DNA of 64,000 bases from a virus. The stretch lies in the IMG/VR virus record IMGVR_UViG_3300028840_002190, one strand, 5' to 3'. Position 1 is the first letter of the stretch. Each line of letters starts with the position of its first letter. This document shows positions 1 to 64,000 of the stretch, one piece after another. A model generated the notes under the pieces. It was given only the letters and a program-made list of their open reading frames with translations. It searched no databases and had not been told where the DNA came from. The translations under genes were made by a program, and so were the position numbers.

Positions 1-209
1 TGGTTGTAACCATCTACCACCGGAGCAGCAGGTACCCCAGTAAGATCGATGAGCGTCCCGACACGGGAGATGCTCTCGAGTTCCCCTTGGAAGCCACTGC
101 GCGCAACAATGCACACAGGGTCGACGTCCACACCACTGAGAACGTCGACACCTAAGTAGAAAGCGTCCGCAAGGGTGTCACGGGTGAACTCAATTGTTAA
201 CTGTGCCAT
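1..209 (-). CDS. Hypothetical protein, runs off the left edge (MAQLTIEFTRDTLADAFYLGVDVLSG...)
   Basis: ATG at 209 with GAGG upstream; frame open to the window edge; hand-translated, absent from the ORF track. Confidence 0.6.
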   Translation of the reverse strand, partial: MAQLTIEFTRDTLADAFYLGVDVLSGVDVDPVCIVARSGFQGELESISRVGTLIDLTGVPAAPVVDGYN

Positions 210-253
210 AACGCGTTGACCTCACTGAGATTTTCTGTAAAAAATAGTAGGAC

Positions 254-838
254 ATGGGGTGTATCCAGTCAAGCTACGTCGGTATCGATCCTTCTTTCAC
301 GTGCACAGGTGTAGGCGCTGTAAGCCCCACCAAAGTATCACACTTCCACTTCCGAGGACCTACATTAAAAGGTAAACGAGCAGGGGGAGTAGCCCGTCTT
401 ACCGCCCTGCAGCACGAGCTGCAGCAACATCTCGAGTACCTAGTCCGAAACCTGGGACCCATCAAACACGTCTGTATTGAAGGACCCGCGTATGCTGCAA
501 CCAACCGCGCAGACGACTTGGGACAGCTCCGGGGAGTATACTCGGTGTGCGCAGCGGGATTTTGTGACACCGTCACCGTCGTCCCCCCTACCTCTCTAAA
601 GAAATTCGCCACAGGTAGTGGAGCGGCTACCAAAGAGAAAATGGTCAAAACCGCAACAGAGATCTGTGATGAGCGCCTCCTGCACGATGAAGCTGACGCC
701 TTATGGTTAGCGGTACTCGCCCGGGGGTTAGAAGACGCCACCCTGGAGCTCAAGCGGTATCAGATCGAAGTAATCGATGGTATAAGGAACCCGAAGGTCA
801 AGCGTAGGGTTTCCACGCGACAAGCCGACAACATCTAA
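254..838 (+). CDS. ruvC: RuvC-like Holliday junction resolvase
   Basis: RuvC catalytic motifs YVGIDPS, CIEG, DEADA; also PTSLKKFATGSGAATKEKM. Confidence 0.85.
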   Translation: MGCIQSSYVGIDPSFTCTGVGAVSPTKVSHFHFRGPTLKGKRAGGVARLTALQHELQQHLEYLVRNLGPIKHVCIEGPAYAATNRADDLGQLRGVYSVCAAGFCDTVTVVPPTSLKKFATGSGAATKEKMVKTATEICDERLLHDEADALWLAVLARGLEDATLELKRYQIEVIDGIRNPKVKRRVSTRQADNI

Positions 839-854
839 AAGGGAGCAACGCAGA

Positions 855-3494
855 ATGCTGAAGTTCACGAGACAGCTGTCTGCTGAGGGGAAGAGCGCCG
901 CTCAGCAAGTCGATTGGACCCGGACAGATATCATCGTCAAAAACAACAAAACCGGTGAGATTCTCTATGAATGCCTGGACGCTGAATTCCCCTCCAGCTG
1001 GTCCTACGACGCATGCAAAATCGTAGCGAGCAAATACTTCCGGCAGTCCAGGACATCAGAGCACACCGAAACCAGCGTCCGACAAATGGTCGAACGGGTC
1101 GTCAGTGCACTGGTCGATAGCGGCATCGAACAAGGATATTTCGATGAAGAAAACGGCCAAATTTTTGGAGATGAACTGGCCCTCCTTCTTTACGGACAGT
1201 ACGGTTCTTTCAACAGCCCCGTCTGGTTCAACTTGGGAGTGCCAGGCGTCGATAAGCCCCAGTGTTCGGCATGCTTCATCAACTCGGTGGATGACAGCAT
1301 GGAGTCGATCCTCGAACTGGCCAAGACTGAAGGGCTTATCTTCAAAGACGGTTCTGGCTCCGGCGTAAACCTTTCCCCTCTGCGAGGGTCGCAAGAACGC
1401 ATCCACGGCGGTGGTCACGCTTCCGGTCCTGTATCCTTTATGGCAGGCTACGACGCCTTCGCCAACGTGATCTTAAGCGGGGGGCGCACACGTCGAGCTG
1501 CGCGCATGGTCATCCTGGATGTTGACCACCCTGACGTCTGGAAGTTCATCAACACCAAAGCAGACCAGGAAGACATCGTGCAAGTTCTCGCACTGGCAGG
1601 GATGAGCACGGATTTCACCGATCCCGAAAGTGCTTACGGAGTAGTCAAGCACCAGACAGGGAACAACTCGGTTCGCGTCTCCGACACGTTCATGGAGAAG
1701 GTGCGCAACATTCTTCACGGATACCAGAACGACGTTCCGTGGGAGACTACCAACAGAGTAGACGGCACGACAGCAGAGACGATCTCCGTACGTAGCCTAT
1801 TCCGCGCCATCGCTGAAGCAGCGCACAAGTGTGGGGACCCCGGGATCCAATTCGGAGACACTATCAACGCCTATAACACCTGTGCTGGAGACGGAGAAAT
1901 CGTCGCTAGTAACCCGTGCAGCGAATTTGTCTGGCTCAACAACTCTGCCTGCAACCTCGCGAGTCTCAATCTCTGTCAGTTCTCCAAGTCAAAAAACACC
2001 TTCGACACTAAACTCTTCAAGCACGCCATCCGGACGTTCATCACAGCGCAAGACATCATCGTCAGTCTCGCCAGCTACCCTACCAAAGAGATCACCAAGA
2101 ACAGCCTGGCTTACCGAACACTCGGTCTAGGGTACGCTAACCTCGGGGGCTTGTTGATGTCGTGGGGATTGGGCTACGACAGTGAGGACGGAAGGGATGT
2201 CGCAGCATCGCTGACAAGCTGTCTAACGGCCTACGCCTATCAGACCAGCGCTGAGATCGCAGGTAAGCTAGGCCCCTTCCCGCGTTACGAAGAAAACGCC
2301 AGCCACGTAGAGGACGTTCTTGTTAAGCACCAAGCAGTCACTAAGAAGCTGAAGAGGGACCTTGCTGGTTTACAGGGTAAAGCTGTGACCGCCTGGAGAG
2401 ACACAATCAACACTGCTTTCAAGAAGTCCGGGAAAGGGGTCCGTAACGCGCAGGTAACTCTTCTGGCCCCGACGGGGACGATTGCTTTCATGATGGACTG
2501 CGCCACCACAGGTGTCGAACCTGACATCGGACTCAAAAAGACCAAGACATTAGTAGGCGGGGACGTCATGGAGTACGTAAACCCCAATGTCGAAGCAGCG
2601 CTGCAATCCTTAGAGTACGACCCCGAAGACCAAGATGATCTCCTCGAGTACATGAGGGAACACGGACACTTCGAAGGTTCCGCTCTACGAGAAGAACACC
2701 TCGAAGTTTTCGACTGTTCCATCCCCGTAGGTACCCGGCGTCTCTCAGTAGACGCACACATCGAAATGTGCGCGGCGATTCAGCCTTTCCTCTCGGGGGC
2801 AATCTCCAAGACGTTCAACATGCCTCGGGAAGCCACAGTAGATGAAGTCGAGAGGACATTCCTCAAAGCATGGGAGAAGGGGGTCAAGTGCATTACGATC
2901 TACCGGGAAGGAAGCAAGCTCAGTGAGCCTCTTCGAGTGCGAGAACTCCGTAAGGAAACATCAGATGACCTCGCCGTACCTGAACGTAAGTGTCTACCTG
3001 ACGAGCGTGACCAGAAGGGGCACAAGTTCCACATTGGCCCGCACAAAGGCTACATCACAGTAGGGTTTTATCCCAACGGGCGCATGGGGGAGATCTTCCT
3101 CCGCATGGCGGGGCACGGATCCACTGTCAATGGGCTCCTCGACAGCTTCGGTACCCTAGCGTCCTTAGCTCTCCAATACGGTATTCCCCTCGAGGAGCTC
3201 GTCTCACGGTTCGAGGGGTCACGGTTCGCTCCTTCCGGATGGACCAAGAATCCTAACATTCCATCCGCCAACTCCATCATCGGTTACGTCTTCAAGTGGA
3301 TTCGCTGGCGCTTCCTGGAAGAGGGGAATCAAGCTTTCCCTGAAGAGCGGCCTTCCATGCTGCCCCCTCCCATGGACGAGGACTTCGATCTCGCATCGGA
3401 ACCGTGCCCCCATTGTGGGTCACAGTTGCGTAAGGTGGGTGCGACCTGTTACGATTGCCCCAATTGCTCATACAACACAGGAGCTTGCTCATGA
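855..3494 (+). CDS. nrdJ: Class II adenosylcobalamin-dependent ribonucleotide reductase with C-terminal TSCPD-like domain and Zn ribbon
   Basis: FNSPVWFN, QCSACFI, SNPCSEF (thiyl-radical Cys), APTGTIAFMMDCATTGVEP, SGAISKTFN; C-terminal CPHC...CPNC. Confidence 0.95.
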   Translation: MLKFTRQLSAEGKSAAQQVDWTRTDIIVKNNKTGEILYECLDAEFPSSWSYDACKIVASKYFRQSRTSEHTETSVRQMVERVVSALVDSGIEQGYFDEENGQIFGDELALLLYGQYGSFNSPVWFNLGVPGVDKPQCSACFINSVDDSMESILELAKTEGLIFKDGSGSGVNLSPLRGSQERIHGGGHASGPVSFMAGYDAFANVILSGGRTRRAARMVILDVDHPDVWKFINTKADQEDIVQVLALAGMSTDFTDPESAYGVVKHQTGNNSVRVSDTFMEKVRNILHGYQNDVPWETTNRVDGTTAETISVRSLFRAIAEAAHKCGDPGIQFGDTINAYNTCAGDGEIVASNPCSEFVWLNNSACNLASLNLCQFSKSKNTFDTKLFKHAIRTFITAQDIIVSLASYPTKEITKNSLAYRTLGLGYANLGGLLMSWGLGYDSEDGRDVAASLTSCLTAYAYQTSAEIAGKLGPFPRYEENASHVEDVLVKHQAVTKKLKRDLAGLQGKAVTAWRDTINTAFKKSGKGVRNAQVTLLAPTGTIAFMMDCATTGVEPDIGLKKTKTLVGGDVMEYVNPNVEAALQSLEYDPEDQDDLLEYMREHGHFEGSALREEHLEVFDCSIPVGTRRLSVDAHIEMCAAIQPFLSGAISKTFNMPREATVDEVERTFLKAWEKGVKCITIYREGSKLSEPLRVRELRKETSDDLAVPERKCLPDERDQKGHKFHIGPHKGYITVGFYPNGRMGEIFLRMAGHGSTVNGLLDSFGTLASLALQYGIPLEELVSRFEGSRFAPSGWTKNPNIPSANSIIGYVFKWIRWRFLEEGNQAFPEERPSMLPPPMDEDFDLASEPCPHCGSQLRKVGATCYDCPNCSYNTGACS

Positions 3495-3700
3495 CAGACA
3501 TCAAACAACTGAAGTGCATGTTCGAAGAGTGTTCCGGCACTCTCGGACCGGAATCCGTGGAGATCCGTCACCAGGGCGAGCTTGTCGGTTTCATCTGCGA
3601 CAACTGTCAGCGTGGACCCAAAGGATTCAAGTTGACCCTCAAGAAGGAAGACGGGAAATTCACCCCGATCCAAGCTGTCCCCCTCTCCAACGTTCGTTGA
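3491..3700 (+). CDS. Small hypothetical protein with Cys pairs
   Basis: ATGA overlap with the nrdJ stop; CxxxxC and CxxC. Confidence 0.65.
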   Translation: MTDIKQLKCMFEECSGTLGPESVEIRHQGELVGFICDNCQRGPKGFKLTLKKEDGKFTPIQAVPLSNVR

Positions 3701-3701
3701 C

Positions 3702-4205
3702 ATGCCTGTTATCGTCCCTGCCTTTGTGAACGGTCTCATCGCGGCGGAAACTCCGCCTAAAGAGAGCATAGCGCAACAGGCCAAGGGATTTGTCGACGCC
3801 TTCATTCCTTACATCAAGGGAGCGGTGTCTAACGGCATCCCCATCACTCAACCAACCTGCGACCTCCCTGTGACGCAAAGCGCGTTGCAGGGAGGTGTCG
3901 CATACGCCTTTTCTTTGGGTTCGGGACCTGCCGTGGCGAACGCCTTGGGCCAAGCTATCCTGGCGTTCTTCAATTCCGCACCTGTAGTGCCTCCCGCCAG
4001 TGGGTTCTTCTCCAGTGCTCTGGGAGCCGCAATCTCCGGACCCCTCTGGACCTACATGTCAGGAATCAGCGCTCCCGTGGATCTTCAGAAGCCTGCCAAA
4101 ACAGCTGTTGTAAGCGCGATTACTTCGTGGATGGCTGCAGGGCCCGGAGGGGGTCTGTTTGTTACATTTCCAGGGTCGCCGAATATCCAGGCACCGATCA
4201 CCTAG
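3702..4205 (+). CDS. Hypothetical Ala/Pro/Gly-rich protein, possibly virion structural
   Basis: 167-aa ORF starting 2 nt after the previous stop; converges on the tail operon. Confidence 0.6.
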   Translation: MPVIVPAFVNGLIAAETPPKESIAQQAKGFVDAFIPYIKGAVSNGIPITQPTCDLPVTQSALQGGVAYAFSLGSGPAVANALGQAILAFFNSAPVVPPASGFFSSALGAAISGPLWTYMSGISAPVDLQKPAKTAVVSAITSWMAAGPGGGLFVTFPGSPNIQAPIT

Positions 4206-6928
4206 GACTGGAACGTAGGCATAATCGTGCCCATAACGTAAACCGTAGAGACACTTCCGGTAGACAGCTGAAGGTCTCCGGTAGAGGTGTTCACCTTGAG
4301 TGTCACACGGTCCGAAGCTCCACTAGCTACCTGGAGCGGGAACGGACTCGCTCCCTCATAGATTCTGGCAAATTCGTACTGTGACGCTTCTCCGCTATTC
4401 CCAAAGTAGACGTGACGTGTACAAGCGTAAACTGCCTCAATCGCATCCTGTACGTCTCCAGCAGGGGAAACATTCAAGAAGTCAGAATCTGTACTAACCG
4501 TCAATGATGCGAACGCCCGTCGACCGCGCCAATCAAAACCGGACTGTAAGGTAATATCCCCAGAGCTAGCCGAAATAGACTGGGTGAAGAAGTACGGAGT
4601 AGGCTGCATCTCGAACTGGGAACGAGTCCCAGAATAATTGGGGGATCCAAAGGGCGAGACGTGTACGTAGTCATCCCAACCATTGAACGGGTTAGGCGTC
4701 CCCCAAGAATCAGGAGATCCGAAACCTTGAAGGTACTGTCTTATCCCGTAGTCGGTAAACGCGTACATCGAAGCGGGGATACCGGAGATGTTCCGGACCC
4801 ACCCGCTGACGCCTCCCACATGATGACAGTTGAACGCAATGAGGAGGCACGAACCGAGTCCGTCAAATCCTGCATCAGGAAGAGCCCTGTCCGCGTAGTA
4901 CGCATAGACCCCCGACTGTCCAGACGTAGACGTAGTCTCAAACAGCCGCTTGAGGATTCCGGACTTGTCCTCCGAAGAGGCCCCCAACACATGTCCCCCC
5001 GTCGTACCGCTGACACCATCGTCATAAAGGACAAACGCGCCACCTAGGCCCATCCCCCACCTAGACGTCCCTGCGTGTTCGTGGAGCGTATACGTGGTAC
5101 TCGTCTCTGAGTTAAACTGGAACGTTGCACCCGCAGCTAACCCGGTTCGGACAGAACTAAAGATCATATTCTGGCTCATGAACCACATGAGCGCATTTCC
5201 TGTCCCTGAGTCATCCGCAGCTGCGATGAAGTCTCCTGTTGCGCCTGAAGGTGCCGCCCCCTGCACCATCAAGATGTCTCCACCCCGAACATACCAACTC
5301 GTGGTATTCCACATGATGTCGTTAAGAGGCGTGGAGGTAAAGTTGTAACGGTAGAAGAGCTTCCACGTAGTCAATGCAGGGTAGCGCTCATGCCAAGATC
5401 CAAGATTGACATGGCCGTAATCGTTCAGCGTGACGAAGTCATCAAATTCCCACGCCCCTGTTACGATCTCATCCGATCCGAGAGCTGCTCGGGCGTTAGT
5501 CCCAGCCTGTAACTGGATGAGCTGATCGAATACGCTACCAGGGGAAAGCGGTGTAAGCAATTGGCTAGCACCACTAACAGGTATGTTGGTCTTACTCCCT
5601 ACAAGCTCAGATCCTCCAGTACCTGTGGACTGCGCCAGGTCGTGGACGACGGCATTGATAACATTTTGGATTGTAGCAGGAGAGCCGGAGCTTACAGGAA
5701 CAGCTCCAAACCAGTCCTCGGTAAGGGTTACCAGAATGCTAGTGGACCCTGAGATGATACGGTCGACCGTGTACTGGTGCTCTCCGCCATAAATCCCACC
5801 AGGAATCGAACCTAGCCCTGTAGAAAGAACAGTGCCATCAATGAACACAAGGTCGTCCCCGATACGTTTACAGATCGGGATACTCTGAGGAATCTTGGCA
5901 GGCTCCACAGAACTGTTGAAGAGCTGCTCAGGACGCGTCACTACTACGGGAGTGAGAGGCTCGTTAGTCAGCGTCGCCTGCCTGCGTCCTCCCACCTCCG
6001 TAGGGTCTCCGTGGTTGCCGAAAAACCCTGCTTCGTCTTTGATGTAGGGGTAGTAAATCCCCAAGGTGTCGCCGTCTTTTAGGTAGTTGATATTAGGATA
6101 CGGCCCTACCGGAGCACCAGGATAAGTGCCTGCAAAAAACGACTGGAGAACGCTGTTGGGGATCTGGTGAATTTCACGCTGCTGTTCCCGCGTGAACAGA
6201 TACTCACCCGCACTAGGAGCTACATCTGCGATGTCAATGACGGTTCCAGTATCACCACCGTCATTCGTGACGTTAACCAAATTCACAACATCAGGGTCTG
6301 CCAGTAGAGCGAGTTCCAACTGATTTAACGTAATCGAACCGTCATTCGAAACTTCAATGTTGATGACGTGTTTAGGGTCCCCTGTGACGCTGATATTCAA
6401 TACGCCTGTAGACGAGGTATATGCCCAATTCACGCGGATGGTATCCCCACCCTCTGCGGCCTGATAACGCGAAGTAAGATGTACCGTGTAGCTCCTAGGA
6501 GGAACAGTGTTCTCCGCATAGAAGGACTCTACGTGGTGTGCATCCTGCGCGACTGAGAGGATCGACTCCAGCGCAATGTGACTCGAAACTACGAAATACC
6601 CCCGGTAAGGGTCGAGGGGATCGATCCACGGATCAGCCGAACCTAGAGCCTGTGGAAGCCAATCCGTAAATGTACTCCAACCGCCCCCGTAATAATCACT
6701 GACAATTCCGCCTCCCTGAATGATCCAGCGCATGTCCGTATCGGAACGGTACATCTGGTCTTCCAAGTCAGAGCGTACGAACTCCGTCCGATTCCGAATA
6801 TTCTCACCAGGACGGTTCAGAACCGTATCGATAACGCGCTCGCCGTTGTCAATCGGGCTGATAGCATCCGGATCATTACGCTCGCCAGTATCCGAAGCGT
6901 TACGGTAATTGAGTCTCTGCGTTCCCAT
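4202..6928 (-). CDS. Large virion structural/tail-fibre-associated protein
   Basis: 908 aa, beta-rich G/S/T/Y composition, last gene of the baseplate operon; no diagnostic motif. Confidence 0.55.
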   Translation of the reverse strand: MGTQRLNYRNASDTGERNDPDAISPIDNGERVIDTVLNRPGENIRNRTEFVRSDLEDQMYRSDTDMRWIIQGGGIVSDYYGGGWSTFTDWLPQALGSADPWIDPLDPYRGYFVVSSHIALESILSVAQDAHHVESFYAENTVPPRSYTVHLTSRYQAAEGGDTIRVNWAYTSSTGVLNISVTGDPKHVINIEVSNDGSITLNQLELALLADPDVVNLVNVTNDGGDTGTVIDIADVAPSAGEYLFTREQQREIHQIPNSVLQSFFAGTYPGAPVGPYPNINYLKDGDTLGIYYPYIKDEAGFFGNHGDPTEVGGRRQATLTNEPLTPVVVTRPEQLFNSSVEPAKIPQSIPICKRIGDDLVFIDGTVLSTGLGSIPGGIYGGEHQYTVDRIISGSTSILVTLTEDWFGAVPVSSGSPATIQNVINAVVHDLAQSTGTGGSELVGSKTNIPVSGASQLLTPLSPGSVFDQLIQLQAGTNARAALGSDEIVTGAWEFDDFVTLNDYGHVNLGSWHERYPALTTWKLFYRYNFTSTPLNDIMWNTTSWYVRGGDILMVQGAAPSGATGDFIAAADDSGTGNALMWFMSQNMIFSSVRTGLAAGATFQFNSETSTTYTLHEHAGTSRWGMGLGGAFVLYDDGVSGTTGGHVLGASSEDKSGILKRLFETTSTSGQSGVYAYYADRALPDAGFDGLGSCLLIAFNCHHVGGVSGWVRNISGIPASMYAFTDYGIRQYLQGFGSPDSWGTPNPFNGWDDYVHVSPFGSPNYSGTRSQFEMQPTPYFFTQSISASSGDITLQSGFDWRGRRAFASLTVSTDSDFLNVSPAGDVQDAIEAVYACTRHVYFGNSGEASQYEFARIYEGASPFPLQVASGASDRVTLKVNTSTGDLQLSTGSVSTVYVMGTIMPTFQS

Positions 6929-6940
6929 GCGAAGCTCCTC

Positions 6941-7525
6941 CTAGGCCACCGTCATGCCAAGATACCAGTTGAACACCACGGTCATGGTGCTGGTTTTGAC
7001 GAACGGAGAGAACGTTTGGCGGGCGTACATCAATGTATTCGCCGACGTATAGAAATCTGACGCATTATCCCCACGAGTAAACAGCCCAACTTCCTGTAAC
7101 GGAGACGGGTCATTCGCCTCTGCAGTAGAGAAAGTCATCGTGCAATGAATTTCAAACGTGGGGGCTGGGACGTACAAAACCTGACCAGGAGGTACGAGCT
7201 GCTTTGTGAGGACATCAGCGCCGAGGGCAGTCTGGTTCACCGTAGGGGGTGTACCGTCAGTGCCCACCCCAAGGAACCCAATAGCGTTGTACTCTGGGTT
7301 CTGCTGTCCAGGACTGCCTGTCGGGTACTGTGTCAGCATCTCAAGCACAGCTTGCCGACCGGTGTTGACGATCTGATTCTGCTTCTTTACGTGGTAAACC
7401 CGCTTGCCACCCTTAGCCTCATCGAAAACGCTGACTTCGATCCGACCGTAGAGCTGCGCGCTGTCCTTGTAAACCGTCAAGGGCTTTAACAGCCTGTCGG
7501 CGAAATTCCTGAAAATATCACTCAT
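6941..7525 (-). CDS. Tail-collar/fibre-attachment-like baseplate protein
   Basis: NQIVNTG...GVGTDGTPP...EVGLF...MYARQTFSPFVKT pattern typical of tail-collar fibre N-terminal domains. Confidence 0.7.
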   Translation of the reverse strand: MSDIFRNFADRLLKPLTVYKDSAQLYGRIEVSVFDEAKGGKRVYHVKKQNQIVNTGRQAVLEMLTQYPTGSPGQQNPEYNAIGFLGVGTDGTPPTVNQTALGADVLTKQLVPPGQVLYVPAPTFEIHCTMTFSTAEANDPSPLQEVGLFTRGDNASDFYTSANTLMYARQTFSPFVKTSTMTVVFNWYLGMTVA

Positions 7526-7567
7526 TAGAGCCCTCGCTGGTAGAGACTCGAGTACTTTACCACGGCA

Positions 7568-10500
7568 CTACGGATAAATATAGGACAAACCACCGTCATC
7601 AATTCCAACTTCGATAGCGCGATCAATTTCTTCAGAACCAACGGGGGGTCCAGGCAGTCCCTTACGGACATAGAGCGGCTCTAAACCCCCAACGAAAATA
7701 GGAGTGTACCCTACGCGCGTATCAGGGTCCGGAGGGGGAGACACATTGTCAATCGCCACCACCAGAGAAGAGAAATTGATGGGTGGGCCAGGGTCCCACG
7801 CATACGTCACAACATCCGGAGTGAACGTCCAAGCTGTAGGTGACGTAGGGTCGTAGTCAAAAGTGTAGTGGGTTCCCTCTACAACCTTGGTACCCCCATC
7901 CACAGTTGCGTCTAAGCTCACACGGACGACGTACTCGTTAGGCGCAATTGGAAGGGGAGGAGAAGGCCCAGGGGGAGGTGGGGATACCACGCCGCTAGGC
8001 ACGGAAACGTACTCGTTGTAAGCGTAGTAATCCCCGACACTCAAAGGACTACCGACTAACAAGGAATTGTCCGCAATCTCAACGTCATCGGATAACTCCT
8101 GAGTGAGAAACCACTCCAGGAGGTCCCATAACTCAGCGGAATCCGTAAAAAACTCTCCGGGTTGCACGTAAGGGTACGTATATGAAGGCTTCGCCACCAA
8201 CACTAGCTCATCGAGGTCTTGACGAAATTCTGCGTCCATCTCGAGATTTGAATCAATCTCGATGTTGAACATGTGCATCTTAAGGTAACGGTCAAAAAGG
8301 CAGAACGCAACATTGTGACGATAGTCCGATGTTGCCAGATTGACGTTGCCCTCATCGTCAGCACCGACATAGAGACCGGGGTCACCCACACAAGCATCGT
8401 CTCCGGGAAGCACGATGTTCTCGAAGAGGTTTGTTGACGCGAAACGTCGAATGGCGGGCTCGTCCTTCCAGAGGATCTCGGGGATGTACTTGTTGTGCCA
8501 CCACGTAGGATCCTCAAGGTAATCAACAACCGTGAAGGCTAACGTGAGAGGTTCGAACGACTCAAACGTCAAAACTCCGTAGTTGTTCGGGTCCATGACG
8601 TCTTCACGGAGAGGGAGCAAGAAGGGGTAGTAGTACTCGCGCTTATCGGTGGTAACCGTCTGTCGGAACGACCGAGTGACCCTCCAATTCAGAGGGGTCT
8701 CGTCCACAAAGCCGTAGACAGTTTCGAGCTCCACCGTGTTGGGGCCTACCACCTCGAGAATCTTGAAGGGGCCGTCATTGGCCTCGTTAACCGCATCTGA
8801 GATAACAACGTATCCTCCGACATCCAATTCGGAGAACGTGTAGGAAGGCGTATTAAAAGTCACCGACGCCGCAACTATCGTCCCGTCTATACCCTCACCG
8901 TCCACGCCATTGTCGTACGCCTGAAGGATCTCCCCATCCGTGCGTACTAGAGGGAGATCGGCGATAACATTGAGCGCGGCTTCTGTACGTTTGAAAATGG
9001 GACCGTAAACGTAAAAGTGGATGATGCCCCGCAAGAAAGCTTTGTACGCGTCCGATGATGCCTCAAACCGATTGAGGAGAGTCCCGTAGTTGTAGTACAG
9101 CGAAAAGTTGTCGACATCCACTTGTGGAACCCAGTAAGAGATCTCCTTCACACGCCCCTCTGCGTATTCAAAAGTCTCGCCGCTCGCCGAAAACAACACT
9201 TCCCGCAGATACTGGAAACTCGCGTGGTTGCTCGACCCATCATCCCACGGTTTAGTAGGGATGATAGCTCCTCGGTAGTAGTCGACGGTGAAATCCTCAC
9301 CCTCAACAACAGTACCTCCGAAAGGTCGAGTAGCGTACACGGTGACACTGCCGGGAACGACATGCCGGATACCCAAGGGAGTGGAGGGGGGAGCCTGAGC
9401 TACCGCCCACCCACTATCGAAGTATGTCCACTCCCCGTCTGCCAGGCCGACAGATTGTGGATCCTCCGCCAACTTAGCCTCATTGTCCGGGGACCCTACC
9501 ACTTCAGCTAGCGCGAACGAACGGTTATACGGAGCTCCCAGCGTTATACCCCACGGAGGAGTCGCCCCCACCATAGCCGGAACGAAGGGCGTGAAAGCGT
9601 TCAGTTCTACGTAAAGATCGCCGCCCACATTCTTCAAAATGTTCAACGGGTCTCCAGAAGCGTCCATCACAGCGGGTCCTGGGATTGGTCCAGACAACGG
9701 GAAACCTTGTACAGGATCGTCTGCACGTTCGCGTACTACGGAGTAGACCAGAGGAGGGTTCACTTCCAAGGGGTACGGGGTTTCCGCAGGACCTACGAAG
9801 AAAGCATTATCAATGTAGTCAATCTCGTAGTCCTGGAAACTGCCGTAGTACACTCCTTTGTGAAGCTCCCAATCCACAGGCCCGGAGGCCGAAGTCACCC
9901 CATAGAACATGGGCTCAAGGATAACCTGGAACGCTGAATTAACCGTCTTTACCACGTAAAACCCGTCATAGACGGGGGTAGATCCTTTGATCTTGATGAT
10001 GTCTCCGACATTGGTATCCGAGAAAGTAGAGACCGTGGTGAAGAAAATCATGTCCGGAGCGACATACCCCAACTGCCCGTTAGCCGCACCCGAAGAATCG
10101 TAAAGCTGCGTACCCGTGTATGCCAAGAGACGCAGCGTATCCCCACGTTTTACTTCCGAATCAGAGTACCAAGGCAGTTCCCCGCGCTTTCGGTCTGTGA
10201 AGCGATTACCTACTTCGATAGTCGCGTACCGCCATGCAAGACCCTTCGAGGGAAACCAGTCCCCACTAGGTTCCTGATAAGCCCGAAAAGGGTCCTCAAA
10301 GAACCGAAGATAGCCGTCGTTATCTAAAACCTCAAAGTCGACATCCCGCTCGAGCTCGATAGTAGGGTCGAAAATGGTGTTCTGCAAAAACTCCGTGTTT
10401 ACGGACGAGCCCGGCATGTCATAAACGAACCGGTCTTCTGAAACGGCAAGACCCTGTTGGAACTGGAGCTCATTCTCCTTTATAGCGAAAAGACGCCAGA

Positions 10501-10699
10501 ACTCCTTGTCGAATAGGGGAGTATCTACAACGCCCGTATTGAGCACTGTCGCCATCAGATCGAGGTACGCCTCACCTAGCGCCATCTCTGACGCCTGGTA
10601 ATATGCCTGCAGGTCCTCGATGTCTCGGAAAAAGCGCTGCCAGAAATCCGAAAGACCGTAGAGAAGAGTAGACGGGAAGTCCCCAATTGTGAGTGCCAT
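7568..10699 (-). CDS. Putative baseplate wedge protein
   Basis: 1043 aa directly downstream of the J-like gene; SDFWQRFF N-terminus and LVLVAKPSYT near the wedge-like C-terminal region. Confidence 0.55.
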   Translation of the reverse strand: MALTIGDFPSTLLYGLSDFWQRFFRDIEDLQAYYQASEMALGEAYLDLMATVLNTGVVDTPLFDKEFWRLFAIKENELQFQQGLAVSEDRFVYDMPGSSVNTEFLQNTIFDPTIELERDVDFEVLDNDGYLRFFEDPFRAYQEPSGDWFPSKGLAWRYATIEVGNRFTDRKRGELPWYSDSEVKRGDTLRLLAYTGTQLYDSSGAANGQLGYVAPDMIFFTTVSTFSDTNVGDIIKIKGSTPVYDGFYVVKTVNSAFQVILEPMFYGVTSASGPVDWELHKGVYYGSFQDYEIDYIDNAFFVGPAETPYPLEVNPPLVYSVVRERADDPVQGFPLSGPIPGPAVMDASGDPLNILKNVGGDLYVELNAFTPFVPAMVGATPPWGITLGAPYNRSFALAEVVGSPDNEAKLAEDPQSVGLADGEWTYFDSGWAVAQAPPSTPLGIRHVVPGSVTVYATRPFGGTVVEGEDFTVDYYRGAIIPTKPWDDGSSNHASFQYLREVLFSASGETFEYAEGRVKEISYWVPQVDVDNFSLYYNYGTLLNRFEASSDAYKAFLRGIIHFYVYGPIFKRTEAALNVIADLPLVRTDGEILQAYDNGVDGEGIDGTIVAASVTFNTPSYTFSELDVGGYVVISDAVNEANDGPFKILEVVGPNTVELETVYGFVDETPLNWRVTRSFRQTVTTDKREYYYPFLLPLREDVMDPNNYGVLTFESFEPLTLAFTVVDYLEDPTWWHNKYIPEILWKDEPAIRRFASTNLFENIVLPGDDACVGDPGLYVGADDEGNVNLATSDYRHNVAFCLFDRYLKMHMFNIEIDSNLEMDAEFRQDLDELVLVAKPSYTYPYVQPGEFFTDSAELWDLLEWFLTQELSDDVEIADNSLLVGSPLSVGDYYAYNEYVSVPSGVVSPPPPGPSPPLPIAPNEYVVRVSLDATVDGGTKVVEGTHYTFDYDPTSPTAWTFTPDVVTYAWDPGPPINFSSLVVAIDNVSPPPDPDTRVGYTPIFVGGLEPLYVRKGLPGPPVGSEEIDRAIEVGIDDGGLSYIYP

Positions 10700-10702
10700 G
10701 GC

Positions 10703-12823
10703 CTACCCCTGACGTACGAATGAGATGTACGACTCCGCACTCCGATACTTGATAGTCCGGTCCGACACACCGAGAAGGTCGTACCAAGCATTAAGGGCAT
10801 CCGCGCCATCAATTTCGGTATACCCCTGATCCACTAGTGACTGGGGCACCACGATGTCCGAACTGTTCTCGACAGACACTCCGTTAGTGTCTGTAATGAA
10901 AATCGAAACGATAGACGACGTAGCAAACCGTACGACCTGCCCGTCAGGAGCGTGAAAATCGTAGTAGATAGTGAACGGACTGACGTTCCCGACAACGTCA
11001 TACGCCTGTCGGAATTGGGTAGCCAGATCGTTCATGTCAAGGTCATCGTTCGGGTCAAAAGAGTTTATGTAGCCCGCTAGAAGTCGCGAAGCCGCCTCTT
11101 CATCCACCGTAGATCCTGACATTGTAGGCTTAATCTTATACGGGATGTTAGCCTCGATCCAAACAGGGTGTCGAGCTCGAGCTAAGTGGTTGGCCGCCAG
11201 TACTCGGTACTCCTCGTTCTCCGTGTACGCATGGATGTTCGGGAACCCCGACAAAGTTCGGTACACAACGCGCAAGTTGTACCCGTCAAAATACGAAGGG
11301 TCAGGCGCCGGGGGACCAAAGCCTACGTTGATCTCAGTCACCATCAACGAGGACTGTGATTTAGTAGGGTTCCGAACGCTCACTTGATACTGGTTGAGTA
11401 TGGGCTCAGCCATAGGCCCTACGGGGGTAGCGTTGACGCGGTTGGGAAAAATGATCGTCTGGGAAGTCGGGTCGATAATCTGACTCATAAACGCCGGAGG
11501 GTCCGTGATCTCCACCCATTCAATGTCCTGCACCGGACGCCCGCTCAAAACGATCTTACCAGGAGATTTGATGTGCCGTGACGTGCCTACAGGAACGTCC
11601 GTGTGCAGCGGATCAGTACTCGCCTGCGCATTTCGAGACGCAATCTTGTCATCAAAAGAAGGTCCGATAGCCCCCGCTGAATACAGCACCGTGTTCCCCG
11701 TCTCATCCGACGCTTCAGTAAAGGGCACCGCAGAACTCACTTCGAGTTCATGGTCCGACACACTCACGATAGTAAACGCCCTCGGGGAGCCCAGAATGCC
11801 ATCCAAAATGTAAATGACGTCCCCGCTCTCCAGGTTGATCGTAGGGTCCGTAAAAGGAACCGCTGACCCTGGGGTGCCGTCTCCATAGGTAAGGAGAGGG
11901 TCACGGAAGATGTTGGCAACGCCATCGGGACGCGCAAAGTACCCTCCGACCGTACCCGAATCCTCCACCGTCTCTAGAGGAAGCTCCAGGTAAGTGTCGT
12001 AGTGCCCTCCGGTATGGAGGGTGATGTGGGAAGCAATCTCGGTACGCCGGTCACGTACCATCTCCGGTTCGCCCATTCCGATAGTCAGTGTCTCCAGGAT
12101 TTCAGGAAACTGCTGTTGCAGCACTGTGTCGCACGACCGGTTGTTGATGAGATTGCGTACCGTAATAGTAGTCTGAGCGCGGTCTAACAGCTCCTCGGTA
12201 GACTCTACCCCCGCACCACCGCTAGACTGAGTGAGGTGCTCAGCATAAGTGAAGAATTGCATCCCCCCGGGGAAGTCCACCCGAATGAAAGTACCGGGAT
12301 CGATGTTGTACCCTACACCTGTACGGCCAGCCTTGAGAGGGACGTCTACCACGTAATCCACCAGTTCCCCACTAGTGTCATACACGGGGTAGAGCATATC
12401 GTTGGTCACAACGTAGGGGTCGGCAGTGGCGTCGATATAAAACGCCAATGTAGACGTCCGCCAGAACTTAGTCGACAAATCGAGAGTGTAAGTGCGACGC
12501 TCCAGAAAATGAAGCCGAGCCGTCAGTCGGGCTAGCTGCCCTCCCTTTCGGGAGATGAACCAGTTAGAGAGGAGCTCGTCTGCAGCTTGTGAGATATCAT
12601 CTGCGTCTGTCAATTCCTGGATACGCAAAAGAGACTGCCGCATGCGGCTGAAGTCCACCTCGTACTTCATGTACGCGAAGATGTAAGTAAACGCATTCAC
12701 CGCGAAATCACGCATCGCACTTCCGCGCTCGAAAGAAGCGTCAGGCACCTTCTCAGAGAGGTACTCCACCAGGAACGCTTCTGCCGCGTCCAAGTCATCC
12801 TGTGTGATGATGATCTCAGCCAT
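10703..12823 (-). CDS. Baseplate J-like (gp6/gpJ) wedge protein
   Basis: ERGSAMRD N-terminus; VPLKAGRTGVGYNI...SGGAGVESTEELLDRAQ Baseplate_J-type motif. Confidence 0.8.
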   Translation of the reverse strand: MAEIIITQDDLDAAEAFLVEYLSEKVPDASFERGSAMRDFAVNAFTYIFAYMKYEVDFSRMRQSLLRIQELTDADDISQAADELLSNWFISRKGGQLARLTARLHFLERRTYTLDLSTKFWRTSTLAFYIDATADPYVVTNDMLYPVYDTSGELVDYVVDVPLKAGRTGVGYNIDPGTFIRVDFPGGMQFFTYAEHLTQSSGGAGVESTEELLDRAQTTITVRNLINNRSCDTVLQQQFPEILETLTIGMGEPEMVRDRRTEIASHITLHTGGHYDTYLELPLETVEDSGTVGGYFARPDGVANIFRDPLLTYGDGTPGSAVPFTDPTINLESGDVIYILDGILGSPRAFTIVSVSDHELEVSSAVPFTEASDETGNTVLYSAGAIGPSFDDKIASRNAQASTDPLHTDVPVGTSRHIKSPGKIVLSGRPVQDIEWVEITDPPAFMSQIIDPTSQTIIFPNRVNATPVGPMAEPILNQYQVSVRNPTKSQSSLMVTEINVGFGPPAPDPSYFDGYNLRVVYRTLSGFPNIHAYTENEEYRVLAANHLARARHPVWIEANIPYKIKPTMSGSTVDEEAASRLLAGYINSFDPNDDLDMNDLATQFRQAYDVVGNVSPFTIYYDFHAPDGQVVRFATSSIVSIFITDTNGVSVENSSDIVVPQSLVDQGYTEIDGADALNAWYDLLGVSDRTIKYRSAESYISFVRQG

Positions 12824-12830
12824 TTAACGC

Positions 12831-13277
12831 CTACCTATCTGCGAGCTCGATGAGCTTCACGGGCAGCACTTCACCTGCTGCATTAACGATACGAACCCAC
12901 AACTCTACACCATCATCGTAGATCTGCGTCTGCTGCTTCAACAACGTCGCGTTCGCCAACCGTTCATTCTCAGGAAACAACCCCTCTAAGTCCTGACGCC
13001 GAACTTGGTCATTAGCGTCCTCAATTGCTAGAAGGATAATATCCTCAATCCCGTGGTGATATACGTTGATGTTCGACCCAACAAGTCGACCAAAAGCCGT
13101 CCCCTCCTCTTTGTCCAGCGGATTGCTCCCCTTCGGGGTCATAAACGTCTTTACCCAACGATTAACGAGAGCTTGCGGACCCGAGACCTTCAGGGACGCA
13201 CGGAAACCAAAAGTAAAAACCCGCGCACTCCGCACTTCTCCGGAGGGGACGGGCTGGAAGTGAATGTCATAAGCCAT
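12831..13277 (-). CDS. gp25/GPW-like baseplate wedge initiator
   Basis: 148 aa; VSGPQALVNRWVKTFMTPKGSNPLDKEEGT pattern; immediately upstream of the J-like gene. Confidence 0.7.
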   Translation of the reverse strand: MAYDIHFQPVPSGEVRSARVFTFGFRASLKVSGPQALVNRWVKTFMTPKGSNPLDKEEGTAFGRLVGSNINVYHHGIEDIILLAIEDANDQVRRQDLEGLFPENERLANATLLKQQTQIYDDGVELWVRIVNAAGEVLPVKLIELADR

Positions 13278-13288
13278 TCTATCTCCAC

Positions 13289-14692
13289 TTACCAGAGATC
13301 CGACGTCTGTGCCTGGACCCCTTGCGCAATCGCGATATTCCTCGCCACTCTGGATACCGGCGGGTTTTCAGACTGCTGTGTCATATTATAAGTGTTCGCC
13401 GCTTCTTGTAAAACTTTCTGAGACTCCTGTACGGCCCTGTCTCCTGCCTCTTGGCTAACTGCCGCCTTCTTGACTTCCGAAATCATATCGCTGCGAGCAA
13501 TCGCTACCCCGGTGTCGTGAGACGGTTGCAACAATAGTTTCGTAAATCCTCGAGACACTTCGTCCGACAACGGCGCCCGGATCAGGTCTTGTCCTGCCCC
13601 ACTTTTCTTGTACCGCTGCCGAGGCTTCCACACATTAGACTTAATATCGATATGCGTGTGCGACGCCACAAGCTTGAAGAAGGTATCCCACGTAGCCTGC
13701 TCTAAAAATGCGGGAGACACGTCAAAGTGCTTCGAGCCTTTGGCGAAGTCGTGCATCGAATAGCCGGGAGGAGTGTTCTTGTTTTGGCTACGCCGAGTGA
13801 AGTCGACCACCCTAGGGATGTCGTACGCCGCCTCCAGCTTAGCGCAGACAATACTGAGAGTCAGAAGCTGAAGAGGACTATAAGCAAAATACTCCACGCT
13901 CCCAGCGGTTCCTGGCGGATTGCCTCCAGCGCGGAACTTCGCTTTAGTTTTGCTAGGGTGTTCTACAACATAAAAAGCCTCTTCAAGCTCGATACCGACT
14001 CCTGTCCTATTCAACCCATTAGACGTGTATAAGATGTCGTTGCAGTCCCCAATAACCACCAGGTTCCCCAAACGATCAATGAAGAAGTGTGCCGAAGACT
14101 TCTTAGCGGAATTAAGGCACGCACTCAATCCCGCAGACATCTTTCTAGGGTGGTGCTGGTGCTCGTCTGAGCCCTTTGGGACGTAGACAGTCTTGTTCTC
14201 GTACTCAAAAACTTGCACACCTTTACGCTTGGACTTCGAATTCATCCAACCGCCCCAGTAACCCTCCTTGATGACTTTCCCTGCCTTGTTCTTCTTAGGA
14301 GGTACGAAGCCTGCCATCCAGCCGTGTCCAAAGGAGTGTAGAACGATGTGTTTAACCTTACGGGTACCGCTGACCGAAGAAAACGCTCCAGGCGGGGGGT
14401 AGGCGTACGCAATGGTCACCCAAGGGGGGAACCCATCAGGACTCAAAATCTTAGTAGGGCGCCGTCGTGTCTTCTTGAGCTGCTTGCCTCGAGCTATGTA
14501 GTTAAAATACGCATACGCGTTGGTGCCTAAGTCGTCACTCCAACGCTGCATAGACTTCAACCACTCCGACTGGGGTTGAGCATCATCGCCAGAACTCACG
14601 TTGTACCCAGGAACCAGATCCGCGGGGATGTGTTCCTTCAGCATATTGAAGGCGCTCTGCTGCTGGTCCGTTAACCCTGAAGAGGTCGGCAT
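13289..14692 (-). CDS. N-acetylmuramoyl-L-alanine amidase (Amidase_2-like), probably virion-associated
   Basis: KHIVLHS, SSAHFFID, NRTGVGIELE, MHDF...KHFDV Zn-amidase motifs. Confidence 0.75.
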   Translation of the reverse strand: MPTSSGLTDQQQSAFNMLKEHIPADLVPGYNVSSGDDAQPQSEWLKSMQRWSDDLGTNAYAYFNYIARGKQLKKTRRRPTKILSPDGFPPWVTIAYAYPPPGAFSSVSGTRKVKHIVLHSFGHGWMAGFVPPKKNKAGKVIKEGYWGGWMNSKSKRKGVQVFEYENKTVYVPKGSDEHQHHPRKMSAGLSACLNSAKKSSAHFFIDRLGNLVVIGDCNDILYTSNGLNRTGVGIELEEAFYVVEHPSKTKAKFRAGGNPPGTAGSVEYFAYSPLQLLTLSIVCAKLEAAYDIPRVVDFTRRSQNKNTPPGYSMHDFAKGSKHFDVSPAFLEQATWDTFFKLVASHTHIDIKSNVWKPRQRYKKSGAGQDLIRAPLSDEVSRGFTKLLLQPSHDTGVAIARSDMISEVKKAAVSQEAGDRAVQESQKVLQEAANTYNMTQQSENPPVSRVARNIAIAQGVQAQTSDLW

Positions 14693-15393
14693 CAGATCCC
14701 TCCAGTCTGGATGCGCTTGATCTGGTCAATGAATTTACGCTTACGGTAGCTCAATTGTCCCTGCGTTAATCGGTACTTCGACATCAGTTGTCGGTTAGAG
14801 AGTTCCTGTTTCCCCCCGTACCCCGTGATGTCCTCAAAAAGTCTCTTATCATCGGGAGAGAGCCCGTGGTAGTAGAAGTCAACAAGCCCGCTTGTAGAAG
14901 GGTCGTCATCGATAAACGCCCCCTCGGACTCTACGAGCTCTCTACGATTGAAGGACGTCTGGAAGTCTTTAACCTTTTTACTGTTCCAGCCTAACTCATC
15001 AGAGATCTCTTCTACCGTCGGCTCTCGACCGTGCTCATCGTAGAGTTTGTTCTGCGCAACTTGGAACGTATTGAATAGGAGCTGTTTGTTTTCAGGAAGC
15101 CGCGCTACATTCTGGTACGGATACACAAACCGTGACAGCTTACGGAGTCGGTTGGTTACGTGCGTCCCTATGGCCGCTCCCCGATGCGGATCGTAGTTTT
15201 CGAGGGCGTCAATCGTGAGGACTCTAGCTTTAGACTCAAGAGCCACTCGGGGCACCGTAGCCCCCCACTTACCGACTTCCCGGTTAATGAGAGGAGTCAA
15301 CTCCTTCAAAAGGAGCTCCAGAGTCACGGGACTCTTCGTCTTCTTCCACTCCCTCCAGAGCTCCAGATCACGCTGTTGTTGTGTCGTTTGCAT
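14692..15393 (-). CDS. Phage RNA polymerase sigma factor (sigma70 family)
   Basis: Region 2 (ALENYDPHRGAAIGTHV), region 3 (GREPTVEEISDELG), region-4-like HTH (LSPDDKRL...LSNRQL...LTQGQLS). Confidence 0.85.
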   Translation of the reverse strand: MQTTQQQRDLELWREWKKTKSPVTLELLLKELTPLINREVGKWGATVPRVALESKARVLTIDALENYDPHRGAAIGTHVTNRLRKLSRFVYPYQNVARLPENKQLLFNTFQVAQNKLYDEHGREPTVEEISDELGWNSKKVKDFQTSFNRRELVESEGAFIDDDPSTSGLVDFYYHGLSPDDKRLFEDITGYGGKQELSNRQLMSKYRLTQGQLSYRKRKFIDQIKRIQTGGI

Positions 15394-15396
15394 GAC

Positions 15397-17874
15397 TTAC
15401 CTCTGTGGGGCAACCTTGCCGTCCTCACTTCTTAATAGTTTACGGTATTCCGTGAGGATCGCGTCCCAGTCTTTGATGGTATCGGGAACTTCTGCGTTCC
15501 CAGCTACGCGCCACGAGTCCACGGGACCGTACTTGGCAGTGTCTCCGGCGATCACTTCGTCCGCCGAGTCCGTCGACAGCGAGATGTTCACCACGTCTTC
15601 AGGAGCAGAATAGTCACTACTTGCGGGAGTATTCGTATAAATGCGTCCCCAGAATACAGCCCCGCCAGTAGGAGAGGGATTGTTCACGTCCGTAGAGAAA
15701 GAACGGTATTCCCCCCGCACGGTGCCATCCGCCAACAACGACTCAAGATCCCGATCATGGTACGTCTCTATGTATTCTCTCAGCGTACATACCGGACGAG
15801 AAATCGACCGCATGGCCTCGTCAAACCCCGTGAACGCAGCCGCCCATTCATCATTGGGCTCCCTCCTAGGAATTCCTGTTGAAGAGTAGTACGTAGCTTC
15901 TCTAGCTAGCTCCCCCCGCCACCAAGACTTGCGCTGCTTACCGGGGTACTCCGGCCCGTACAGTAGAATCTTATAAAATTCCTCAGCCGACTCCTGCACC
16001 TGAAAAACGTCACGCACACCTGGGATCGGCTCTGGGGGGTACGAATCCAAAAATGTGCTAGACGCGTCGAGACCAGGAACTGAATACTTCGCCTCTGCAA
16101 CCTCCGTGAGCGTCCGGATGAACCCCAAATTAGCTTGAGTAGATACGTGGGGACTTCCCCGTTCTGCGGACATGGAGTGGGTGATGGACATCACATACGC
16201 CATAACGTCAAAACCGGAAGCCTCTTCGTCGTATACGACCGTGGGAAATCCCGGGAGGATGTACGGATTGAAAGGCATCGATACGCCGCCCTGCCGTTCA
16301 GCAAACCGTGCCCTATAGTACTCATACTCCGCGTACTTATCGAACAGGGCCCCTAAGCCGGTATTCACTTCAGGATCTTCCGGAGCGTCTTCTGAGGGCT
16401 GCGCCCCTGCCGCTCCTCCCTCGCCTTTAGAACTCTGTTCTAAAAGATACAGCCAAGGAGGTGCGCTCATACGTTTACTGACAGGGCCTTTGTAAAGTTC
16501 TTCCGGCTGCACCAAGAAATTCTTATTGTTCACATCCGGGGCAGTGATCGACTGTTGCATGCGGTTCTTCACGACTGGAGGGAACCCCGTAGTTAGGAGC
16601 TGAGGTGTCAGCCCTCCTAGCCGAGAATCCGGGTCCAACATGTGTGACAGGAATGTCTCTCCCAAATACACACGAGTAGGCTGTGTGATGTACGTCTCCT
16701 GGAACGTAAAATTCTGAACCATGGAGGGGAAAATAACATTGCAGATGGGAGGAATCCCAAAGTAACAACTCGGCTTAACGAAGAACGACCGAATACTGTA
16801 GAACTCGTCGTCTGTCGTCCCTCCGCCAGCTTTGAGGTACCCTGTCTTTTTCTGTACGGCACCGGAAGGAGGGCATGGAATCATAGCGATCTCCATGAGC
16901 ATCTGCGAATAGACCATCTTGAGGAGGTCCCAGATACTCCCAGAGTTGCCAACGCTTGCACCGATGTGCTGCTGTAACGCTTCGATCACGTGATAATCCT
17001 GTACCGCCTTTACCAAGGGGAAACAGAGGTTCCCGATAGCCTCCGCGTCTTCTACATCTGTCGGTGAAGACTCACCTTCGTTTCTCCACGCTGTCTTCGG
17101 TACCGGATTCGTGTCCTCAAACATAGGCAACGCACACCACCGGGAATGGAACTTCGTTCGGAGAGCCCAGCGTGCAAAGAAATTCTTTCCAGGAACTGAA
17201 GTAGCGTCCCTAGGAAGATGGTCTGCCTGTGTAGAAATATCCGGACTCGTTTCAGAGCCCTCACTGACATCCACAGGAAGAAGGATTGAACGGAAAACAT
17301 TTAGAACAAAGTCGATAGGACGCTTAATGAAATCGTCCGAAGACTCTTCGGTACCGCTTGCGCTAGTGTCGCCTACGACTGCAGTCTCTCCACCTACCCG
17401 AAACAACCCCTCCAAAAATAACGATGCGGGATAGAACGGTTTAGCCTGTGTGACACCTTCAGCCGAACCCGTAGGTCCGAGACCTCCAACGATGTCATTC
17501 ATCGATGACATGTAGAAGACATGAAGCTGTTTGAAAATCTGTATCGGACTGACACAGTCTAACTGCAACACACGCCCGTTAGGGCTGTTCTGGTAAGTCC
17601 ACCCTACAACTTCGAATTCCCCCAAGAGTCGAAACTGAGGGACAGCGCCCTGCATGTGGTCATCCTTGTAAAAGATGACTACGTGCAGGCGGTCTTCCGA
17701 CCCTAACCGCTGGAGCATAGGGTGAGGTACCATCTTAAGGGACGCCGTGGGAATCTGCCAAACTCCGTACGTCACGTCCACACCCATGACTGGGATCTCC
17801 AGACCGTTAATATAAACGATCCAGGCGGCTTCTCGTGGTTTGTTAACGGTGTACGAAGAAGGGTTGCTCATCAC
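15397..17874 (-). CDS. Putative baseplate hub (gp27/gpD-like) protein
   Basis: 825 aa; N-terminal VYINGLEIPVMGVDVTYG...TASL strands and late FNPYILPGFP motif; position in the baseplate operon. Confidence 0.6.
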   Translation of the reverse strand: MMSNPSSYTVNKPREAAWIVYINGLEIPVMGVDVTYGVWQIPTASLKMVPHPMLQRLGSEDRLHVVIFYKDDHMQGAVPQFRLLGEFEVVGWTYQNSPNGRVLQLDCVSPIQIFKQLHVFYMSSMNDIVGGLGPTGSAEGVTQAKPFYPASLFLEGLFRVGGETAVVGDTSASGTEESSDDFIKRPIDFVLNVFRSILLPVDVSEGSETSPDISTQADHLPRDATSVPGKNFFARWALRTKFHSRWCALPMFEDTNPVPKTAWRNEGESSPTDVEDAEAIGNLCFPLVKAVQDYHVIEALQQHIGASVGNSGSIWDLLKMVYSQMLMEIAMIPCPPSGAVQKKTGYLKAGGGTTDDEFYSIRSFFVKPSCYFGIPPICNVIFPSMVQNFTFQETYITQPTRVYLGETFLSHMLDPDSRLGGLTPQLLTTGFPPVVKNRMQQSITAPDVNNKNFLVQPEELYKGPVSKRMSAPPWLYLLEQSSKGEGGAAGAQPSEDAPEDPEVNTGLGALFDKYAEYEYYRARFAERQGGVSMPFNPYILPGFPTVVYDEEASGFDVMAYVMSITHSMSAERGSPHVSTQANLGFIRTLTEVAEAKYSVPGLDASSTFLDSYPPEPIPGVRDVFQVQESAEEFYKILLYGPEYPGKQRKSWWRGELAREATYYSSTGIPRREPNDEWAAAFTGFDEAMRSISRPVCTLREYIETYHDRDLESLLADGTVRGEYRSFSTDVNNPSPTGGAVFWGRIYTNTPASSDYSAPEDVVNISLSTDSADEVIAGDTAKYGPVDSWRVAGNAEVPDTIKDWDAILTEYRKLLRSEDGKVAPQR

Positions 17875-18371
17875 GTCCCCGCGTCCAGCTCAAGAAATGC
17901 CGCGATCAAAATCACCGCGCAGCGCCCTGCTACACGTTGGATCGGGCTACTTGACTGTAACGCAGAACGCATCAAAGCGATATGCTGTTCTTGAATTCCG
18001 TACTGTTTCAGCTGCTCGAGACCTGTAAGAAAAGAGCGGTCCAACCAAGAGACATCCCGGTCAATATCGATGGCTCGGCGTTTCTCGCAAATCAAGACCT
18101 GCAGGTACTTCTTCTGGGACAGCAAGCGAGCAAAGATTGCCCCCATATCTCCGTTCATGACGCGGAGCACCCCGTCACGTGTCCGTACGGCCCACAATGT
18201 GGTGTCCACCAATGCCTCTAAGAGCTTGACTCTCTCCCGCTCCAGGAAAGAGAGAGTAGCGAAAGGCTGAGACATGCGGACCTCAACATCGATCATGGGA
18301 CCACGATGGCACTTTTTACCTCGTAAATCTTCCGGGCGACCGCCTGTCGTGAATTCCCACTCGTAAGACAT
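17871..18371 (-). CDS. Hypothetical protein
   Basis: 166-aa ORF overlapping the hub start. Confidence 0.6.
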   Translation of the reverse strand: MSYEWEFTTGGRPEDLRGKKCHRGPMIDVEVRMSQPFATLSFLERERVKLLEALVDTTLWAVRTRDGVLRVMNGDMGAIFARLLSQKKYLQVLICEKRRAIDIDRDVSWLDRSFLTGLEQLKQYGIQEQHIALMRSALQSSSPIQRVAGRCAVILIAAFLELDAGT

Positions 18372-18374
18372 GGT

Positions 18375-18800
18375 TCAGCTCCAGATCACCGGGGCAGTTT
18401 TGGACGAAACATTCCCGAACTCGTCCACGCCCGTGTAGCGGATCTTCACCGTTTCCTCTGGAGGCCAAAGTCCCGCCTTATCAATCCAGAACCGAATGAC
18501 GTGGCTCTCAGGACGGCGAACTTTTGAGTTAGAACCGTCGTAAGGAGCTATGAAAGATGTGCCGTCAAACGCCAGGTTGTACGTCCCCCCGTTGTCCTCA
18601 CTGATCTCCACGACGACATCATCGATATCTGTCCAACTAGAGAAAAGGTACGTATCAAAACGCAACCAAACATTCGTAGGAACATTAACCGAACCGTCAA
18701 CGGGCTTGGACGTGTAGAACCGCGGCTCGATGTCGCTCTTGGGGTGTCCCATCTCGGACTGCCCAAACGGAGAGATCCCAAAGCCGCCATTGAATTTCAT
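18375..18800 (-). CDS. Small Ig-like virion structural protein
   Basis: 141 aa; KPVDGSVNVPTN (Ig/Big-like start) and beta-strand pattern. Confidence 0.55.
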   Translation of the reverse strand: MKFNGGFGISPFGQSEMGHPKSDIEPRFYTSKPVDGSVNVPTNVWLRFDTYLFSSWTDIDDVVVEISEDNGGTYNLAFDGTSFIAPYDGSNSKVRRPESHVIRFWIDKAGLWPPEETVKIRYTGVDEFGNVSSKTAPVIWS

Positions 18801-18809
18801 AATATCACT

Positions 18810-20030
18810 CTACCACTTCTCGACACTCGAGTCTTGCGCACTAGCACTGAAATCCAGTTTAAAACGACCGCACTGTACATACCTCATGTAAACGTCAGAA
18901 TCTCCGGTATCAGTTTGAACAGTAGCGTTCAAAGAATAGAGGGGACCCATCTTGAAGACGTCTGGGCGCGTCCACCAGTCGACAGCAGCGCTGCTCGACC
19001 CGTAACTCGTATCGCTGGAGCCCACGCCGTCCATCGCAAACATGAGTGCAGACGTGAAAAGGAAATCGAAGAGGTCCTGCGCATCCGTATCACTGTTGGC
19101 AATAATTCCAGAAGCTGCCACATTGATCCCGAATGTCGCCCGATGACTCTGCGCCTTCACCCCTCGAGAAGCCCAGTCCGACTTGCTCTCGTATCCGTCG
19201 TTCCCGGAATACGCCGTCGTGTTGATCGGCCAGCTCTCCAGGAGATACCAGTCGTTCGCAGTGAGCTTCGACGCAACCTCGCTCGGGTTCCACGTGGTAT
19301 TCGGGTAGCTCGGATCGTTCTCCGTCCCGATGATGTGGTCCATGTTCCAGGCGTTGACGAAACACAGGCTCGCCGACGAGAGCGCATGGACGTAGTCCAC
19401 TTTCGTGTTGAACGCATCGCGCCCGTTGGTCGTCGTCGTGCCGTAATCGTACCCGGCCTCGTCCATGAAGATGCCATGCACGCCGAGCGTCTCCCAGCCG
19501 TCTGCCTTATCCTCGAAGTTGGCGAGCGACTGGTTCACCGTCACGTATCCGAAGATCTTCGCGTTCGGGTTGAGCGCCTTGATCCGAGGAATGATCACCT
19601 GGGTGTTGGCGTAGTCTCCATGACCCGGGTCCTGGATGCCGTCGCCGAATACGAGCAGATCATACTTCGCCATCTCCTGCGCAACCTTCTCGTTGTTCCA
19701 GGCGTGCTCTGCGCTGTTGAAAGCGTTGAGCCACCCGTAGTAGATGAGCAGATCCTTGGGGCGCTCCCAAAGAGCCTGCTGGACTTCCTGCTCATGCCAT
19801 CCCAGCTTTCCGTGGATCGTATTGAGGTTCGTCACCGAACCATTCGGACCAGCTAGAGGGGTGAACCCATCGACATGGAGCGGGTTGTCCGTGTCGTTGA
19901 AGATCTCACGCCGATGCACGAGCATCTGCATCATGGCGAACGTGCCCTTGAGGCCAGTGTCCGGGTCCGTGACGATAGTGTTCCCGTCGATGAACTGTAG
20001 TATGTCGTTGCTGATTCCGGGCTTGCTCAT
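18810..20030 (-). CDS. Spherulin-4/GH135-like TIM-barrel glycoside hydrolase (putative depolymerase)
   Basis: Start revised to ATG 20030 (AAGGAG RBS); NPNAKIFGYV, GVHGIFMDEAG, CFVNAWN, YLLES motifs. Confidence 0.6.
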   Translation of the reverse strand: MSKPGISNDILQFIDGNTIVTDPDTGLKGTFAMMQMLVHRREIFNDTDNPLHVDGFTPLAGPNGSVTNLNTIHGKLGWHEQEVQQALWERPKDLLIYYGWLNAFNSAEHAWNNEKVAQEMAKYDLLVFGDGIQDPGHGDYANTQVIIPRIKALNPNAKIFGYVTVNQSLANFEDKADGWETLGVHGIFMDEAGYDYGTTTTNGRDAFNTKVDYVHALSSASLCFVNAWNMDHIIGTENDPSYPNTTWNPSEVASKLTANDWYLLESWPINTTAYSGNDGYESKSDWASRGVKAQSHRATFGINVAASGIIANSDTDAQDLFDFLFTSALMFAMDGVGSSDTSYGSSSAAVDWWTRPDVFKMGPLYSLNATVQTDTGDSDVYMRYVQCGRFKLDFSASAQDSSVEKW

Positions 20031-20037
20031 GTCAATC

Positions 20038-21828
20038 TCACTCCTTGATCTTCTCGATGACGACACGGCTGAACACCTCATCCTCACCGAAGTCGTCTCC
20101 TGCTCCGTAATCGCCAAGCCCAAGACCATCTAGGGACTTGGACGTAATGCACCTGTGCTGTAGCTCGAACGTGTCGCTGGATTCTGTAACCTCGACCACT
20201 CCCTCCAACATCGAGTGTGTTCCGCTGTACCCTGTGAATCCTCCGTAGTTCCCTGCGAACGCCACCATGCCCACGATGGCCGTAGATGCTGTCCCGCTCG
20301 TCTTGCGGAGTCGCGTCATGTGCTTCTCGACTCCGTAGGCTTCCGCCCACGCCCGCACCTTGTACTTCCCGGTCTTGAGCGTGATGACGTTCCCGACGCG
20401 AGAGATGTTCGAGTTGGTGACGATCTGCTTCTCGGTCGTGTTGAGCGTGCGCGTGACCCAACTCCCAGAAGTAAACGTACCCCCGTCCGTCCCGGCGGTC
20501 TTCTGGTCAGCGTAGATAGCGAGCTGATCAGCGGGAGCCGATGCCGGGGTTTGCATCGTCAACCCGCCAGCACCATCCGATGTGGGCACCGTTCCAGAAT
20601 CCCCGCTCGTCGCCAAATTCTCGACGGTAATCTCATCCGCTCCACCATCCGAGTGTCGAGCCGCATGGTCTTCGTTGTGATGCTGGTTCGCCGTGACGCC
20701 ATTCAACTCGTCGTGGCTCGTGACCCCAGCGCCCTCCTCGGACATTTCAAACGGGTTGGTGATGAGCGCAAACGACGTTCCGTCTTCTTGGATAATGATG
20801 CGACCAATATAGACCGCGAAGTCTCTCAAATACGCCGGGGGTGTGGGGATTACCTCCTCCCCCGCCAAAGCCACGGAGTTCACGTTCGATGTGCCGTACT
20901 GCATGTGGAGGTGGCCGTCGAAATCCACGTACATGTAGCGCGTACCGTATTTATTATTGCCCAAATTCCCAAGGGCACTCCCGGTCCAGTACTGCTGATT
21001 GTCGATCTGCGACACACTACTCGAGTCCGGCGTAGTCGATGCGCTGCTGTTCCACACGTCGAAGTAGTCACTCCCGCTCGTGTCGAGAGCAGACAGCGAT
21101 TGCCGGTTGTGGGCGCAGTAGAAGACGCCAGCCGACATCGTGACGTTCCGCGTTCCGCTCTCTCCGAGCAGAAGCCCGCTCGCACGCTGCGGCCCGAACA
21201 CCTCGAAGTCCTTGAAGCAGTCTCGGGTGCGGTAATTAGCGAACCTCTGACCCACGTTGAAGATCCGAAGCTCGGTTCCGTACCTGTAGACGCGGCCAAT
21301 CACCACCTGGGTATCCAGGTTCAGGTTCATCACGTTATCGGTGACAGCAACCTGTGGCGATCCGCCGTTGTAGTCCATGTAGACCCAGTTAACCGCGTTC
21401 GCGTAGGGGAGTGCGACTCCTGACTCCCCAGAATAATCGTAGACCTCAATATCCCCGGAGTAGCTATTCGACGATTTGATAAACAGCTTTCCAGACGAAA
21501 TATCGACAGTAGTCGAACTCGCAAACGAGATAATAAAATCTACGTAAGGGTCCCCCGAAAGGCTCACGCCGTCTTGATGGTTCCTCCACTCACTGGAAGT
21601 AGTATCTATAAAGTCCTGGCCAGAAACTTTACGAATAGCTCCGTCACTCGCCCGAGCCATCAGGTAAAAGTCACCATCTGCCGGAGAACTCTCCGGAGTC
21701 ACTCCAGTGAGGTCAATAGCAATGGCCGAACCGGCCCCACCACTGAGGCCATCCCCTGCTACGTCACTATTGAGCTTCTCTTTGGTGACCGCAGAGTCAG
21801 CGATCCACTTGGTTTGAGTCTTAGACAA
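20038..21828 (-). CDS. Tail fibre/receptor-binding protein with C1q-like C-terminal domain
   Basis: TTG start with GAGGAG; HAARHSDGGADEI fibre motif; C-terminal ITLKTGKYKV...DTFELQHR. Confidence 0.65.
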   Translation of the reverse strand: MSKTQTKWIADSAVTKEKLNSDVAGDGLSGGAGSAIAIDLTGVTPESSPADGDFYLMARASDGAIRKVSGQDFIDTTSSEWRNHQDGVSLSGDPYVDFIISFASSTTVDISSGKLFIKSSNSYSGDIEVYDYSGESGVALPYANAVNWVYMDYNGGSPQVAVTDNVMNLNLDTQVVIGRVYRYGTELRIFNVGQRFANYRTRDCFKDFEVFGPQRASGLLLGESGTRNVTMSAGVFYCAHNRQSLSALDTSGSDYFDVWNSSASTTPDSSSVSQIDNQQYWTGSALGNLGNNKYGTRYMYVDFDGHLHMQYGTSNVNSVALAGEEVIPTPPAYLRDFAVYIGRIIIQEDGTSFALITNPFEMSEEGAGVTSHDELNGVTANQHHNEDHAARHSDGGADEITVENLATSGDSGTVPTSDGAGGLTMQTPASAPADQLAIYADQKTAGTDGGTFTSGSWVTRTLNTTEKQIVTNSNISRVGNVITLKTGKYKVRAWAEAYGVEKHMTRLRKTSGTASTAIVGMVAFAGNYGGFTGYSGTHSMLEGVVEVTESSDTFELQHRCITSKSLDGLGLGDYGAGDDFGEDEVFSRVVIEKIKE

Positions 21829-21897
21829 TTTGAACTCCTCGGCTTTTTGCCTGGGCCGCTACCCCAGGGTATATCCCACCAGGAGACTGTGCGAGAA

Positions 21898-23685
21898 CTA
21901 GTACGTGTAAATGACGATAACCGTATCGCCCGTATCGAAGTCCTCAGACAATCCGGTCGCAACCACGTTCTTGAAGTGGAATTGATTGCTATTCAGAATA
22001 TCGAAATCAGGAGTGACTCCCGTCCCGTCCAGGGCCTGCTTATTGACCTGGATCTTACCATTATTCGGATACGCAGCCACGTTACGCGCACTAGCCGGAG
22101 TGTTGGAGAGCGTGAAGTACCCCGCGGTGGTCTCTCCAGCAGTGATAGTGTGCATCTCCTGGTAACGCTGCTCCGTACTGATACTACCAATCAGATTGGT
22201 GTAGGTGATCTTCTCGACACGCCCGTCAGTCTGGTCATAAATGGCCAGGAGGTCCGTCCCTGCAGGAGTGGTCTCCTCATTTGTCAGGCCGTTGATGTCG
22301 AGAGCCAGAGCTCCCCCAGCTTCCTGCTGGATGCCCTCACCCGCAGTATCCGAATTGAGCTTAGCCGCGGTGATACCATCATCAACCACCTCGAGCTGTC
22401 CTGACAAATTCTCATCGATGGTGGAAGTGTCCACCTTGACCGCGACACCGTTGGACGAGACATTGATGACCTTCGCGAGATTCGCGCCACCCGTGGCATC
22501 CGCCTGGACATCGAGGTCGGATCCGTTACCTCCAGTGAGGCCGTCACCTGCTACGTCCGATCCCAACTTGGCAGCAGTAACCGACGTCGCGGCAAGCTTT
22601 GCAGTGCTGATCCCAAGGTCCTTCACCTGAACCTGCTCAGACACCCCATCCACTTCCACGGTAGAGTTATCGACCGCAACCGCGATGTCGTTAGCGGTCC
22701 GGTTGATACCTCCGAGGTCTCCCGTAGTACCGTCACCAACACGGATCGTGTTGCCATCCTTGGTAAGGCCCACACCCGCATCAATCTGGCCCGTACCAGT
22801 GAACTGCTCAAACGTCAGGGCATCCGTGTCAATCACGTCGTTGGGAGGATCCGTGATACACACCCAGCCCGTATCGCCGTAGTTCGTACCCGAGTTAACC
22901 CAGATACGTGCACCCGCAGCGTGCTCACCTGTCAGGAAATTGTCGGGACGAGACCACGCCCCTGTGGTGTCCACTTCCCAGACGCCGTTCTCAGACCCGG
23001 TGCTCTGATTGGTGAGGAGGATCTTGTCCCCCGTAGCCCATGTCGAAACCCCGTCCACCGTTCCTGGGTTGCCACTAAGGGTCAGGTTCGAAGTAGAGAG
23101 CGCTTTCGCAGTACCTCGAGGGAACATCCCCTGGAGTGCGGTATCCAAGAATGCCTTGGTAACTGCGTGAGAGTCATTGACGGGGGTAGGGACACTAACT
23201 CCAGTCCCGCCAGAAAAGTCATGTGACCCCGTCCAGGTGTAGTCGTCAGTCTCATCGATGTGGGTTGCGTCAATACCGTCAGCCTTGACCGCCAACTGGC
23301 TTGAACCGTTCGCCTCAAGAGTAGCGTCATCGACTTTGACGGCAACACCATTAGCCGAAACGTTAATCGCGGTAGCAAGGTTTGCTCCGCCGGTAGTATC
23401 GGCCTGAACATCTAAGTCCGCGCCAGCACCGCCAGTCAAGCCGTCTCCCGCAACGTCCGAACCGAGTTTAGCGGCAGTCACCGCCTGCGCTGCCAAGTGG
23501 GACGTGTCAACACCGAGAGCCTTAATCTGGAGGGTATCCGTAGCCACCTCCAGAGTAGCGCCGTCTGCATTGATCTCGAGTTCACCACCCGTAGCTTGCG
23601 TTAAACCAGGACCTGCTACGTCAGCGTTGAGCTTTTCCTTGGTGACCGCATCATCCTGAATCCACTTGGTCGCAATTTTCGACAT
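21898..23685 (-). CDS. Tail fibre shaft protein with VTAAKL/DVAGDGL repeats
   Basis: Two ~55-aa internal repeats, short VTAAKL repeats, DAVTKAFLD and LSGNPGTVDGV fibre motifs. Confidence 0.7.
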   Translation of the reverse strand: MSKIATKWIQDDAVTKEKLNADVAGPGLTQATGGELEINADGATLEVATDTLQIKALGVDTSHLAAQAVTAAKLGSDVAGDGLTGGAGADLDVQADTTGGANLATAINVSANGVAVKVDDATLEANGSSQLAVKADGIDATHIDETDDYTWTGSHDFSGGTGVSVPTPVNDSHAVTKAFLDTALQGMFPRGTAKALSTSNLTLSGNPGTVDGVSTWATGDKILLTNQSTGSENGVWEVDTTGAWSRPDNFLTGEHAAGARIWVNSGTNYGDTGWVCITDPPNDVIDTDALTFEQFTGTGQIDAGVGLTKDGNTIRVGDGTTGDLGGINRTANDIAVAVDNSTVEVDGVSEQVQVKDLGISTAKLAATSVTAAKLGSDVAGDGLTGGNGSDLDVQADATGGANLAKVINVSSNGVAVKVDTSTIDENLSGQLEVVDDGITAAKLNSDTAGEGIQQEAGGALALDINGLTNEETTPAGTDLLAIYDQTDGRVEKITYTNLIGSISTEQRYQEMHTITAGETTAGYFTLSNTPASARNVAAYPNNGKIQVNKQALDGTGVTPDFDILNSNQFHFKNVVATGLSEDFDTGDTVIVIYTY

Positions 23686-23703
23686 GACCGTCTACTCCTC
23701 CGT

Positions 23704-24357
23704 CTAGGCCGACGCTGGGTATGTTGCTCGAACAACGTCTCCAGAAGTCAAATCAGAGTCGATTCCTGTTCCTGGATTCGACCCACCGCTGAACGATCCG
23801 CCCCCTGGAGCGGTGCTACCGTTACCTATACAAATGTAGTACCCTGGAGCCGATCCTCCAACCACTTCTCTCACAGTGTAATCCGAACCGTATCGTTGTA
23901 CACTACCTGTGACGACATAGAGATTGACGTCTTCTTCAGCTCGAGGGTCCTCCGCAAGCGGTCCAATAACCTTGTTCACAGTGTCCGTGTAACTGAGCTG
24001 GTCGACCTCATAGTCCCCCTCCCCGCCTGTCGGAACCGTCCAGTTTCCGTCACCGTCTAAGTACTCGTCCGGATTGCCACTCAACGCAGGCATGAACCCA
24101 GGAGACGAAGTCGAAGCTTCGAAGTGCGTGTGGTACGTCGCAAACGGAAGAGTCAAGATGATGTTTCCGTCATCGTCCTTGAGGGTAATCGTCCCCGCGG
24201 TAATCTCAGCTTGAAGATCCCCAGACCGCTGAATCTCGTCTTCAGTGTACTCCGTAGTAAGGGGGTAGTCCGTAACCGGATGCGTAAAGGTACGCGCACC
24301 AAGGTCGGCAATAGTCACCGTAGGTGCCGAGCCTGTAGTAGTCAAGTACACAGCCAT
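23704..24357 (-). CDS. Tail-associated structural protein
   Basis: 217 aa, G/T/S/D-rich, inside the fibre cluster, GGAG RBS. Confidence 0.55.
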   Translation of the reverse strand: MAVYLTTTGSAPTVTIADLGARTFTHPVTDYPLTTEYTEDEIQRSGDLQAEITAGTITLKDDDGNIILTLPFATYHTHFEASTSSPGFMPALSGNPDEYLDGDGNWTVPTGGEGDYEVDQLSYTDTVNKVIGPLAEDPRAEEDVNLYVVTGSVQRYGSDYTVREVVGGSAPGYYICIGNGSTAPGGGSFSGGSNPGTGIDSDLTSGDVVRATYPASA

Positions 24358-24369
24358 GGCGTCACCCTA

Positions 24370-24894
24370 TCATGAAGGCGGAAGCCCCCTACTTCGGTAC
24401 ACAGGCTTCAAAAACACTGTGACGTATGGGTAAGGGACACCCGTACCGTTGCAATACACCTGCAACTCATCCCCCGCATCGATATCCACAGGGGCACTGA
24501 AAACTTCGTATTCTTTTCGAGAACTAGAAAACGTCAGGGACGCCAGAACCGTTGCCGTTCCATTTCGACGAACCTCGGCAACCCAAGACGCATTCGTCTC
24601 ACACGCGGCACTCATTCCGATAATCTGAGCATCCAGGGGTACCACGAAGCCAGATAGGTTAGCGGGAACTCCTCCCGCACCTTGCAAGTAGACATCCGTA
24701 ACGGTCCCTGAATTTCTACCCATGCAAAACGCTACGATATCGTCCAGCCGTCCCGTCGGAGGAGTAGCCTTACCTCCGTGATGATACCGGAGGAGTGCGT
24801 GACTCGGGTTAGCCGCAAGGTGACTCTCGAGATCCGCCTCTTCAATCCACGCCTTACACGCAGCGCAGTAAACTGAACGTTCTAATCCTGCCAT
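24370..24894 (-). CDS. Structural protein with an N-terminal CxxC...H...H Zn-finger-like segment and a beta-sandwich
   Basis: YCAACKAW...SHLAANPSH; C-terminal VDIDAGDELQVY. Confidence 0.55.
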   Translation of the reverse strand: MAGLERSVYCAACKAWIEEADLESHLAANPSHALLRYHHGGKATPPTGRLDDIVAFCMGRNSGTVTDVYLQGAGGVPANLSGFVVPLDAQIIGMSAACETNASWVAEVRRNGTATVLASLTFSSSRKEYEVFSAPVDIDAGDELQVYCNGTGVPYPYVTVFLKPVYRSRGLPPS

Positions 24895-24905
24895 AACGTA
24901 GACTC

Positions 24906-27900
24906 CTACTCCACGCGCTCAACCCATCCGAGCGTAGCGGTGTCTTCTACAAAAATGGGTGCAGGACCAGTAGCCGCACTAGCCACCCACACCCCCAACT
25001 CGAGGATGTCTCCTGCGTTAAGGTACCCGTCAAACCCTATGAGAACACCCGTAGCAGGTGTAGGGGACCCGGCACTCCCCGAAGCCACGTCGATGTATGA
25101 TGTAGACGCCACAACCGGAGCTAAATTGCGCCAACCTCCCATCCCGATAGTGTTGTTAAACAGCACCTGGGCGTTCCAAACATTGACACTAAACGTAACT
25201 TTATAGCGCCCACTCCGTCGAATCAGAATCTGCGACGGGGGACCGCCTCCAGCGGGGTGTTGGAAATCACCATCGGAAACTAAGGCTGGGAGACCACTAA
25301 CCCACGGAACCATCCAAGCGGTACCAACAGAAACATGTCCCCCCGCAATCAGGTTATACCCCGGAGCCGGAGCACCACTATTCGCCGCCACCTGAATACG
25401 GGACGGCGCCTCATCCACCATCACCTCGGGGTAAGAGGTGACGTTGTCTACCGTAAACGGTACCGGCCCGTTCTTCTCGGATTCTAGGATAGAGCGGTAA
25501 CTCACAGCGTCAAACGAAGGGCCGTAGGGTTCGGACCCTGTGACGCCATCCCACCCAAAAGCGTAACCTAGAGGGTTATCCCCTAGCCTGCAGTCTCTGA
25601 AAATGGGGCGCCCATCCGACTGCGGGTTGGCGCACCCAATATATCCATCGAGGATCGGAGCTAAAGTCGCGTCATACGTACGACTAATGGTTTCGATACG
25701 GCAATCCTGGAACCCCGACAAATACGCGTTAGCCAGAATCGAGTATATGTAACTCTTCTTCGCGGAGATGTAGATTTCATTGTATTCCCCCGGAATCAGA
25801 GGTTCTTTTTCAGAAGCTACGAACCCTCGCAACGGCGGATTGAACCCGCCTATGAAAGTGCGATCCAAGTCCAAGAACATCCTACCCGTAGCATCTGAAG
25901 TAGCCGGGCCTGCGCCGCCACTAGGCAGATTGGATACGCCAGTAGTCGAGACACCATCCAAAATCAAACGGTGCCCTCCAGACCACGCACCTCCGGCCCC
26001 TCCCGGGTTGGTATTCTGAGCTGAAATTCCGCCTACCAGAAGAAGCGACGGGATGTTCAATCCCGAAGGAGGTACCAGCTCGTAAGACCGCGCACGCGTA
26101 CCGATCACGCGCCCATCGATATGTAACTCAGGGAAGTAGTCAGTAGGGACAAGTCCGCAGGCAGGCCACCACGAAGGATCCAGCAGCCACTGAATCGGCT
26201 GTTGAATAAGAGTGTCTCTCCCTGTAATCGTAACTTTCTGTCTCGGAGGCGGGATGATGGGGCCCGCACTCGCGTCTACTCCCGGGGACATGATGAACTC
26301 GTACGGAGTAGTAAACTCCGCCGGGTTCACAGTCGTCGTGATGGTCGAGCACGCATGCTGCAACGTCTGATACGGGTTGTTGCGCGTACCGTTACCTGAC
26401 ACGTCACTACCATTTACAGGGTCGACATGGATACGCCCGAGGCCCGTAGGCCCTGCACCAAGGGACATCGAATCGATGCGCGCTAAAACATCACTCAAAA
26501 TGGGGAGAGCGTTAGGGGGGCCCAAGTTGTTAACGAAGCCACTGGCGTCAACGTCAATCCCAGTGTCCATTTCCGAGAAGTTGTACCCTCGGTTGCTGGG
26601 GGAATCTCCCGACATGTTGGTGAACGTCCCGCCACCTGCTAACGCATTCCACGTATACGAGTCAAACCAGACTGCAGGCGCCAGGGGAGCCGCGGCGTCT
26701 GTACCGTCGTGTCCCGCTTTCAAAGTGCGCAGCGTAGACTTCTGGAATCCCGGACCCTCACCAGAAACGTAGCCAGATAGAGGGTTTCCGGCCCAGTCCA
26801 CGGTGTTGTCGATATTGCCGAAGGAGGAATCCTGGATACTGCAGAGGTGGATAGACCCGTACAGACTACCAAGATCACAGTTGTCTGCGTAAATCGAGAT
26901 GAGGTTGGGCAGGAAGTCCACCCCCGTAATTGCTTCACGTTCCCCGAAAATACCTTCAGAAGGCCCCGAACGAATAACCGCAGAATGGTCGAAAAAGCAT
27001 GTTAGAGGCCCTGTAGCAGCCGCCGGAGTCGCCGTACCACTTGCGCGATTCCAAATCCCCCCATCCGACCAATAAGTCCCCTTAGCGTGCAAGAACTTAT
27101 TGGCCACCATCGGATTTCCGCCGCCCGGATTCGAATTCTGAACCTGCAAAATGCCCCGGTGCCAGAGGAAGGCCCCTCCCTCTCCCGGGTAGTCCGCCAC
27201 TCCAGGAGCGTACATCACCAGAGCCGCGTAATTAGCCGATGGCGCTCCAAACGCCGCCCACCAATCGGGATCAACATCCCAGTCAATATCGCCCTGGATC
27301 GCAGCACCCCCCGGAGCTTCGATCACGTAGAGAGCTCTTTTACCTGGTAAACCTACCTTCCCAGGGTAGACACCCGGGTTCAGAACAAAGTGCCACGGGA
27401 GATAGAAGTCTAGTGTGCTAGTAGGATCCGGAACCTGATTCGCAGCGTGTTGTAACGTCTTGTAAGGATTATTGAATTCTCCCGTACCAAGGACGTCATC
27501 TCCGTTGTGCTCATCCACATAGACGTAATTTTTAGGCGTTAGAACCGAAGAACTTCCGCCAATGTTCTGCTCGACCCACCAGAGATATTCATGGATTTTC
27601 TCTTCCCAACCTCGAATCCCCGTGTTGGGAGGTTGGCTGTTATCCTGGTTGGTTTCCGAAAGAGCAGGAAACGCTTTTCCGCTGATCGGCCACTTAAGGT
27701 AGACCGCACGAACAGAGACGTCCTCGGTAGCTAGGCCTTCATCCACGGTAAGGCGCACAAGGTACCCGCCGTAATTCATGCCGAAGTTAGCGGTGGGGTT
27801 GTGGATCGCCGGATCCGAAAACGCCACTGTCACCCCAGGGGGCTGCGACAAGAACTCCCATTTGTACGTTGTGTGGTTCGGCGGAGGGAACTGTGCCGTG

Positions 27901-27998
27901 AACTGAACCGCAGCACCTCCTGGAATGATGTCCTGACGGGACTGATCGGGTACTCCAGGAGGAAGCGTTGCTTGGTCAATTGTGAAAATTGCTGGCAT
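24906..27998 (-). CDS. Large tailspike/RBP-like protein: PKD-like N-terminus, two tandem DUF1565-like/beta-helix modules, C1q-like C-terminus
   Basis: YKWEF...YLVRLTV; YVDEHNGDD...NPYKTLQHA and HVDPVNGSD...NPYQTLQHA; IRRSGRYKVTFSV. Confidence 0.65.
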   Translation of the reverse strand: MPAIFTIDQATLPPGVPDQSRQDIIPGGAAVQFTAQFPPPNHTTYKWEFLSQPPGVTVAFSDPAIHNPTANFGMNYGGYLVRLTVDEGLATEDVSVRAVYLKWPISGKAFPALSETNQDNSQPPNTGIRGWEEKIHEYLWWVEQNIGGSSSVLTPKNYVYVDEHNGDDVLGTGEFNNPYKTLQHAANQVPDPTSTLDFYLPWHFVLNPGVYPGKVGLPGKRALYVIEAPGGAAIQGDIDWDVDPDWWAAFGAPSANYAALVMYAPGVADYPGEGGAFLWHRGILQVQNSNPGGGNPMVANKFLHAKGTYWSDGGIWNRASGTATPAAATGPLTCFFDHSAVIRSGPSEGIFGEREAITGVDFLPNLISIYADNCDLGSLYGSIHLCSIQDSSFGNIDNTVDWAGNPLSGYVSGEGPGFQKSTLRTLKAGHDGTDAAAPLAPAVWFDSYTWNALAGGGTFTNMSGDSPSNRGYNFSEMDTGIDVDASGFVNNLGPPNALPILSDVLARIDSMSLGAGPTGLGRIHVDPVNGSDVSGNGTRNNPYQTLQHACSTITTTVNPAEFTTPYEFIMSPGVDASAGPIIPPPRQKVTITGRDTLIQQPIQWLLDPSWWPACGLVPTDYFPELHIDGRVIGTRARSYELVPPSGLNIPSLLLVGGISAQNTNPGGAGGAWSGGHRLILDGVSTTGVSNLPSGGAGPATSDATGRMFLDLDRTFIGGFNPPLRGFVASEKEPLIPGEYNEIYISAKKSYIYSILANAYLSGFQDCRIETISRTYDATLAPILDGYIGCANPQSDGRPIFRDCRLGDNPLGYAFGWDGVTGSEPYGPSFDAVSYRSILESEKNGPVPFTVDNVTSYPEVMVDEAPSRIQVAANSGAPAPGYNLIAGGHVSVGTAWMVPWVSGLPALVSDGDFQHPAGGGPPSQILIRRSGRYKVTFSVNVWNAQVLFNNTIGMGGWRNLAPVVASTSYIDVASGSAGSPTPATGVLIGFDGYLNAGDILELGVWVASAATGPAPIFVEDTATLGWVERVE

Positions 27999-28013
27999 CT
28001 TTACGGCCCTTCA

Positions 28014-29060
28014 CTAAATCGCAGGTGTCTCCGTAGCGAACTCATCACCCGGGTCACTGAATGGAGGGTCTCCTTGGGCGTTCTGGGACTCTCCCTGATC
28101 CCAAGACGGAACTGTTTCCGTACCTGAAGGTGGACCCGGAGGTTGATTTGTCTGCTCAGGGTCCAAAGCGTCGGGCATGTACGTCGTACCGCCTCCGGTG
28201 GGATCATAGTTTTCAGTCTGGGAAACCACCGGCTCGTCCTCGCTCACCCCCTCCGGACCTCCAGCTGGAGAATCCACGTACGTATTTGTAGCTGCAGCGT
28301 TATTCGCTCCACTATCATCCGTATGGTAACCTTCGGGAGCAAAATGCTTCTCATTCACCAGATCTGTCGGTAACCCTTCGGCCCCGTAAATGATGTTCAC
28401 ACTCTTGACCAGGAGTGAGAAGTCAAACTTGACCGACATCTCCCGACCTGCCTGCAGGGCATAGCGAAAATCCACCATCGCGCCCTGTACGATCAACGAA
28501 TCGTACTTCAAGTATAGGACGAGTCCTCTACGCGCTAACTGCGTCCCTCTCGCCAAGTCCCGGAAGATGCGAAGCATGCGCATCGTCCAATCATCTTGGT
28601 AGGTGTTGTAAAGCGTCCCCGTGTAGGTAAACATCGGAGCTTGGGACCCAAAAAAGAAAGCGACATAGTTATCCGATAGAGTCTCGCAGACCTGCACCTT
28701 CTCGTTGAATTGGTGGTTCACCTGTTGGAGGATGAAATCCAAGTAGCCGACACCGCCCTTGCCCGCATCGTCTCCGGTCAGGTAGGTCGCAATCGTACGT
28801 GTATCCGGGTCGTCCAATTCAGCCAAAAACTTATCGTACGAGCCTGGGGGGATGCGGATAAACATCCGCGCCATCGTGTCAGTGTAGTCCCCTTTACGCG
28901 CTGTATGTCTCGACCACTTTTCAGTGAACGTAGGGAACGACGAAAACGTACCGATGGACATCGGATCACGTCCCTCACGACGGTTAACCAAAACGGCATC
29001 CTGCCAGACAGGGAGTAGAACCGAACGATCAAGCGGGACGATGGCTGTGGGCTTTCCCAT
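28014..29060 (-). CDS. Putative tail-tube initiator/baseplate protein with acidic tail
   Basis: Position just after the tape measure; VAFFFGSQAPMFTYTGTL beta pattern. Confidence 0.45.
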   Translation of the reverse strand: MGKPTAIVPLDRSVLLPVWQDAVLVNRREGRDPMSIGTFSSFPTFTEKWSRHTARKGDYTDTMARMFIRIPPGSYDKFLAELDDPDTRTIATYLTGDDAGKGGVGYLDFILQQVNHQFNEKVQVCETLSDNYVAFFFGSQAPMFTYTGTLYNTYQDDWTMRMLRIFRDLARGTQLARRGLVLYLKYDSLIVQGAMVDFRYALQAGREMSVKFDFSLLVKSVNIIYGAEGLPTDLVNEKHFAPEGYHTDDSGANNAAATNTYVDSPAGGPEGVSEDEPVVSQTENYDPTGGGTTYMPDALDPEQTNQPPGPPSGTETVPSWDQGESQNAQGDPPFSDPGDEFATETPAI

Positions 29061-29285
29061 CTACTGCCTCACGGGGAGCTGCTTATCAGCAACATAGTTA
29101 CGGAACGGTACAACACCAGTCTCGTTAACAACCATGTAAGCTCTCTGTACCAGGTTAGGCACCGTGAGCTTTGCTTCGTGACCGTTCCGCAAATTCGCCA
29201 CGATATTGTAGTTGGCCAAACGGAGCATATTCTCAGGCTTGGGCAACATGTACTGAATGCGGCGATTGATCACGGGGTTTGGCAT
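29061..29285 (-). CDS. Small hypothetical tail protein
   Basis: 74 aa with GAGG RBS, abutting the next gene. Confidence 0.55.
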   Translation of the reverse strand: MPNPVINRRIQYMLPKPENMLRLANYNIVANLRNGHEAKLTVPNLVQRAYMVVNETGVVPFRNYVADKQLPVRQ

Positions 29286-29290
29286 GGCCT

Positions 29291-32200
29291 CTAGTCTCCT
29301 TCGGTCATCCTCTTGAACATATCACTCTCCATGGCTTTTTGCAGCCTCTCAGCACCATCAGCAAACTTCTCGACCGCGGGCCGGAAATCCTTGAAAGCCT
29401 GAGCCATCTCTCCCTGCACGCCCGCCAAGGCCTCGTCAGACTTCTCGAGATCCTCAGCCTCTTTACCTTCGGCCTTGAGGGTCTCCTCTTCCTTCTTCTT
29501 TCGCGCTTCACCTAGAGAAGCTAGACTGTCCATAACCTCGGACTCGAGCTGTGCTCTCTTCTCTGGATCGGTCTCCTTCTGGAACTGTGCCATCTTTCGA
29601 GCCAAGCCCTTGTGCCCAGAACGTGCAAGCTGTCGAAGGTCTCGCTTGGACATCCGCTTAGCAACTTCACCCCCCGTAACTTCCCCAGTGGACAGGAGCT
29701 CTCCGAGACGGTCAGCACCCTCCCCGCCAATAGCTTCGCGGATGGTCTGGAGTCCCCCACCACCAACAACATCGGCATACTGCTGCGACTTGATCGATTC
29801 CGCTGAGAGGGTCGTCAGCATACGCATGGACTTGCTAACGTCTCCTGTCTCTCCACCAGCGGCGATACCGCGGAGGCGTTCTTTGGCTTCATCAGAGACC
29901 CCCGACAGAGAGATCTCCGCCTCTTCAACCTTCTTGTTGAACTCTTTCCTAAGCTGCGCTTCCGACTTTCCTGAACCCTTATTGATGCGCATAAACTCTG
30001 CAAGCGCAGCTTTACGCGCAGCAGCGGCCCCCTTCGTGCCTTGACTGGCAGCAACCGTCTTGGCCAACATCGCCGAAGGCCCCTCAGAAAGCATTTCCCG
30101 AACACCGCCTTCACCCTCTACACCTCCCTTAGTGTCGATATCCGCGAGACCGATGTTAGCCGTAAAATCCAATTGGTTTTCGAGAGCAGTGAGGGTTGCT
30201 TTCTTACCCTCCATAATTTCTTCTTGGGCGTCACGCTCTGCAGTCTTAGTAAGAAGGCCCGCTTCAGTCTCAGCAGCATCAAATTGAGCTTCATACTCAG
30301 GTCCCGCAATGTTCTTAGCTTTGCTAAACACTGCTCCCTGGAATTTCTCGTAGTCCCCCGATGCCTTCATCCGCTTAATAGTAGCTTCCACTTCCGAAGC
30401 CGGGAGCCCTTCCTCCGCTAAACTAGTACGGATAACTTTATCCAGCTCATCAGGGTTAATCGTCCCGTCATCCAAAAAGATGCTGGCAAGACCCCCCTGT
30501 TGTCTATTCTTGACGAGGTTCGCAACTTTCCCTGCAGCTCTACTCGCGGCAGCTCCTGAATCAACGCGATTCTTGCTCGCCTTATCAAGCGCCTCGTACG
30601 CCGACGTCCGTCCCGCTACAGTTGCGCCTTTACCAGAGGCGTATGTCGCTGCCCGAGAGAACGCCCGAGCTTTGTTGACCTGCGCATTAACCAACAACCG
30701 TGCAGTGCGCTCCTCACCCAACATCAAAGACGCTCCAGAACCCATCGCGGATTCGAGACCAGCCCGAGGAACGTTTTCTAAACCTAAAACGTTGGTCAGA
30801 ATCGCAGCTCCAGGCATCATAACAGACCCTGCAGCCAGCCCAGCCGATGCCGCTTCAGACGTGTCAAAAGCTCCTGAGTAGTCCAAAGCTCGAGACACTA
30901 AGCGATCACTCGGTCCCCCTGTCACCGTTCTACGTGGACCTTGTAACCCGGCAGCGGAGAGCACCCCACGGTCAACTCCCCGAGCCTGACGGCGCTCACG
31001 GGAGGACGCTACGAGACGCTCGTCCATCCGAGTGATCACACGACCCTCGGCCTCAGCGTCAACGTCCTCTAAGGCGTCCCCAATGGCTCCAAACGTGCGC
31101 CCCACATTCTCGAATCCAGCACCGTAAGCCCTCCCGATCATCCCGAAACCTTTAGACATCTTATCGAATCCAAGACCCCGGGAGAGGTCTCTACCGATAC
31201 GCGTCATCGAACCTGGAACACGCTCCTCTGCCTGCTGGCGCTGTCGTCGAGCTAGGCGCTGCTGCTGTTCGTTTATGCGATTCCGCTGTGCTTGCCAGAA
31301 CTGGGGGTTCTGGGCTTCTACCTTCATCTGTTCAGCTACTTCGTTACCAAAGAGCATCCGAGAACCAGCGCCAAACGCCCCTGCTCCTTGAAGTCTCAAC
31401 TGCCTGCCCGTCTGCAACGACATCTGAAAACGCATCGCAGTCAGCTGCTCGGGCGTCATGTTCTCCGCAGCTTCAGTCTGTAAGCGACGCTGCTGTAAGG
31501 GGAAGAGGGCCAAAGCCCCTACGCCGCCCTGCTGGACAGCGTTACCCATGTTCGACACAGCTTGGCGCACCATCCCCGCACCGCCCCCCGCGCCCATACC
31601 GCCGAGTGCTCCCTGATTCAGCCCGAAACCTCCAGCCCCGTACTGTCCAGCCGCAGCTCCAAAAAGGGGCATCGACAACATGGCAGCCTGAGCTTGCATA
31701 TTCCGCTGTGCCACACCCTGGACGCCTCCAAGAAGTGCGAGCTCACGCGGCTGGAACGTCCCCGTAGCTACAGCCTGGCGTGCAGCGGCAGCGGAATGCA
31801 TACCGTAAGTCATTCCCGAACCACCTGACAATCCCGCCTGCTGGAACGTAGCAGCCCCTGCCATACCCATCTGCTTGATACCTGCAATAGAAGCGCCTGC
31901 AGCACGAGAGTAGCGGTTCATGGACTGTGCCGCTTCCTCCATGTCATCCAGTGACATGCCGAGCTGCTTCATCTGTCCCAGCTCGCGGAGCACGTTCACC
32001 ATGTCCGGATCCTGAGTGAGTTGCATGTATTTACGAAGAGTGCGGCTCACATTCTTGATGTTCTTTCGGACTCCCTCGATGTCCTGCGACTCGTCCAGGA
32101 GGCCTGAACGTCCGGACTCCTGAGTGATCTTCATTAGATCACTACGGTTGAACATGTCCCCAGTATCCCGCTTGAAAGACCTGTCCTTCGACAAGTCCTG

Positions 32201-33019
32201 TATCTCTTCCGCTAAGCGGATAGAGGCGTCGCGGTTGAATCCACGACCAGTGGAGTGCGTGTCTTGACCTGACACCACCCAGTCCTGTGACATGCGCCTA
32301 AGCGCTGAGCCCATCTGACGACGCTCTATCATCGGCTGAAATGGACGCATGGCCAGATTGCCAAGACCTTGCGCAACACCACTCGTTTGACCTAGAATTC
32401 CGCCAGCAATGGCACCCAGTGGGCCTCCGATAGCTCCTCCTAGCGCCGCTGCACCCCCGACCCCTATGCCTTGACCAATAACTCGAGGTGCTTGTACCGC
32501 ACGGGAAAAGAACTGGTCCTTCTCCATGTCTTGCATCCGCGCAGCACGGTCCTCCGGAAGCTGAAACATCGGAGAGGTAGGCATCGGAGTAAACGGGGTA
32601 CGGATAGGAGGAGTCATCGGTTGGGGTGGAAGAGGCGCAAACATCGGACCTTGTGGTCGAGTACGGTAAACTCCTGTGGACGGAGGAGTCATCATTACGG
32701 GGGACGGGAGCATTCCCGGAGCGTACCCCTGACCTCCGGACATGGCTTGAGCTATATACGGATTGAATGACTGTTGTGACTGAATAGATTCGAACCGCTG
32801 CCGAAATTGCGCACCAAAAACGGAAGCTCCACCGCCTCCCCCACCTCCCCAATTACTCGGAGGCATCCCAGCAGACATCGCGGATACACGCTGCTGCGCT
32901 GACTGACTGACGAGCATTCGAGCTGCATCACCTGGAGAAGGGGGCTGCGCCATCGGCGTAACGCCCAGGTGAGCCTGCATCGCGTTGTAACCGCTGTATG
33001 GGTCATTCGGATCCGGCAT
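29291..33019 (-). CDS. Tape measure protein
   Basis: 1242 aa, A/G/Q/M-rich helical; directly downstream of the chaperone/frameshift pair. Confidence 0.85.
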   Translation of the reverse strand: MPDPNDPYSGYNAMQAHLGVTPMAQPPSPGDAARMLVSQSAQQRVSAMSAGMPPSNWGGGGGGGASVFGAQFRQRFESIQSQQSFNPYIAQAMSGGQGYAPGMLPSPVMMTPPSTGVYRTRPQGPMFAPLPPQPMTPPIRTPFTPMPTSPMFQLPEDRAARMQDMEKDQFFSRAVQAPRVIGQGIGVGGAAALGGAIGGPLGAIAGGILGQTSGVAQGLGNLAMRPFQPMIERRQMGSALRRMSQDWVVSGQDTHSTGRGFNRDASIRLAEEIQDLSKDRSFKRDTGDMFNRSDLMKITQESGRSGLLDESQDIEGVRKNIKNVSRTLRKYMQLTQDPDMVNVLRELGQMKQLGMSLDDMEEAAQSMNRYSRAAGASIAGIKQMGMAGAATFQQAGLSGGSGMTYGMHSAAAARQAVATGTFQPRELALLGGVQGVAQRNMQAQAAMLSMPLFGAAAGQYGAGGFGLNQGALGGMGAGGGAGMVRQAVSNMGNAVQQGGVGALALFPLQQRRLQTEAAENMTPEQLTAMRFQMSLQTGRQLRLQGAGAFGAGSRMLFGNEVAEQMKVEAQNPQFWQAQRNRINEQQQRLARRQRQQAEERVPGSMTRIGRDLSRGLGFDKMSKGFGMIGRAYGAGFENVGRTFGAIGDALEDVDAEAEGRVITRMDERLVASSRERRQARGVDRGVLSAAGLQGPRRTVTGGPSDRLVSRALDYSGAFDTSEAASAGLAAGSVMMPGAAILTNVLGLENVPRAGLESAMGSGASLMLGEERTARLLVNAQVNKARAFSRAATYASGKGATVAGRTSAYEALDKASKNRVDSGAAASRAAGKVANLVKNRQQGGLASIFLDDGTINPDELDKVIRTSLAEEGLPASEVEATIKRMKASGDYEKFQGAVFSKAKNIAGPEYEAQFDAAETEAGLLTKTAERDAQEEIMEGKKATLTALENQLDFTANIGLADIDTKGGVEGEGGVREMLSEGPSAMLAKTVAASQGTKGAAAARKAALAEFMRINKGSGKSEAQLRKEFNKKVEEAEISLSGVSDEAKERLRGIAAGGETGDVSKSMRMLTTLSAESIKSQQYADVVGGGGLQTIREAIGGEGADRLGELLSTGEVTGGEVAKRMSKRDLRQLARSGHKGLARKMAQFQKETDPEKRAQLESEVMDSLASLGEARKKKEEETLKAEGKEAEDLEKSDEALAGVQGEMAQAFKDFRPAVEKFADGAERLQKAMESDMFKRMTEGD

Positions 33020-33389
33020 TTAGTGCTTCCTCGAACTCGTCATCAGTGACCGTCATCTTCTCGAGTCTAGTCATTCGGCGAGTCATCTCTTGCGCCTCAC
33101 GCATACGCCGCATCGCACGCCTCTGACGTGCCGTCTCGTACCCCAAATTATACCGGTCCTGGCTCACTTCCTCCCGGTACTCTTCGATGATCTCGTCAAC
33201 GACATCAACGTCCACTCCTCGACCTATCGTACACGCCTGAACAATCAACCTTGCAAACGCAATCTTCTCGTTTCGCTCTCGGACCATCAGGGCCGTCACT
33301 ACGCGCTCCTGAAACGACCCGGGCGGCGGAAGCGGATGGCCCTTGTAGAAGGCCCACGCGCGGAGCTTACCCGCCGCCGTACTTAAAAA
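33003..33389 (-). CDS. -1-frame extension of the tail assembly chaperone (gpT-like part of a G-T fusion)
   Basis: The -1 frame is open from the slippery site (FLSTAAGKLRAWAFYKGHP...) through ORF 33003-33299 to its stop. Confidence 0.7.
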   Translation of the reverse strand, partial: FLSTAAGKLRAWAFYKGHPLPPPGSFQERVVTALMVRERNEKIAFARLIVQACTIGRGVDVDVVDEIIEEYREEVSQDRYNLGYETARQRRAMRRMREAQEMTRRMTRLEKMTVTDDEFEEALNAGSE

Positions 33390-33391
33390 TC
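33383..33391 (-). other. Predicted programmed -1 ribosomal frameshift site GAT TTT TAA
   Basis: A Phe codon in a T5 run directly before the stop can re-pair at -1 (TTT TTA), in frame with the downstream ORF. Confidence 0.65.
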
Positions 33392-34021
33392 CTCGGGGGC
33401 ACCTTCCGCAAACACGGCCTGGAGTTTAACGTCCATGTTGTAAACCGCAGTACTCAACTTCCCCACCATAATAGAAGGGAGGGTCTGAAGAAAATTCAGA
33501 CGCTTGTCGAACGCCTCCTCAATTTCTTCACGAGGGGCATCTGCCCGATCTTCGGGATGCTCAAACTTGTGCTCCCCAAATTGGACCAGAGAAGCAGCAG
33601 CATTGTAGCGCAGCACAATCTCATCCATGCTCGTCGCATAGGTAGGGTTCTCTGCCTCCAAATACTGCTGTGTCCGCAAAGTGTCCCGGTAGTTACGTGA
33701 ACGAATCACAATCGGCTTACCTCGGAGTTCTCGAGTCTCTGTGTAATGGCCGTGTGCCAAGACTTCGTCCATGATGGCTCGCGCCTTGTTGATGTCGAGC
33801 CCTACCTCTTTCAGACCTTCCAGGAACTCCTTTTCTACGTCCTCAGGCGTCTGCGGTTTAAACCCTACCTCTTCTTCCCCTGGCTCTTCCGAGCTAGAGG
33901 CCTCCGTCTCCGGTTCCTCCTCGGAGTCTTTACGTCGTAAAGCTACCCGAGGGGCATTCGTCGGCGGTCCGGAAAACTGACCGATCATAGGGGCGGCGCG
34001 GTCACTCTTTTCGTCTGTCAT
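33383..34021 (-). CDS. Tail assembly chaperone (gpG-like)
   Basis: 212 aa, acidic, upstream of the tape measure, AGGAGG RBS, ends EDF-stop at the slippery site. Confidence 0.75.
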   Translation of the reverse strand: MTDEKSDRAAPMIGQFSGPPTNAPRVALRRKDSEEEPETEASSSEEPGEEEVGFKPQTPEDVEKEFLEGLKEVGLDINKARAIMDEVLAHGHYTETRELRGKPIVIRSRNYRDTLRTQQYLEAENPTYATSMDEIVLRYNAAASLVQFGEHKFEHPEDRADAPREEIEEAFDKRLNFLQTLPSIMVGKLSTAVYNMDVKLQAVFAEGAPEDF

Positions 34022-34047
34022 GGAGTCCTCCTATATACGTTGACGAT

Positions 34048-34076
34048 TTCGACTATACCGAAAAGCGTGGTATAAG
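34048..34076 (+). promoter_or_regulatory. sigma70-type promoter TTCGAC-N17-TATAAG with TG extension
   Basis: Read directly from sequence, 35 nt upstream of the UDG gene. Confidence 0.6.
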
Positions 34077-34110
34077 GAAAGAAGTTCCCCCCTCCAAAGG
34101 AAGGCCGCCA

Positions 34111-34677
34111 ATGCGCTTTAGAGACAAAGTCCGTACGTGTGAGCTGTGCCCTGACCTCGCCTCTTCTCGACAGAATGTCGTTATCGGTGTCGGACCGGTT
34201 CCATGCCCCCTCGTCTTTTTGGGTGAAGCACCAGGGAAGAAGGAAGACGAGAAAGGGACCCCCTTTATCGGGGCTTCCGGAACGCACCTGCGTAACGTAC
34301 TGAAACTGCTAGGACTAGACGCAAAACAGTACCACATCCTGAACATGCTGAAGTGCCGTCCTCCGGATAACAGGGACCCCCTACCCGAGGAGATGGAAAA
34401 CTGCCGTCCCTACCTCCTCCACCAAATCAGATCCCTACGTCCCAAGGTCATTGTTCCTCTAGGACGGTACGCGCTGTCCTTCGCACTCGATACGAAACCA
34501 TCAGGGATTACCGTGTCGCAACATGTGGGACGCGTCATCACTAGAAAAGACTTTCCAGACATACGATTCATCGGAACCTACCACCCCGCATTTGTACTCC
34601 GGAAACGTCACACAGATGTTGAAAAAGCATTCCGTAGACATCTGAAGAAAGCTAAGAGGTACGCCTATGAAGTGTAA
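34111..34677 (+). CDS. udg: Uracil-DNA glycosylase family 4 (Fe-S type)
   Basis: CELC, GEAPG...GTPFIGASG, NMLKCRPPDNRDP, CRPYL, TYHPAF. Confidence 0.92.
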   Translation: MRFRDKVRTCELCPDLASSRQNVVIGVGPVPCPLVFLGEAPGKKEDEKGTPFIGASGTHLRNVLKLLGLDAKQYHILNMLKCRPPDNRDPLPEEMENCRPYLLHQIRSLRPKVIVPLGRYALSFALDTKPSGITVSQHVGRVITRKDFPDIRFIGTYHPAFVLRKRHTDVEKAFRRHLKKAKRYAYEV

Positions 34678-36919
34678 AGGCTGTGGGTACGTCATCGCTT
34701 ACGACCCAGAACGAGAAGGTAAAGACGAAACCTGCGTCATTTGCGGGGAACGCTATCGGGATGATCCCGACGACATCCTTCTACACGGCAAGTACGGAAT
34801 CGCTCGTGAAGTACGCCCGACACAGGCGGATATGGCGCGAGAAATTGACGATCTCATTTACCGTGATGCCCGTGGGACCCTCTACGCTGAAGGGGGTACG
34901 GGCATTGGCAAGTCATTCGCTTACCTGATCCCCGCCATCCTCGCCGGAAAACGTGTAGTCGTATCCACCGCAAAGAAAAGTTTGCAACACCAACTCGTGG
35001 AGAAAGACCTTCCACTCCTAGCCAGCAAAATGGGAAAGGACATCCAGTTCGGAGTGTACAAGGGAAAAGCGAACTACGGCTGCGTCAAGTGCGCGTCGAG
35101 CATCAAGACCAAAGTCGACCGGAACGAGTTCATCGACTGGGCAACCAAACTCATGATGCAACACGAAGCTGCCGATATCGCTAAATGGCCCGGGTCTCGA
35201 CCGAAATGGTGGGACGATATTACCGTCGAAAACTGCCCTCAGAAAAGAGGGGGTTGTGAACACGCTGAGTACTGTAAGCCTCAACCTAAAGAGTGGGACA
35301 TTATTGTCGTCAACCACACGCTTATGGCTATCGATCTCCTAATGGGGACCCAACCTGGGTTCCTTATCGGGGACTACCCCATCGTAGTCATCGACGAGGC
35401 TCACAAGGCTCCAGAGATGTTCCGCTCCGCCGTAACTGAATCCATCACGTTGTGGAGTACGAGTACCCTGCTGAAGCGTTTCGAGAATGATGACGAGCTG
35501 CACGCAGAACTCTCAATGTACGGGCGCATATCAGAAAAAGAAGCACGTAAAGCATTTACGCAAATTCGAGACATCTTCAAGGATATGCACGAGCGCGCCT
35601 TCCGGGGAGCCTCCTCTCCTAAAGAGACGATACGACTCCGTAGCCTCCTGCCCTTCAAAGATTCGGCTACGAAACTTCAAGAAGAAGTGGGGGAACTGAA
35701 AAAGAGACTCGGGGACACTTCCAAGGGCCTTTACGCAGACATTGAAAACCATAATACCAGCACCCCCATCGAGAAGGCTCAGGCGGTACTGGGGAGAATG
35801 GAAAAGCTCACGCGTAAGCTGCAAATGCTCCACGACATTGTCGGGAGTCTCCTAGATGAAATCGCAGTGGAAGAAGCCAGACAGAAACTCGATGAAGCCC
35901 CCAAAGAGGGGAACTGGATTATCATCGTGGACGACAAGGGAATCCACCGTAAACCCGTCCACATAGGAAATGTCTGTGGTAAGGCGCTGGCTAGCCGTCT
36001 AACACATCGGATCATCGTGTCGGCCACTCTGACCATCGGTGGAAACTTCGAATTCATGCGTAAAGAATTCGGAATCGACGACGCCATCGTCAAACTAGCG
36101 TCCACCGATAAGGAGCACTCTGTCGAAGCCGTCTACGCAAGCCCGTTCGACCTGAAGGACCAAGCGTTACTCTACACTCCCGCAACAATCCCCGTCCCAG
36201 CACATCCCAACACCGAACGGCGCCACGATTGGATAACGGCTATCACGCAGGAGATTGAACGACTAGTCCTCGCCTCACAAGGAGACGCCTTCGTGCTGTT
36301 CTCTGCTAAAGCGGACCTGAATGAAGTGCTAGCGGGCATAGACGAGCAGAACCTCCTATCCCACGGAATCAAGATCCACGCACACATCAACGACATAGAC
36401 GCTCAAAAGTTAACTCAGGACTTCATGAAGACTCCCTCGAGTGTTCTCTTCGGATTGAAATCGTTCTGGGAAGGCGTAGACATCCCAGGAGACAAGCTGC
36501 GCCTCGTAGTAATCCCGAAACTACCCTTCCCCAACCCTAAAGACCCCGTCATAGAAGCGTTGTCTGAGTTAGCAAAAGTTAAAGGAGAGAACTCCTTCAT
36601 TACCGTCTCCGTCCCCCAGATGCTCTTCGACCTTAAGCAAGCGGTAGGGCGTCTCATCCGCACCAAAACAGATAAAGGCGTTGTAGCTATCCTTGATTCC
36701 AGAGTCTGGACCGGAACATCCAACCAACTCAAGCATGAAAGAACTCTCGCTGATATCCGGCGTATGCGCGCCTTCTTACGGGACAACCCTGACCAACGAG
36801 CACGCTTCAAAGACGAAGGGTCTTACCGAGGATACGGTAAGCGTGCAGTAGACGCTACGGGCTTCCTTACGCGAACACCCTCCTTTACAAAGGCTGAAGC
36901 GTTTGTTAAGAAGTCTTAA
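34667..36919 (+). CDS. dinG: DinG/YoaA-family helicase with N-terminal Zn ribbon
   Basis: EGGTGIGKS, STAKKSLQHQL, Fe-S-type Cys, VIDEAH, SATL, SFWEGVDIPG, KLPFP, QAVGRLIRTKTDKG. Confidence 0.92.
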   Translation: MKCKGCGYVIAYDPEREGKDETCVICGERYRDDPDDILLHGKYGIAREVRPTQADMAREIDDLIYRDARGTLYAEGGTGIGKSFAYLIPAILAGKRVVVSTAKKSLQHQLVEKDLPLLASKMGKDIQFGVYKGKANYGCVKCASSIKTKVDRNEFIDWATKLMMQHEAADIAKWPGSRPKWWDDITVENCPQKRGGCEHAEYCKPQPKEWDIIVVNHTLMAIDLLMGTQPGFLIGDYPIVVIDEAHKAPEMFRSAVTESITLWSTSTLLKRFENDDELHAELSMYGRISEKEARKAFTQIRDIFKDMHERAFRGASSPKETIRLRSLLPFKDSATKLQEEVGELKKRLGDTSKGLYADIENHNTSTPIEKAQAVLGRMEKLTRKLQMLHDIVGSLLDEIAVEEARQKLDEAPKEGNWIIIVDDKGIHRKPVHIGNVCGKALASRLTHRIIVSATLTIGGNFEFMRKEFGIDDAIVKLASTDKEHSVEAVYASPFDLKDQALLYTPATIPVPAHPNTERRHDWITAITQEIERLVLASQGDAFVLFSAKADLNEVLAGIDEQNLLSHGIKIHAHINDIDAQKLTQDFMKTPSSVLFGLKSFWEGVDIPGDKLRLVVIPKLPFPNPKDPVIEALSELAKVKGENSFITVSVPQMLFDLKQAVGRLIRTKTDKGVVAILDSRVWTGTSNQLKHERTLADIRRMRAFLRDNPDQRARFKDEGSYRGYGKRAVDATGFLTRTPSFTKAEAFVKKS

Positions 36920-36955
36920 AGGCCGCTTAACGACACCCTGAGTAAGGAGGACCCA

Positions 36956-37120
36956 ATGGCCCGAAAAGAAGGTAGCAAAGTAATCACGTGTCCGAACCCA
37001 GCAAAAGGCAAGAAGCGCTGCGGCGCTACCTTGGTGGTGACGCCCGGACAGTGGAAGGTCTGCACACACTGCGGCTACAAGTTTCGCGCGACCAAGAAGC
37101 TCATCGAAGAGCAAAAATAG
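36956..37120 (+). CDS. 54-aa Zn-ribbon protein (MARKEGSKVITCPNPAKGKKRCGA...VCTHCGYKF)
   Basis: TAAGGAGG RBS; four Cys; below the ORF-track size cutoff. Confidence 0.75.
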   Translation: MARKEGSKVITCPNPAKGKKRCGATLVVTPGQWKVCTHCGYKFRATKKLIEEQK

Positions 37121-37139
37121 CTACCACTACCCTCCTTGG

Positions 37140-37189
37140 CGGCTAGGTTGTTGATGACCGCCTCTCATCCAACCTAGCCGTTTCTTTTT
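37140..37189 (+). terminator. Intrinsic terminator
   Basis: CGGCTAGGTTG/CAACCTAGCCG 11-bp stem followed by TTTCTTTTT. Confidence 0.8.
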
Positions 37190-37197
37190 GCTCCCGC

Positions 37198-37226
37198 TTG
37201 ACGGTAAACCCGGTAACCGGCATAAC
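37198..37226 (+). promoter_or_regulatory. Possible sigma70-type promoter TTGACG-N17-CATAAC
   Basis: Directly after the terminator, 6 nt before ATG 37233. Confidence 0.4.
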
Positions 37227-37232
37227 GAGTCT

Positions 37233-37592
37233 ATGAGACGCATCGTTATCGGAATCGGCACTACTAGGCCGGATAAGCAGCCATGCATCGCATGTGGCTG
37301 CGCTGCGTATACAGGGCAAGAGCCTTACCCTAAGACACTCAGTAACCTGCTAGAACACGTACTGTGTTGGACAGCCACGACGCACGACGACGCTGAAACC
37401 GCGATAAAAGCGGTAACGTGGCGACTAGTTGAAAAACTGTACTTGGTAAAGACCCTCACTTCCCCCGAACTCGAACACGTCAGAATCCTCCTGAAGCCCC
37501 GCTACCGTGACGTTGAGTTTCCCTGTGACACGCTCATCGTAAGAAGTCATTGGTTGATTTCTGCCTCCAACATGTTGTTAAATGACCTTTAG
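37233..37592 (+). CDS. Hypothetical protein with CxxCxC
   Basis: ORF-track ORF; start moved to MRRIVIGIG. Confidence 0.55.
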   Translation: MRRIVIGIGTTRPDKQPCIACGCAAYTGQEPYPKTLSNLLEHVLCWTATTHDDAETAIKAVTWRLVEKLYLVKTLTSPELEHVRILLKPRYRDVEFPCDTLIVRSHWLISASNMLLNDL

Positions 37593-37606
37593 GGAGGAGA
37601 ACCGCC

Positions 37607-37837
37607 ATGAACGATGTCGCGTCAGAGCATCTGCGCCCTCACTGTGAGACCTGGATTTGCGGAAAGTGCCGCAAAGAAATACAGAAGGGCGACCGGGTAA
37701 TGCAAGTGTTCATAGCCCTAGGAAAAGGGCGTAATCCTACGAACGTGATGGAGATGGGGATGGAGCTCGCTCCTGAATGGGAGCTAGTACACGTCAACTG
37801 CAACGATCCCACTCTCGTCAAAGGGCTTAAAACTTGA
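37607..37837 (+). CDS. PARP-type Zn-finger-like small protein
   Basis: CGKCRKEIQKGD...HVNC; GGAGGAG RBS. Confidence 0.65.
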   Translation: MNDVASEHLRPHCETWICGKCRKEIQKGDRVMQVFIALGKGRNPTNVMEMGMELAPEWELVHVNCNDPTLVKGLKT

Positions 37838-38277
37838 AACCCAAACCGACAGGCATCGTTGATCCTTTCAACGAACCTAAACCGAAGGCTGACCTCCCGT
37901 CACCGTACGACGACCCTTACGGTACTGCGGATGAGGAAAAGTTTCTCCGACGTCCTGCGACATTAGACCTTGATGGGGACAGTTACGTCGTACGATTCGA
38001 AGGAGGTATAACTCCCGACAAGGCTACTGAGGCACTAGTACGACTACTTTACGACGTAAATTCCGAAGCACACATGCACTTGGAAGTTCATGGCATCGTC
38101 GTAGGGCGCGAAGAAGAAGAGAGCTTGATACTGAAAACTCCGTACGGAACCGTCAGTGTTTACCGCGATGGGGACGACGAGAGCTTGGTCTTCCGACGTA
38201 TCGGATTTGCCCTTTGGAGCCTCCCGAATAAGAGGGTCCTAGACAAGCATCAGGTCAAAATCATCAAGAGAGGGTAA
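37834..38277 (+). CDS. Hypothetical protein
   Basis: 147-aa ORF overlapping the previous stop. Confidence 0.6.
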   Translation: MKPKPTGIVDPFNEPKPKADLPSPYDDPYGTADEEKFLRRPATLDLDGDSYVVRFEGGITPDKATEALVRLLYDVNSEAHMHLEVHGIVVGREEEESLILKTPYGTVSVYRDGDDESLVFRRIGFALWSLPNKRVLDKHQVKIIKRG

Positions 38278-38279
38278 CC

Positions 38280-38534
38280 ATGCCAGCAAACAAAAAACCC
38301 TGTGGTACGTGTAAATTCATGTGGCCTCTGCAAAAGGGAATGCGAGGAGGGAAGACCTCCTCTCTTACTCGAGGTCACTGTTTAAAGCGTAGCGTCTTCC
38401 CGAAGAACCGTCCAGGCAACCACGTATACCCCCCGGGAGCCATCGTGAAAGATACGCCCAACAACACCATCCAACCTTACATTGTACGGACGGATGAGGT
38501 TGTTGAACACTGCACCACTCACGAGGAGCGGTAA
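38280..38534 (+). CDS. Small Cys-containing hypothetical protein
   Basis: CGTC...C...C; GAGAGG RBS. Confidence 0.6.
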   Translation: MPANKKPCGTCKFMWPLQKGMRGGKTSSLTRGHCLKRSVFPKNRPGNHVYPPGAIVKDTPNNTIQPYIVRTDEVVEHCTTHEER

Positions 38535-38535
38535 G

Positions 38536-38886
38536 ATGAATGATCGAACCATCACGATTCCTGACGGAGAAGGCAACATGGTAGCAGTAGAAGCTACCGA
38601 CGTACGACAAACAAACTCACAAGCAGCAGAGAAGGGTTTGAAGAATGCTCGCGCAGATGATTTCTTCATCCGCATCGGACACTGTACAGAAGCCCTCCAC
38701 AAATTCCTCAAGGCCTACATCGTAGACTACGGTTTGACGCAAGAAGAAGCCATCGCCGCCGTCTACCTGATGAACATTAACAACCGAGAGTTCGCCCCTG
38801 ACGGTACCGAAAACTGGGGAGAATACTACGACGGCGTCTGTAAGCACGTGTGGGACTGGTTCCAGAAGCACAAAGAAGAAGCTTAA
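38536..38886 (+). CDS. Hypothetical protein
   Basis: Start at MNDRTIT with GAGGAG RBS. Confidence 0.65.
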   Translation: MNDRTITIPDGEGNMVAVEATDVRQTNSQAAEKGLKNARADDFFIRIGHCTEALHKFLKAYIVDYGLTQEEAIAAVYLMNINNREFAPDGTENWGEYYDGVCKHVWDWFQKHKEEA

Positions 38887-38903
38887 GCTGGTAAAAGCTC
38901 TAG

Positions 38904-38932
38904 TAGACACTCTTTCTCTTCCTCCCTACAAT
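38904..38932 (+). promoter_or_regulatory. sigma70-type promoter TAGACA-N17-TACAAT
   Basis: Near-consensus hexamers, canonical spacing, in the intergenic gap. Confidence 0.6.
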
Positions 38933-38994
38933 TAAGTAATCACTGAAAATCGGCTGTGGGGGTTGGTTACGAATGCCGATCAAGGAGGTCTTGT

Positions 38995-39882
38995 ATGCGA
39001 GTCCCAATTTCTTTAATGGTCATCACGTGCCTGCTAGTGCTCTTTTTTGGAATCTTTGCAGCACAACCGAGTAACTCGGAACCGGCTATACTAGAGACCT
39101 ACCCGCCGGTCTGTGACGCCACCGACGTTTACGCGGACGCGCTCCCGCAAACACTATTCAATGTGGAAGAGATCCCCGCCGAGAAACCAGAAGTCCTGTT
39201 TCCCAAAGATGACGACGTCAAACTCATCGGAAGGCTGACGCGCGGCGTAAAGAAAATCGCCAAGAAGAAGGGTGGCGGTAACTGGTGGTACTGTGGGCGC
39301 ATAGTGCAACCTGAGAAGGAAGATGACTTAGCCTTGGAGTGGGCGTACCGTATCGCCTACCTGGCGTGGGAGTACACAGACCGAGGGAGTGATAACGGTA
39401 TCACCATCAACCCCTGGGGTATCTTCGGGGTTATCTCTAACGAGACAGGGTTCGATAAGTGCGCACTCGGTCCGTGGCCCAGGAAATGGGCGTACGCCAA
39501 CGGTACCATGAAGCAACGTGGCCGTTGCCTGTCCCACACCTATGCTGACATCAAGAAGACCATGACACACCCTCGGGGCATAGAGCGCTGGAAGACAGCC
39601 GGTATCGACGCAGCGCCCCTCCACCAGCTGTGGAGGTGTAATGAAAAAGGGATGTGTAAGCCGAAATTCAACAGTCGTGACCCCCTCCCGCCCATCACGC
39701 TAGATGAAGTCTTCTCCCTCGGTAAAGGATTCGAGTACGGCGTGAGGAAGATGAAGAAGGACTCCATAGACTTCAAGACTGACCGCCCATGGATGTACTG
39801 GCCAGGATACCGGTCCGAGAGATACGACAAGAAGGTCGTCCGCTGGGCTCGCATGGGAGGAGCCACAGAGGAAGAGATCTGA
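38995..39882 (+). CDS. Secreted/membrane-anchored lytic-transglycosylase-like protein
   Basis: AAGGAGG RBS; hydrophobic N-terminus; GVISNETGFDKCALG resembles the SLT catalytic E-S/T-x-F motif; DAAPLHQ resembles GLMQ. Confidence 0.45.
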   Translation: MRVPISLMVITCLLVLFFGIFAAQPSNSEPAILETYPPVCDATDVYADALPQTLFNVEEIPAEKPEVLFPKDDDVKLIGRLTRGVKKIAKKKGGGNWWYCGRIVQPEKEDDLALEWAYRIAYLAWEYTDRGSDNGITINPWGIFGVISNETGFDKCALGPWPRKWAYANGTMKQRGRCLSHTYADIKKTMTHPRGIERWKTAGIDAAPLHQLWRCNEKGMCKPKFNSRDPLPPITLDEVFSLGKGFEYGVRKMKKDSIDFKTDRPWMYWPGYRSERYDKKVVRWARMGGATEEEI

Positions 39883-40560
39883 CACACTAGGCCGCATATA
39901 TGCGAATTCTCCCTGTTACAGGGAGGGCCTTTCGCAGCCCCCTTCGGGGGCTCGAGGGACTGAGCTCGTAACGCGTTTCCACCGTTCTGATGATGAAGCG
40001 CGCTAAAGACCCGAGAGTGACAGCTAGTGCGTATTTACCGGAGGGGACCCTAACCACTGGGCACTTTTTCACGACCAGCGTGAATCACGGAGATACTCTG
40101 TGGGCCTTCTCGCGAGCTCCGAGCAGCTCGCGTAGGTCAAGTACTGTCCGCCGGACCAGGTCCGGGCGGCCAGGAATCCAGCCAGCAGGGAGGACCCCTC
40201 TCCTCACTGGGATCAATCAATGCAAATGAGAGAAGTCTCAGCTACTGAGACAGGGTCTCTTCTCGCTTCGCGAGAGAAGACCATGGAAGCTCAGCTCGAG
40301 CTCGCCACCGACGGGCCCGAGGCGGAGCTGCAGGTGAAGAGCGATCACAAACAAACTAGCCAGTGAGAAATCTATCAAGTTGCTTGGATGCGTTTACTAG
40401 GCGCAATTCCGAGGTACTCGGAAACGACGCGGCGCCGAGAGAGACTCGGCAGCACGCGTCGCCGGTGGTGGCCGCGGCTATCACTGAAACTTGTCCTGGA
40501 GCAGCTCAGCTCGAGCAGGCGAACGTGGCGACACAGCAAGCAACGCTTTTCCCTTCAAAG
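39883..40560. ncRNA. Candidate large structured non-coding RNA (or structured origin); family unassigned
   Basis: Largest non-coding gap in the window; about ten stems, a cUUCGg tetraloop and closing long-range helices. Confidence 0.45.
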
Positions 40561-40610
40561 AAGGCTTAAACTCTGTTAACGTGGCTTAAGCTTTTAGAGG
40601 AGTACAATCC

Positions 40611-40940
40611 ATGGACGACGCAGACATCAAGTTCGGAAATCGTGAGGCACTCGTAGGGTACGTAGAGACGGATTCCGGAGGCATCGTCATCGCAGACGGT
40701 GTGTGGGGGGACGAGTTCCCTACTGTCTCCCAAGACCGCGTACACCTGAATCTCAATCTCGAAAAAGGACGCATACCCGTGTTCGGATTCTCTAAAGGCG
40801 GCAAACGCTACCTCTTACTGTCCCTCGACGACACTGAGGCTATCCCAGCCATCGAGGGAATTGTAGACGTGACGGACCTTCCTAAAGAGGAAAAAGGCAA
40901 TGCGGATGCGGATCGTAGGGATCACCGGGAAGCAGAATAG
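40611..40940 (+). CDS. Hypothetical protein
   Basis: GAGGAG RBS, 109 aa. Confidence 0.65.
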   Translation: MDDADIKFGNREALVGYVETDSGGIVIADGVWGDEFPTVSQDRVHLNLNLEKGRIPVFGFSKGGKRYLLLSLDDTEAIPAIEGIVDVTDLPKEEKGNADADRRDHREAE

Positions 40941-41499
40941 TGGTAAGGACACGCTGGCAAGCGCGTTCATCGAAAATGACTTTTTGAAGATGGCGTTTGC
41001 CGACCCGCTGAAAGACGTCATTCACCGGATGTTCAACATCCCCAAGACGGTGTTGTGGGGTCCTAGCGAAAACCGGGATACGCACACACGGATGATCCTT
41101 CAGACTCTGGGGACAGATTACGCACGAGGTATCGACCCTGAAGTCTGGATCAAACGGACTACGGAGAGGATCCGAGAAGTAGCTACTCGACGACGAGATC
41201 CTCTCGAGCGATGCGTCGTCCCTTTAGGGGACAAAGAGCTACGCATAGTGGTTCCGGACGTCCGGTTCTCGAACGAAGCGGAAGCCCTCAGAAACTTCGC
41301 CCCTGACGCCGTACTGATTCGAGTCCACCGACCAGACTCCGAAGAAGGAAAAGCAGTGGAGACCTGCACGCACATTTCAGAAACGGAAATGGACACCATC
41401 CCTTCTGAGATGTACAAGTACGACTTGCAGAACGTAGGGACACTCGAAGAGTTTCAGACCGCTGCACGAGATGTAGTGCGTAAGGTACTCGCGTCATGA
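40900..41499 (+). CDS. Deoxynucleoside monophosphate kinase
   Basis: IVGITGKQNSGKDT P-loop, FADPLKD, LQTLGTD, DVRFSNE, HISE. Confidence 0.88.
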   Translation: MRMRIVGITGKQNSGKDTLASAFIENDFLKMAFADPLKDVIHRMFNIPKTVLWGPSENRDTHTRMILQTLGTDYARGIDPEVWIKRTTERIREVATRRRDPLERCVVPLGDKELRIVVPDVRFSNEAEALRNFAPDAVLIRVHRPDSEEGKAVETCTHISETEMDTIPSEMYKYDLQNVGTLEEFQTAARDVVRKVLAS

Positions 41500-42041
41500 C
41501 AGATGAACGCTACGTAACGCTTGACGCCCTCCTCCCCCGTGACCCCGATCCCGGAGAAATCTTCGAGATGCCAGAGGGGCAGGTGGGGGGAGCCTCGACC
41601 ATGAATTTCGTCTACGCCGGGGGGAACTGTGTCGGACATACGGCGCAGTTCGCTAGAGTCGCCAACGTAAGCGGCTGTTCTTTTTTGGGTCGGACAGTTA
41701 CGTCCCACCCCTTAGTACGCGGCATGCAAGTCCGCGTCCTCAGCGAACAGTTCACTTTCAAGTCCTTGATGTTCGTGGAGTACTTCGGCTGGCTAGTCCA
41801 CACATACAATCCAAAACCTCAAGTTTTACTTGACGCAAAATTTAAGGTTTTACACGCAATACCAATGAGGAAACCGGATAGCACCCTATACACGTATGAC
41901 CGCGTGTGTCTGGAAAAATACAAGGAGGAGACTGATGCAAGGACCGCCAATGGGAATGCCGCCGGGACTCACACCCCAGATGCTTCAACAGATGCAGCGG
42001 CAGATGCAAGAGCAGCAACAACAACACCAGCAGCAAAGTGA
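41496..42041 (+). CDS. Hypothetical protein
   Basis: ATGA overlap with the dNMP kinase stop. Confidence 0.55.
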   Translation: MTDERYVTLDALLPRDPDPGEIFEMPEGQVGGASTMNFVYAGGNCVGHTAQFARVANVSGCSFLGRTVTSHPLVRGMQVRVLSEQFTFKSLMFVEYFGWLVHTYNPKPQVLLDAKFKVLHAIPMRKPDSTLYTYDRVCLEKYKEETDARTANGNAAGTHTPDASTDAAADARAATTTPAAK

Positions 42042-42792
42042 AGAGAAGAAAGTACAGAACCGTGCACAGGCCAAGGAACAAGCAAACCCTCTCCCGAGCG
42101 GGCGTGACGGACTGAAGAGCCTACGCGCTTTAGCAGAGTGTCCGATCCCTGATGAAGCCGCCAACGTCAAGAACCTACTCGACAAGATGCTCAAGCTCGA
42201 ACTCGACAACGTTGACGAGCAGATGCAAATCGTCGGAGAGGGTATCGCCTCCGTCATCATGGCGGATACGTACTGTGCAAAATACAAGACCAAGCGACCC
42301 GTGGTGCGCTTCGAAGACGACGAGGAGATCCAGGAGCACCACAAAAACTTCCACGAGCTCGGAGAGAAGCTTCAGGCCCTCCAAATGGAACTCACGGAAG
42401 TAGCGCAAGCGGTACAAGAGGCCAAGAAAGGTCGCTGGGAAACCTCCGTCAAGAAATTCGGTCTAGCACCTGAGAAGTTCACATACGAGCTGGACGAGGA
42501 AGAAGGTGTTATCTACCTGGTGGACCTGAAGTGTAACGAGTGCTCAGGGCGTACTCGGGTGCGGAAAGCTCGCCAAGAAGTAGCTGACCGTCTCGTTGAG
42601 TTCGAGCGGGATGCTAAGAAGGAGAAGAATGATGACAGAACAGGAGAGGGAGACGCTGCATCTACAGCACCGGAAGGACATGCTGAAGAGCGCGGAGAAG
42701 TCAGCGGTTCAAAGCAAGAAGTTCCTGGCGTGGCTGATCAGCCAGATACTCCTAGCGACGATGGCGATAACGGCGCTGCTGAAACAGACTAG
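41935..42792 (+). CDS. Hypothetical coiled-coil protein with Q-rich N-terminus
   Basis: Start MQGPPMG with AAGGAGGAG RBS; CNEC near the end of the folded part. Confidence 0.6.
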   Translation: MQGPPMGMPPGLTPQMLQQMQRQMQEQQQQHQQQSEEKKVQNRAQAKEQANPLPSGRDGLKSLRALAECPIPDEAANVKNLLDKMLKLELDNVDEQMQIVGEGIASVIMADTYCAKYKTKRPVVRFEDDEEIQEHHKNFHELGEKLQALQMELTEVAQAVQEAKKGRWETSVKKFGLAPEKFTYELDEEEGVIYLVDLKCNECSGRTRVRKARQEVADRLVEFERDAKKEKNDDRTGEGDAASTAPEGHAEERGEVSGSKQEVPGVADQPDTPSDDGDNGAAETD

Positions 42793-43018
42793 CGCAGGAC
42801 TAGGCTGGGACCTCGCGGCGTTCATGGTAGGTATCGTCTTTGGGATGGTCGTCTCAACGATGTACTACCTGGGCAAGCAGGCTGCAGCCGATATCGCCGT
42901 CCGCGGCTTCGCCATGGTGGGGAAGATAGCAGGGCTCGCGGGAACTGCGATTAGCAATCTCACGAACTCGGAGACAAAAAAAGACGGGGATGAAGAATCC
43001 CCGCCTTCTGAAGACTAA
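42629..43018 (+). CDS. Holin-like two-TM membrane protein
   Basis: AAGGAG RBS, Met-Met start, two hydrophobic helices, YLGKQAAAD, charged tail. Confidence 0.5.
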   Translation: MMTEQERETLHLQHRKDMLKSAEKSAVQSKKFLAWLISQILLATMAITALLKQTSAGLGWDLAAFMVGIVFGMVVSTMYYLGKQAAADIAVRGFAMVGKIAGLAGTAISNLTNSETKKDGDEESPPSED

Positions 43019-43632
43019 CCACGTCTCCGCACCACAAACGTCACCAGAACCTCCGACCACTTCTCGAACTCGAACCGCTCCAACTCAGACACTGAGCACC
43101 ATTGCGTCTCTGCGATCTCCTCGTTATGAGAGATAGCGTCCGGGTCCCCGTGGTAAGTCGCCTGGCGTACCACTCCGAAGTGTACCCGATCCACGGGAGT
43201 GTCCTCGAGGTAGAGGAAGCCCAACGTCACAGGAGCGTCGTAGGGATCGTGAAACGTCAACTCCTCTTGGAGCTCCCGATTCGTCGCCAAGTCTATCATC
43301 CGAAGACGTCCGAGACGGTCGTCCGAAGGATTGATGTGTCCCCCGAAACCCAGGGACCACTTCCCTGAGAGGCGAGAATCTCCGCCCTTATCAGCTCTCC
43401 GGTACACCAGGACCCTGTCGTGTAGAGGGTCGTAAACGTAGGTGTATGGGATGATTTGTTTCCACTTCTCGTCCTCCTCCACCTCCGACCTGTCCTTGAA
43501 CGCCACACACATATCGAGAGTCATCTGGAACTGTTGAAAGTCAATCTCCGTATCGGTGTAACCGGGGAGATTCTCAAAGTGCTCCACCGTAGCTGCAGGG
43601 AAAACAGCCACCCGCTCTTTTTTGGTTTCCAT
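43015..43632 (-). CDS. NUDIX-family hydrolase (COG4112-like)
   Basis: KQIIPY, RLSGKWSLGFGGHIN, RELQEEL, VDRVHFG. Confidence 0.85.
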   Translation of the reverse strand: METKKERVAVFPAATVEHFENLPGYTDTEIDFQQFQMTLDMCVAFKDRSEVEEDEKWKQIIPYTYVYDPLHDRVLVYRRADKGGDSRLSGKWSLGFGGHINPSDDRLGRLRMIDLATNRELQEELTFHDPYDAPVTLGFLYLEDTPVDRVHFGVVRQATYHGDPDAISHNEEIAETQWCSVSELERFEFEKWSEVLVTFVVRRRG

Positions 43633-43641
43633 ACGTCCTCC

Positions 43642-44304
43642 TCAGGTGTGCATATCCACGTAGATGATGGCGCAATCCTTAGTGTCGGGTCCGTCGTTAT
43701 CCCGAAGATCGAAACAACGATAGTCATAGTACGACGTGTCGTACTGTCTAGTAAAGGGCGCCACTTGGGACTCTAACAACGCCGAGAACGCAGTCTGTCG
43801 CTGTTTAAAGGTATACCAGTCGTCATTCGACCCGATGGTCGAACGGTCTTCACGCCACTTCGTCAGTTCTACAAACATCTTTCCCGACATTTGCATGTAC
43901 TGCCAAGCCAGCTGTGAAGGTATCTCTTTGAGGATGTAGGCCAGGAGCTCATCACGGGTCATCGCGTCCAACAGCTTCTCTTCTTTCGAAGTCTTCATCC
44001 CAGGAATAAACACCAGAGATGTGCCGCTCAACAGCACTGAGTTCTGAAAAATCCCGATAGAAAGTCGCATTGCGATTTCCCACGTTAGAGTCTTGAGCTC
44101 TCCTTCAGAAGGCCCCTTCGCAGTGTCGTAGAGGTGGGTCTCACCTTCATCGGTAACTCCGCAAAGAATTGTATACCAGTTGTTCTCGTCTCCTACCCTG
44201 TCCGCATGATCATGTACCTGGTCTTCCCAGAACTCCCACTTCTCTGATGCGGCGTCTACCGCGTCTTGTTTACTGACCAAAAACAGACATATCGAATGTG
44301 CCAC
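43642..44304 (-). CDS. Hypothetical protein
   Basis: 220 aa with GGAGG RBS. Confidence 0.6.
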   Translation of the reverse strand: MAHSICLFLVSKQDAVDAASEKWEFWEDQVHDHADRVGDENNWYTILCGVTDEGETHLYDTAKGPSEGELKTLTWEIAMRLSIGIFQNSVLLSGTSLVFIPGMKTSKEEKLLDAMTRDELLAYILKEIPSQLAWQYMQMSGKMFVELTKWREDRSTIGSNDDWYTFKQRQTAFSALLESQVAPFTRQYDTSYYDYRCFDLRDNDGPDTKDCAIIYVDMHT

Positions 44305-44360
44305 AACTACGTCCTCCGGTAGTTAGAGTTAGGGTACTCTTTCATGTACCATTCTAAGCT

Positions 44361-44370
44361 GTATAATTAG
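44361..44370 (+). promoter_or_regulatory. GTATAATTAG -10-type element
   Basis: Perfect TATAAT ~30 nt before the 44399 start; identical 10-mer on the minus strand at 46866-46875. Confidence 0.5.
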
Positions 44371-44398
44371 GTGTGGCCGCCAAGAGAGGCGGAATACA

Positions 44399-44938
44399 AT
44401 GACTGTGGCTAGTAGCAGATTCATACGACTGGCGTCCTACTTCGAGGCTAAACACGACGTAAGGATCCGGTCCAAAGACACTGATCGTGGGGCGTGGGAA
44501 CTTCTCAACCTATTGTGGAGAGGTATCACTTTCGGGCACGGCAAAAACTTACTGAAAAACTACGTGATGACCGTGGGCCGTACGATCTACTTTCCGCTGG
44601 GGTGGACACAGGAATCCGCGGATGATGAAGACTACATCATACTCTGTCACGAACTCAAACACATCGAGCAGTACCGGACCCTGGGATTTGGAAGTGAAAA
44701 ACTAGGATTCGCCATCTTCGCTCTCCTATACCTCCTAGTCCCTCTCCCCCTCGGACTGGCATGGTTCCGCTACGCATTCGAAAGAGCTGCCTACCTCGAA
44801 AGCTACAAGGCCGCTAAGGACCTAGGACTCTCCCCCAAAATTGACTATTATGTAGGTATCCTGAGCGGTGTTACGTATTTCTGGGCGTGGCCGTTCAAGT
44901 TCCTGATCCGCAGGTGGTTCATGCAGAGGTGCAAATGA
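44399..44938 (+). CDS. HExxH zincin-like metallopeptidase with a hydrophobic segment
   Basis: ILCHELKHIEQY plus downstream FERAAY; FAIFALLYLLVPLPLGLAWF. Confidence 0.6.
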   Translation: MTVASSRFIRLASYFEAKHDVRIRSKDTDRGAWELLNLLWRGITFGHGKNLLKNYVMTVGRTIYFPLGWTQESADDEDYIILCHELKHIEQYRTLGFGSEKLGFAIFALLYLLVPLPLGLAWFRYAFERAAYLESYKAAKDLGLSPKIDYYVGILSGVTYFWAWPFKFLIRRWFMQRCK

Positions 44939-45180
44939 CTCCATTCGAAAAAGGAGCGGAAGACGTCTTCGAAGTGTTAGGGGTGAAATCCCCGGGAGTG
45001 GTTTCAGACCTGAAAGAGAAGGTCGTAGAGGGGCTCCCTGAACCGATCAAGGACGTCAAAGAACAGCTTGGAAAGTCTTACCGCGCTACACCCTACTCCC
45101 TACTGTTCGGGCGGTACAAAGACACGCTGGGGAACATGGTGAAGAAGGTAAAAGAAAAAGCCCAAGGGTTGGTGGATTGA
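44935..45180 (+). CDS. Small protein carrying the shared FxxGxxxVxxxLGxK leader
   Basis: ATGA overlap; MTPFEKGAEDVFEVLGVKS. Confidence 0.6.
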   Translation: MTPFEKGAEDVFEVLGVKSPGVVSDLKEKVVEGLPEPIKDVKEQLGKSYRATPYSLLFGRYKDTLGNMVKKVKEKAQGLVD

Positions 45181-45222
45181 AAAAATTTGGCCACGACCTC
45201 GGGAGCAACGAAGTCGTGGCCA
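45181..45222 (-). terminator. Terminator between convergent genes
   Basis: TGGCCACGAC/GTCGTGGCCA 10-bp inverted repeat; T-run on the minus strand. Confidence 0.65.
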
Positions 45223-45260
45223 GGGAGAGCGACAATGCCTAGAAACACCTTAACAAGGTG

Positions 45261-45896
45261 TTATTGATTGTCAACAGCTTTACCGCGTAATTCTTCGTGA
45301 CGTTTCTTGGTGGCCGCTTGTAACCCGAGCAGCCCTAACCCTAAAGCACCAGCCCCCGCCCCCGCGTAGAGCAGCGGCTTTTTATTCTTAGTCGCGAACT
45401 CACGCAGCCCCTTCATCCGTTCCAGAAGGTCGTCCAAGAATTGGCCTCTGCCCTGGGAACGTTCTTTCCACGCCTTCGAGAAAGCGTCCCACCCCTTCGG
45501 CTCAGCCGGACCGGGAGGCGGACCGGGGATCTCACCAGAAAAGCGTGGAGGAGTGCGCTTCTCGGGACGGAAACCCCTCATCTCTTTTGACCCAAGTCCC
45601 AACAGTTCCTCTAGAGGAGAGAGCCCCGACTTCGGATTGACCTTCTGACCTCCTAAAACACGTGGGGCCCGCCCCTCTAAGTCCCCACCTCCCGCACGGT
45701 CTAAAAGCCGTTCGAGGCGGTCCTCAAGGTGCATCACCTTAGGGTCGAGGGGATGTGCGTGAAGTTGGGGGCCCTTCTGTGCCCTGAGGCGTTCGTACCC
45801 TCTCAACGCCGAAATGAGCTCCGCGTTCTCACGTGGACCCTTAGGAAGGTGTTTCGTCCAGCGTCCCTCTTTAGTCAAAACTGATAACAGCCCCAT
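45261..45896 (-). CDS. Basic hypothetical protein with C-terminal glycine-zipper TM (putative internal virion protein)
   Basis: LTKEG near the N-terminus; LLYAGAGAGALGLGLLGL. Confidence 0.6.
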   Translation of the reverse strand: MGLLSVLTKEGRWTKHLPKGPRENAELISALRGYERLRAQKGPQLHAHPLDPKVMHLEDRLERLLDRAGGGDLEGRAPRVLGGQKVNPKSGLSPLEELLGLGSKEMRGFRPEKRTPPRFSGEIPGPPPGPAEPKGWDAFSKAWKERSQGRGQFLDDLLERMKGLREFATKNKKPLLYAGAGAGALGLGLLGLQAATKKRHEELRGKAVDNQ

Positions 45897-45962
45897 GGTA
45901 CAAGCCTTTGTAGGAGAACAACTCGTGGTCTAAGTATAGTACACCGCGAAAAGGAGGGAAAG

Positions 45963-46130
45963 ATGTTGTCATGTATTGTTGGGGGGCTGTGGGTTATCGG
46001 CGCACTCTGCTACGCTGCAGCCCTTTGGAAGAAGGAAGGACCCAACGCAATAGGTGAGGCGTTCCTCTGGCCCCTCATGCTGGTGGTGCGCGCGACGCAT
46101 CAAACCAAGGAAGGACCGAAAGACAGTTGA
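45963..46130 (+). CDS. 55-aa membrane protein (MLSCIVGGLWVIGALCYAAALW...FLWPLMLVV)
   Basis: AAGGAGG RBS with GTATAGT upstream; two hydrophobic stretches; below the track cutoff. Confidence 0.55.
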   Translation: MLSCIVGGLWVIGALCYAAALWKKEGPNAIGEAFLWPLMLVVRATHQTKEGPKDS

Positions 46131-46822
46131 GCTCGAAGTGCAGCCGGATCCTTGGGTACAAGGGACGTGGGAACCGCCTTGGTTTTTACCAGGTAATCCT
46201 TCACGTCCTTGTACCCACGCTTCCAAAGACTCTTGGCAAACTCCTCCATGGCGACACCCCCCTTCGAGGGGATGTTCAGTAATTTTTTGCTCGCGGCACT
46301 CAAGCCTCCCGCAACCGCCATCCCGAGCTCCGAAGCTGCCGGAGCAGGAACTGCGGCCCCCGCTACTCCCAGCGTAGTTCCAGGATGATCCGCGATGAAC
46401 TTGAGTAACTTCTCTCGGAACTCGGGGCTGAGACCAACGTGCCCACGGCTAGAGTGAGTGAGCAACTTGTCAAAACTACGCAACGGTGCATCAGCCGCAC
46501 GGATCGCTACTGGACCTATTTTACGGGCGACGCTATCACGCATAGCGTCTTCAAACGCCCCGGAACTGACGCCCCTCATCGATTTCCGAAAAGCTTTGTT
46601 TCGGTAAAGGTGCCCTGCACCCCTTGAACCACTAGCAATGCCCGCCATCAGACGCGCTAAAAGTGCTTCTTTCTGATGCTCCGCCGTTTTCTCTTCATCT
46701 CCGGGATGACCGTAGTGCAGTAACGACTGCGGCCCATGCTCCCTAAGAATTTTCTTGGAGCCCTTCTGAGCATTTCGTAGAGCCTTGGCCCAACTCTTCG
46801 GGATCCTTCTCGGAATTGCCAT
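46100..46822 (-). CDS. Basic hypothetical protein with EKTA/QKEA motifs and a Gly/Ala-rich hydrophobic segment
   Basis: 240-aa ORF; GTATAATTAG upstream. Confidence 0.65.
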   Translation of the reverse strand: MAIPRRIPKSWAKALRNAQKGSKKILREHGPQSLLHYGHPGDEEKTAEHQKEALLARLMAGIASGSRGAGHLYRNKAFRKSMRGVSSGAFEDAMRDSVARKIGPVAIRAADAPLRSFDKLLTHSSRGHVGLSPEFREKLLKFIADHPGTTLGVAGAAVPAPAASELGMAVAGGLSAASKKLLNIPSKGGVAMEEFAKSLWKRGYKDVKDYLVKTKAVPTSLVPKDPAALRAQLSFGPSLV

Positions 46823-46865
46823 CTAAACACCTCAGGGCAAAAAATTAGCACGGGGCTATCCCGCG

Positions 46866-46875
46866 CTAATTATAC
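46866..46875 (-). promoter_or_regulatory. GTATAATTAG -10-type element
   Basis: 44 nt upstream of the 46822 start; no recognisable -35. Confidence 0.5.
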
Positions 46876-46923
46876 GCTATTTCCTAGGTGTACGGATCAT
46901 CATCTTTGTGCTTCTCGTAACAC

Positions 46924-47349
46924 TCAGTGCAGAGTGGTATCTCCTCCCGTACTTCCGGGCGCATCCGCCGCGTCACCTTGTCCTCGATCACCCGCATCTT
47001 CACCAGCCGGTGTTGTGTCTGACGCGACGGCGTCGTCTCCCCGCACATCTGACAGTTGTACATCCTCTTCCTCCTTGGCCAAGTACTTGTTGAAATCTCC
47101 TCGAACTTCTCCGAACTGTTCCAGCTCCACAGCCGACAGCCGGTCGTGGAACTCCCCCAGCATCTCTTTGAGCGTCTGCGTCAACACCTTGTTAGTCTTG
47201 TGGAGATTCTCGTTCGTGAGTTGCTGTTCGACGAGCATGCGCTTCAGTTGCTCTGTTGGAGCGGCCAGAGTATCGATCTGCTCTTTGATCTTCGCCTGCT
47301 CTATCGTCGGATTTCGGGCCGCGCGCCCTTTGTGTTTTCGATTACCCAT
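46924..47349 (-). CDS. Hypothetical coiled-coil protein
   Basis: Start MGNRKH with GTGAGG RBS. Confidence 0.55.
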   Translation of the reverse strand: MGNRKHKGRAARNPTIEQAKIKEQIDTLAAPTEQLKRMLVEQQLTNENLHKTNKVLTQTLKEMLGEFHDRLSAVELEQFGEVRGDFNKYLAKEEEDVQLSDVRGDDAVASDTTPAGEDAGDRGQGDAADAPGSTGGDTTLH

Positions 47350-47361
47350 GTTCCTCACCCG

Positions 47362-47404
47362 AAAAAAACAGAGTGCCCCAGGGTTGCGCATCCCCGGGGC
47401 ACTC
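47362..47404 (-). terminator. Intrinsic terminator
   Basis: GAGTGCCCC/GGGGCACTC stem followed by TGTTTTTTT on the minus strand. Confidence 0.7.
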
Positions 47405-47446
47405 CTCAGCGCTGTGTTCTTTACGCATTAGAATAGAACTGCAGTC

Positions 47447-47668
47447 TTAAGTATTCCAAAACTCAGGGTACTTAGACTCAGCGCAGGGATTGATCGTTCG
47501 GGCCTCAGGGGAAGACACAGCGCGTCCTTCCCGATTCGCAATAAGAGACCCAGCTTTCGCCTTCTGTAGGCTACTCGCCTGCGTGTTCAGCTCTGCACCC
47601 AGTTGACCCAGCACAGCGCACGCCAGGAAAAGGTGCAGAACGCTCGCCAATAGTAATTGGGCTACCAT
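47447..47668 (-). CDS. Small protein with a signal-peptide-like N-terminus
   Basis: GGGAGG RBS; MVAQLLLASVLHLFLACAVLG. Confidence 0.45.
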   Translation of the reverse strand: MVAQLLLASVLHLFLACAVLGQLGAELNTQASSLQKAKAGSLIANREGRAVSSPEARTINPCAESKYPEFWNT

Positions 47669-47736
47669 TCGGTGCACCTCCCAGGTTAGAGCATTCTACA
47701 TACTTATACCGTAAAGGGAGGAGTTTTTGAAGAGGA

Positions 47737-48990
47737 CTATTCGGCTGACTCTTTGAGCTTTTTCTGGACCAGGGCGTCAACGACGCGCCCTGTGAAGTAC
47801 CCGGAGAGGAGACCACCTACCGCACCCTTACCTGCACCTGCAAGGGATTTACGCAGGGTACCCTTAGGCATCCGGGAGAAGAGGGTTTTAGCCGACGGGG
47901 TATTGCCTGTATTCTTGAACCCCTCGAGGCGTTCGATCACAACCTTCATCGCAGGATCCAGAGCTCCAGAAAGCGCTCCCGCTCCGGCACCTGGTAGGGC
48001 TAGGCGCTTCGTGAAATAGCGGTCGGGAATTGCAGACTCTTCTTCAGACTTCTTTAAGAGACCCTGTTCCTGAGCACGACGTCTAGCAATGCTAGTCCCC
48101 ACAGCTGTACCGATTCCACTCCCGTACCCGGAACCGAACAACGCCGACTGTAACGAAGGGCCAATCAAAGATTTCCACTTCCCCGGCTCGCGTAGCATAG
48201 GACTCTTACGGAGGGCAAGAACAGGAAGTGCAGCCCCTAGAAGCGCACCAATACCTGCACCCCTCAAGCTCCCCTTTCCCACCGGACGCATCGCTTCATC
48301 AATCACGCTACGCTTATGCTTGCGCTTTTTAAGCGACCTTCGAAGACTCTTAGCTCTTACAGCGCCTCCATACGCAGCAGCCAACCCTCCTAGAGGGTAC
48401 AGGGGAGACGTCACTACCCGATACGCAACATTCTTCGGCTGGGACTTCCATCCGGGTCCTCGTGTCCAGCTCGAAGAGGGACGCGCCTTACCCGAACGGA
48501 CATCCTTGGCATACGCCTTGGCGGTGTTCTGGTCCTTTAACCATTCCGACTTCTCAAACTGAGATTGCCAACTCGGAGAACTCTTCTCCCACCCTTTGGG
48601 GAACATACCCTCGATATCCGCATCAGAAGGAGAGGCGTAACCCATCCGCTTAGCTACACGTTTAACGTGTGACGCAATAGTCGGGTCGACAGCGGCCCAC
48701 TTGAGCATCATGTCCCAGTAGCCTGCGGTCTTGACGCGCTGAATAGGGGGAGCCTTTATTCCTCGACGCAGCATGTCCTTCTGACGCTCAATCTCAGCCC
48801 ATACCTCTTCCGCACTCTGGAAGGGCTTCCCGGTAGTAGGGTTAATAGCACGATACCCCACTTTTTCAGCCGCCTTCTTCACTTTATCCGGAAGATCTTT
48901 CATATCGGGAGTATGGTCAGCCCAGCGTTCAGCGATGCGTGGGTGTTCCGAAAACATGAAACGCTGCTGCGCTTTAGATTTGAAGGGCAC
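47737..48990 (-). CDS. Basic multi-glycine-zipper protein (putative internal virion protein)
   Basis: MPFKSKAQQRFMF...HP...RWA N-terminus; KKAA, EKVG, VKTA, LKWA; several GxxxG tracts. Confidence 0.7.
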   Translation of the reverse strand: MPFKSKAQQRFMFSEHPRIAERWADHTPDMKDLPDKVKKAAEKVGYRAINPTTGKPFQSAEEVWAEIERQKDMLRRGIKAPPIQRVKTAGYWDMMLKWAAVDPTIASHVKRVAKRMGYASPSDADIEGMFPKGWEKSSPSWQSQFEKSEWLKDQNTAKAYAKDVRSGKARPSSSWTRGPGWKSQPKNVAYRVVTSPLYPLGGLAAAYGGAVRAKSLRRSLKKRKHKRSVIDEAMRPVGKGSLRGAGIGALLGAALPVLALRKSPMLREPGKWKSLIGPSLQSALFGSGYGSGIGTAVGTSIARRRAQEQGLLKKSEEESAIPDRYFTKRLALPGAGAGALSGALDPAMKVVIERLEGFKNTGNTPSAKTLFSRMPKGTLRKSLAGAGKGAVGGLLSGYFTGRVVDALVQKKLKESAE

Positions 48991-49063
48991 CTACTTCACC
49001 TTCTTCTCTTTCGGAGACACGAAAGTAATCGTCACCGCCTCACCTCTCCAAGCACCCCTGGGT

Positions 49064-50080
49064 TTATGTGTTGGCTTTGATGTGGGTTGCGATTTCTTCT
49101 TTGAGCGCATGCCACGACGCCTTCTTCTCACCCCTCTTACCCTCGAGTTCCGCCTCCATTTTTCCTAACGCGGTGTAGTACTCGGGGTGCTCTTCGAGAT
49201 GATCTTTCGCGATCTCCTTAGCCATAGCAGGGTCGGGGGTGTGTTCCTTCTCGACCTCGATGCCCCGACGGAGCTGGGCTGGGGGGTACGAACTGTCAGG
49301 CTTGCCTTGAGCCTCTCCTCCCGGGATGGACTCTTTAGCCTCTTTCTCTTCCTCAGGACCGCCTTCTACGGTGTCCTCTGGTGGCTTTCCGGTAACCTGC
49401 TGGGCCGCAAGCTGATAGATCAACTCTTCCGCGGCGTGCGGACTCACTCCCCGGGATTCCGCCCACTGATGCAATTCGTAGTCCTCCGGAGTCGGGTTCT
49501 GTCGGAGGAACTCTCGCACCTGCTCCATCGTCACAGGATTTCCCTCCGCCTCCTCCTGTTCCTCTTGAGCTTCCACACCATCAAACGCAGACTTCACAGC
49601 CTCTGCCATCCGGCCAATCGGACCCTTCCCCTTACCTACCTCCACCCCACGACCCTTACCCTTGCTGCGCTTCTTCTCTCCTGGAGTTGAACACAAAGCC
49701 GCACCCATCTTGGCCTGGATGTAGTTGGCCAAGAGGTTCGACTGTGACTGCTGAGGAGTCATGGGTGCAGGCGCGGGAGCTGCAGCTTGCTGCCCTCCTC
49801 CACCTGTCGGGGTTCCCTGCGTCTGCACCTTCACAGCGTGTAGCTCTTCCGTGTGACGCATGCGCTGCTCGTGGAGTTCCTCTTTGTGACGGAGAGCCTG
49901 CTCCTGGGATTCGAGCTTGAGCTTGTGCGCCTCTTCAGCCTGAGGATCAGGCTGTTGCTCGGACTGTGGAGCAGGAGGCGTCGTCATCGGGTCAGAGCGA
50001 GGTTCTTCGTACGTGGAAGTACGGGATACGTCTTCGCTCTGTAGCGGCTCCGCTGTTTTTTCCCAGAAGTGGTAACGCAT
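49064..50080 (-). CDS. DUF5661-like domain protein with KxA motifs
   Basis: Start MRYHFWEKTA; RGIEVEKEHT...AKEIAKDHLEEHPEYYTAL DUF5661-like motif recalled from memory. Confidence 0.65.
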   Translation of the reverse strand: MRYHFWEKTAEPLQSEDVSRTSTYEEPRSDPMTTPPAPQSEQQPDPQAEEAHKLKLESQEQALRHKEELHEQRMRHTEELHAVKVQTQGTPTGGGGQQAAAPAPAPMTPQQSQSNLLANYIQAKMGAALCSTPGEKKRSKGKGRGVEVGKGKGPIGRMAEAVKSAFDGVEAQEEQEEAEGNPVTMEQVREFLRQNPTPEDYELHQWAESRGVSPHAAEELIYQLAAQQVTGKPPEDTVEGGPEEEKEAKESIPGGEAQGKPDSSYPPAQLRRGIEVEKEHTPDPAMAKEIAKDHLEEHPEYYTALGKMEAELEGKRGEKKASWHALKEEIATHIKANT

Positions 50081-50090
50081 CACGCAACTC

Positions 50091-50882
50091 CTAACGGCGG
50101 AACTTAGAAAGAACCGAATCTGCAATCTCGGAAGCTGCTTTCTGCACAGCAGGAGCTTCCACAACAGCCGACTGCTCGGGCTTCAGCTTTCCGATTCCCC
50201 AGTTGGTCCAACCCCCTTTGGTGCCTTCCAACTCTTCATCAAGTGGTGTGAATTTACCACCCCAAGGGTTCCACGCGTTCTTACCTTCGCGATGCTGTTT
50301 TTCGACGTACGCCTGATGACGTGCGGAAGCGACAGGATTTCCTCCGAGACCAAAACGGAGTGCTTTGAGAGGAGACACGACGGCATTGGATTCTGTTCGG
50401 CCACCCGAAGATCCGTGAGCGAGTGCCCCTTGCTCTTGCTGCGCTCTAGCTGCGGCAATAAGCGCGTTCTTTTTAGCCGCAGCTATATCCGCGTCAAATT
50501 GGTGACCCTTTTCCGTAACCGCGAACGCCACCTTCCGGAGAACTTCATCCGCGAGTTCAGAAGCGGTCTTCTCTTTCTTGTTCTTGGACGCCAGAGCAGC
50601 CGTAGCCGCACCTGTGCCGAGGACGCCCGCGCCGATACCAGCGGCAGCGTAGGGGCGCTTCTTAGCCATCATCTGCAATGCCCCTCGTCCAGCTTTCCCC
50701 GCAGTAGCGCCAACAGCTTCACCTACGGGAGCAGAACCGTCACCCCCGACACCCCTGGCACCCTTGGCAGCTCCACGCCCAACATCCTTGGCGACTGTAC
50801 CAACTGCCTGACCCGCGCCACGAACCTTGCTCATGACTTTCTTCGCGATCTCGCTCGCGCTCGACGCCTCTTTGCTGGACAT
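50091..50882 (-). CDS. Ala/Gly/Lys-rich protein with three ASE[IL]AxxV[LM]xK repeats and a glycine zipper
   Basis: Start MSSKEAS with AAGGAG RBS. Confidence 0.7.
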   Translation of the reverse strand: MSSKEASSASEIAKKVMSKVRGAGQAVGTVAKDVGRGAAKGARGVGGDGSAPVGEAVGATAGKAGRGALQMMAKKRPYAAAGIGAGVLGTGAATAALASKNKKEKTASELADEVLRKVAFAVTEKGHQFDADIAAAKKNALIAAARAQQEQGALAHGSSGGRTESNAVVSPLKALRFGLGGNPVASARHQAYVEKQHREGKNAWNPWGGKFTPLDEELEGTKGGWTNWGIGKLKPEQSAVVEAPAVQKAASEIADSVLSKFRR

Positions 50883-50937
50883 GATCAACTCCTTTTTACT
50901 AAACGTCGTTTTTTTATCGTCCCTACGACTAGACGTA

Positions 50938-50947
50938 CCAATTATAC
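50938..50947 (-). promoter_or_regulatory. GTATAATTGG -10-type element
   Basis: Between the terminator and the 50882 start. Confidence 0.5.
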
Positions 50948-50957
50948 GAGAAAACCC

Positions 50958-50986
50958 CAAACCAAAAAAGGAGCCGATGCTCCTTT
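50958..50986 (-). terminator. Intrinsic terminator
   Basis: AAAGGAGC/GCTCCTTT stem with 4-nt loop, then a T-run on the minus strand. Confidence 0.7.
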
Positions 50987-51000
50987 ACGTGGTAATTCTC

Positions 51001-51495
51001 CTACGCGGCGGAAGCCGATAGAAGTTTGAGAATGGCTTTCTTGGGAGGAATCTCGTCAGGCAAGTGTAGCGCGAAATTCTCCAGGATGTGTGGAAGTCGC
51101 ACTACGTCCAAGAACGGAGAGATGCTCTGGTCCACCCGGCTGAAGATATGATGTTGTAGCCAAGGGTCCAATCGTAGATTCAAGAATATATGCTTTAGAG
51201 CGTTCTTGTACTGCTCATCAGCCACGTACCCTCCAGCAGGAGCGTGCCGGGTCTCCTTTATCATCATACCGTCAAGCAATGCGTACTCCATCTTCACCAG
51301 GAAACTCAAGTGTGTCAGTGCTCTCCCGACATCAGCAATATGCCCCTCTCGGATTTGGAAGACGAAAAGCTCTGGACGGGTTTTGTGTTGGAAGAACTGG
51401 ACTGCTCCGCGGAACGTGTTGAATTCGTCCTTGAGGAGGTTGCTGACCTCTAGCAGTGTCTGGACTTGTTTAAAGATCCGGTCTCGACGTGACAT
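51001..51495 (-). CDS. Hypothetical protein
   Basis: 164-aa ORF. Confidence 0.55.
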   Translation of the reverse strand: MSRRDRIFKQVQTLLEVSNLLKDEFNTFRGAVQFFQHKTRPELFVFQIREGHIADVGRALTHLSFLVKMEYALLDGMMIKETRHAPAGGYVADEQYKNALKHIFLNLRLDPWLQHHIFSRVDQSISPFLDVVRLPHILENFALHLPDEIPPKKAILKLLSASAA

Positions 51496-51523
51496 GGGAA
51501 ACGCTCCGAAGGTTGAAGGTTGA

Positions 51524-52009
51524 CTACTGAGGCTTGTTCCTCGTAGTCGACTTCTTCTTCGGGGCTTTCTTATTCGGAGCTTTCTTCTTCGGGGCCGCCT
51601 TGGGAGGCACGGAATCCACGTGCAGGTCCCCCCGCGTCCCGGTCATCTTGTTGTAGACCTGGGAGATGACCGAACGCCGACGTGCGTCCATGACTACACT
51701 GTCAGGAGCTGCCGGGACGTTCTGGAGGGCTCTCTTGGCGCACTCCACGCCGAAGTGGATCAGGACCTCCCCCGGCAACATGTTGTAGGTCTCGGCCACC
51801 TCCCGAATGAAGTTGGCCTCCTCTACGGTCATGTGGACCTTCTGTGTCGAGATGAATGTTCGCGCCTCCCGGTAGCCCACACCGTAGATCGACTCGATCT
51901 CCCGGAATGTAGCTCCCAGGTTGAGCTTCTTGAGAATGCGCTCGATGAGCTCGGCTCTCGCCTGAGCCATCGCTTGCTCCTGCGCATTGATGTTCGGTTT
52001 GGTTGGCAT
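51524..52009 (-). CDS. Hypothetical DNA-binding (HTH/RHH-like) protein with a lysine-rich tail
   Basis: GATFREIESIYGVGYREA HTH-like segment; PKKKAPNKKAPKKK; AAAGGAG RBS. Confidence 0.55.
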   Translation of the reverse strand: MPTKPNINAQEQAMAQARAELIERILKKLNLGATFREIESIYGVGYREARTFISTQKVHMTVEEANFIREVAETYNMLPGEVLIHFGVECAKRALQNVPAAPDSVVMDARRRSVISQVYNKMTGTRGDLHVDSVPPKAAPKKKAPNKKAPKKKSTTRNKPQ

Positions 52010-52039
52010 TGTCGCACGTACTCCTTTCCGTAGCTGTCC

Positions 52040-52453
52040 CTACTCCAGAGAGTAGAGCTTTCGGCCATCTCGCTTCCCGGAGGTTTTCACCTTCACCGGA
52101 GGATTCTTGGTCTTGCCGTGGGTGATCGCGTAGAGCGCCGAACAGACCGCCGTGGAGAGGCGCGTCTGACTGAGCTCGAGGTTCTCCTCCGAGAGAATCC
52201 TCGCCTTGACCTTGTCAACGAGGTCATTCGACGTGAACTTCCCCTTCATTGAAGGAAGCTCTCCGTAGATGTACTCCGACATGGTCTTCTTGCGCGGCGA
52301 CTTCCCCTTCCCAGCCTTCAAAGCGCGCGGCTCCGACGCGTCCTGCATCCGGAAGGACGCATGCACCTCCAACCATGCCTCGAGACGTGCCTGCGCCTCC
52401 AGAATGATTCCCTGCTGCTCTGCGATCTTGTTCTCGACCTGCTCAATGTTCAT
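52040..52453 (-). CDS. Coiled-coil plus winged-HTH-like hypothetical protein
   Basis: N-terminal coiled coil; FTSNDLV...VCSALY. Confidence 0.55.
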   Translation of the reverse strand: MNIEQVENKIAEQQGIILEAQARLEAWLEVHASFRMQDASEPRALKAGKGKSPRKKTMSEYIYGELPSMKGKFTSNDLVDKVKARILSEENLELSQTRLSTAVCSALYAITHGKTKNPPVKVKTSGKRDGRKLYSLE

Positions 52454-52474
52454 TGGATAGAGCCTCCCTCTTAG

Positions 52475-52975
52475 CTAGTAGCCCCTCATGAGCTCCGCGT
52501 AGTCGAACTTGTTACCCAACACCATTCTGATATTTGTCTGGTTGTACGCCCACCCCACTACCTCTTTATTGAGTAGGTGGACGTGGGTAGGAACGTATTC
52601 GTTGTTGTGTGCGAAGCGGATACCTTTCGCTGTTGGGCGGTACGTCCCCGCTTTACCGCCAGCGCGATTAGTACCGTCAGACCTCTCTACCAGTCCCCAG
52701 TACTTCAAGAACCCACCATCGGTCCCCCCGGCTCTCAAGTGTCGATCCCCCCTGATAAGCTCGATGGTCTTGTACCAGCGAGGGTCATCGGTGTACGCCT
52801 GTACGAGCTTGATCAGGAAAAGCGCCATCTCCGAATGCATCTTTCGCCTGTAGACCTGCACATGACGATTACATACGGGACAGGTTGTTCCCTGGGGATC
52901 ATCAGCTGCTCGGCGTACCTCCGTCTGTAGCTGTTCCAACACATACTGACGAGTAGTCTTCTCTGACTCCTCCAT
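52475..52975 (-). CDS. Phage winged-helix-like hypothetical protein
   Basis: CPVC...YRRK; LKYWGLVE...YRPTAKGIRF. Confidence 0.6.
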   Translation of the reverse strand: MEESEKTTRQYVLEQLQTEVRRAADDPQGTTCPVCNRHVQVYRRKMHSEMALFLIKLVQAYTDDPRWYKTIELIRGDRHLRAGGTDGGFLKYWGLVERSDGTNRAGGKAGTYRPTAKGIRFAHNNEYVPTHVHLLNKEVVGWAYNQTNIRMVLGNKFDYAELMRGY

Positions 52976-53049
52976 GAGGTGCCCTCCTGCATAGTTGAAA
53001 TGTGGGGTTACCCTCTTCTACCAAGAAGAAGGCTCAGATCTTGGAAAAA

Positions 53050-53385
53050 TCACTCCGAGCACGCCAGGAACCACTTAGGAGGAACGTAGTCGACACCGAA
53101 GGACTGAAGAATGTCCTTGAGCTCATCCCTCTCCGGCGGCTTCATCTTCTGTTCCTGGACTCCTTTGGGATTGATCATCTTGAACGGGTCGGGATCGGTG
53201 TGGTGGGCTGTGAGACGTGCAAGACAGAGGTACGCGCTGAAGCGACCTCGAGACTGTCGAAGATGGAGCTCCCACTCGCTCCCGACAAAGTTCTCATCAA
53301 AGAGGTACGAGTAATCCGTCTTCACCTTTCCATTTTCGTACTGTTGGACGGGTAAACGAACTCCATAGAAAAGCACTGCTTTCAT
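53050..53385 (-). CDS. Hypothetical protein
   Basis: AAGGAG RBS, 111 aa. Confidence 0.6.
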   Translation of the reverse strand: MKAVLFYGVRLPVQQYENGKVKTDYSYLFDENFVGSEWELHLRQSRGRFSAYLCLARLTAHHTDPDPFKMINPKGVQEQKMKPPERDELKDILQSFGVDYVPPKWFLACSE

Positions 53386-53403
53386 GACACGAACTCCTTC
53401 TTA

Positions 53404-53730
53404 CTAAAAAAGCGGCGCATCCGTGTACGCCACTAGATCCTCACGATTGAGCACGTAGAACTTAGGGGACTCTCTAGCCTGCGCCTCTCGGAGCGCCTCC
53501 TCCTCAAGAACGACCCACGGGTCTCTGCAGCAGCCCATGGAACAATCCTGCACCGACACCATGACCTGACAGGGGTCTTTAGGCAGGTGCGCCGGGACAA
53601 ACCACAGTCGGATTCCGAGTTCTCTTAAAAACGAATGTAAATGTGTAAAAGGGATGTCCAGAGAGTACGCCCCAACGGGGAGGCTAAAGTCGTCCAACAT
53701 CAACCATCGAACACGTTTAGGACTCGCCAT
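53404..53730 (-). CDS. Hypothetical protein ending YTDAPLF
   Basis: 108-aa ORF. Confidence 0.6.
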   Translation of the reverse strand: MASPKRVRWLMLDDFSLPVGAYSLDIPFTHLHSFLRELGIRLWFVPAHLPKDPCQVMVSVQDCSMGCCRDPWVVLEEEALREAQARESPKFYVLNREDLVAYTDAPLF

Positions 53731-53746
53731 CTTTACCCCGTAAAAC

Positions 53747-54187
53747 TCAGAACACAGGAGCGTCTGTGTAGGGCATAGCTAGCGTACGTTTTACGTAGTA
53801 CCACTCTCCCCGCGTTGTTCTTTTAGTTACGTTGCCCGTGGAAGTCGAGTGCCACAACACGAGAACCTGGTGTCTGTCATCAAAGAGCCATCCAGAGTAC
53901 GCACCCATCAACGCGCTATGCGCCCAAACAACAAAGTATTCAGGAGGAATACCCGAGTGTTTCTTGTGGATGAGGTCCGCCAACTCCTGCGTCGTGAGTT
54001 CCTTACCGTACCGCAACATCCACTCACGCAAAGGCTCCCCGCTATCCGGGAGCTTAAACCTGTACGTATTTTCCGAGGCCATCGGAACAAACTCCCTTGC
54101 TGTAGGTTTTGGGGGGATGTCAGTCGCTACGAGAATGTAGCGAACGACCTCGCTGAGGAACTGGAGGCAGAGCGCTAAGCATCTCAT
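53747..54187 (-). CDS. Hypothetical protein ending YTDAPVF
   Basis: 146-aa ORF. Confidence 0.6.
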   Translation of the reverse strand: MRCLALCLQFLSEVVRYILVATDIPPKPTAREFVPMASENTYRFKLPDSGEPLREWMLRYGKELTTQELADLIHKKHSGIPPEYFVVWAHSALMGAYSGWLFDDRHQVLVLWHSTSTGNVTKRTTRGEWYYVKRTLAMPYTDAPVF

Positions 54188-54437
54188 TGACCAACTCTTT
54201 CGGTAAGACGTACGCCTCGGAAACGCTCAAACCAGAAACGCCTACAGGGAGAAAGAGTTCATCCGTACGGTCATGAATGAGCGCCCGCGGAGGATCCGAT
54301 GTCGAATAAACCACGTGCACCAAGATAGAGGTGTCCGCATCTACGTCCTCGAGCTGCTCAAAAGACTCGAGCTTCATGCCTGCCTGTTCGATGAAAAAGG
54401 GCACGTTGATGTGCGGAGGGAACTGTAACCACAGCAT
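54120..54437 (-). CDS. Hypothetical protein
   Basis: GAAGGA RBS, 105 aa. Confidence 0.5.
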   Translation of the reverse strand: MLWLQFPPHINVPFFIEQAGMKLESFEQLEDVDADTSILVHVVYSTSDPPRALIHDRTDELFLPVGVSGLSVSEAYVLPKELVNEMLSALPPVPQRGRSLHSRSD

Positions 54438-54526
54438 GTCTTGTCCTTCCGAGAGTTAAAAATCTGTAGCGCAGGCGAAAGCCTCTATGCGCAGTACAGT
54501 CTTTTACCTACAAAGGCGACAGCTTT

Positions 54527-54712
54527 TTAACGCGACCTCCGGTAACGCTGTACCTTAACCGGAGAATTGGGACACTTGATCTGAACGGAATCGTGCCACC
54601 CGTCACTCCCGAGATAGTCAACGGAACAATCCGGATAACGCATTCGTGCGTATTTGACGGCTTCAGGAGTACAAGCAGCAAAAAGAAGAAAAAACACGAG
54701 AATCCAACGCAT
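54527..54712 (-). CDS. Small lipoprotein
   Basis: MRWILVFFLLFAAC lipobox; TAAATG junction with the upstream gene. Confidence 0.6.
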   Translation of the reverse strand: MRWILVFFLLFAACTPEAVKYARMRYPDCSVDYLGSDGWHDSVQIKCPNSPVKVQRYRRSR

Positions 54713-55327
54713 TTACAGTTTATCCATCGCGCTGCTCTTGCCTTCGGAGAACGTGGCGGTGGCACGCGTTGGTTTGAACGCACCCGATCCCTTTGCTAAG
54801 TTTCCAGCCGTGTAGCCACCCTCTCGTCCCGCAGCGCTTCGGAGAGACTTGGTGATCATGTTCGGCTGTTGAATGCCCAGAGCGAACTTGTGCATCACAT
54901 CTTCATACCCCCTGCGGAAGAACGCACTGACCTTGATGCGACTAGTGTTCGCCATTCCGGTACCCTTGAAGACCCCCATGTGCCCCGTACTAGGAGTGTT
55001 GAACGACGTGGTCGTCTTGGGGCCTTCGACAGACGAGTAACCAGAATTCGACGAAGAACTGCCACTAGTACTCTCCGCGCTCTGTTTGTCCATGTGCTTA
55101 CCTAGACGGTGTCCAAGATACGAACCTCCGATACCCGCAGAAGCGCCTAACGCCCCCCCACCGAGAACCCCCAAAAGGAGTCGCAGTTTGTCAGAAGGGA
55201 TCTTCCGCGCAATCTCAGGAGACAATCCTGCAAGCGTAGCTCCTGAAAGCGCTCCGAGGGCTCCTGGGACTGCGCCGGAACCTAACGCGTCGAGCGCGGT
55301 GTAGTCTTCAGAACTCTGCTTGGCCAT
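54713..55327 (-). CDS. Glycine-zipper protein with KQS/KVS/KFA motifs (putative internal virion protein)
   Basis: AAAGGAG RBS; GAVPGALGALSG, LGVLGGGALGASAGIGG; AFFRRGYEDVMHKFALG. Confidence 0.65.
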   Translation of the reverse strand: MAKQSSEDYTALDALGSGAVPGALGALSGATLAGLSPEIARKIPSDKLRLLLGVLGGGALGASAGIGGSYLGHRLGKHMDKQSAESTSGSSSSNSGYSSVEGPKTTTSFNTPSTGHMGVFKGTGMANTSRIKVSAFFRRGYEDVMHKFALGIQQPNMITKSLRSAAGREGGYTAGNLAKGSGAFKPTRATATFSEGKSSAMDKL

Positions 55328-55360
55328 AACGGACTCCTTTCCCCCTTGGCGTCAAGAACC

Positions 55361-56608
55361 TTACTCTTCGCCATAACCCGGCTCCACTCTTCCACCCAAC
55401 GGATGGATCTTGATGTCCCCCTTGAACGTGTGAGGGATGATTCTAGTAAATATCTCTTTCAAAGATCGAGTCGACGGCTTATACAGCGCTTTCTGCAGCT
55501 GCTTGTCCAACGCATCTTCAGCTACGTACTTGTACTCAGGATGGAGTTTCTCGAACTCCTCGATACGCTTACGGGGCGCAAAAACGTATCCCTTGCCGAT
55601 ACCGAGACGTCGAGCCGTCCCTGACTTTCGAGGAGCCACGATGGCCTCGTCTCGAATGAGATTGAGGAACGGAGAGTCCTTAGCGGTACGACTTATGGTT
55701 ACAAATCCTACATCCCCATACTCCGGATCCCGGAGCAGCCCATGCCGCGTAGCGTAAACCGTGTTCTTGAGATGTTGCCTAATTTTATCCAGGGACGCCT
55801 TAGCAGCGTCCTCGCGCCTGCCCGACTTCCCGGTCTCGAAATCCTTCAGTAATCCTCTACGGTACAGCTCTGTGGCGGGCAATGCGCCGCCTATGTCGAG
55901 AACCTCGCTGCCAGCATGTGTGCGATGACCTACTACGTCCTTACGTTTCAAGAACCGAAGTAGTCTTTGCCTATCCTCTTCCAACGTAGGATCGACCACG
56001 TAGGAGAGCTTCTCCCGCGAAAGAGTAGGCACCCCCATAACGTCTCGCATCTCACGCTTGAACCGTCGGTACCGGGTCTTTCCGAAGAGCGGAGTATCGC
56101 GCAGGAGCTTCTTTTTGGCTAAGAGTTGTGCCTTGAGCTCCGGATCCATCATAGAAACCCCGCGACGCAACTTAGTAGTGGCGTCCCGGTACTCAGCTCC
56201 AGGGCCCCCGTATGCAATAGCAAGGTCTACAGGGAAACCGCTAGCACCTGGCGTCTTCCGACTGAACACGGCGTAACCAGCCCCCGGCTTGTTGTAAGGG
56301 CTCGGTGCGAAAACTCCGGACTCGGTGAGATCCTGAAGCACTTTCCTGAACTGTTCTCGATCCTGTACGTCAGCAAAGAAGTCAATATCGACAGAGTCAG
56401 GCAAGTTGAGACCACTGTGCATTGACCCTGTAAGCTTGGGCTTTAAACCATACGCCTTTTGAAGGCGGTACGCTTCTCGGCGAATGCCTTTACGAATATC
56501 GTCAGGGTCGTACGTGTTACGCGTCTCAGGCGATACGAAAAGCCTATCGATCTTGTTCAGAAGAGAAGGCTTAGCAAGCTCACGGAGTCGGTCTTTAGAT
56601 ACGGTCAT
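55361..56608 (-). CDS. Pol-beta-superfamily nucleotidyltransferase fused to a putative ADP-ribosyltransferase domain
   Basis: G61-S62...D74-x-D76...D128 NTase triad; C-terminal H228-x-T...IGGAL, VYAT, YG, E321 ART-like pattern. Confidence 0.6.
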   Translation of the reverse strand: MTVSKDRLRELAKPSLLNKIDRLFVSPETRNTYDPDDIRKGIRREAYRLQKAYGLKPKLTGSMHSGLNLPDSVDIDFFADVQDREQFRKVLQDLTESGVFAPSPYNKPGAGYAVFSRKTPGASGFPVDLAIAYGGPGAEYRDATTKLRRGVSMMDPELKAQLLAKKKLLRDTPLFGKTRYRRFKREMRDVMGVPTLSREKLSYVVDPTLEEDRQRLLRFLKRKDVVGHRTHAGSEVLDIGGALPATELYRRGLLKDFETGKSGRREDAAKASLDKIRQHLKNTVYATRHGLLRDPEYGDVGFVTISRTAKDSPFLNLIRDEAIVAPRKSGTARRLGIGKGYVFAPRKRIEEFEKLHPEYKYVAEDALDKQLQKALYKPSTRSLKEIFTRIIPHTFKGDIKIHPLGGRVEPGYGEE

Positions 56609-57996
56609 GACAGCAGCTCCAAAAGCTCCTGATTCAGCTTACGCTTCTGCTCTGACATGTTCGCAAGAACTTGCTCTACGCCGTCAGGCTTTGCCCCGAA
56701 CGCCCGTCCAAGAAGTCCTGGACGCGGGTAAGTGAGATAGCGCTGCACCTTTACGTTACGCTGGCTAGGGGGAAGGTGCGCGTGCGATTTGTGACGGATG
56801 GCACGCCCGATGACCTGTTCCAACTTCTCTTCGTTCCAGTGTGGCTCGAGAACCTGAACCTGACGCGTACCCTTGAGATCAAGGCCTTCTCCGCCAGCCG
56901 AAGAGACTAGGAGTGCTTTGATCTTACCGGCGTTGTAGTCCTCAACTGCCTGCTGCCGTACCTTCTTTGGAACCTTCCCTGAAAAGATGGCGTGTGGAAT
57001 TTTCTTCTTGTCGAGCTCTTTAGCGTAGCCTTGGAGGGTGTCGAGGTAGTTCGAGTAGACTACCGCTTTGTGTTTAGAATTTCCCTTCACCTCAGTGGTG
57101 AGATCCTGCAATGCGCGTTCTAGCTTAGGCGTAAGACCTTCGGCTTTAAGGTCCTTCTGGAAACGCTTCATAGACCCGCTGAGTTGTCGCGTCTGAGACT
57201 GAAACTGGTTGAGCTTCGGAAGGTCCTTCTTCTCCGGTGGTAGCCCTGCTTTGAGACGCGCTCGAGATGTCCAAGGAAGCTGCTCCCACGCGAAGTTGTG
57301 GAGCTTAGTCTGCGCAGGGGACATCATGACATCGACACGCTCATCCACCCGATCCGGGAACTCGCCTCCCTGAAGATCCTGGTAGTCCACCCACTTCTGG
57401 AGGACCTTCTTCAGTTCCTTCTTGTTCATGAGTTTCGGGCGCTTCGTTGTCCACGGCATCGTCGCCCAAAAACCCTTGCCAGGCTCCTTGATGTACTTCT
57501 GCTTGAACTCTGCGTCTGTAGGGAGAACCTTATCACCTGCAGCGATGTTCACCAGCGCAGCAATATCCCCTGGACGGTTGTAAACGGGAGTCGCAGTCAA
57601 AAGGAGACGCTTCTCCGCAGGGTAATTACGGAGGAACTGGTTGATCTTGGTCTTCGTCTCTCGCGCCCGGTGAGCCTCATCAACGATTAGGAGTTTCACA
57701 GGATCCGCGTCACCACGCAGTACGGCTCGCTGTACGCTCCCGATATCGACTGGCGTCTTCTGATCTGTGTGTTTCTCCAGCTCCTTAGCGTAATTCGCAA
57801 CAAGAGCGGCGGGAACAAGAGCCTTAGCCTCGCCTTCCGCGTCGGCCACCCCGATAGACGTAAGCGTCTTACCGGTGCCGAGACCGTGAGCGACAACAAG
57901 CCCAGAAGCGTTACGCATACGGTCAAGCACCCGCTTCTGGTGCTCCATCAACTCCGTGTTGACCTTGGCGATCTTCGACTGGAGAGTAGTATCCAT
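56605..57996 (-). CDS. SNF2/SF2 helicase, poxvirus D6/D11-like
   Basis: HGLGTGKT, DEAH, LTATP, SSAGGEGLDLK, EPHWN, EQVIGRAIRHKSH. Confidence 0.85.
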   Translation of the reverse strand: MDTTLQSKIAKVNTELMEHQKRVLDRMRNASGLVVAHGLGTGKTLTSIGVADAEGEAKALVPAALVANYAKELEKHTDQKTPVDIGSVQRAVLRGDADPVKLLIVDEAHRARETKTKINQFLRNYPAEKRLLLTATPVYNRPGDIAALVNIAAGDKVLPTDAEFKQKYIKEPGKGFWATMPWTTKRPKLMNKKELKKVLQKWVDYQDLQGGEFPDRVDERVDVMMSPAQTKLHNFAWEQLPWTSRARLKAGLPPEKKDLPKLNQFQSQTRQLSGSMKRFQKDLKAEGLTPKLERALQDLTTEVKGNSKHKAVVYSNYLDTLQGYAKELDKKKIPHAIFSGKVPKKVRQQAVEDYNAGKIKALLVSSAGGEGLDLKGTRQVQVLEPHWNEEKLEQVIGRAIRHKSHAHLPPSQRNVKVQRYLTYPRPGLLGRAFGAKPDGVEQVLANMSEQKRKLNQELLELLS

Positions 57997-58811
57997 CAGC
58001 CCGCTTCCGTCGAAGTGAAATAGCGGTGCGGAGAATTACGGATCGTATCCGCCAAATCTAACTGGGAATCGCTGCCGTCAAGAGCTTTCCACCCCTTGTC
58101 CCCATAGCCTTTCATTTCCCCTTCCAGGAGTTCCAAAAGTTTCTCTTTAGACAGGTAACCCTTTCCCGTAGGGGAGTCCGTAAAACCTTCGTGCTCGCTT
58201 CCCCCTACGAGCTGAGGAACACCTACATACTTATCAAACCACCCCAACTCCTGACCCTTGAACGGATCAGCGGAGAAGTCATAAGTATCTCCCGGGTAGG
58301 GGTGTTCGGCTTCGTACTTATCGTAGAACTCTCGGCGCTTCTGCCGATGAGCGTTATACGCGTCCCTCTCTCGAGGGTCTACCGACCCCTTAGCGCCACC
58401 TCCACGCGTCAACGACCCGATCTGTGCGCCACCCAGGCCCCCTGTCAACAGTCCGATAGCGCCCCCGGTAGCTGCTCGGGATAAGGGGCGCCCCTTGAGG
58501 GCAGCCAGACCGACTCCCGCACCTAACAACCCTCCTAAACCCGAGCCGATGAGCGCACCTTTACGTACTGCAGGATGCGTTACACGCAGACTCGGGACTT
58601 TCATCGTACCCACCGCCTCGTCCGCAGCAGCTTCGCGATCCTTCTCGTAGGAATACAGGGCCTTCTCGGCCTGTAGCGCCTTTTGTCGTTCCTGCTGGAA
58701 GGTGTCCAGGTCGTCGAAACCTACGATATTCTGCCAGTACCCTGCGGTCTTATCGAGGCCGAAACCCCTCAAAACGGAAGCTATACCTTGCGCGTATGGA
58801 ACGTTTCTCAT
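57996..58811 (-). CDS. Glycine-zipper protein with leader ending DKTA (putative internal virion protein)
   Basis: GGAGG RBS; MRNVPYAQGIASVLRGFGLDKTAG; two GxxxG tracts. Confidence 0.7.
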   Translation of the reverse strand: MRNVPYAQGIASVLRGFGLDKTAGYWQNIVGFDDLDTFQQERQKALQAEKALYSYEKDREAAADEAVGTMKVPSLRVTHPAVRKGALIGSGLGGLLGAGVGLAALKGRPLSRAATGGAIGLLTGGLGGAQIGSLTRGGGAKGSVDPRERDAYNAHRQKRREFYDKYEAEHPYPGDTYDFSADPFKGQELGWFDKYVGVPQLVGGSEHEGFTDSPTGKGYLSKEKLLELLEGEMKGYGDKGWKALDGSDSQLDLADTIRNSPHRYFTSTEAG

Positions 58812-58834
58812 CCTGGTCCTCCAAGATTTACTAA

Positions 58835-58844
58835 GTAAATATAC
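58835..58844 (-). promoter_or_regulatory. GTATATTTAC -10-like element
   Basis: Between the terminator and the RBS of 58811. Confidence 0.4.
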
Positions 58845-58856
58845 GACGAACTCGAA

Positions 58857-58889
58857 GCAAAAGAAATGCCCTCGGAGAGAAGGCATTTC
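58857..58889 (-). terminator. Intrinsic terminator
   Basis: GAAATGCC/GGCATTTC stem then TTTTG on the minus strand, after the lipoprotein stop. Confidence 0.65.
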
Positions 58890-58897
58890 CAGGAACG

Positions 58898-59701
58898 TCA
58901 CGGCTCGAGACAAGCGTGGTAATCAGGATCGCAGTAGTAACCGTCGGGGCAGGTGGACTGGTAGTCGCAGCCGGTGGTGGCGCAAACCTGGCCGATGTAG
59001 GAGGAAACGCAAGTAGCGTCAGAAATCGTCTCTTCACAGAGGAGAGGGTTCGACTCGCAACTCGTAGTGGCGGACATGCTGAAACAGAGGCCCTCCGGAA
59101 GCACCGATGAGCACTCACCATTGTTGTACCCCTCGAACGTCTCACAGGGGACCGGCATACAGAACTCCGCGCAGTACTTGTCACCGGGGTCGGGATACCC
59201 GATCACGCACGTGTTGCCGTCGTCACAGACGTCGCCTTCGCAGCAGGGTTCGTCGGGGGAGCCGCAGTAGTCGTCTGTATCCAATCCTGAATCAGTGCCA
59301 GCATCACTTCCAGTGTCAGTATCCCCCACACTGTCAGTGCCAACATCGGTGTCGGCGTCAGTATCTGCGTCACTGTCAGCATCAGAATCAGCGTCACTGT
59401 CAGCATCAGAATCAGCGTCAGAATCAGCGTCAGCGTCAGTATCCGTGTCTGCATCTGCGTCACCCTCACCTGTGTCCTCCTCCGTACCTGTATCCGCGTC
59501 CGCATCCGTGTCGGCGTCGGCATCAGCGTCGGTGTCAGTGTCTACGTCGCTATCTCCGCCATCAGAGATAGGTTCTCCGGTGTCATCCACGTAACTCGTG
59601 TCACCTCCCCCTCCATCCGCGTCTTCGAACGTGTAGTCCCCCATCATCAGCGAACAACCGCTGACGAGGAACATGCCCAGAACCAGTACCAACGTCTTCA
59701 T
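58898..59701 (-). CDS. Lipoprotein with Asp/Ala/Thr/Ser repeat linker and Cys-rich C-terminal domain
   Basis: GGAGG RBS; MKTLVLVLGMFLVSGC lipobox; DTDADAD/DSDAD repeats; about 16 Cys in the C-terminal domain. Confidence 0.8.
   Translation of the reverse strand: MKTLVLVLGMFLVSGCSLMMGDYTFEDADGGGGDTSYVDDTGEPISDGGDSDVDTDTDADADADTDADADTGTEEDTGEGDADADTDTDADADSDADSDADSDADSDADSDADTDADTDVGTDSVGDTDTGSDAGTDSGLDTDDYCGSPDEPCCEGDVCDDGNTCVIGYPDPGDKYCAEFCMPVPCETFEGYNNGECSSVLPEGLCFSMSATTSCESNPLLCEETISDATCVSSYIGQVCATTGCDYQSTCPDGYYCDPDYHACLEP
59340..59560. repeat. Low-complexity hexamer repeats encoding D-x dipeptides, including a perfect 24-bp tandem duplication
   Basis: GTCACTGTCAGCATCAGAATCAGC at 59369-59392 and 59393-59416. 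Confidence 0.85.
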
Positions 59702-59819
59702 GGCTGTCCTCCAGTTGAAAAGTGTAGCAGACCTTTTCCGTACACACTTACTTGTACCGGGTTTGTAGAGGCGTTTCTGGAAGCCAAAAAGACGCCGGGG
59801 GAGGCGTCTAGAAGGGAGA

Positions 59820-60107
59820 TCAGTCGTCAAACTCCTCGATGAATTCTACGTGAGTGTCGACGTCCAAGACGACGCTCTTGAGGTCTTTCACTCGGAACAC
59901 AGCACCCTGAACAGAGTGGGCGTGGGAACAGGCACAATTTCCAACACCGTCAGGGAGGTCGAGAGCGTCAACGGTGTCCATGTCCTGGTTGGAAGTCAGG
60001 AACTCCGACACATCACGCATGTTGTTAAACGTATCGACACTGAGGTCCTGTCCGCATATCACCAAGAACTGCTCATTCTTCTTAACTTGTTTTTTCGCTT
60101 TAGCCAT
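59820..60107 (-). CDS. Hypothetical protein
   Basis: 95 aa, coupled start/stop overlap. Confidence 0.55.
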   Translation of the reverse strand: MAKAKKQVKKNEQFLVICGQDLSVDTFNNMRDVSEFLTSNQDMDTVDALDLPDGVGNCACSHAHSVQGAVFRVKDLKSVVLDVDTHVEFIEEFDD

Positions 60108-60433
60108 CAGTTGATCTCCACTTCTCCGTTGACCCAGCCCTCCTGTAAGTCTGCGTCACGTGCAAACTCGGCACGCACCGCAAAGGACTCGACCTCGTCC
60201 CAGTTCATGTTGTTGCGCGCCCAGTCTTTGATCTCACTCTCCGACTGGAACAGATCCAGGGTGTCTTCCATCGCCACTACGAACGACATATCATTATCGG
60301 GATCCTCCGCGTAGGACTGTGCACGGATTGCAACGATAACCCACACGGGGATCTTCCAGACACTACCGTCCGGCATCGTCACCACGTACATTCGAGAGAG
60401 TGGGGCACTCAACTGCTCTTGGGTACAACTCAT
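60107..60433 (-). CDS. Conserved-looking phage hypothetical protein
   Basis: Start MSCTQEQ (ATGA overlap); VTMPDGSVWKIPV...EIKDWARNNMNWDEV. Confidence 0.65.
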   Translation of the reverse strand: MSCTQEQLSAPLSRMYVVTMPDGSVWKIPVWVIVAIRAQSYAEDPDNDMSFVVAMEDTLDLFQSESEIKDWARNNMNWDEVESFAVRAEFARDADLQEGWVNGEVEIN

Positions 60434-60816
60434 GACGGCTCTTTTCCTTTCTTCCACTTCCTGGTCTTGGTGTTCCAATCCGCAGGATTCCCCCCTCCGG
60501 GATACCTGCAGTTCCAACAGACCCATCCATCCGTATGGACCTTCTCGCACGCCTCACACTCCGAGAACGTAGCTGCGGGGCAGTTCCCCATGGCCTCGTC
60601 CAGCTCATCGGCGTACGCCTTGATCTCTCGAAGGCGCTTGCTCTTGGACTTGCGCTCCTCCTTAACCCCCTCGTTGTAGCCTTGCTTGTGGGCGACGGTG
60701 ATCGTATGAAGTAGCTGATCCAAGAGCCAGTCTTTGAAACTATCCGAGATGACCGCTGAACGCTCAATCTCCCTCTTGAATTTGTCCAGGACGTCTGCTG
60801 TCGTTTCCTGCGGCAT
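60430..60816 (-). CDS. Hypothetical protein with Cys pairs
   Basis: Start MPQETT with AAAGGAG RBS; CEAC...CWNC. Confidence 0.6.
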   Translation of the reverse strand: MPQETTADVLDKFKREIERSAVISDSFKDWLLDQLLHTITVAHKQGYNEGVKEERKSKSKRLREIKAYADELDEAMGNCPAATFSECEACEKVHTDGWVCWNCRYPGGGNPADWNTKTRKWKKGKEPS

Positions 60817-61003
60817 GTTCTCTCCTTTCACGTATTGCTTTGAAGTCCGGAGCGTAGTCCCGTAGGTACTGCTCCAGAGTAGCTGCGTACCCGCAATTTC
60901 TACACTGCCCCGGACCTTTGACACGGAGGGCGTCTGCCAAAGGCAGCTCCGCAAAAGTGCGCATACCCTCAGAATCCCGACAACGGGGACACGTTCTATT
61001 CAT
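60764..61003 (-). CDS. Zn-ribbon hypothetical protein
   Basis: CPRC...CRNCG. Confidence 0.5.
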   Translation of the reverse strand: MNRTCPRCRDSEGMRTFAELPLADALRVKGPGQCRNCGYAATLEQYLRDYAPDFKAIRERREHAAGNDSRRPGQIQEGD

Positions 61004-61015
61004 GTTCGTAGCTTT

Positions 61016-61636
61016 CTAGAAAAGGGGGAAGTTCGTGTACGGGACCAGCAAGATCTTGGGAACGAGATACCAGACAACCGCCTCATCCGGTCGAGAAAAG
61101 TCCCCCGCCCAAACGTTGAAGTCTGCGGGTTCGTCGACGATTAAGGCATTCGCATCCTGCATACCTGCAGAGCGGTGCGCCTCTCGGATGTACGCCACGT
61201 ACGTCCTCCCAGTAGGTGGAGGGAAAGGGAGCTTCAAAGCATGGTGTGACGCCATCCCGAGATACTCTCCGTGTTTCCGGAGCCAGTGTATACCCGTGGA
61301 CACCGTCACTAGCTGCCCGTCGTATTCGTAAGATACAGATTCAGGAAGGAGAACACGACAATCACGACGCTCCGCTTGAGACAGGTAACGAACAACATCC
61401 GAACAGCTACTGCACAGAAACTTGTCGTTAAAGGCGACGGTGTGCGTCAAAGGGCCGTTACCACAAACCGAACAGAAAATCGGTTTAGTGGTCGTCCCCT
61501 GCGGATACGTTGTCTCTACCGTCGTCGGCAACGTCGGGTCGCTCGGAATCGTTACCAGACTGTCTCCCTCCAGAGGGATCGTCGTCTCGTGCTGATACGG
61601 CGTCGTCCTCAGTACTTCCAGATCCCCGTTCTTCAT
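61016..61636 (-). CDS. Hypothetical protein with CxxC pairs, ending YTNFPLF
   Basis: TAAGGGAG RBS before MKNGDL. Confidence 0.6.
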   Translation of the reverse strand: MKNGDLEVLRTTPYQHETTIPLEGDSLVTIPSDPTLPTTVETTYPQGTTTKPIFCSVCGNGPLTHTVAFNDKFLCSSCSDVVRYLSQAERRDCRVLLPESVSYEYDGQLVTVSTGIHWLRKHGEYLGMASHHALKLPFPPPTGRTYVAYIREAHRSAGMQDANALIVDEPADFNVWAGDFSRPDEAVVWYLVPKILLVPYTNFPLF

Positions 61637-61859
61637 CGTCATCTCCCTTATAGCGCGACCCCTCGAGCGCAGCCGAGAAGTACTTCTGGATGTCCGGGTT
61701 ATCGGGGTAGATGGTACCGCGCTTCGCAGCGGTTCTACGCACCGTGTGGTACCCCTTAACGGACATGAGGTCAGGCTTTTCACAGCAAACGGTACCCCGG
61801 TCGGAGGTGGTCCCGATGAAGAAGCAGTTCATGCAAACGTAATCAACTATCATTCCCAT
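61485..61859 (-). CDS. Hypothetical Cys-containing protein with a run-on tail
   Basis: AGGAG RBS; CMNC...CC; tail overlaps the next gene. Confidence 0.45.
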   Translation of the reverse strand: MGMIVDYVCMNCFFIGTTSDRGTVCCEKPDLMSVKGYHTVRRTAAKRGTIYPDNPDIQKYFSAALEGSRYKGDDDEERGSGSTEDDAVSARDDDPSGGRQSGNDSERPDVADDGRDNVSAGDDH

Positions 61860-62343
61860 CAGAATTGTCTCCTAGGTCCACAATTGTGACCCTGTCAGGG
61901 GCGATGGGGATATTGACATCGAACACAATTTCCCCACCTGGTTTTACGGTAGTACTTGTTATTCCCGGGGACGGTAACGAATTGTCACTTAAGAAATGTT
62001 CTAGTTGTCTCTGTACTGCGCCCTTGACCCTCTCCTTGGTCTCATTAGCAAAAACCTCCATGAGAGAACCCTCGATAGGATAAGGGTCTTCAAGACCTAA
62101 TGGAGGATCTGGGAGAGGCATCCAGTACTCCACAGGTATCGCCCCCGTATGGTACATGTGCATATCAAGCTCAAATGTGTCAGATGCACTAACATACGTC
62201 ATCAGCAAATACCCAGGCCACACCAAACACCGCTGCCCGTCCTCAGGCCGCTGGTCAACGAATTTGATCCAGAGGTTATCCTGCTCTTCGTAGTCGTCAG
62301 CGCAGTCCCAGTCTACGTTCGACCCATCCTCTTGTTTCGTCAT
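61843..62343 (-). CDS. DUF551-like domain protein
   Basis: WIKFVDQRPEDGQRCLVW...EYWMPLPDPP. Confidence 0.65.
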   Translation of the reverse strand: MTKQEDGSNVDWDCADDYEEQDNLWIKFVDQRPEDGQRCLVWPGYLLMTYVSASDTFELDMHMYHTGAIPVEYWMPLPDPPLGLEDPYPIEGSLMEVFANETKERVKGAVQRQLEHFLSDNSLPSPGITSTTVKPGGEIVFDVNIPIAPDRVTIVDLGDNSDGNDS

Positions 62344-62797
62344 GAAGCAACATCTTTCCTTTGTGCTTCTTATACCACGCTTTAACTCCGTTAGGACCCT
62401 CTAAACCCCCGTGTCCTTGTGCCCGAGAAGCACCGAACCAGTCGGCTACCATCTCTCTACGCGCGGCATCAGACATCGGTAGTACCTTCCGCCCTCCACC
62501 GTCCGTCGGGAGTACCCACCACTGCCAATGGTGGTCGTTACGCTTCTGGTGCAACAACCACGCGAAGTCGAAAAGTGCATTCCCCGTGTCTGTTGGTTTG
62601 TAGTAACCAGTCTCGTCACGAACCTGCTTGGCCTTCTTCCCGTAAAAGAAGTCCGTATACGGGAACCATTCAGAAGGCAAAAACTTACTGGAGTCGTGTA
62701 CTAGGCCTCTAAAATAGAGCCCCTCCCGGAAGCACGCCTGCGCCACGTAGAGCTTGTGACGCAGAACGTACTTCAGATAGTTAACGTGCTTACCCAT
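62297..62797 (-). CDS. DUF5662-like HD-superfamily protein
   Basis: RHKLYV, VHDSSKF, HQKRNDHHWQWW, EMVADW. Confidence 0.7.
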   Translation of the reverse strand: MGKHVNYLKYVLRHKLYVAQACFREGLYFRGLVHDSSKFLPSEWFPYTDFFYGKKAKQVRDETGYYKPTDTGNALFDFAWLLHQKRNDHHWQWWVLPTDGGGRKVLPMSDAARREMVADWFGASRAQGHGGLEGPNGVKAWYKKHKGKMLLHDETRGWVERRLGLR

Positions 62798-62799
62798 GG

Positions 62800-63054
62800 C
62801 TAGTCATCCACCTCTTCGTCGTCCGTGTTCTCGAAAGTCCACACCGCAAGACCGATAGGCTCCATGTGCTCGAAAGCGCAGCGGTAGTACGCGATACCGC
62901 TCCCATTGATACCGTTAGACCCAGGACCGAGAACCGCCCCCTGAGCACCGAAGGACTTCGGCTCAGTAACGACCATGAAGCATCCTCCGAACATAGGGTC
63001 GTGCTCGGGATCGATCTGGACGACGTCTCCTGCTTTCAGTTCAGTCTTTTGCAT
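62800..63054 (-). CDS. Small SH3-like hypothetical protein
   Basis: LKAGDVVQIDP...GCFMVVTEPKSFGAQG. Confidence 0.6.
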   Translation of the reverse strand: MQKTELKAGDVVQIDPEHDPMFGGCFMVVTEPKSFGAQGAVLGPGSNGINGSGIAYYRCAFEHMEPIGLAVWTFENTDDEEVDD

Positions 63055-63072
63055 GTCTGCCTCCCTTGGTCA

Positions 63073-63507
63073 TTACTGACTGTTCTTAACCTTTATGATG
63101 TCCGCGACGACACACTCCAGGCACATACGCCGCTGCTTCTCGTACTCGCGTTTCAGTGCGGCGAGGCTGCTCTCACACTCCATGAGACCGTCGTACGTGG
63201 ATTCACAGCGGCGCATCTCCTTGTCCACCTGCTCCTGCCAGTCCACAAGGATGTCCCAGCAGACGATCTCTCGGGACTCCTCGACGTAGCGGTCGATGTC
63301 CTCCATGCACTCGGCCCAGGCGTTCTTCCATTCCATGACTCGCTCAGTCTCGGGCTTGTTACCTTGGAATTCCCAACACTCCCGAGCGGAGGACTCGTAA
63401 TAGGAGCATTCGGACCCCCACTGGTACCAGTTAAACGCCCAAAGACCGAGGAGGAAGATGTACCCCACTATCAAGATGTTGTACCGACGCTTGTAGTAAT
63501 CGCTCAT
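63073..63507 (-). CDS. Membrane-anchored coiled-coil protein
   Basis: Start MSDYYK with GAGGAGG RBS; one TM helix then a Cys-containing coiled coil. Confidence 0.6.
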   Translation of the reverse strand: MSDYYKRRYNILIVGYIFLLGLWAFNWYQWGSECSYYESSARECWEFQGNKPETERVMEWKNAWAECMEDIDRYVEESREIVCWDILVDWQEQVDKEMRRCESTYDGLMECESSLAALKREYEKQRRMCLECVVADIIKVKNSQ

Positions 63508-63512
63508 GCACC

Positions 63513-63668
63513 CTACCTCCTCGCAGTCGGTATCGACACCCAGAGCTCCCAACCCTGACCGAAGGCCATGCTGTACTCATCAAGCATCGCCTCCGCCACG
63601 CTCCGGTCGTCGAACTCGTCGATCTCTTCGACGTCTCCGCCGTTATACCTTCCCATGATTTTGAACAT
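63513..63668 (-). CDS. 51-aa hypothetical protein (MFKIMGRYNGGDVEEIDEF...EYSMAFGQGWELW)
   Basis: GGAGTGG upstream; below the track cutoff. Confidence 0.6.
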   Translation of the reverse strand: MFKIMGRYNGGDVEEIDEFDDRSVAEAMLDEYSMAFGQGWELWVSIPTARR

Positions 63669-63670
63669 GC

Positions 63671-64000
63671 TCACCACTCCGTGTAGACTTCAATGTTGTC
63701 ACCGTACTTCTCTTTCAGAGACTCGATGATGTAGCGCTTCAGCTCTCCGCAGCTCGGGTCACACTCCGAGATCTCGATCATGTAAGCGCCCTCTCCCTCG
63801 TTGTCGATGCAGTAACGCGTCGCAAAGCAGTGGAGGTCACCCCAGTTGATGGCGTCCTTCTTGAAACGCTCTTTGAACTCCTGGACGCCATCTATTTGGT
63901 CCTTGGCTCGCTTAAGAGCCGTGATGATGACCACCGCCTGGTCTTCCGACGGGAGGTCCTCTTCGGTGAGCTCGCTGATCTCCTCAGCAATGAACGCTGC
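63671..64000 (-). CDS. Hypothetical protein, 5' end beyond the window
   Basis: The frame of ORF 63671-63934 stays open to position 64000. Confidence 0.6.
   Translation of the reverse strand, partial: AAFIAEEISELTEEDLPSEDQAVVIITALKRAKDQIDGVQEFKERFKKDAINWGDLHCFATRYCIDNEGEGAYMIEISECDPSCGELKRYIIESLKEKYGDNIEVYTEW

Follow-up and report, generated by a model that had tools for sequence, protein, structure and literature searches.

Lys-x-Ala/Gly/Ser leader and junction peptides on accessory proteins of an uncultured phage: candidate capsid-targeting propeptides

What do a series of otherwise unrelated, mostly basic phage proteins have in common? The question arises for a gene block (positions 44,935 to 58,811) in virus record IMGVR_UViG_3300028840_002190, of which a stretch of 64,000 nucleotides (the window) was analysed. 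An earlier note had listed ten open reading frames (ORFs) there with K-x-[A/S/G] at the ends of N-terminal leaders or at domain joints, and had read the tripeptide as a Lys-containing processing or packaging signal on varied cargo, enzymes included. All the peptides that it quoted are found in their ORFs; LGVKS, given for the first of them, is not a K-x-[ASG] site, and the same ORF has KGA at residues 6-8. Seven of the ten proteins are indeed basic (pI 9.8-10.4) and six contain uncharged Gly/Ala-rich 18-mers. The best explanation is that the block encodes accessory proteins bearing short peptides, either propeptides or junction peptides, that end in Lys-x-Ala/Gly/Ser and can replace one another. 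Among the listed ORFs, Pfam and PHROG assigned no families besides those of the helicase and DUF5661, and by Pfam none of the ten contains a peptidase domain. Neither the block (megablast) nor three of its proteins (tblastn) matched any of 50,697 phage records, and a literature search for DUF5661, DUF5662 and DUF6582 found no publication.

Is the bare tripeptide the mark? K-x-[AS] was observed 43 times against 46.1 expected from within-protein shuffles, K-x-[ASG] 57 times against 73.9, and K.A in the window stands at 0.8 times the composition expectation. The raw motif density is 2.5-fold higher because of the Lys/Ala/Gly-rich composition. The generic trimer, not being enriched, is unusable as a marker and was rejected; the real units are longer leaders. 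Enrichment over background, a check set by the earlier note, was thus not borne out for the trimer; the placement at leader ends and joints is supported by positions, by KTA and by these longer leaders. KTA occurs five times in the block against 1.4-1.7 expected (P 0.01-0.03, post hoc), each time within the first 40% of its protein, a position that sets them apart from the other seven KTA of the window (Mann-Whitney P 0.0025). Position tests on the ten listed ORFs are biased since the list was chosen on the motif. The comparison of the block with the rest of the window is free of that bias (P 0.011-0.022): among their first 25 residues, 10 of 20 block ORFs have K-x-[AGS], as do 9 of 48 elsewhere (P 0.011).

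Two leader types, both ending in K-x-A, are placed at N-termini and at module joints. Type 1 is a 17-residue peptide, M[RK]KTAxQIAxxxLxK[VC]A, in which KTA is followed by an amphipathic helix of about nine residues and then by K[VCL]A. In type 2, K[TE]A comes after an N-terminal helix of the form Gx3[AV][LF]x2LG. Type-1 peptides are found on at least six unrelated protein contexts: two or three times in the window ORF 50091-50882 and, among relatives, four times in L001, six times in G001 and also in L003 and L006. The six G001 copies all lie inside one 5.5-kb cluster (genome of 172,892 bp, 97% complete). Copies score 24-36 bits with the type-1 profile, against at most 3.8 on a reversed-sequence control. 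At the DNA level they differ at synonymous sites, and between genomes the amino acids are kept while the DNA diverges, so a DNA-level repeat was rejected as the cause of the recurring peptide. Some copies contain A-D-E, without conservation; A-x-E or L/I-x-E as the conserved site was likewise rejected, the boundary being K-x-A/G/S with no conserved Glu. The first KTA of N-terminal type-1 leaders lies just 3-5 residues from the start and therefore has no obvious role as a cut site. Over 13 loci of relatives, the residue following KTA is S in 17, G in 13 and A in 10 of 74 cases. Two type-1 peptides are C-terminal (in the window protein 50091-50882 and in P0003), which a pure N-terminal leader model does not predict.

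The type-1 peptides of the window belong to a 263-aa modular protein (50091..50882, minus strand) composed of three of them, a Gly-rich segment and a conserved domain. The first peptide is weak (50820-50861) and the Gly-rich segment comes after it. The second, KEKTASELADEVLRKVA (50526-50576), stands directly ahead of the conserved domain (FAVTEKGH...REGKNAWNP), and the third, VQKAASEIADSVLSKFR (50097-50147), is C-terminal. The latter two score 26.7 and 25.9 bits, where reversed sequences reach 3.8 at most, and both are among the 11 sequences used to build the profile. K105-T-A107 is invariant in four homologues, and across the family K-x-[AG] directly precedes F[SA]VT in 13/13 domain copies; it is kept before this domain in L010, L012, L014 and L016, where the helix is absent. 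A related-locus search with this family in metagenome contigs found none. The modules around the peptide are shuffled. In L001, DUF5662 takes the place of the N-module and is joined through a type-1 peptide (at 12179) to the 50091-type domain (11621-12577; DUF5662 at 1.2e-27), and the window encodes a stand-alone DUF5662 protein (62297..62797, minus strand; Pfam at 6.8e-40) outside the range of the earlier note. P0002 extends past its last type-1 peptide into a Gly-zipper module, and L002 encodes an 856-aa multi-module protein. Within the window, most modules are separate genes.

Conservation of the boundary is also found for the 271-aa protein at 57996..58811 (minus strand), which comprises a leader, a conserved core, two Gly-zipper segments and the C-terminal motif SPHRYFTST. 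Its 23-residue leader (58743-58811) consists of the helix GIASVLRGFG followed by LDKTA, and the core, GYWQNIVGFDD, starts directly after it. Lys at -3 and Ala/Gly/Ser at -1 precede the core in 26/26 homologue clusters, with a variable residue at -2; the K and the A hold across clusters below 50% identity. The leaders themselves are swapped and are of at least three kinds: type 1 in eight, as in the L001 orthologue with its leader ending in KCA, type-2-like or other, or the site forms an internal joint. The adjacent gene encodes a 463-aa SNF2-family helicase (56605..57996, minus strand; Pfam Helicase_C and SNF2-rel_dom; phrog_62 at 2e-46), in which KIA (57967-57975) ends a ten-residue N-terminal stretch just before the helicase core. 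The position is occupied by KRA in L001 and by KTA in L002, which the alignment places one column off; the L001 orthologue has in addition a C-terminal type-1 peptide and a weak DUF6582 match. A 415-aa two-part protein follows (55361..56608, minus strand; no Pfam or PHROG family), with KLS (of EKLS, 56003-56011) at the joint. It is 50% identical to L001 13373-14578, where EKTS occupies the same joint beside a four-residue indel, and its N-terminal part, with a GS...DIDFF signature, reads as a putative nucleotidyltransferase-like domain.

Other ORFs of the block carry such sites or candidates for them. A 417-aa basic protein (47737..48990, minus strand) starts with PFKSKAQQRFMF and KKAA. Further on it has a divergent copy of the type-1 peptide, VKTAGYWDMMLKWAA (48691-48735), then a conserved segment, and a number of Gly-zippers. 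By tblastn, its residues 82-178 match two L002 genes, in which MKKTADQISWSVLLKVAA and MYKTAEQISWNILLKAA stand ahead of the common conserved segment. A 338-aa acidic protein with a DUF5661 domain (49064..50080, minus strand; Pfam at 2.8e-11) begins MRYHFWEKTA (KTA at 50051-50059) and has EKKAS after the domain, where its L010 homologue (8924-9310), located just after the capsid gene, has EKKAF. Homologues of this ORF and of the 46100 ORF, sought in G001-G004, were not found. In homologue alignments, a check proposed by the earlier note, the sites of the 57996, 56605, 55361, 50091, 47737 and 49064 (C-terminal site) proteins are conserved and their flanks differ. An 81-aa protein (44935..45180, plus strand) carries, besides its KGA, the type-2-like helix GAEDVFEVLG (44953-44982), of a pattern common to N-terminal leaders of relatives. 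The remaining candidates were assigned from sequence: a 240-aa basic protein (46100..46822, minus strand) with EEKTAEHQKEA at residues 43-53 (KTA at 46682-46690), a 204-aa basic Gly-zipper protein (54713..55327, minus strand) with MAKQS at the N-terminus, DKQS at residue 81 and two uncharged 18-mers, and a 137-aa basic protein absent from the earlier list (52040..52453, minus strand) that begins MNIEQVENKIA. Sequence is likewise the basis for a 211-aa basic protein (45261..45896, minus strand) that opens with MGLLSVLTKEG and has a C-terminal hydrophobic segment rich in Gly and Ala; upstream of its ORF, at a distance of 40 nt, is TACTTAG.

Is the mark also found on the proteins that build the head? 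The head genes lie outside the window, the block being tens of kb away from them, and results on head modules, capsid protein and protease come from relatives, whose helicase is 54-58% identical to that of the window. P0212, which is 69% identical to the MCP of G001, is probably the MCP of the window genome itself. In head modules KTA is concentrated 6.7-fold in G001 (8 against 1.19 expected) and 7.6-fold in G004 (8 against 1.06; P ~1e-5 each), whereas genes for tail or replication, taken from the window and G001, stand at a non-significant 1.5-2.1 times. The 13 loci of relatives hold 74 KTA against 20.8 expected, and its five permutations occur 13-26 times. As the earlier note had suggested should be looked for, K-x-A occurs in relatives' capsid, scaffold-like and small head proteins and in the protease. 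In the capsid protein, K29 and A31 are found in 120/120 clusters and E30 in 118/120, with a less conserved N-terminus before them; KTA(S) holds its position in three small head proteins with diverged flanks. The head protease has seven conserved K-x-[AGS] triples against 2.6 expected, one at the border of the folded domain (residues 37-39) and another close to the C-terminal end (residues 678-680). It also has a long C-terminal part with Gly-rich segments like those of the block proteins.

This protease models as a T4 gp21-like fold. The G001/G004 model aligns with gp21 (5jbl_B) at Z 10.1 and rmsd 2.8 Å over 129 residues, the next rows standing at Z 7.2 and the herpesvirus assemblins at Z 5.3-6.8. 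A PHROG match (phrog_18299, 'head maturation protease') was found at 2.8e-5. Foldseek alone gave weak rows with the model (E 0.19 and above), the Pfam S77 and S78 protease models had no match in G001 or G002, Pfam found nothing on the G001 head proteins, and the protease had no informative match in PDB sequence searches. The RNA-polymerase beta-beta' and beta' C-terminal genes adjoin portal-like and head genes in L001 and L003, where homologues of block genes or peptide-bearing genes lie between the polymerase genes; in L003, a protein with LigD PrimPol and phosphoesterase carries a type-1 peptide. GTATAA[TG] promoter-like sites precede both block genes and nucleotide-metabolism genes, so that late expression of the block may not be assumed.

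We consider it somewhat more likely than not that the leaders are capsid-targeting propeptides, removed by the head protease from proteins carried in the head, resembling the T4 capsid-targeting sequence (CTS) with a different cut code. Since the mark is also found in the capsid, scaffold and head-protease proteins of relatives, it is probably a "load, then cut" label like that of T4. The motifs, where they lie, how they are conserved, how they cluster in head modules of relatives, and the protease fold are observed; binding, exact cut position, packaging and ejection are the parts of the mechanism that we infer. The helix would attach to the prohead scaffold or core during assembly and bring the protein inside. 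There the gp21-like prohead protease would cut [LI]-x-K-x-A on the C-terminal side of its small residue, with G/S/A/F next, stripping leaders and splitting fused modules. The mature proteins would remain in the head and exit with the DNA. The cargo would comprise the Gly-zipper proteins, the SNF2 helicase, the two-part enzyme-like protein and the DUF5661/5662 proteins, and in relatives the LigD-type polymerase/phosphoesterase. The packaging-signal proposal of the earlier note thus gains from the comparative evidence (26/26, 13/13, swapped leaders, head-module context and concentration, the gp21-like protease) and loses its generic trimer. The conserved K and A could, however, belong to the domains that they precede and not to a cut site. 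The distance of the block from the head genes and the shared promoter-like sites also speak against the reading.

Why would such different proteins need the same peptide, if not for capsid entry? The peptides may be docking or assembly helices for a common partner (the phage RNA polymerase, a chaperone or a compartment) that remain uncut, with K-x-A as a helix cap or structural element. Their helical, amphipathic character, the resemblance of T-A-x-[QE] to a helix N-cap, the peptide-bearing genes wedged between RNA-polymerase genes in L001 and L003 and the C-terminal copies would all suit such a role. Yet K-x-[AG] stays before the 50091-type domain in the four loci that lack the helix, and the tripeptide holds its position in small head proteins and scaffold-like ones with diverged flanks, recurs at the capsid-protein N-terminus and flanks the folded domain of the protease, which makes docking unlikely. 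Alternatively, the proteins may act in the membrane of the infected cell (in takeover, exclusion or lysis), with membrane-spanning Gly-zippers and leaders as membrane-targeting helices, a reading that draws on the uncharged 18-mers and the strongly basic character of most listed proteins. It is quite improbable in our view: soluble nucleic-acid enzymes (the SNF2 helicase, the L003 LigD protein) and DUF5662 share the leaders or junction peptides, the head protease has the same kind of Gly-rich segments, and the leaders differ from hydrophobic signal peptides.

Recombination at the DNA level, with nucleotide stretches that allow module shuffling and a functionless peptide, would account for the modules exchanged at these points (DUF5662 fused or free, the extra module of P0002, the L002 856-aa protein) and for the DNA similarity of the four L001 copies. 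These copies differ at synonymous positions, however, amino acids outlast DNA between genomes, and K at -3 and A at -1 persist below 50% identity, leaving this idea highly improbable. Chance deserves equally little credence. K-x-A/S/G is common in Lys/Ala/Gly-rich proteins, the trimer stands at or below its composition expectation, and the ORFs were picked with the motif near their start; but the unbiased block-versus-rest test is positive, the 26/26 and 13/13 conservation and the excess of KTA in relatives are not explained, and a 17-residue peptide recurs far above its control score. Chance fails as an explanation for at least five of the ten ORFs but may still apply to 44935, 45261, 46100 and 54713.

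The capsid-targeting reading has its closest precedent in T4, where the CTS is present on IPI, IPII, IPIII and Alt, is removed by the prohead protease gp21, and is the sole common feature of these diverse internal proteins; Alt is processed at both ends (PMC3012670, PMC9026906). Here too, unrelated, mostly basic proteins have a short terminal peptide as their only common feature. It ends at the motif found as well on capsid, scaffold and protease proteins (those of relatives), and the family encodes a protease predicted to have the gp21 fold; as in T4, the genes are separated from the head genes, and some copies are C-terminal, as reported for Alt. Differently to T4, the mark is [LI]-x-K-x-A/G/S instead of L/I-x-E, one cargo family bears at least two unrelated leader types, longer proteins have the peptide at internal module joints as well, and the putative cargo includes a helicase and, in relatives, a LigD-type enzyme. 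No sequence homology to IPI-III or Alt was found (Pfam, PHROG, tblastn of three proteins against the 50,697 phage records). The phiKZ-like giant phages carry head ejection proteins and a virion RNA polymerase, with the proteases phiKZ gp175 and SPN3US gp245, the latter with sites after A-X-E (PMC10052503). They are likewise large, with multisubunit RNA-polymerase genes (among head genes in the relatives studied here), many head proteins with N-terminal propeptides (putative ones here) and a protease predicted to process itself. Here the conserved element is not A-x-E (or S/A/G-x-E), the genome is smaller (~170-185 kb) and beta and beta' are fused; no homologues of the SPN3US or phiKZ ejection proteins came to light.

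The polyvalent proteins of phages and conjugative elements, including P1 DarB/DdrB, offer another parallel (Iyer et al. 2017, PMC5512222). They combine an SNF2-type ATPase with small domains of unknown function in variable fusions; by prediction, these accompany the DNA and are set free by proteolysis. The window SNF2 protein matches region 692-1101 of the 1881-position phrog_62 profile, and in relatives unrelated domains share one polypeptide in the L002, L001 and P0002 proteins described above. In contrast, most modules are here separate genes, the joints carry a defined peptide and no peptidase is embedded in the ten ORFs, the nearest being a separate HExxH ORF (44399-44938; weak Pfam match). 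Herpesvirus assemblins cut their maturation sites between Ala and Ser. The head protease is predicted to share a related fold with them, and the proposed site would have P1 Ala and a small P1' residue; it would also have P3 Lys, at a cut position placed from sequence, and assemblins are not known to prefer Lys at P3.

A broader reading, which we hold as plausible but tentative, extends to the widespread uncultured phage family as a whole (~170-185 kb; 844 capsid-protein clusters). Its members may use modular address labels, in which several unrelated leaders share a new code, [LI]-x-K-x-A, at either end of a protein or between modules. Any protein so labelled could be loaded, cut free and delivered with the DNA, perhaps together with a virion RNA polymerase, and the cargo would include a helicase, a LigD-type end-processing enzyme, a nucleotidyltransferase-like protein and glycine-zipper proteins. 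A literature search for a published Lys-type prohead cleavage site found none; if the reading is true, capsid proteases of the gp21/assemblin class would gain a new specificity, and short tags whose removal site is defined could be tried for capsid loading of foreign proteins, as with the T4 CTS. The reading would also provide a sequence rule to list the capsid-carried, infection-delivered proteins of a large, abundant and uncultured phage family. Such proteins would be first-strike tools against host defences, which are otherwise invisible in metagenomes.

The gene layout of the window, as derived from profile searches, comprises a class II ribonucleotide reductase (855-3494), a minus-strand tail and baseplate module (4.2 to 33 kb), plus-strand nucleotide-metabolism and helicase genes (34 to 43 kb) and the minus-strand block that holds the K-x-A finding (45 to 64 kb). 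No close DNA relative of the window is present among 50,697 deposited phage records. Ten ORFs had been singled out in the earlier note as mostly basic proteins with K-x-[A/S/G] sites at leader ends or domain joints. Seven of the ten indeed have a pI of 9.8-10.4, and all the quoted peptides are found in window ORFs; LGVKS, quoted as a site, falls outside the K-x-[ASG] pattern. Six contain uncharged Gly/Ala-rich 18-mers. Profile searches gave known-family matches for a SNF2 helicase (56605-57996) and a DUF5661-domain ORF (49064-50080) and none for the other eight.

Other features lie in or next to the block. The plus-strand gene at 44399-44938 encodes a 179-aa basic protein that may, from its HELKH (HExxH) motif and weak Pfam eCIS_core/DUF4157 match (E 4.7e-4), be a zincin-like peptidase; its stop codon and the start codon of the leader-bearing ORF 44935-45180 share an ATGA. 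The protein of minus-strand ORF 58898-59830, adjoining the block, combines a lipoprotein-like signal with a long repeat rich in Asp, (D-A/T/S)n, and a C-terminal part rich in Cys. A C-terminal tail, [AP]-Y-T-[DN]-[AF]-P-[LV]-F, is common to three small proteins that do not otherwise resemble each other (53404-53730, 53747-54187 and 61016-61783, all minus); it has the look of a short terminal docking motif, reminiscent of the ...IPF tip of bacterial SSB. TACTTA[AG] has only eight copies in the window; those at 58837, 47453 and 45936 (minus) lie, correctly oriented, 26-62 nt upstream of block genes 57996-58811, 46924-47391 and 45261-45896, and the element may be a phage-specific promoter. GTATAA[TG] occurs upstream of genes in all modules, and promoter-like sites in the window are ambiguous.

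The enrichment of K-x-[A/S/G] that had been put forward as a check did not materialize. Against expectations from shuffling each protein, K-x-[AS] was observed 43 times (46.1 expected) and K-x-[ASG] 57 times (73.9 expected); K.A reaches 0.8 times its composition expectation, and the higher raw density of the trimer is due to composition. The tripeptide KTA has five copies where 1.4-1.7 would be expected (P 0.01-0.03 in a post hoc test). Each copy lies in the first 40% of its protein, a bias that the seven KTA in the rest of the window do not show (P 0.0025). In an unbiased test, which sets all 20 block ORFs against the other 48 of the window, a K-x-[AGS] is present among the first 25 residues of 10 of 20 and 9 of 48, respectively (P 0.011).

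The helicase provided the route to two related IMG/VR contigs, L001 (28 kb) and L002 (part of genome G001, 172,892 bp), both carrying the 17-residue type-1 leader, which opens with M[RK]KTA and ends in K[VC]A. In L001, the peptide MRKTANQIADEAL[LFT]K is present four times: at two N-termini, at a DUF5662/50091-type domain joint and in the C-terminal extension of the helicase. L002 has six copies. A type-1 profile scores 24-36 bits on the copies of these contigs and no more than 3.8 bits on reversed sequences; an L002 copy that was left out of it scores 16.9 bits. The window matches of the profile, KEKTASELADEVLRKVA and VQKAASEIADSVLSKFR, both of which had gone into its building set of 11 sequences, and a weak third copy, all lie within ORF 50091-50882. 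In G001, 97% complete, all six matches are inside 5.5 kb, with none elsewhere in the genome. The DNA of the copies differs at synonymous positions, and it is therefore the peptide, not the DNA, that is under selection; only four IMG/VR contigs match a degenerate nucleotide pattern that encodes the canonical peptide. In the type-2 leader, K[TE]A follows an N-terminal helix (Gx3[AV][LF]x2LG) by 1-3 residues; it is carried by window ORFs 57996-58811 and 44935-45180 and by seven N-terminal cases in relatives. G001 also encodes an 856-aa protein (L002 12377-14947, minus) in which type-1-like peptides link four or more modules; one module reads as ATP-grasp-like from sequence, and the protein has no Pfam or PHROG match.

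What do these leaders precede? In the L001 orthologue of ORF 57996-58811, LFKCA-GYY aligns with the window's LDKTA-GYW, and type-1 is therefore a leader ending in its own K-x-A, with two such sites flanking it. A HMMER search of 1.84 billion cluster representatives with this family returned 30 relatives, 26 of which contain the core G-Y-[WFY]-Q-N-[IV]-V-G. Directly before it, position -3 is Lys in 26/26 and -1 is Ala (22), Gly (2) or Ser (2), while -2 is variable and -5 is Leu or Ile in 19/26. Upstream of the site stand type-1 leaders in eight clusters and type-2-like or other leaders in others, and in six clusters the site is inside a longer protein. A domain unrelated to this core, that of ORF 50091-50882 (F[SA]VT[ED]xGH...), is immediately preceded by K-x-A or K-x-G in 13/13 copies from 12 proteins, with a helix (window, L001, L017, L018) or without one (L010, L012, L014, L016). 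The window 50091 protein and its relative P0003 end at the last peptide; P0002, 70% identical to the window protein, has an extra Gly-zipper module beyond it.

The homologue comparison covered five of the ten listed ORFs. Helicase N-termini keep K-x-A ahead of the core (KIA, KRA, KTA); the joint of ORF 55361-56608 reads EKLS vs EKTS in L001, beside an indel; in ORF 47737-48990, the segment that follows VKTAGYW has homologues in two L002 genes, which carry a type-1 peptide at that place; and EKKAS, downstream of the DUF5661 domain (49064-50080), corresponds to EKKAF in the related locus L010. As to whether only the motif is conserved among homologues, before both domains the boundary K-x-A/G/S is kept, and the leaders ahead of it vary. 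Leaders and boundary very probably form a conserved functional unit.

The link to the head comes entirely from relatives rather than from the window genome, in which the block and the head genes are far apart. The type-1 peptide is found within the head modules of L003 and L006; these are of the G001 phage family, with head proteases 53-62% and capsid proteins 68-75% identical. In L003, an RNA-polymerase beta-beta' gene is followed by a small Gly-zipper protein with a type-1 leader, a LigD PrimPol-plus-phosphoesterase protein (Pfam) with a C-terminal type-1 peptide, the C-terminal part of RNA-polymerase beta', more leader-bearing proteins, an acidic scaffold-like protein and a portal-like protein of 847 aa. 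In L010, DUF5661 and 50091-type genes directly follow the capsid gene. KTA is found eight times in the head module of G001 (locus L007; 1.19 expected, P 3.5e-5) and eight times in that of the related genome G004 (1.06 expected, P 1.5e-5). The window block at 44.9-58.9 kb has 5 vs 1.72 (2.9x, P 0.031); the window tail module (4 vs 1.87, 2.1x), its nucleotide/replication genes (3 vs 1.46, 2.1x) and the G001 tail-like genes (1 vs 0.68, 1.5x) show no significant excess. Over 13 loci KTA totals 74 vs 13-26 for its five permutations, mostly preceded by E and followed by S, G or A.

As to whether capsid and scaffold have the same site, both do in relatives. In the scaffold-like protein and in small head proteins of 71 and 110 aa, KTA(S) holds its position between flanks that have diverged. 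All 120 capsid protein clusters have K29 and A31, and 118 have E30 (P0212 reads RVKEAAEE), with conservation of 0.70 over the first 26 residues vs 0.86 over residues 34-100. With 428 clusters of the head protease and 844 of the capsid protein, this uncultured phage family is large, and its contigs reach ~185 kb; members with a source name are all called hypothetical, and some are in MAGs labelled Chloroflexi or Planctomycetota. L001 also has an RNA-polymerase beta-beta' fusion (2440-9330, 2296 aa) with intein-like inserts, one within the ADYDGD catalytic motif.

The protease orthologue of L006 matches the PHROG 'head maturation protease' (2.8e-5). In a structure model of the protease built from 60 family members, the confident domain (about residues 49-222) superimposes on T4 gp21 (5jbl_B) with Z 10.1 and rmsd 2.8 Å over 129 residues; the next rows are three Z units lower, and herpesvirus proteases reach Z 5.3-6.8. 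Two invariant residues, His113 and Ser164, are candidates for catalysis. Conserved K-x-[AGS] triples number seven vs 2.6 expected, including one at 37-39, at the border between the low-confidence N-terminus and the fold, one in the linker (234-236) and another 13 residues from the C-terminus. Such a pattern is what self-processing would give, and does not prove it. Many head proteases of the family carry inteins (Pfam PF14528/PF14890).

T4 internal proteins are diverse, their sole common feature being a targeting sequence that gp21 removes; in Alt, both ends are cut (PMC3012670, PMC9026906). The SPN3US head protease cuts after A-X-E and strips N-terminal propeptides off head and ejection proteins (PMC10052503). 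Domain content and fusions here are also reminiscent of the polyvalent proteins described by Iyer et al. (PMC5512222). A simple leader model leaves the C-terminal type-1 copies and the near-terminal first KTA unexplained. The Lys-containing processing or packaging signal proposed earlier is partly supported, by a conserved K-x-A/G/S boundary (26/26, 13/13) but not by a generically enriched trimer. The best-supported reading is by analogy a system like the T4 capsid-targeting sequence, similar in that diverse proteins have a common leader and different in the predicted cut code of this family. Sequence, modelling and analogy together tip the balance slightly towards the full chain, in which the leaders would target proteins to the capsid, the head protease would cut at K-x-A and the cargo would be carried in the head.
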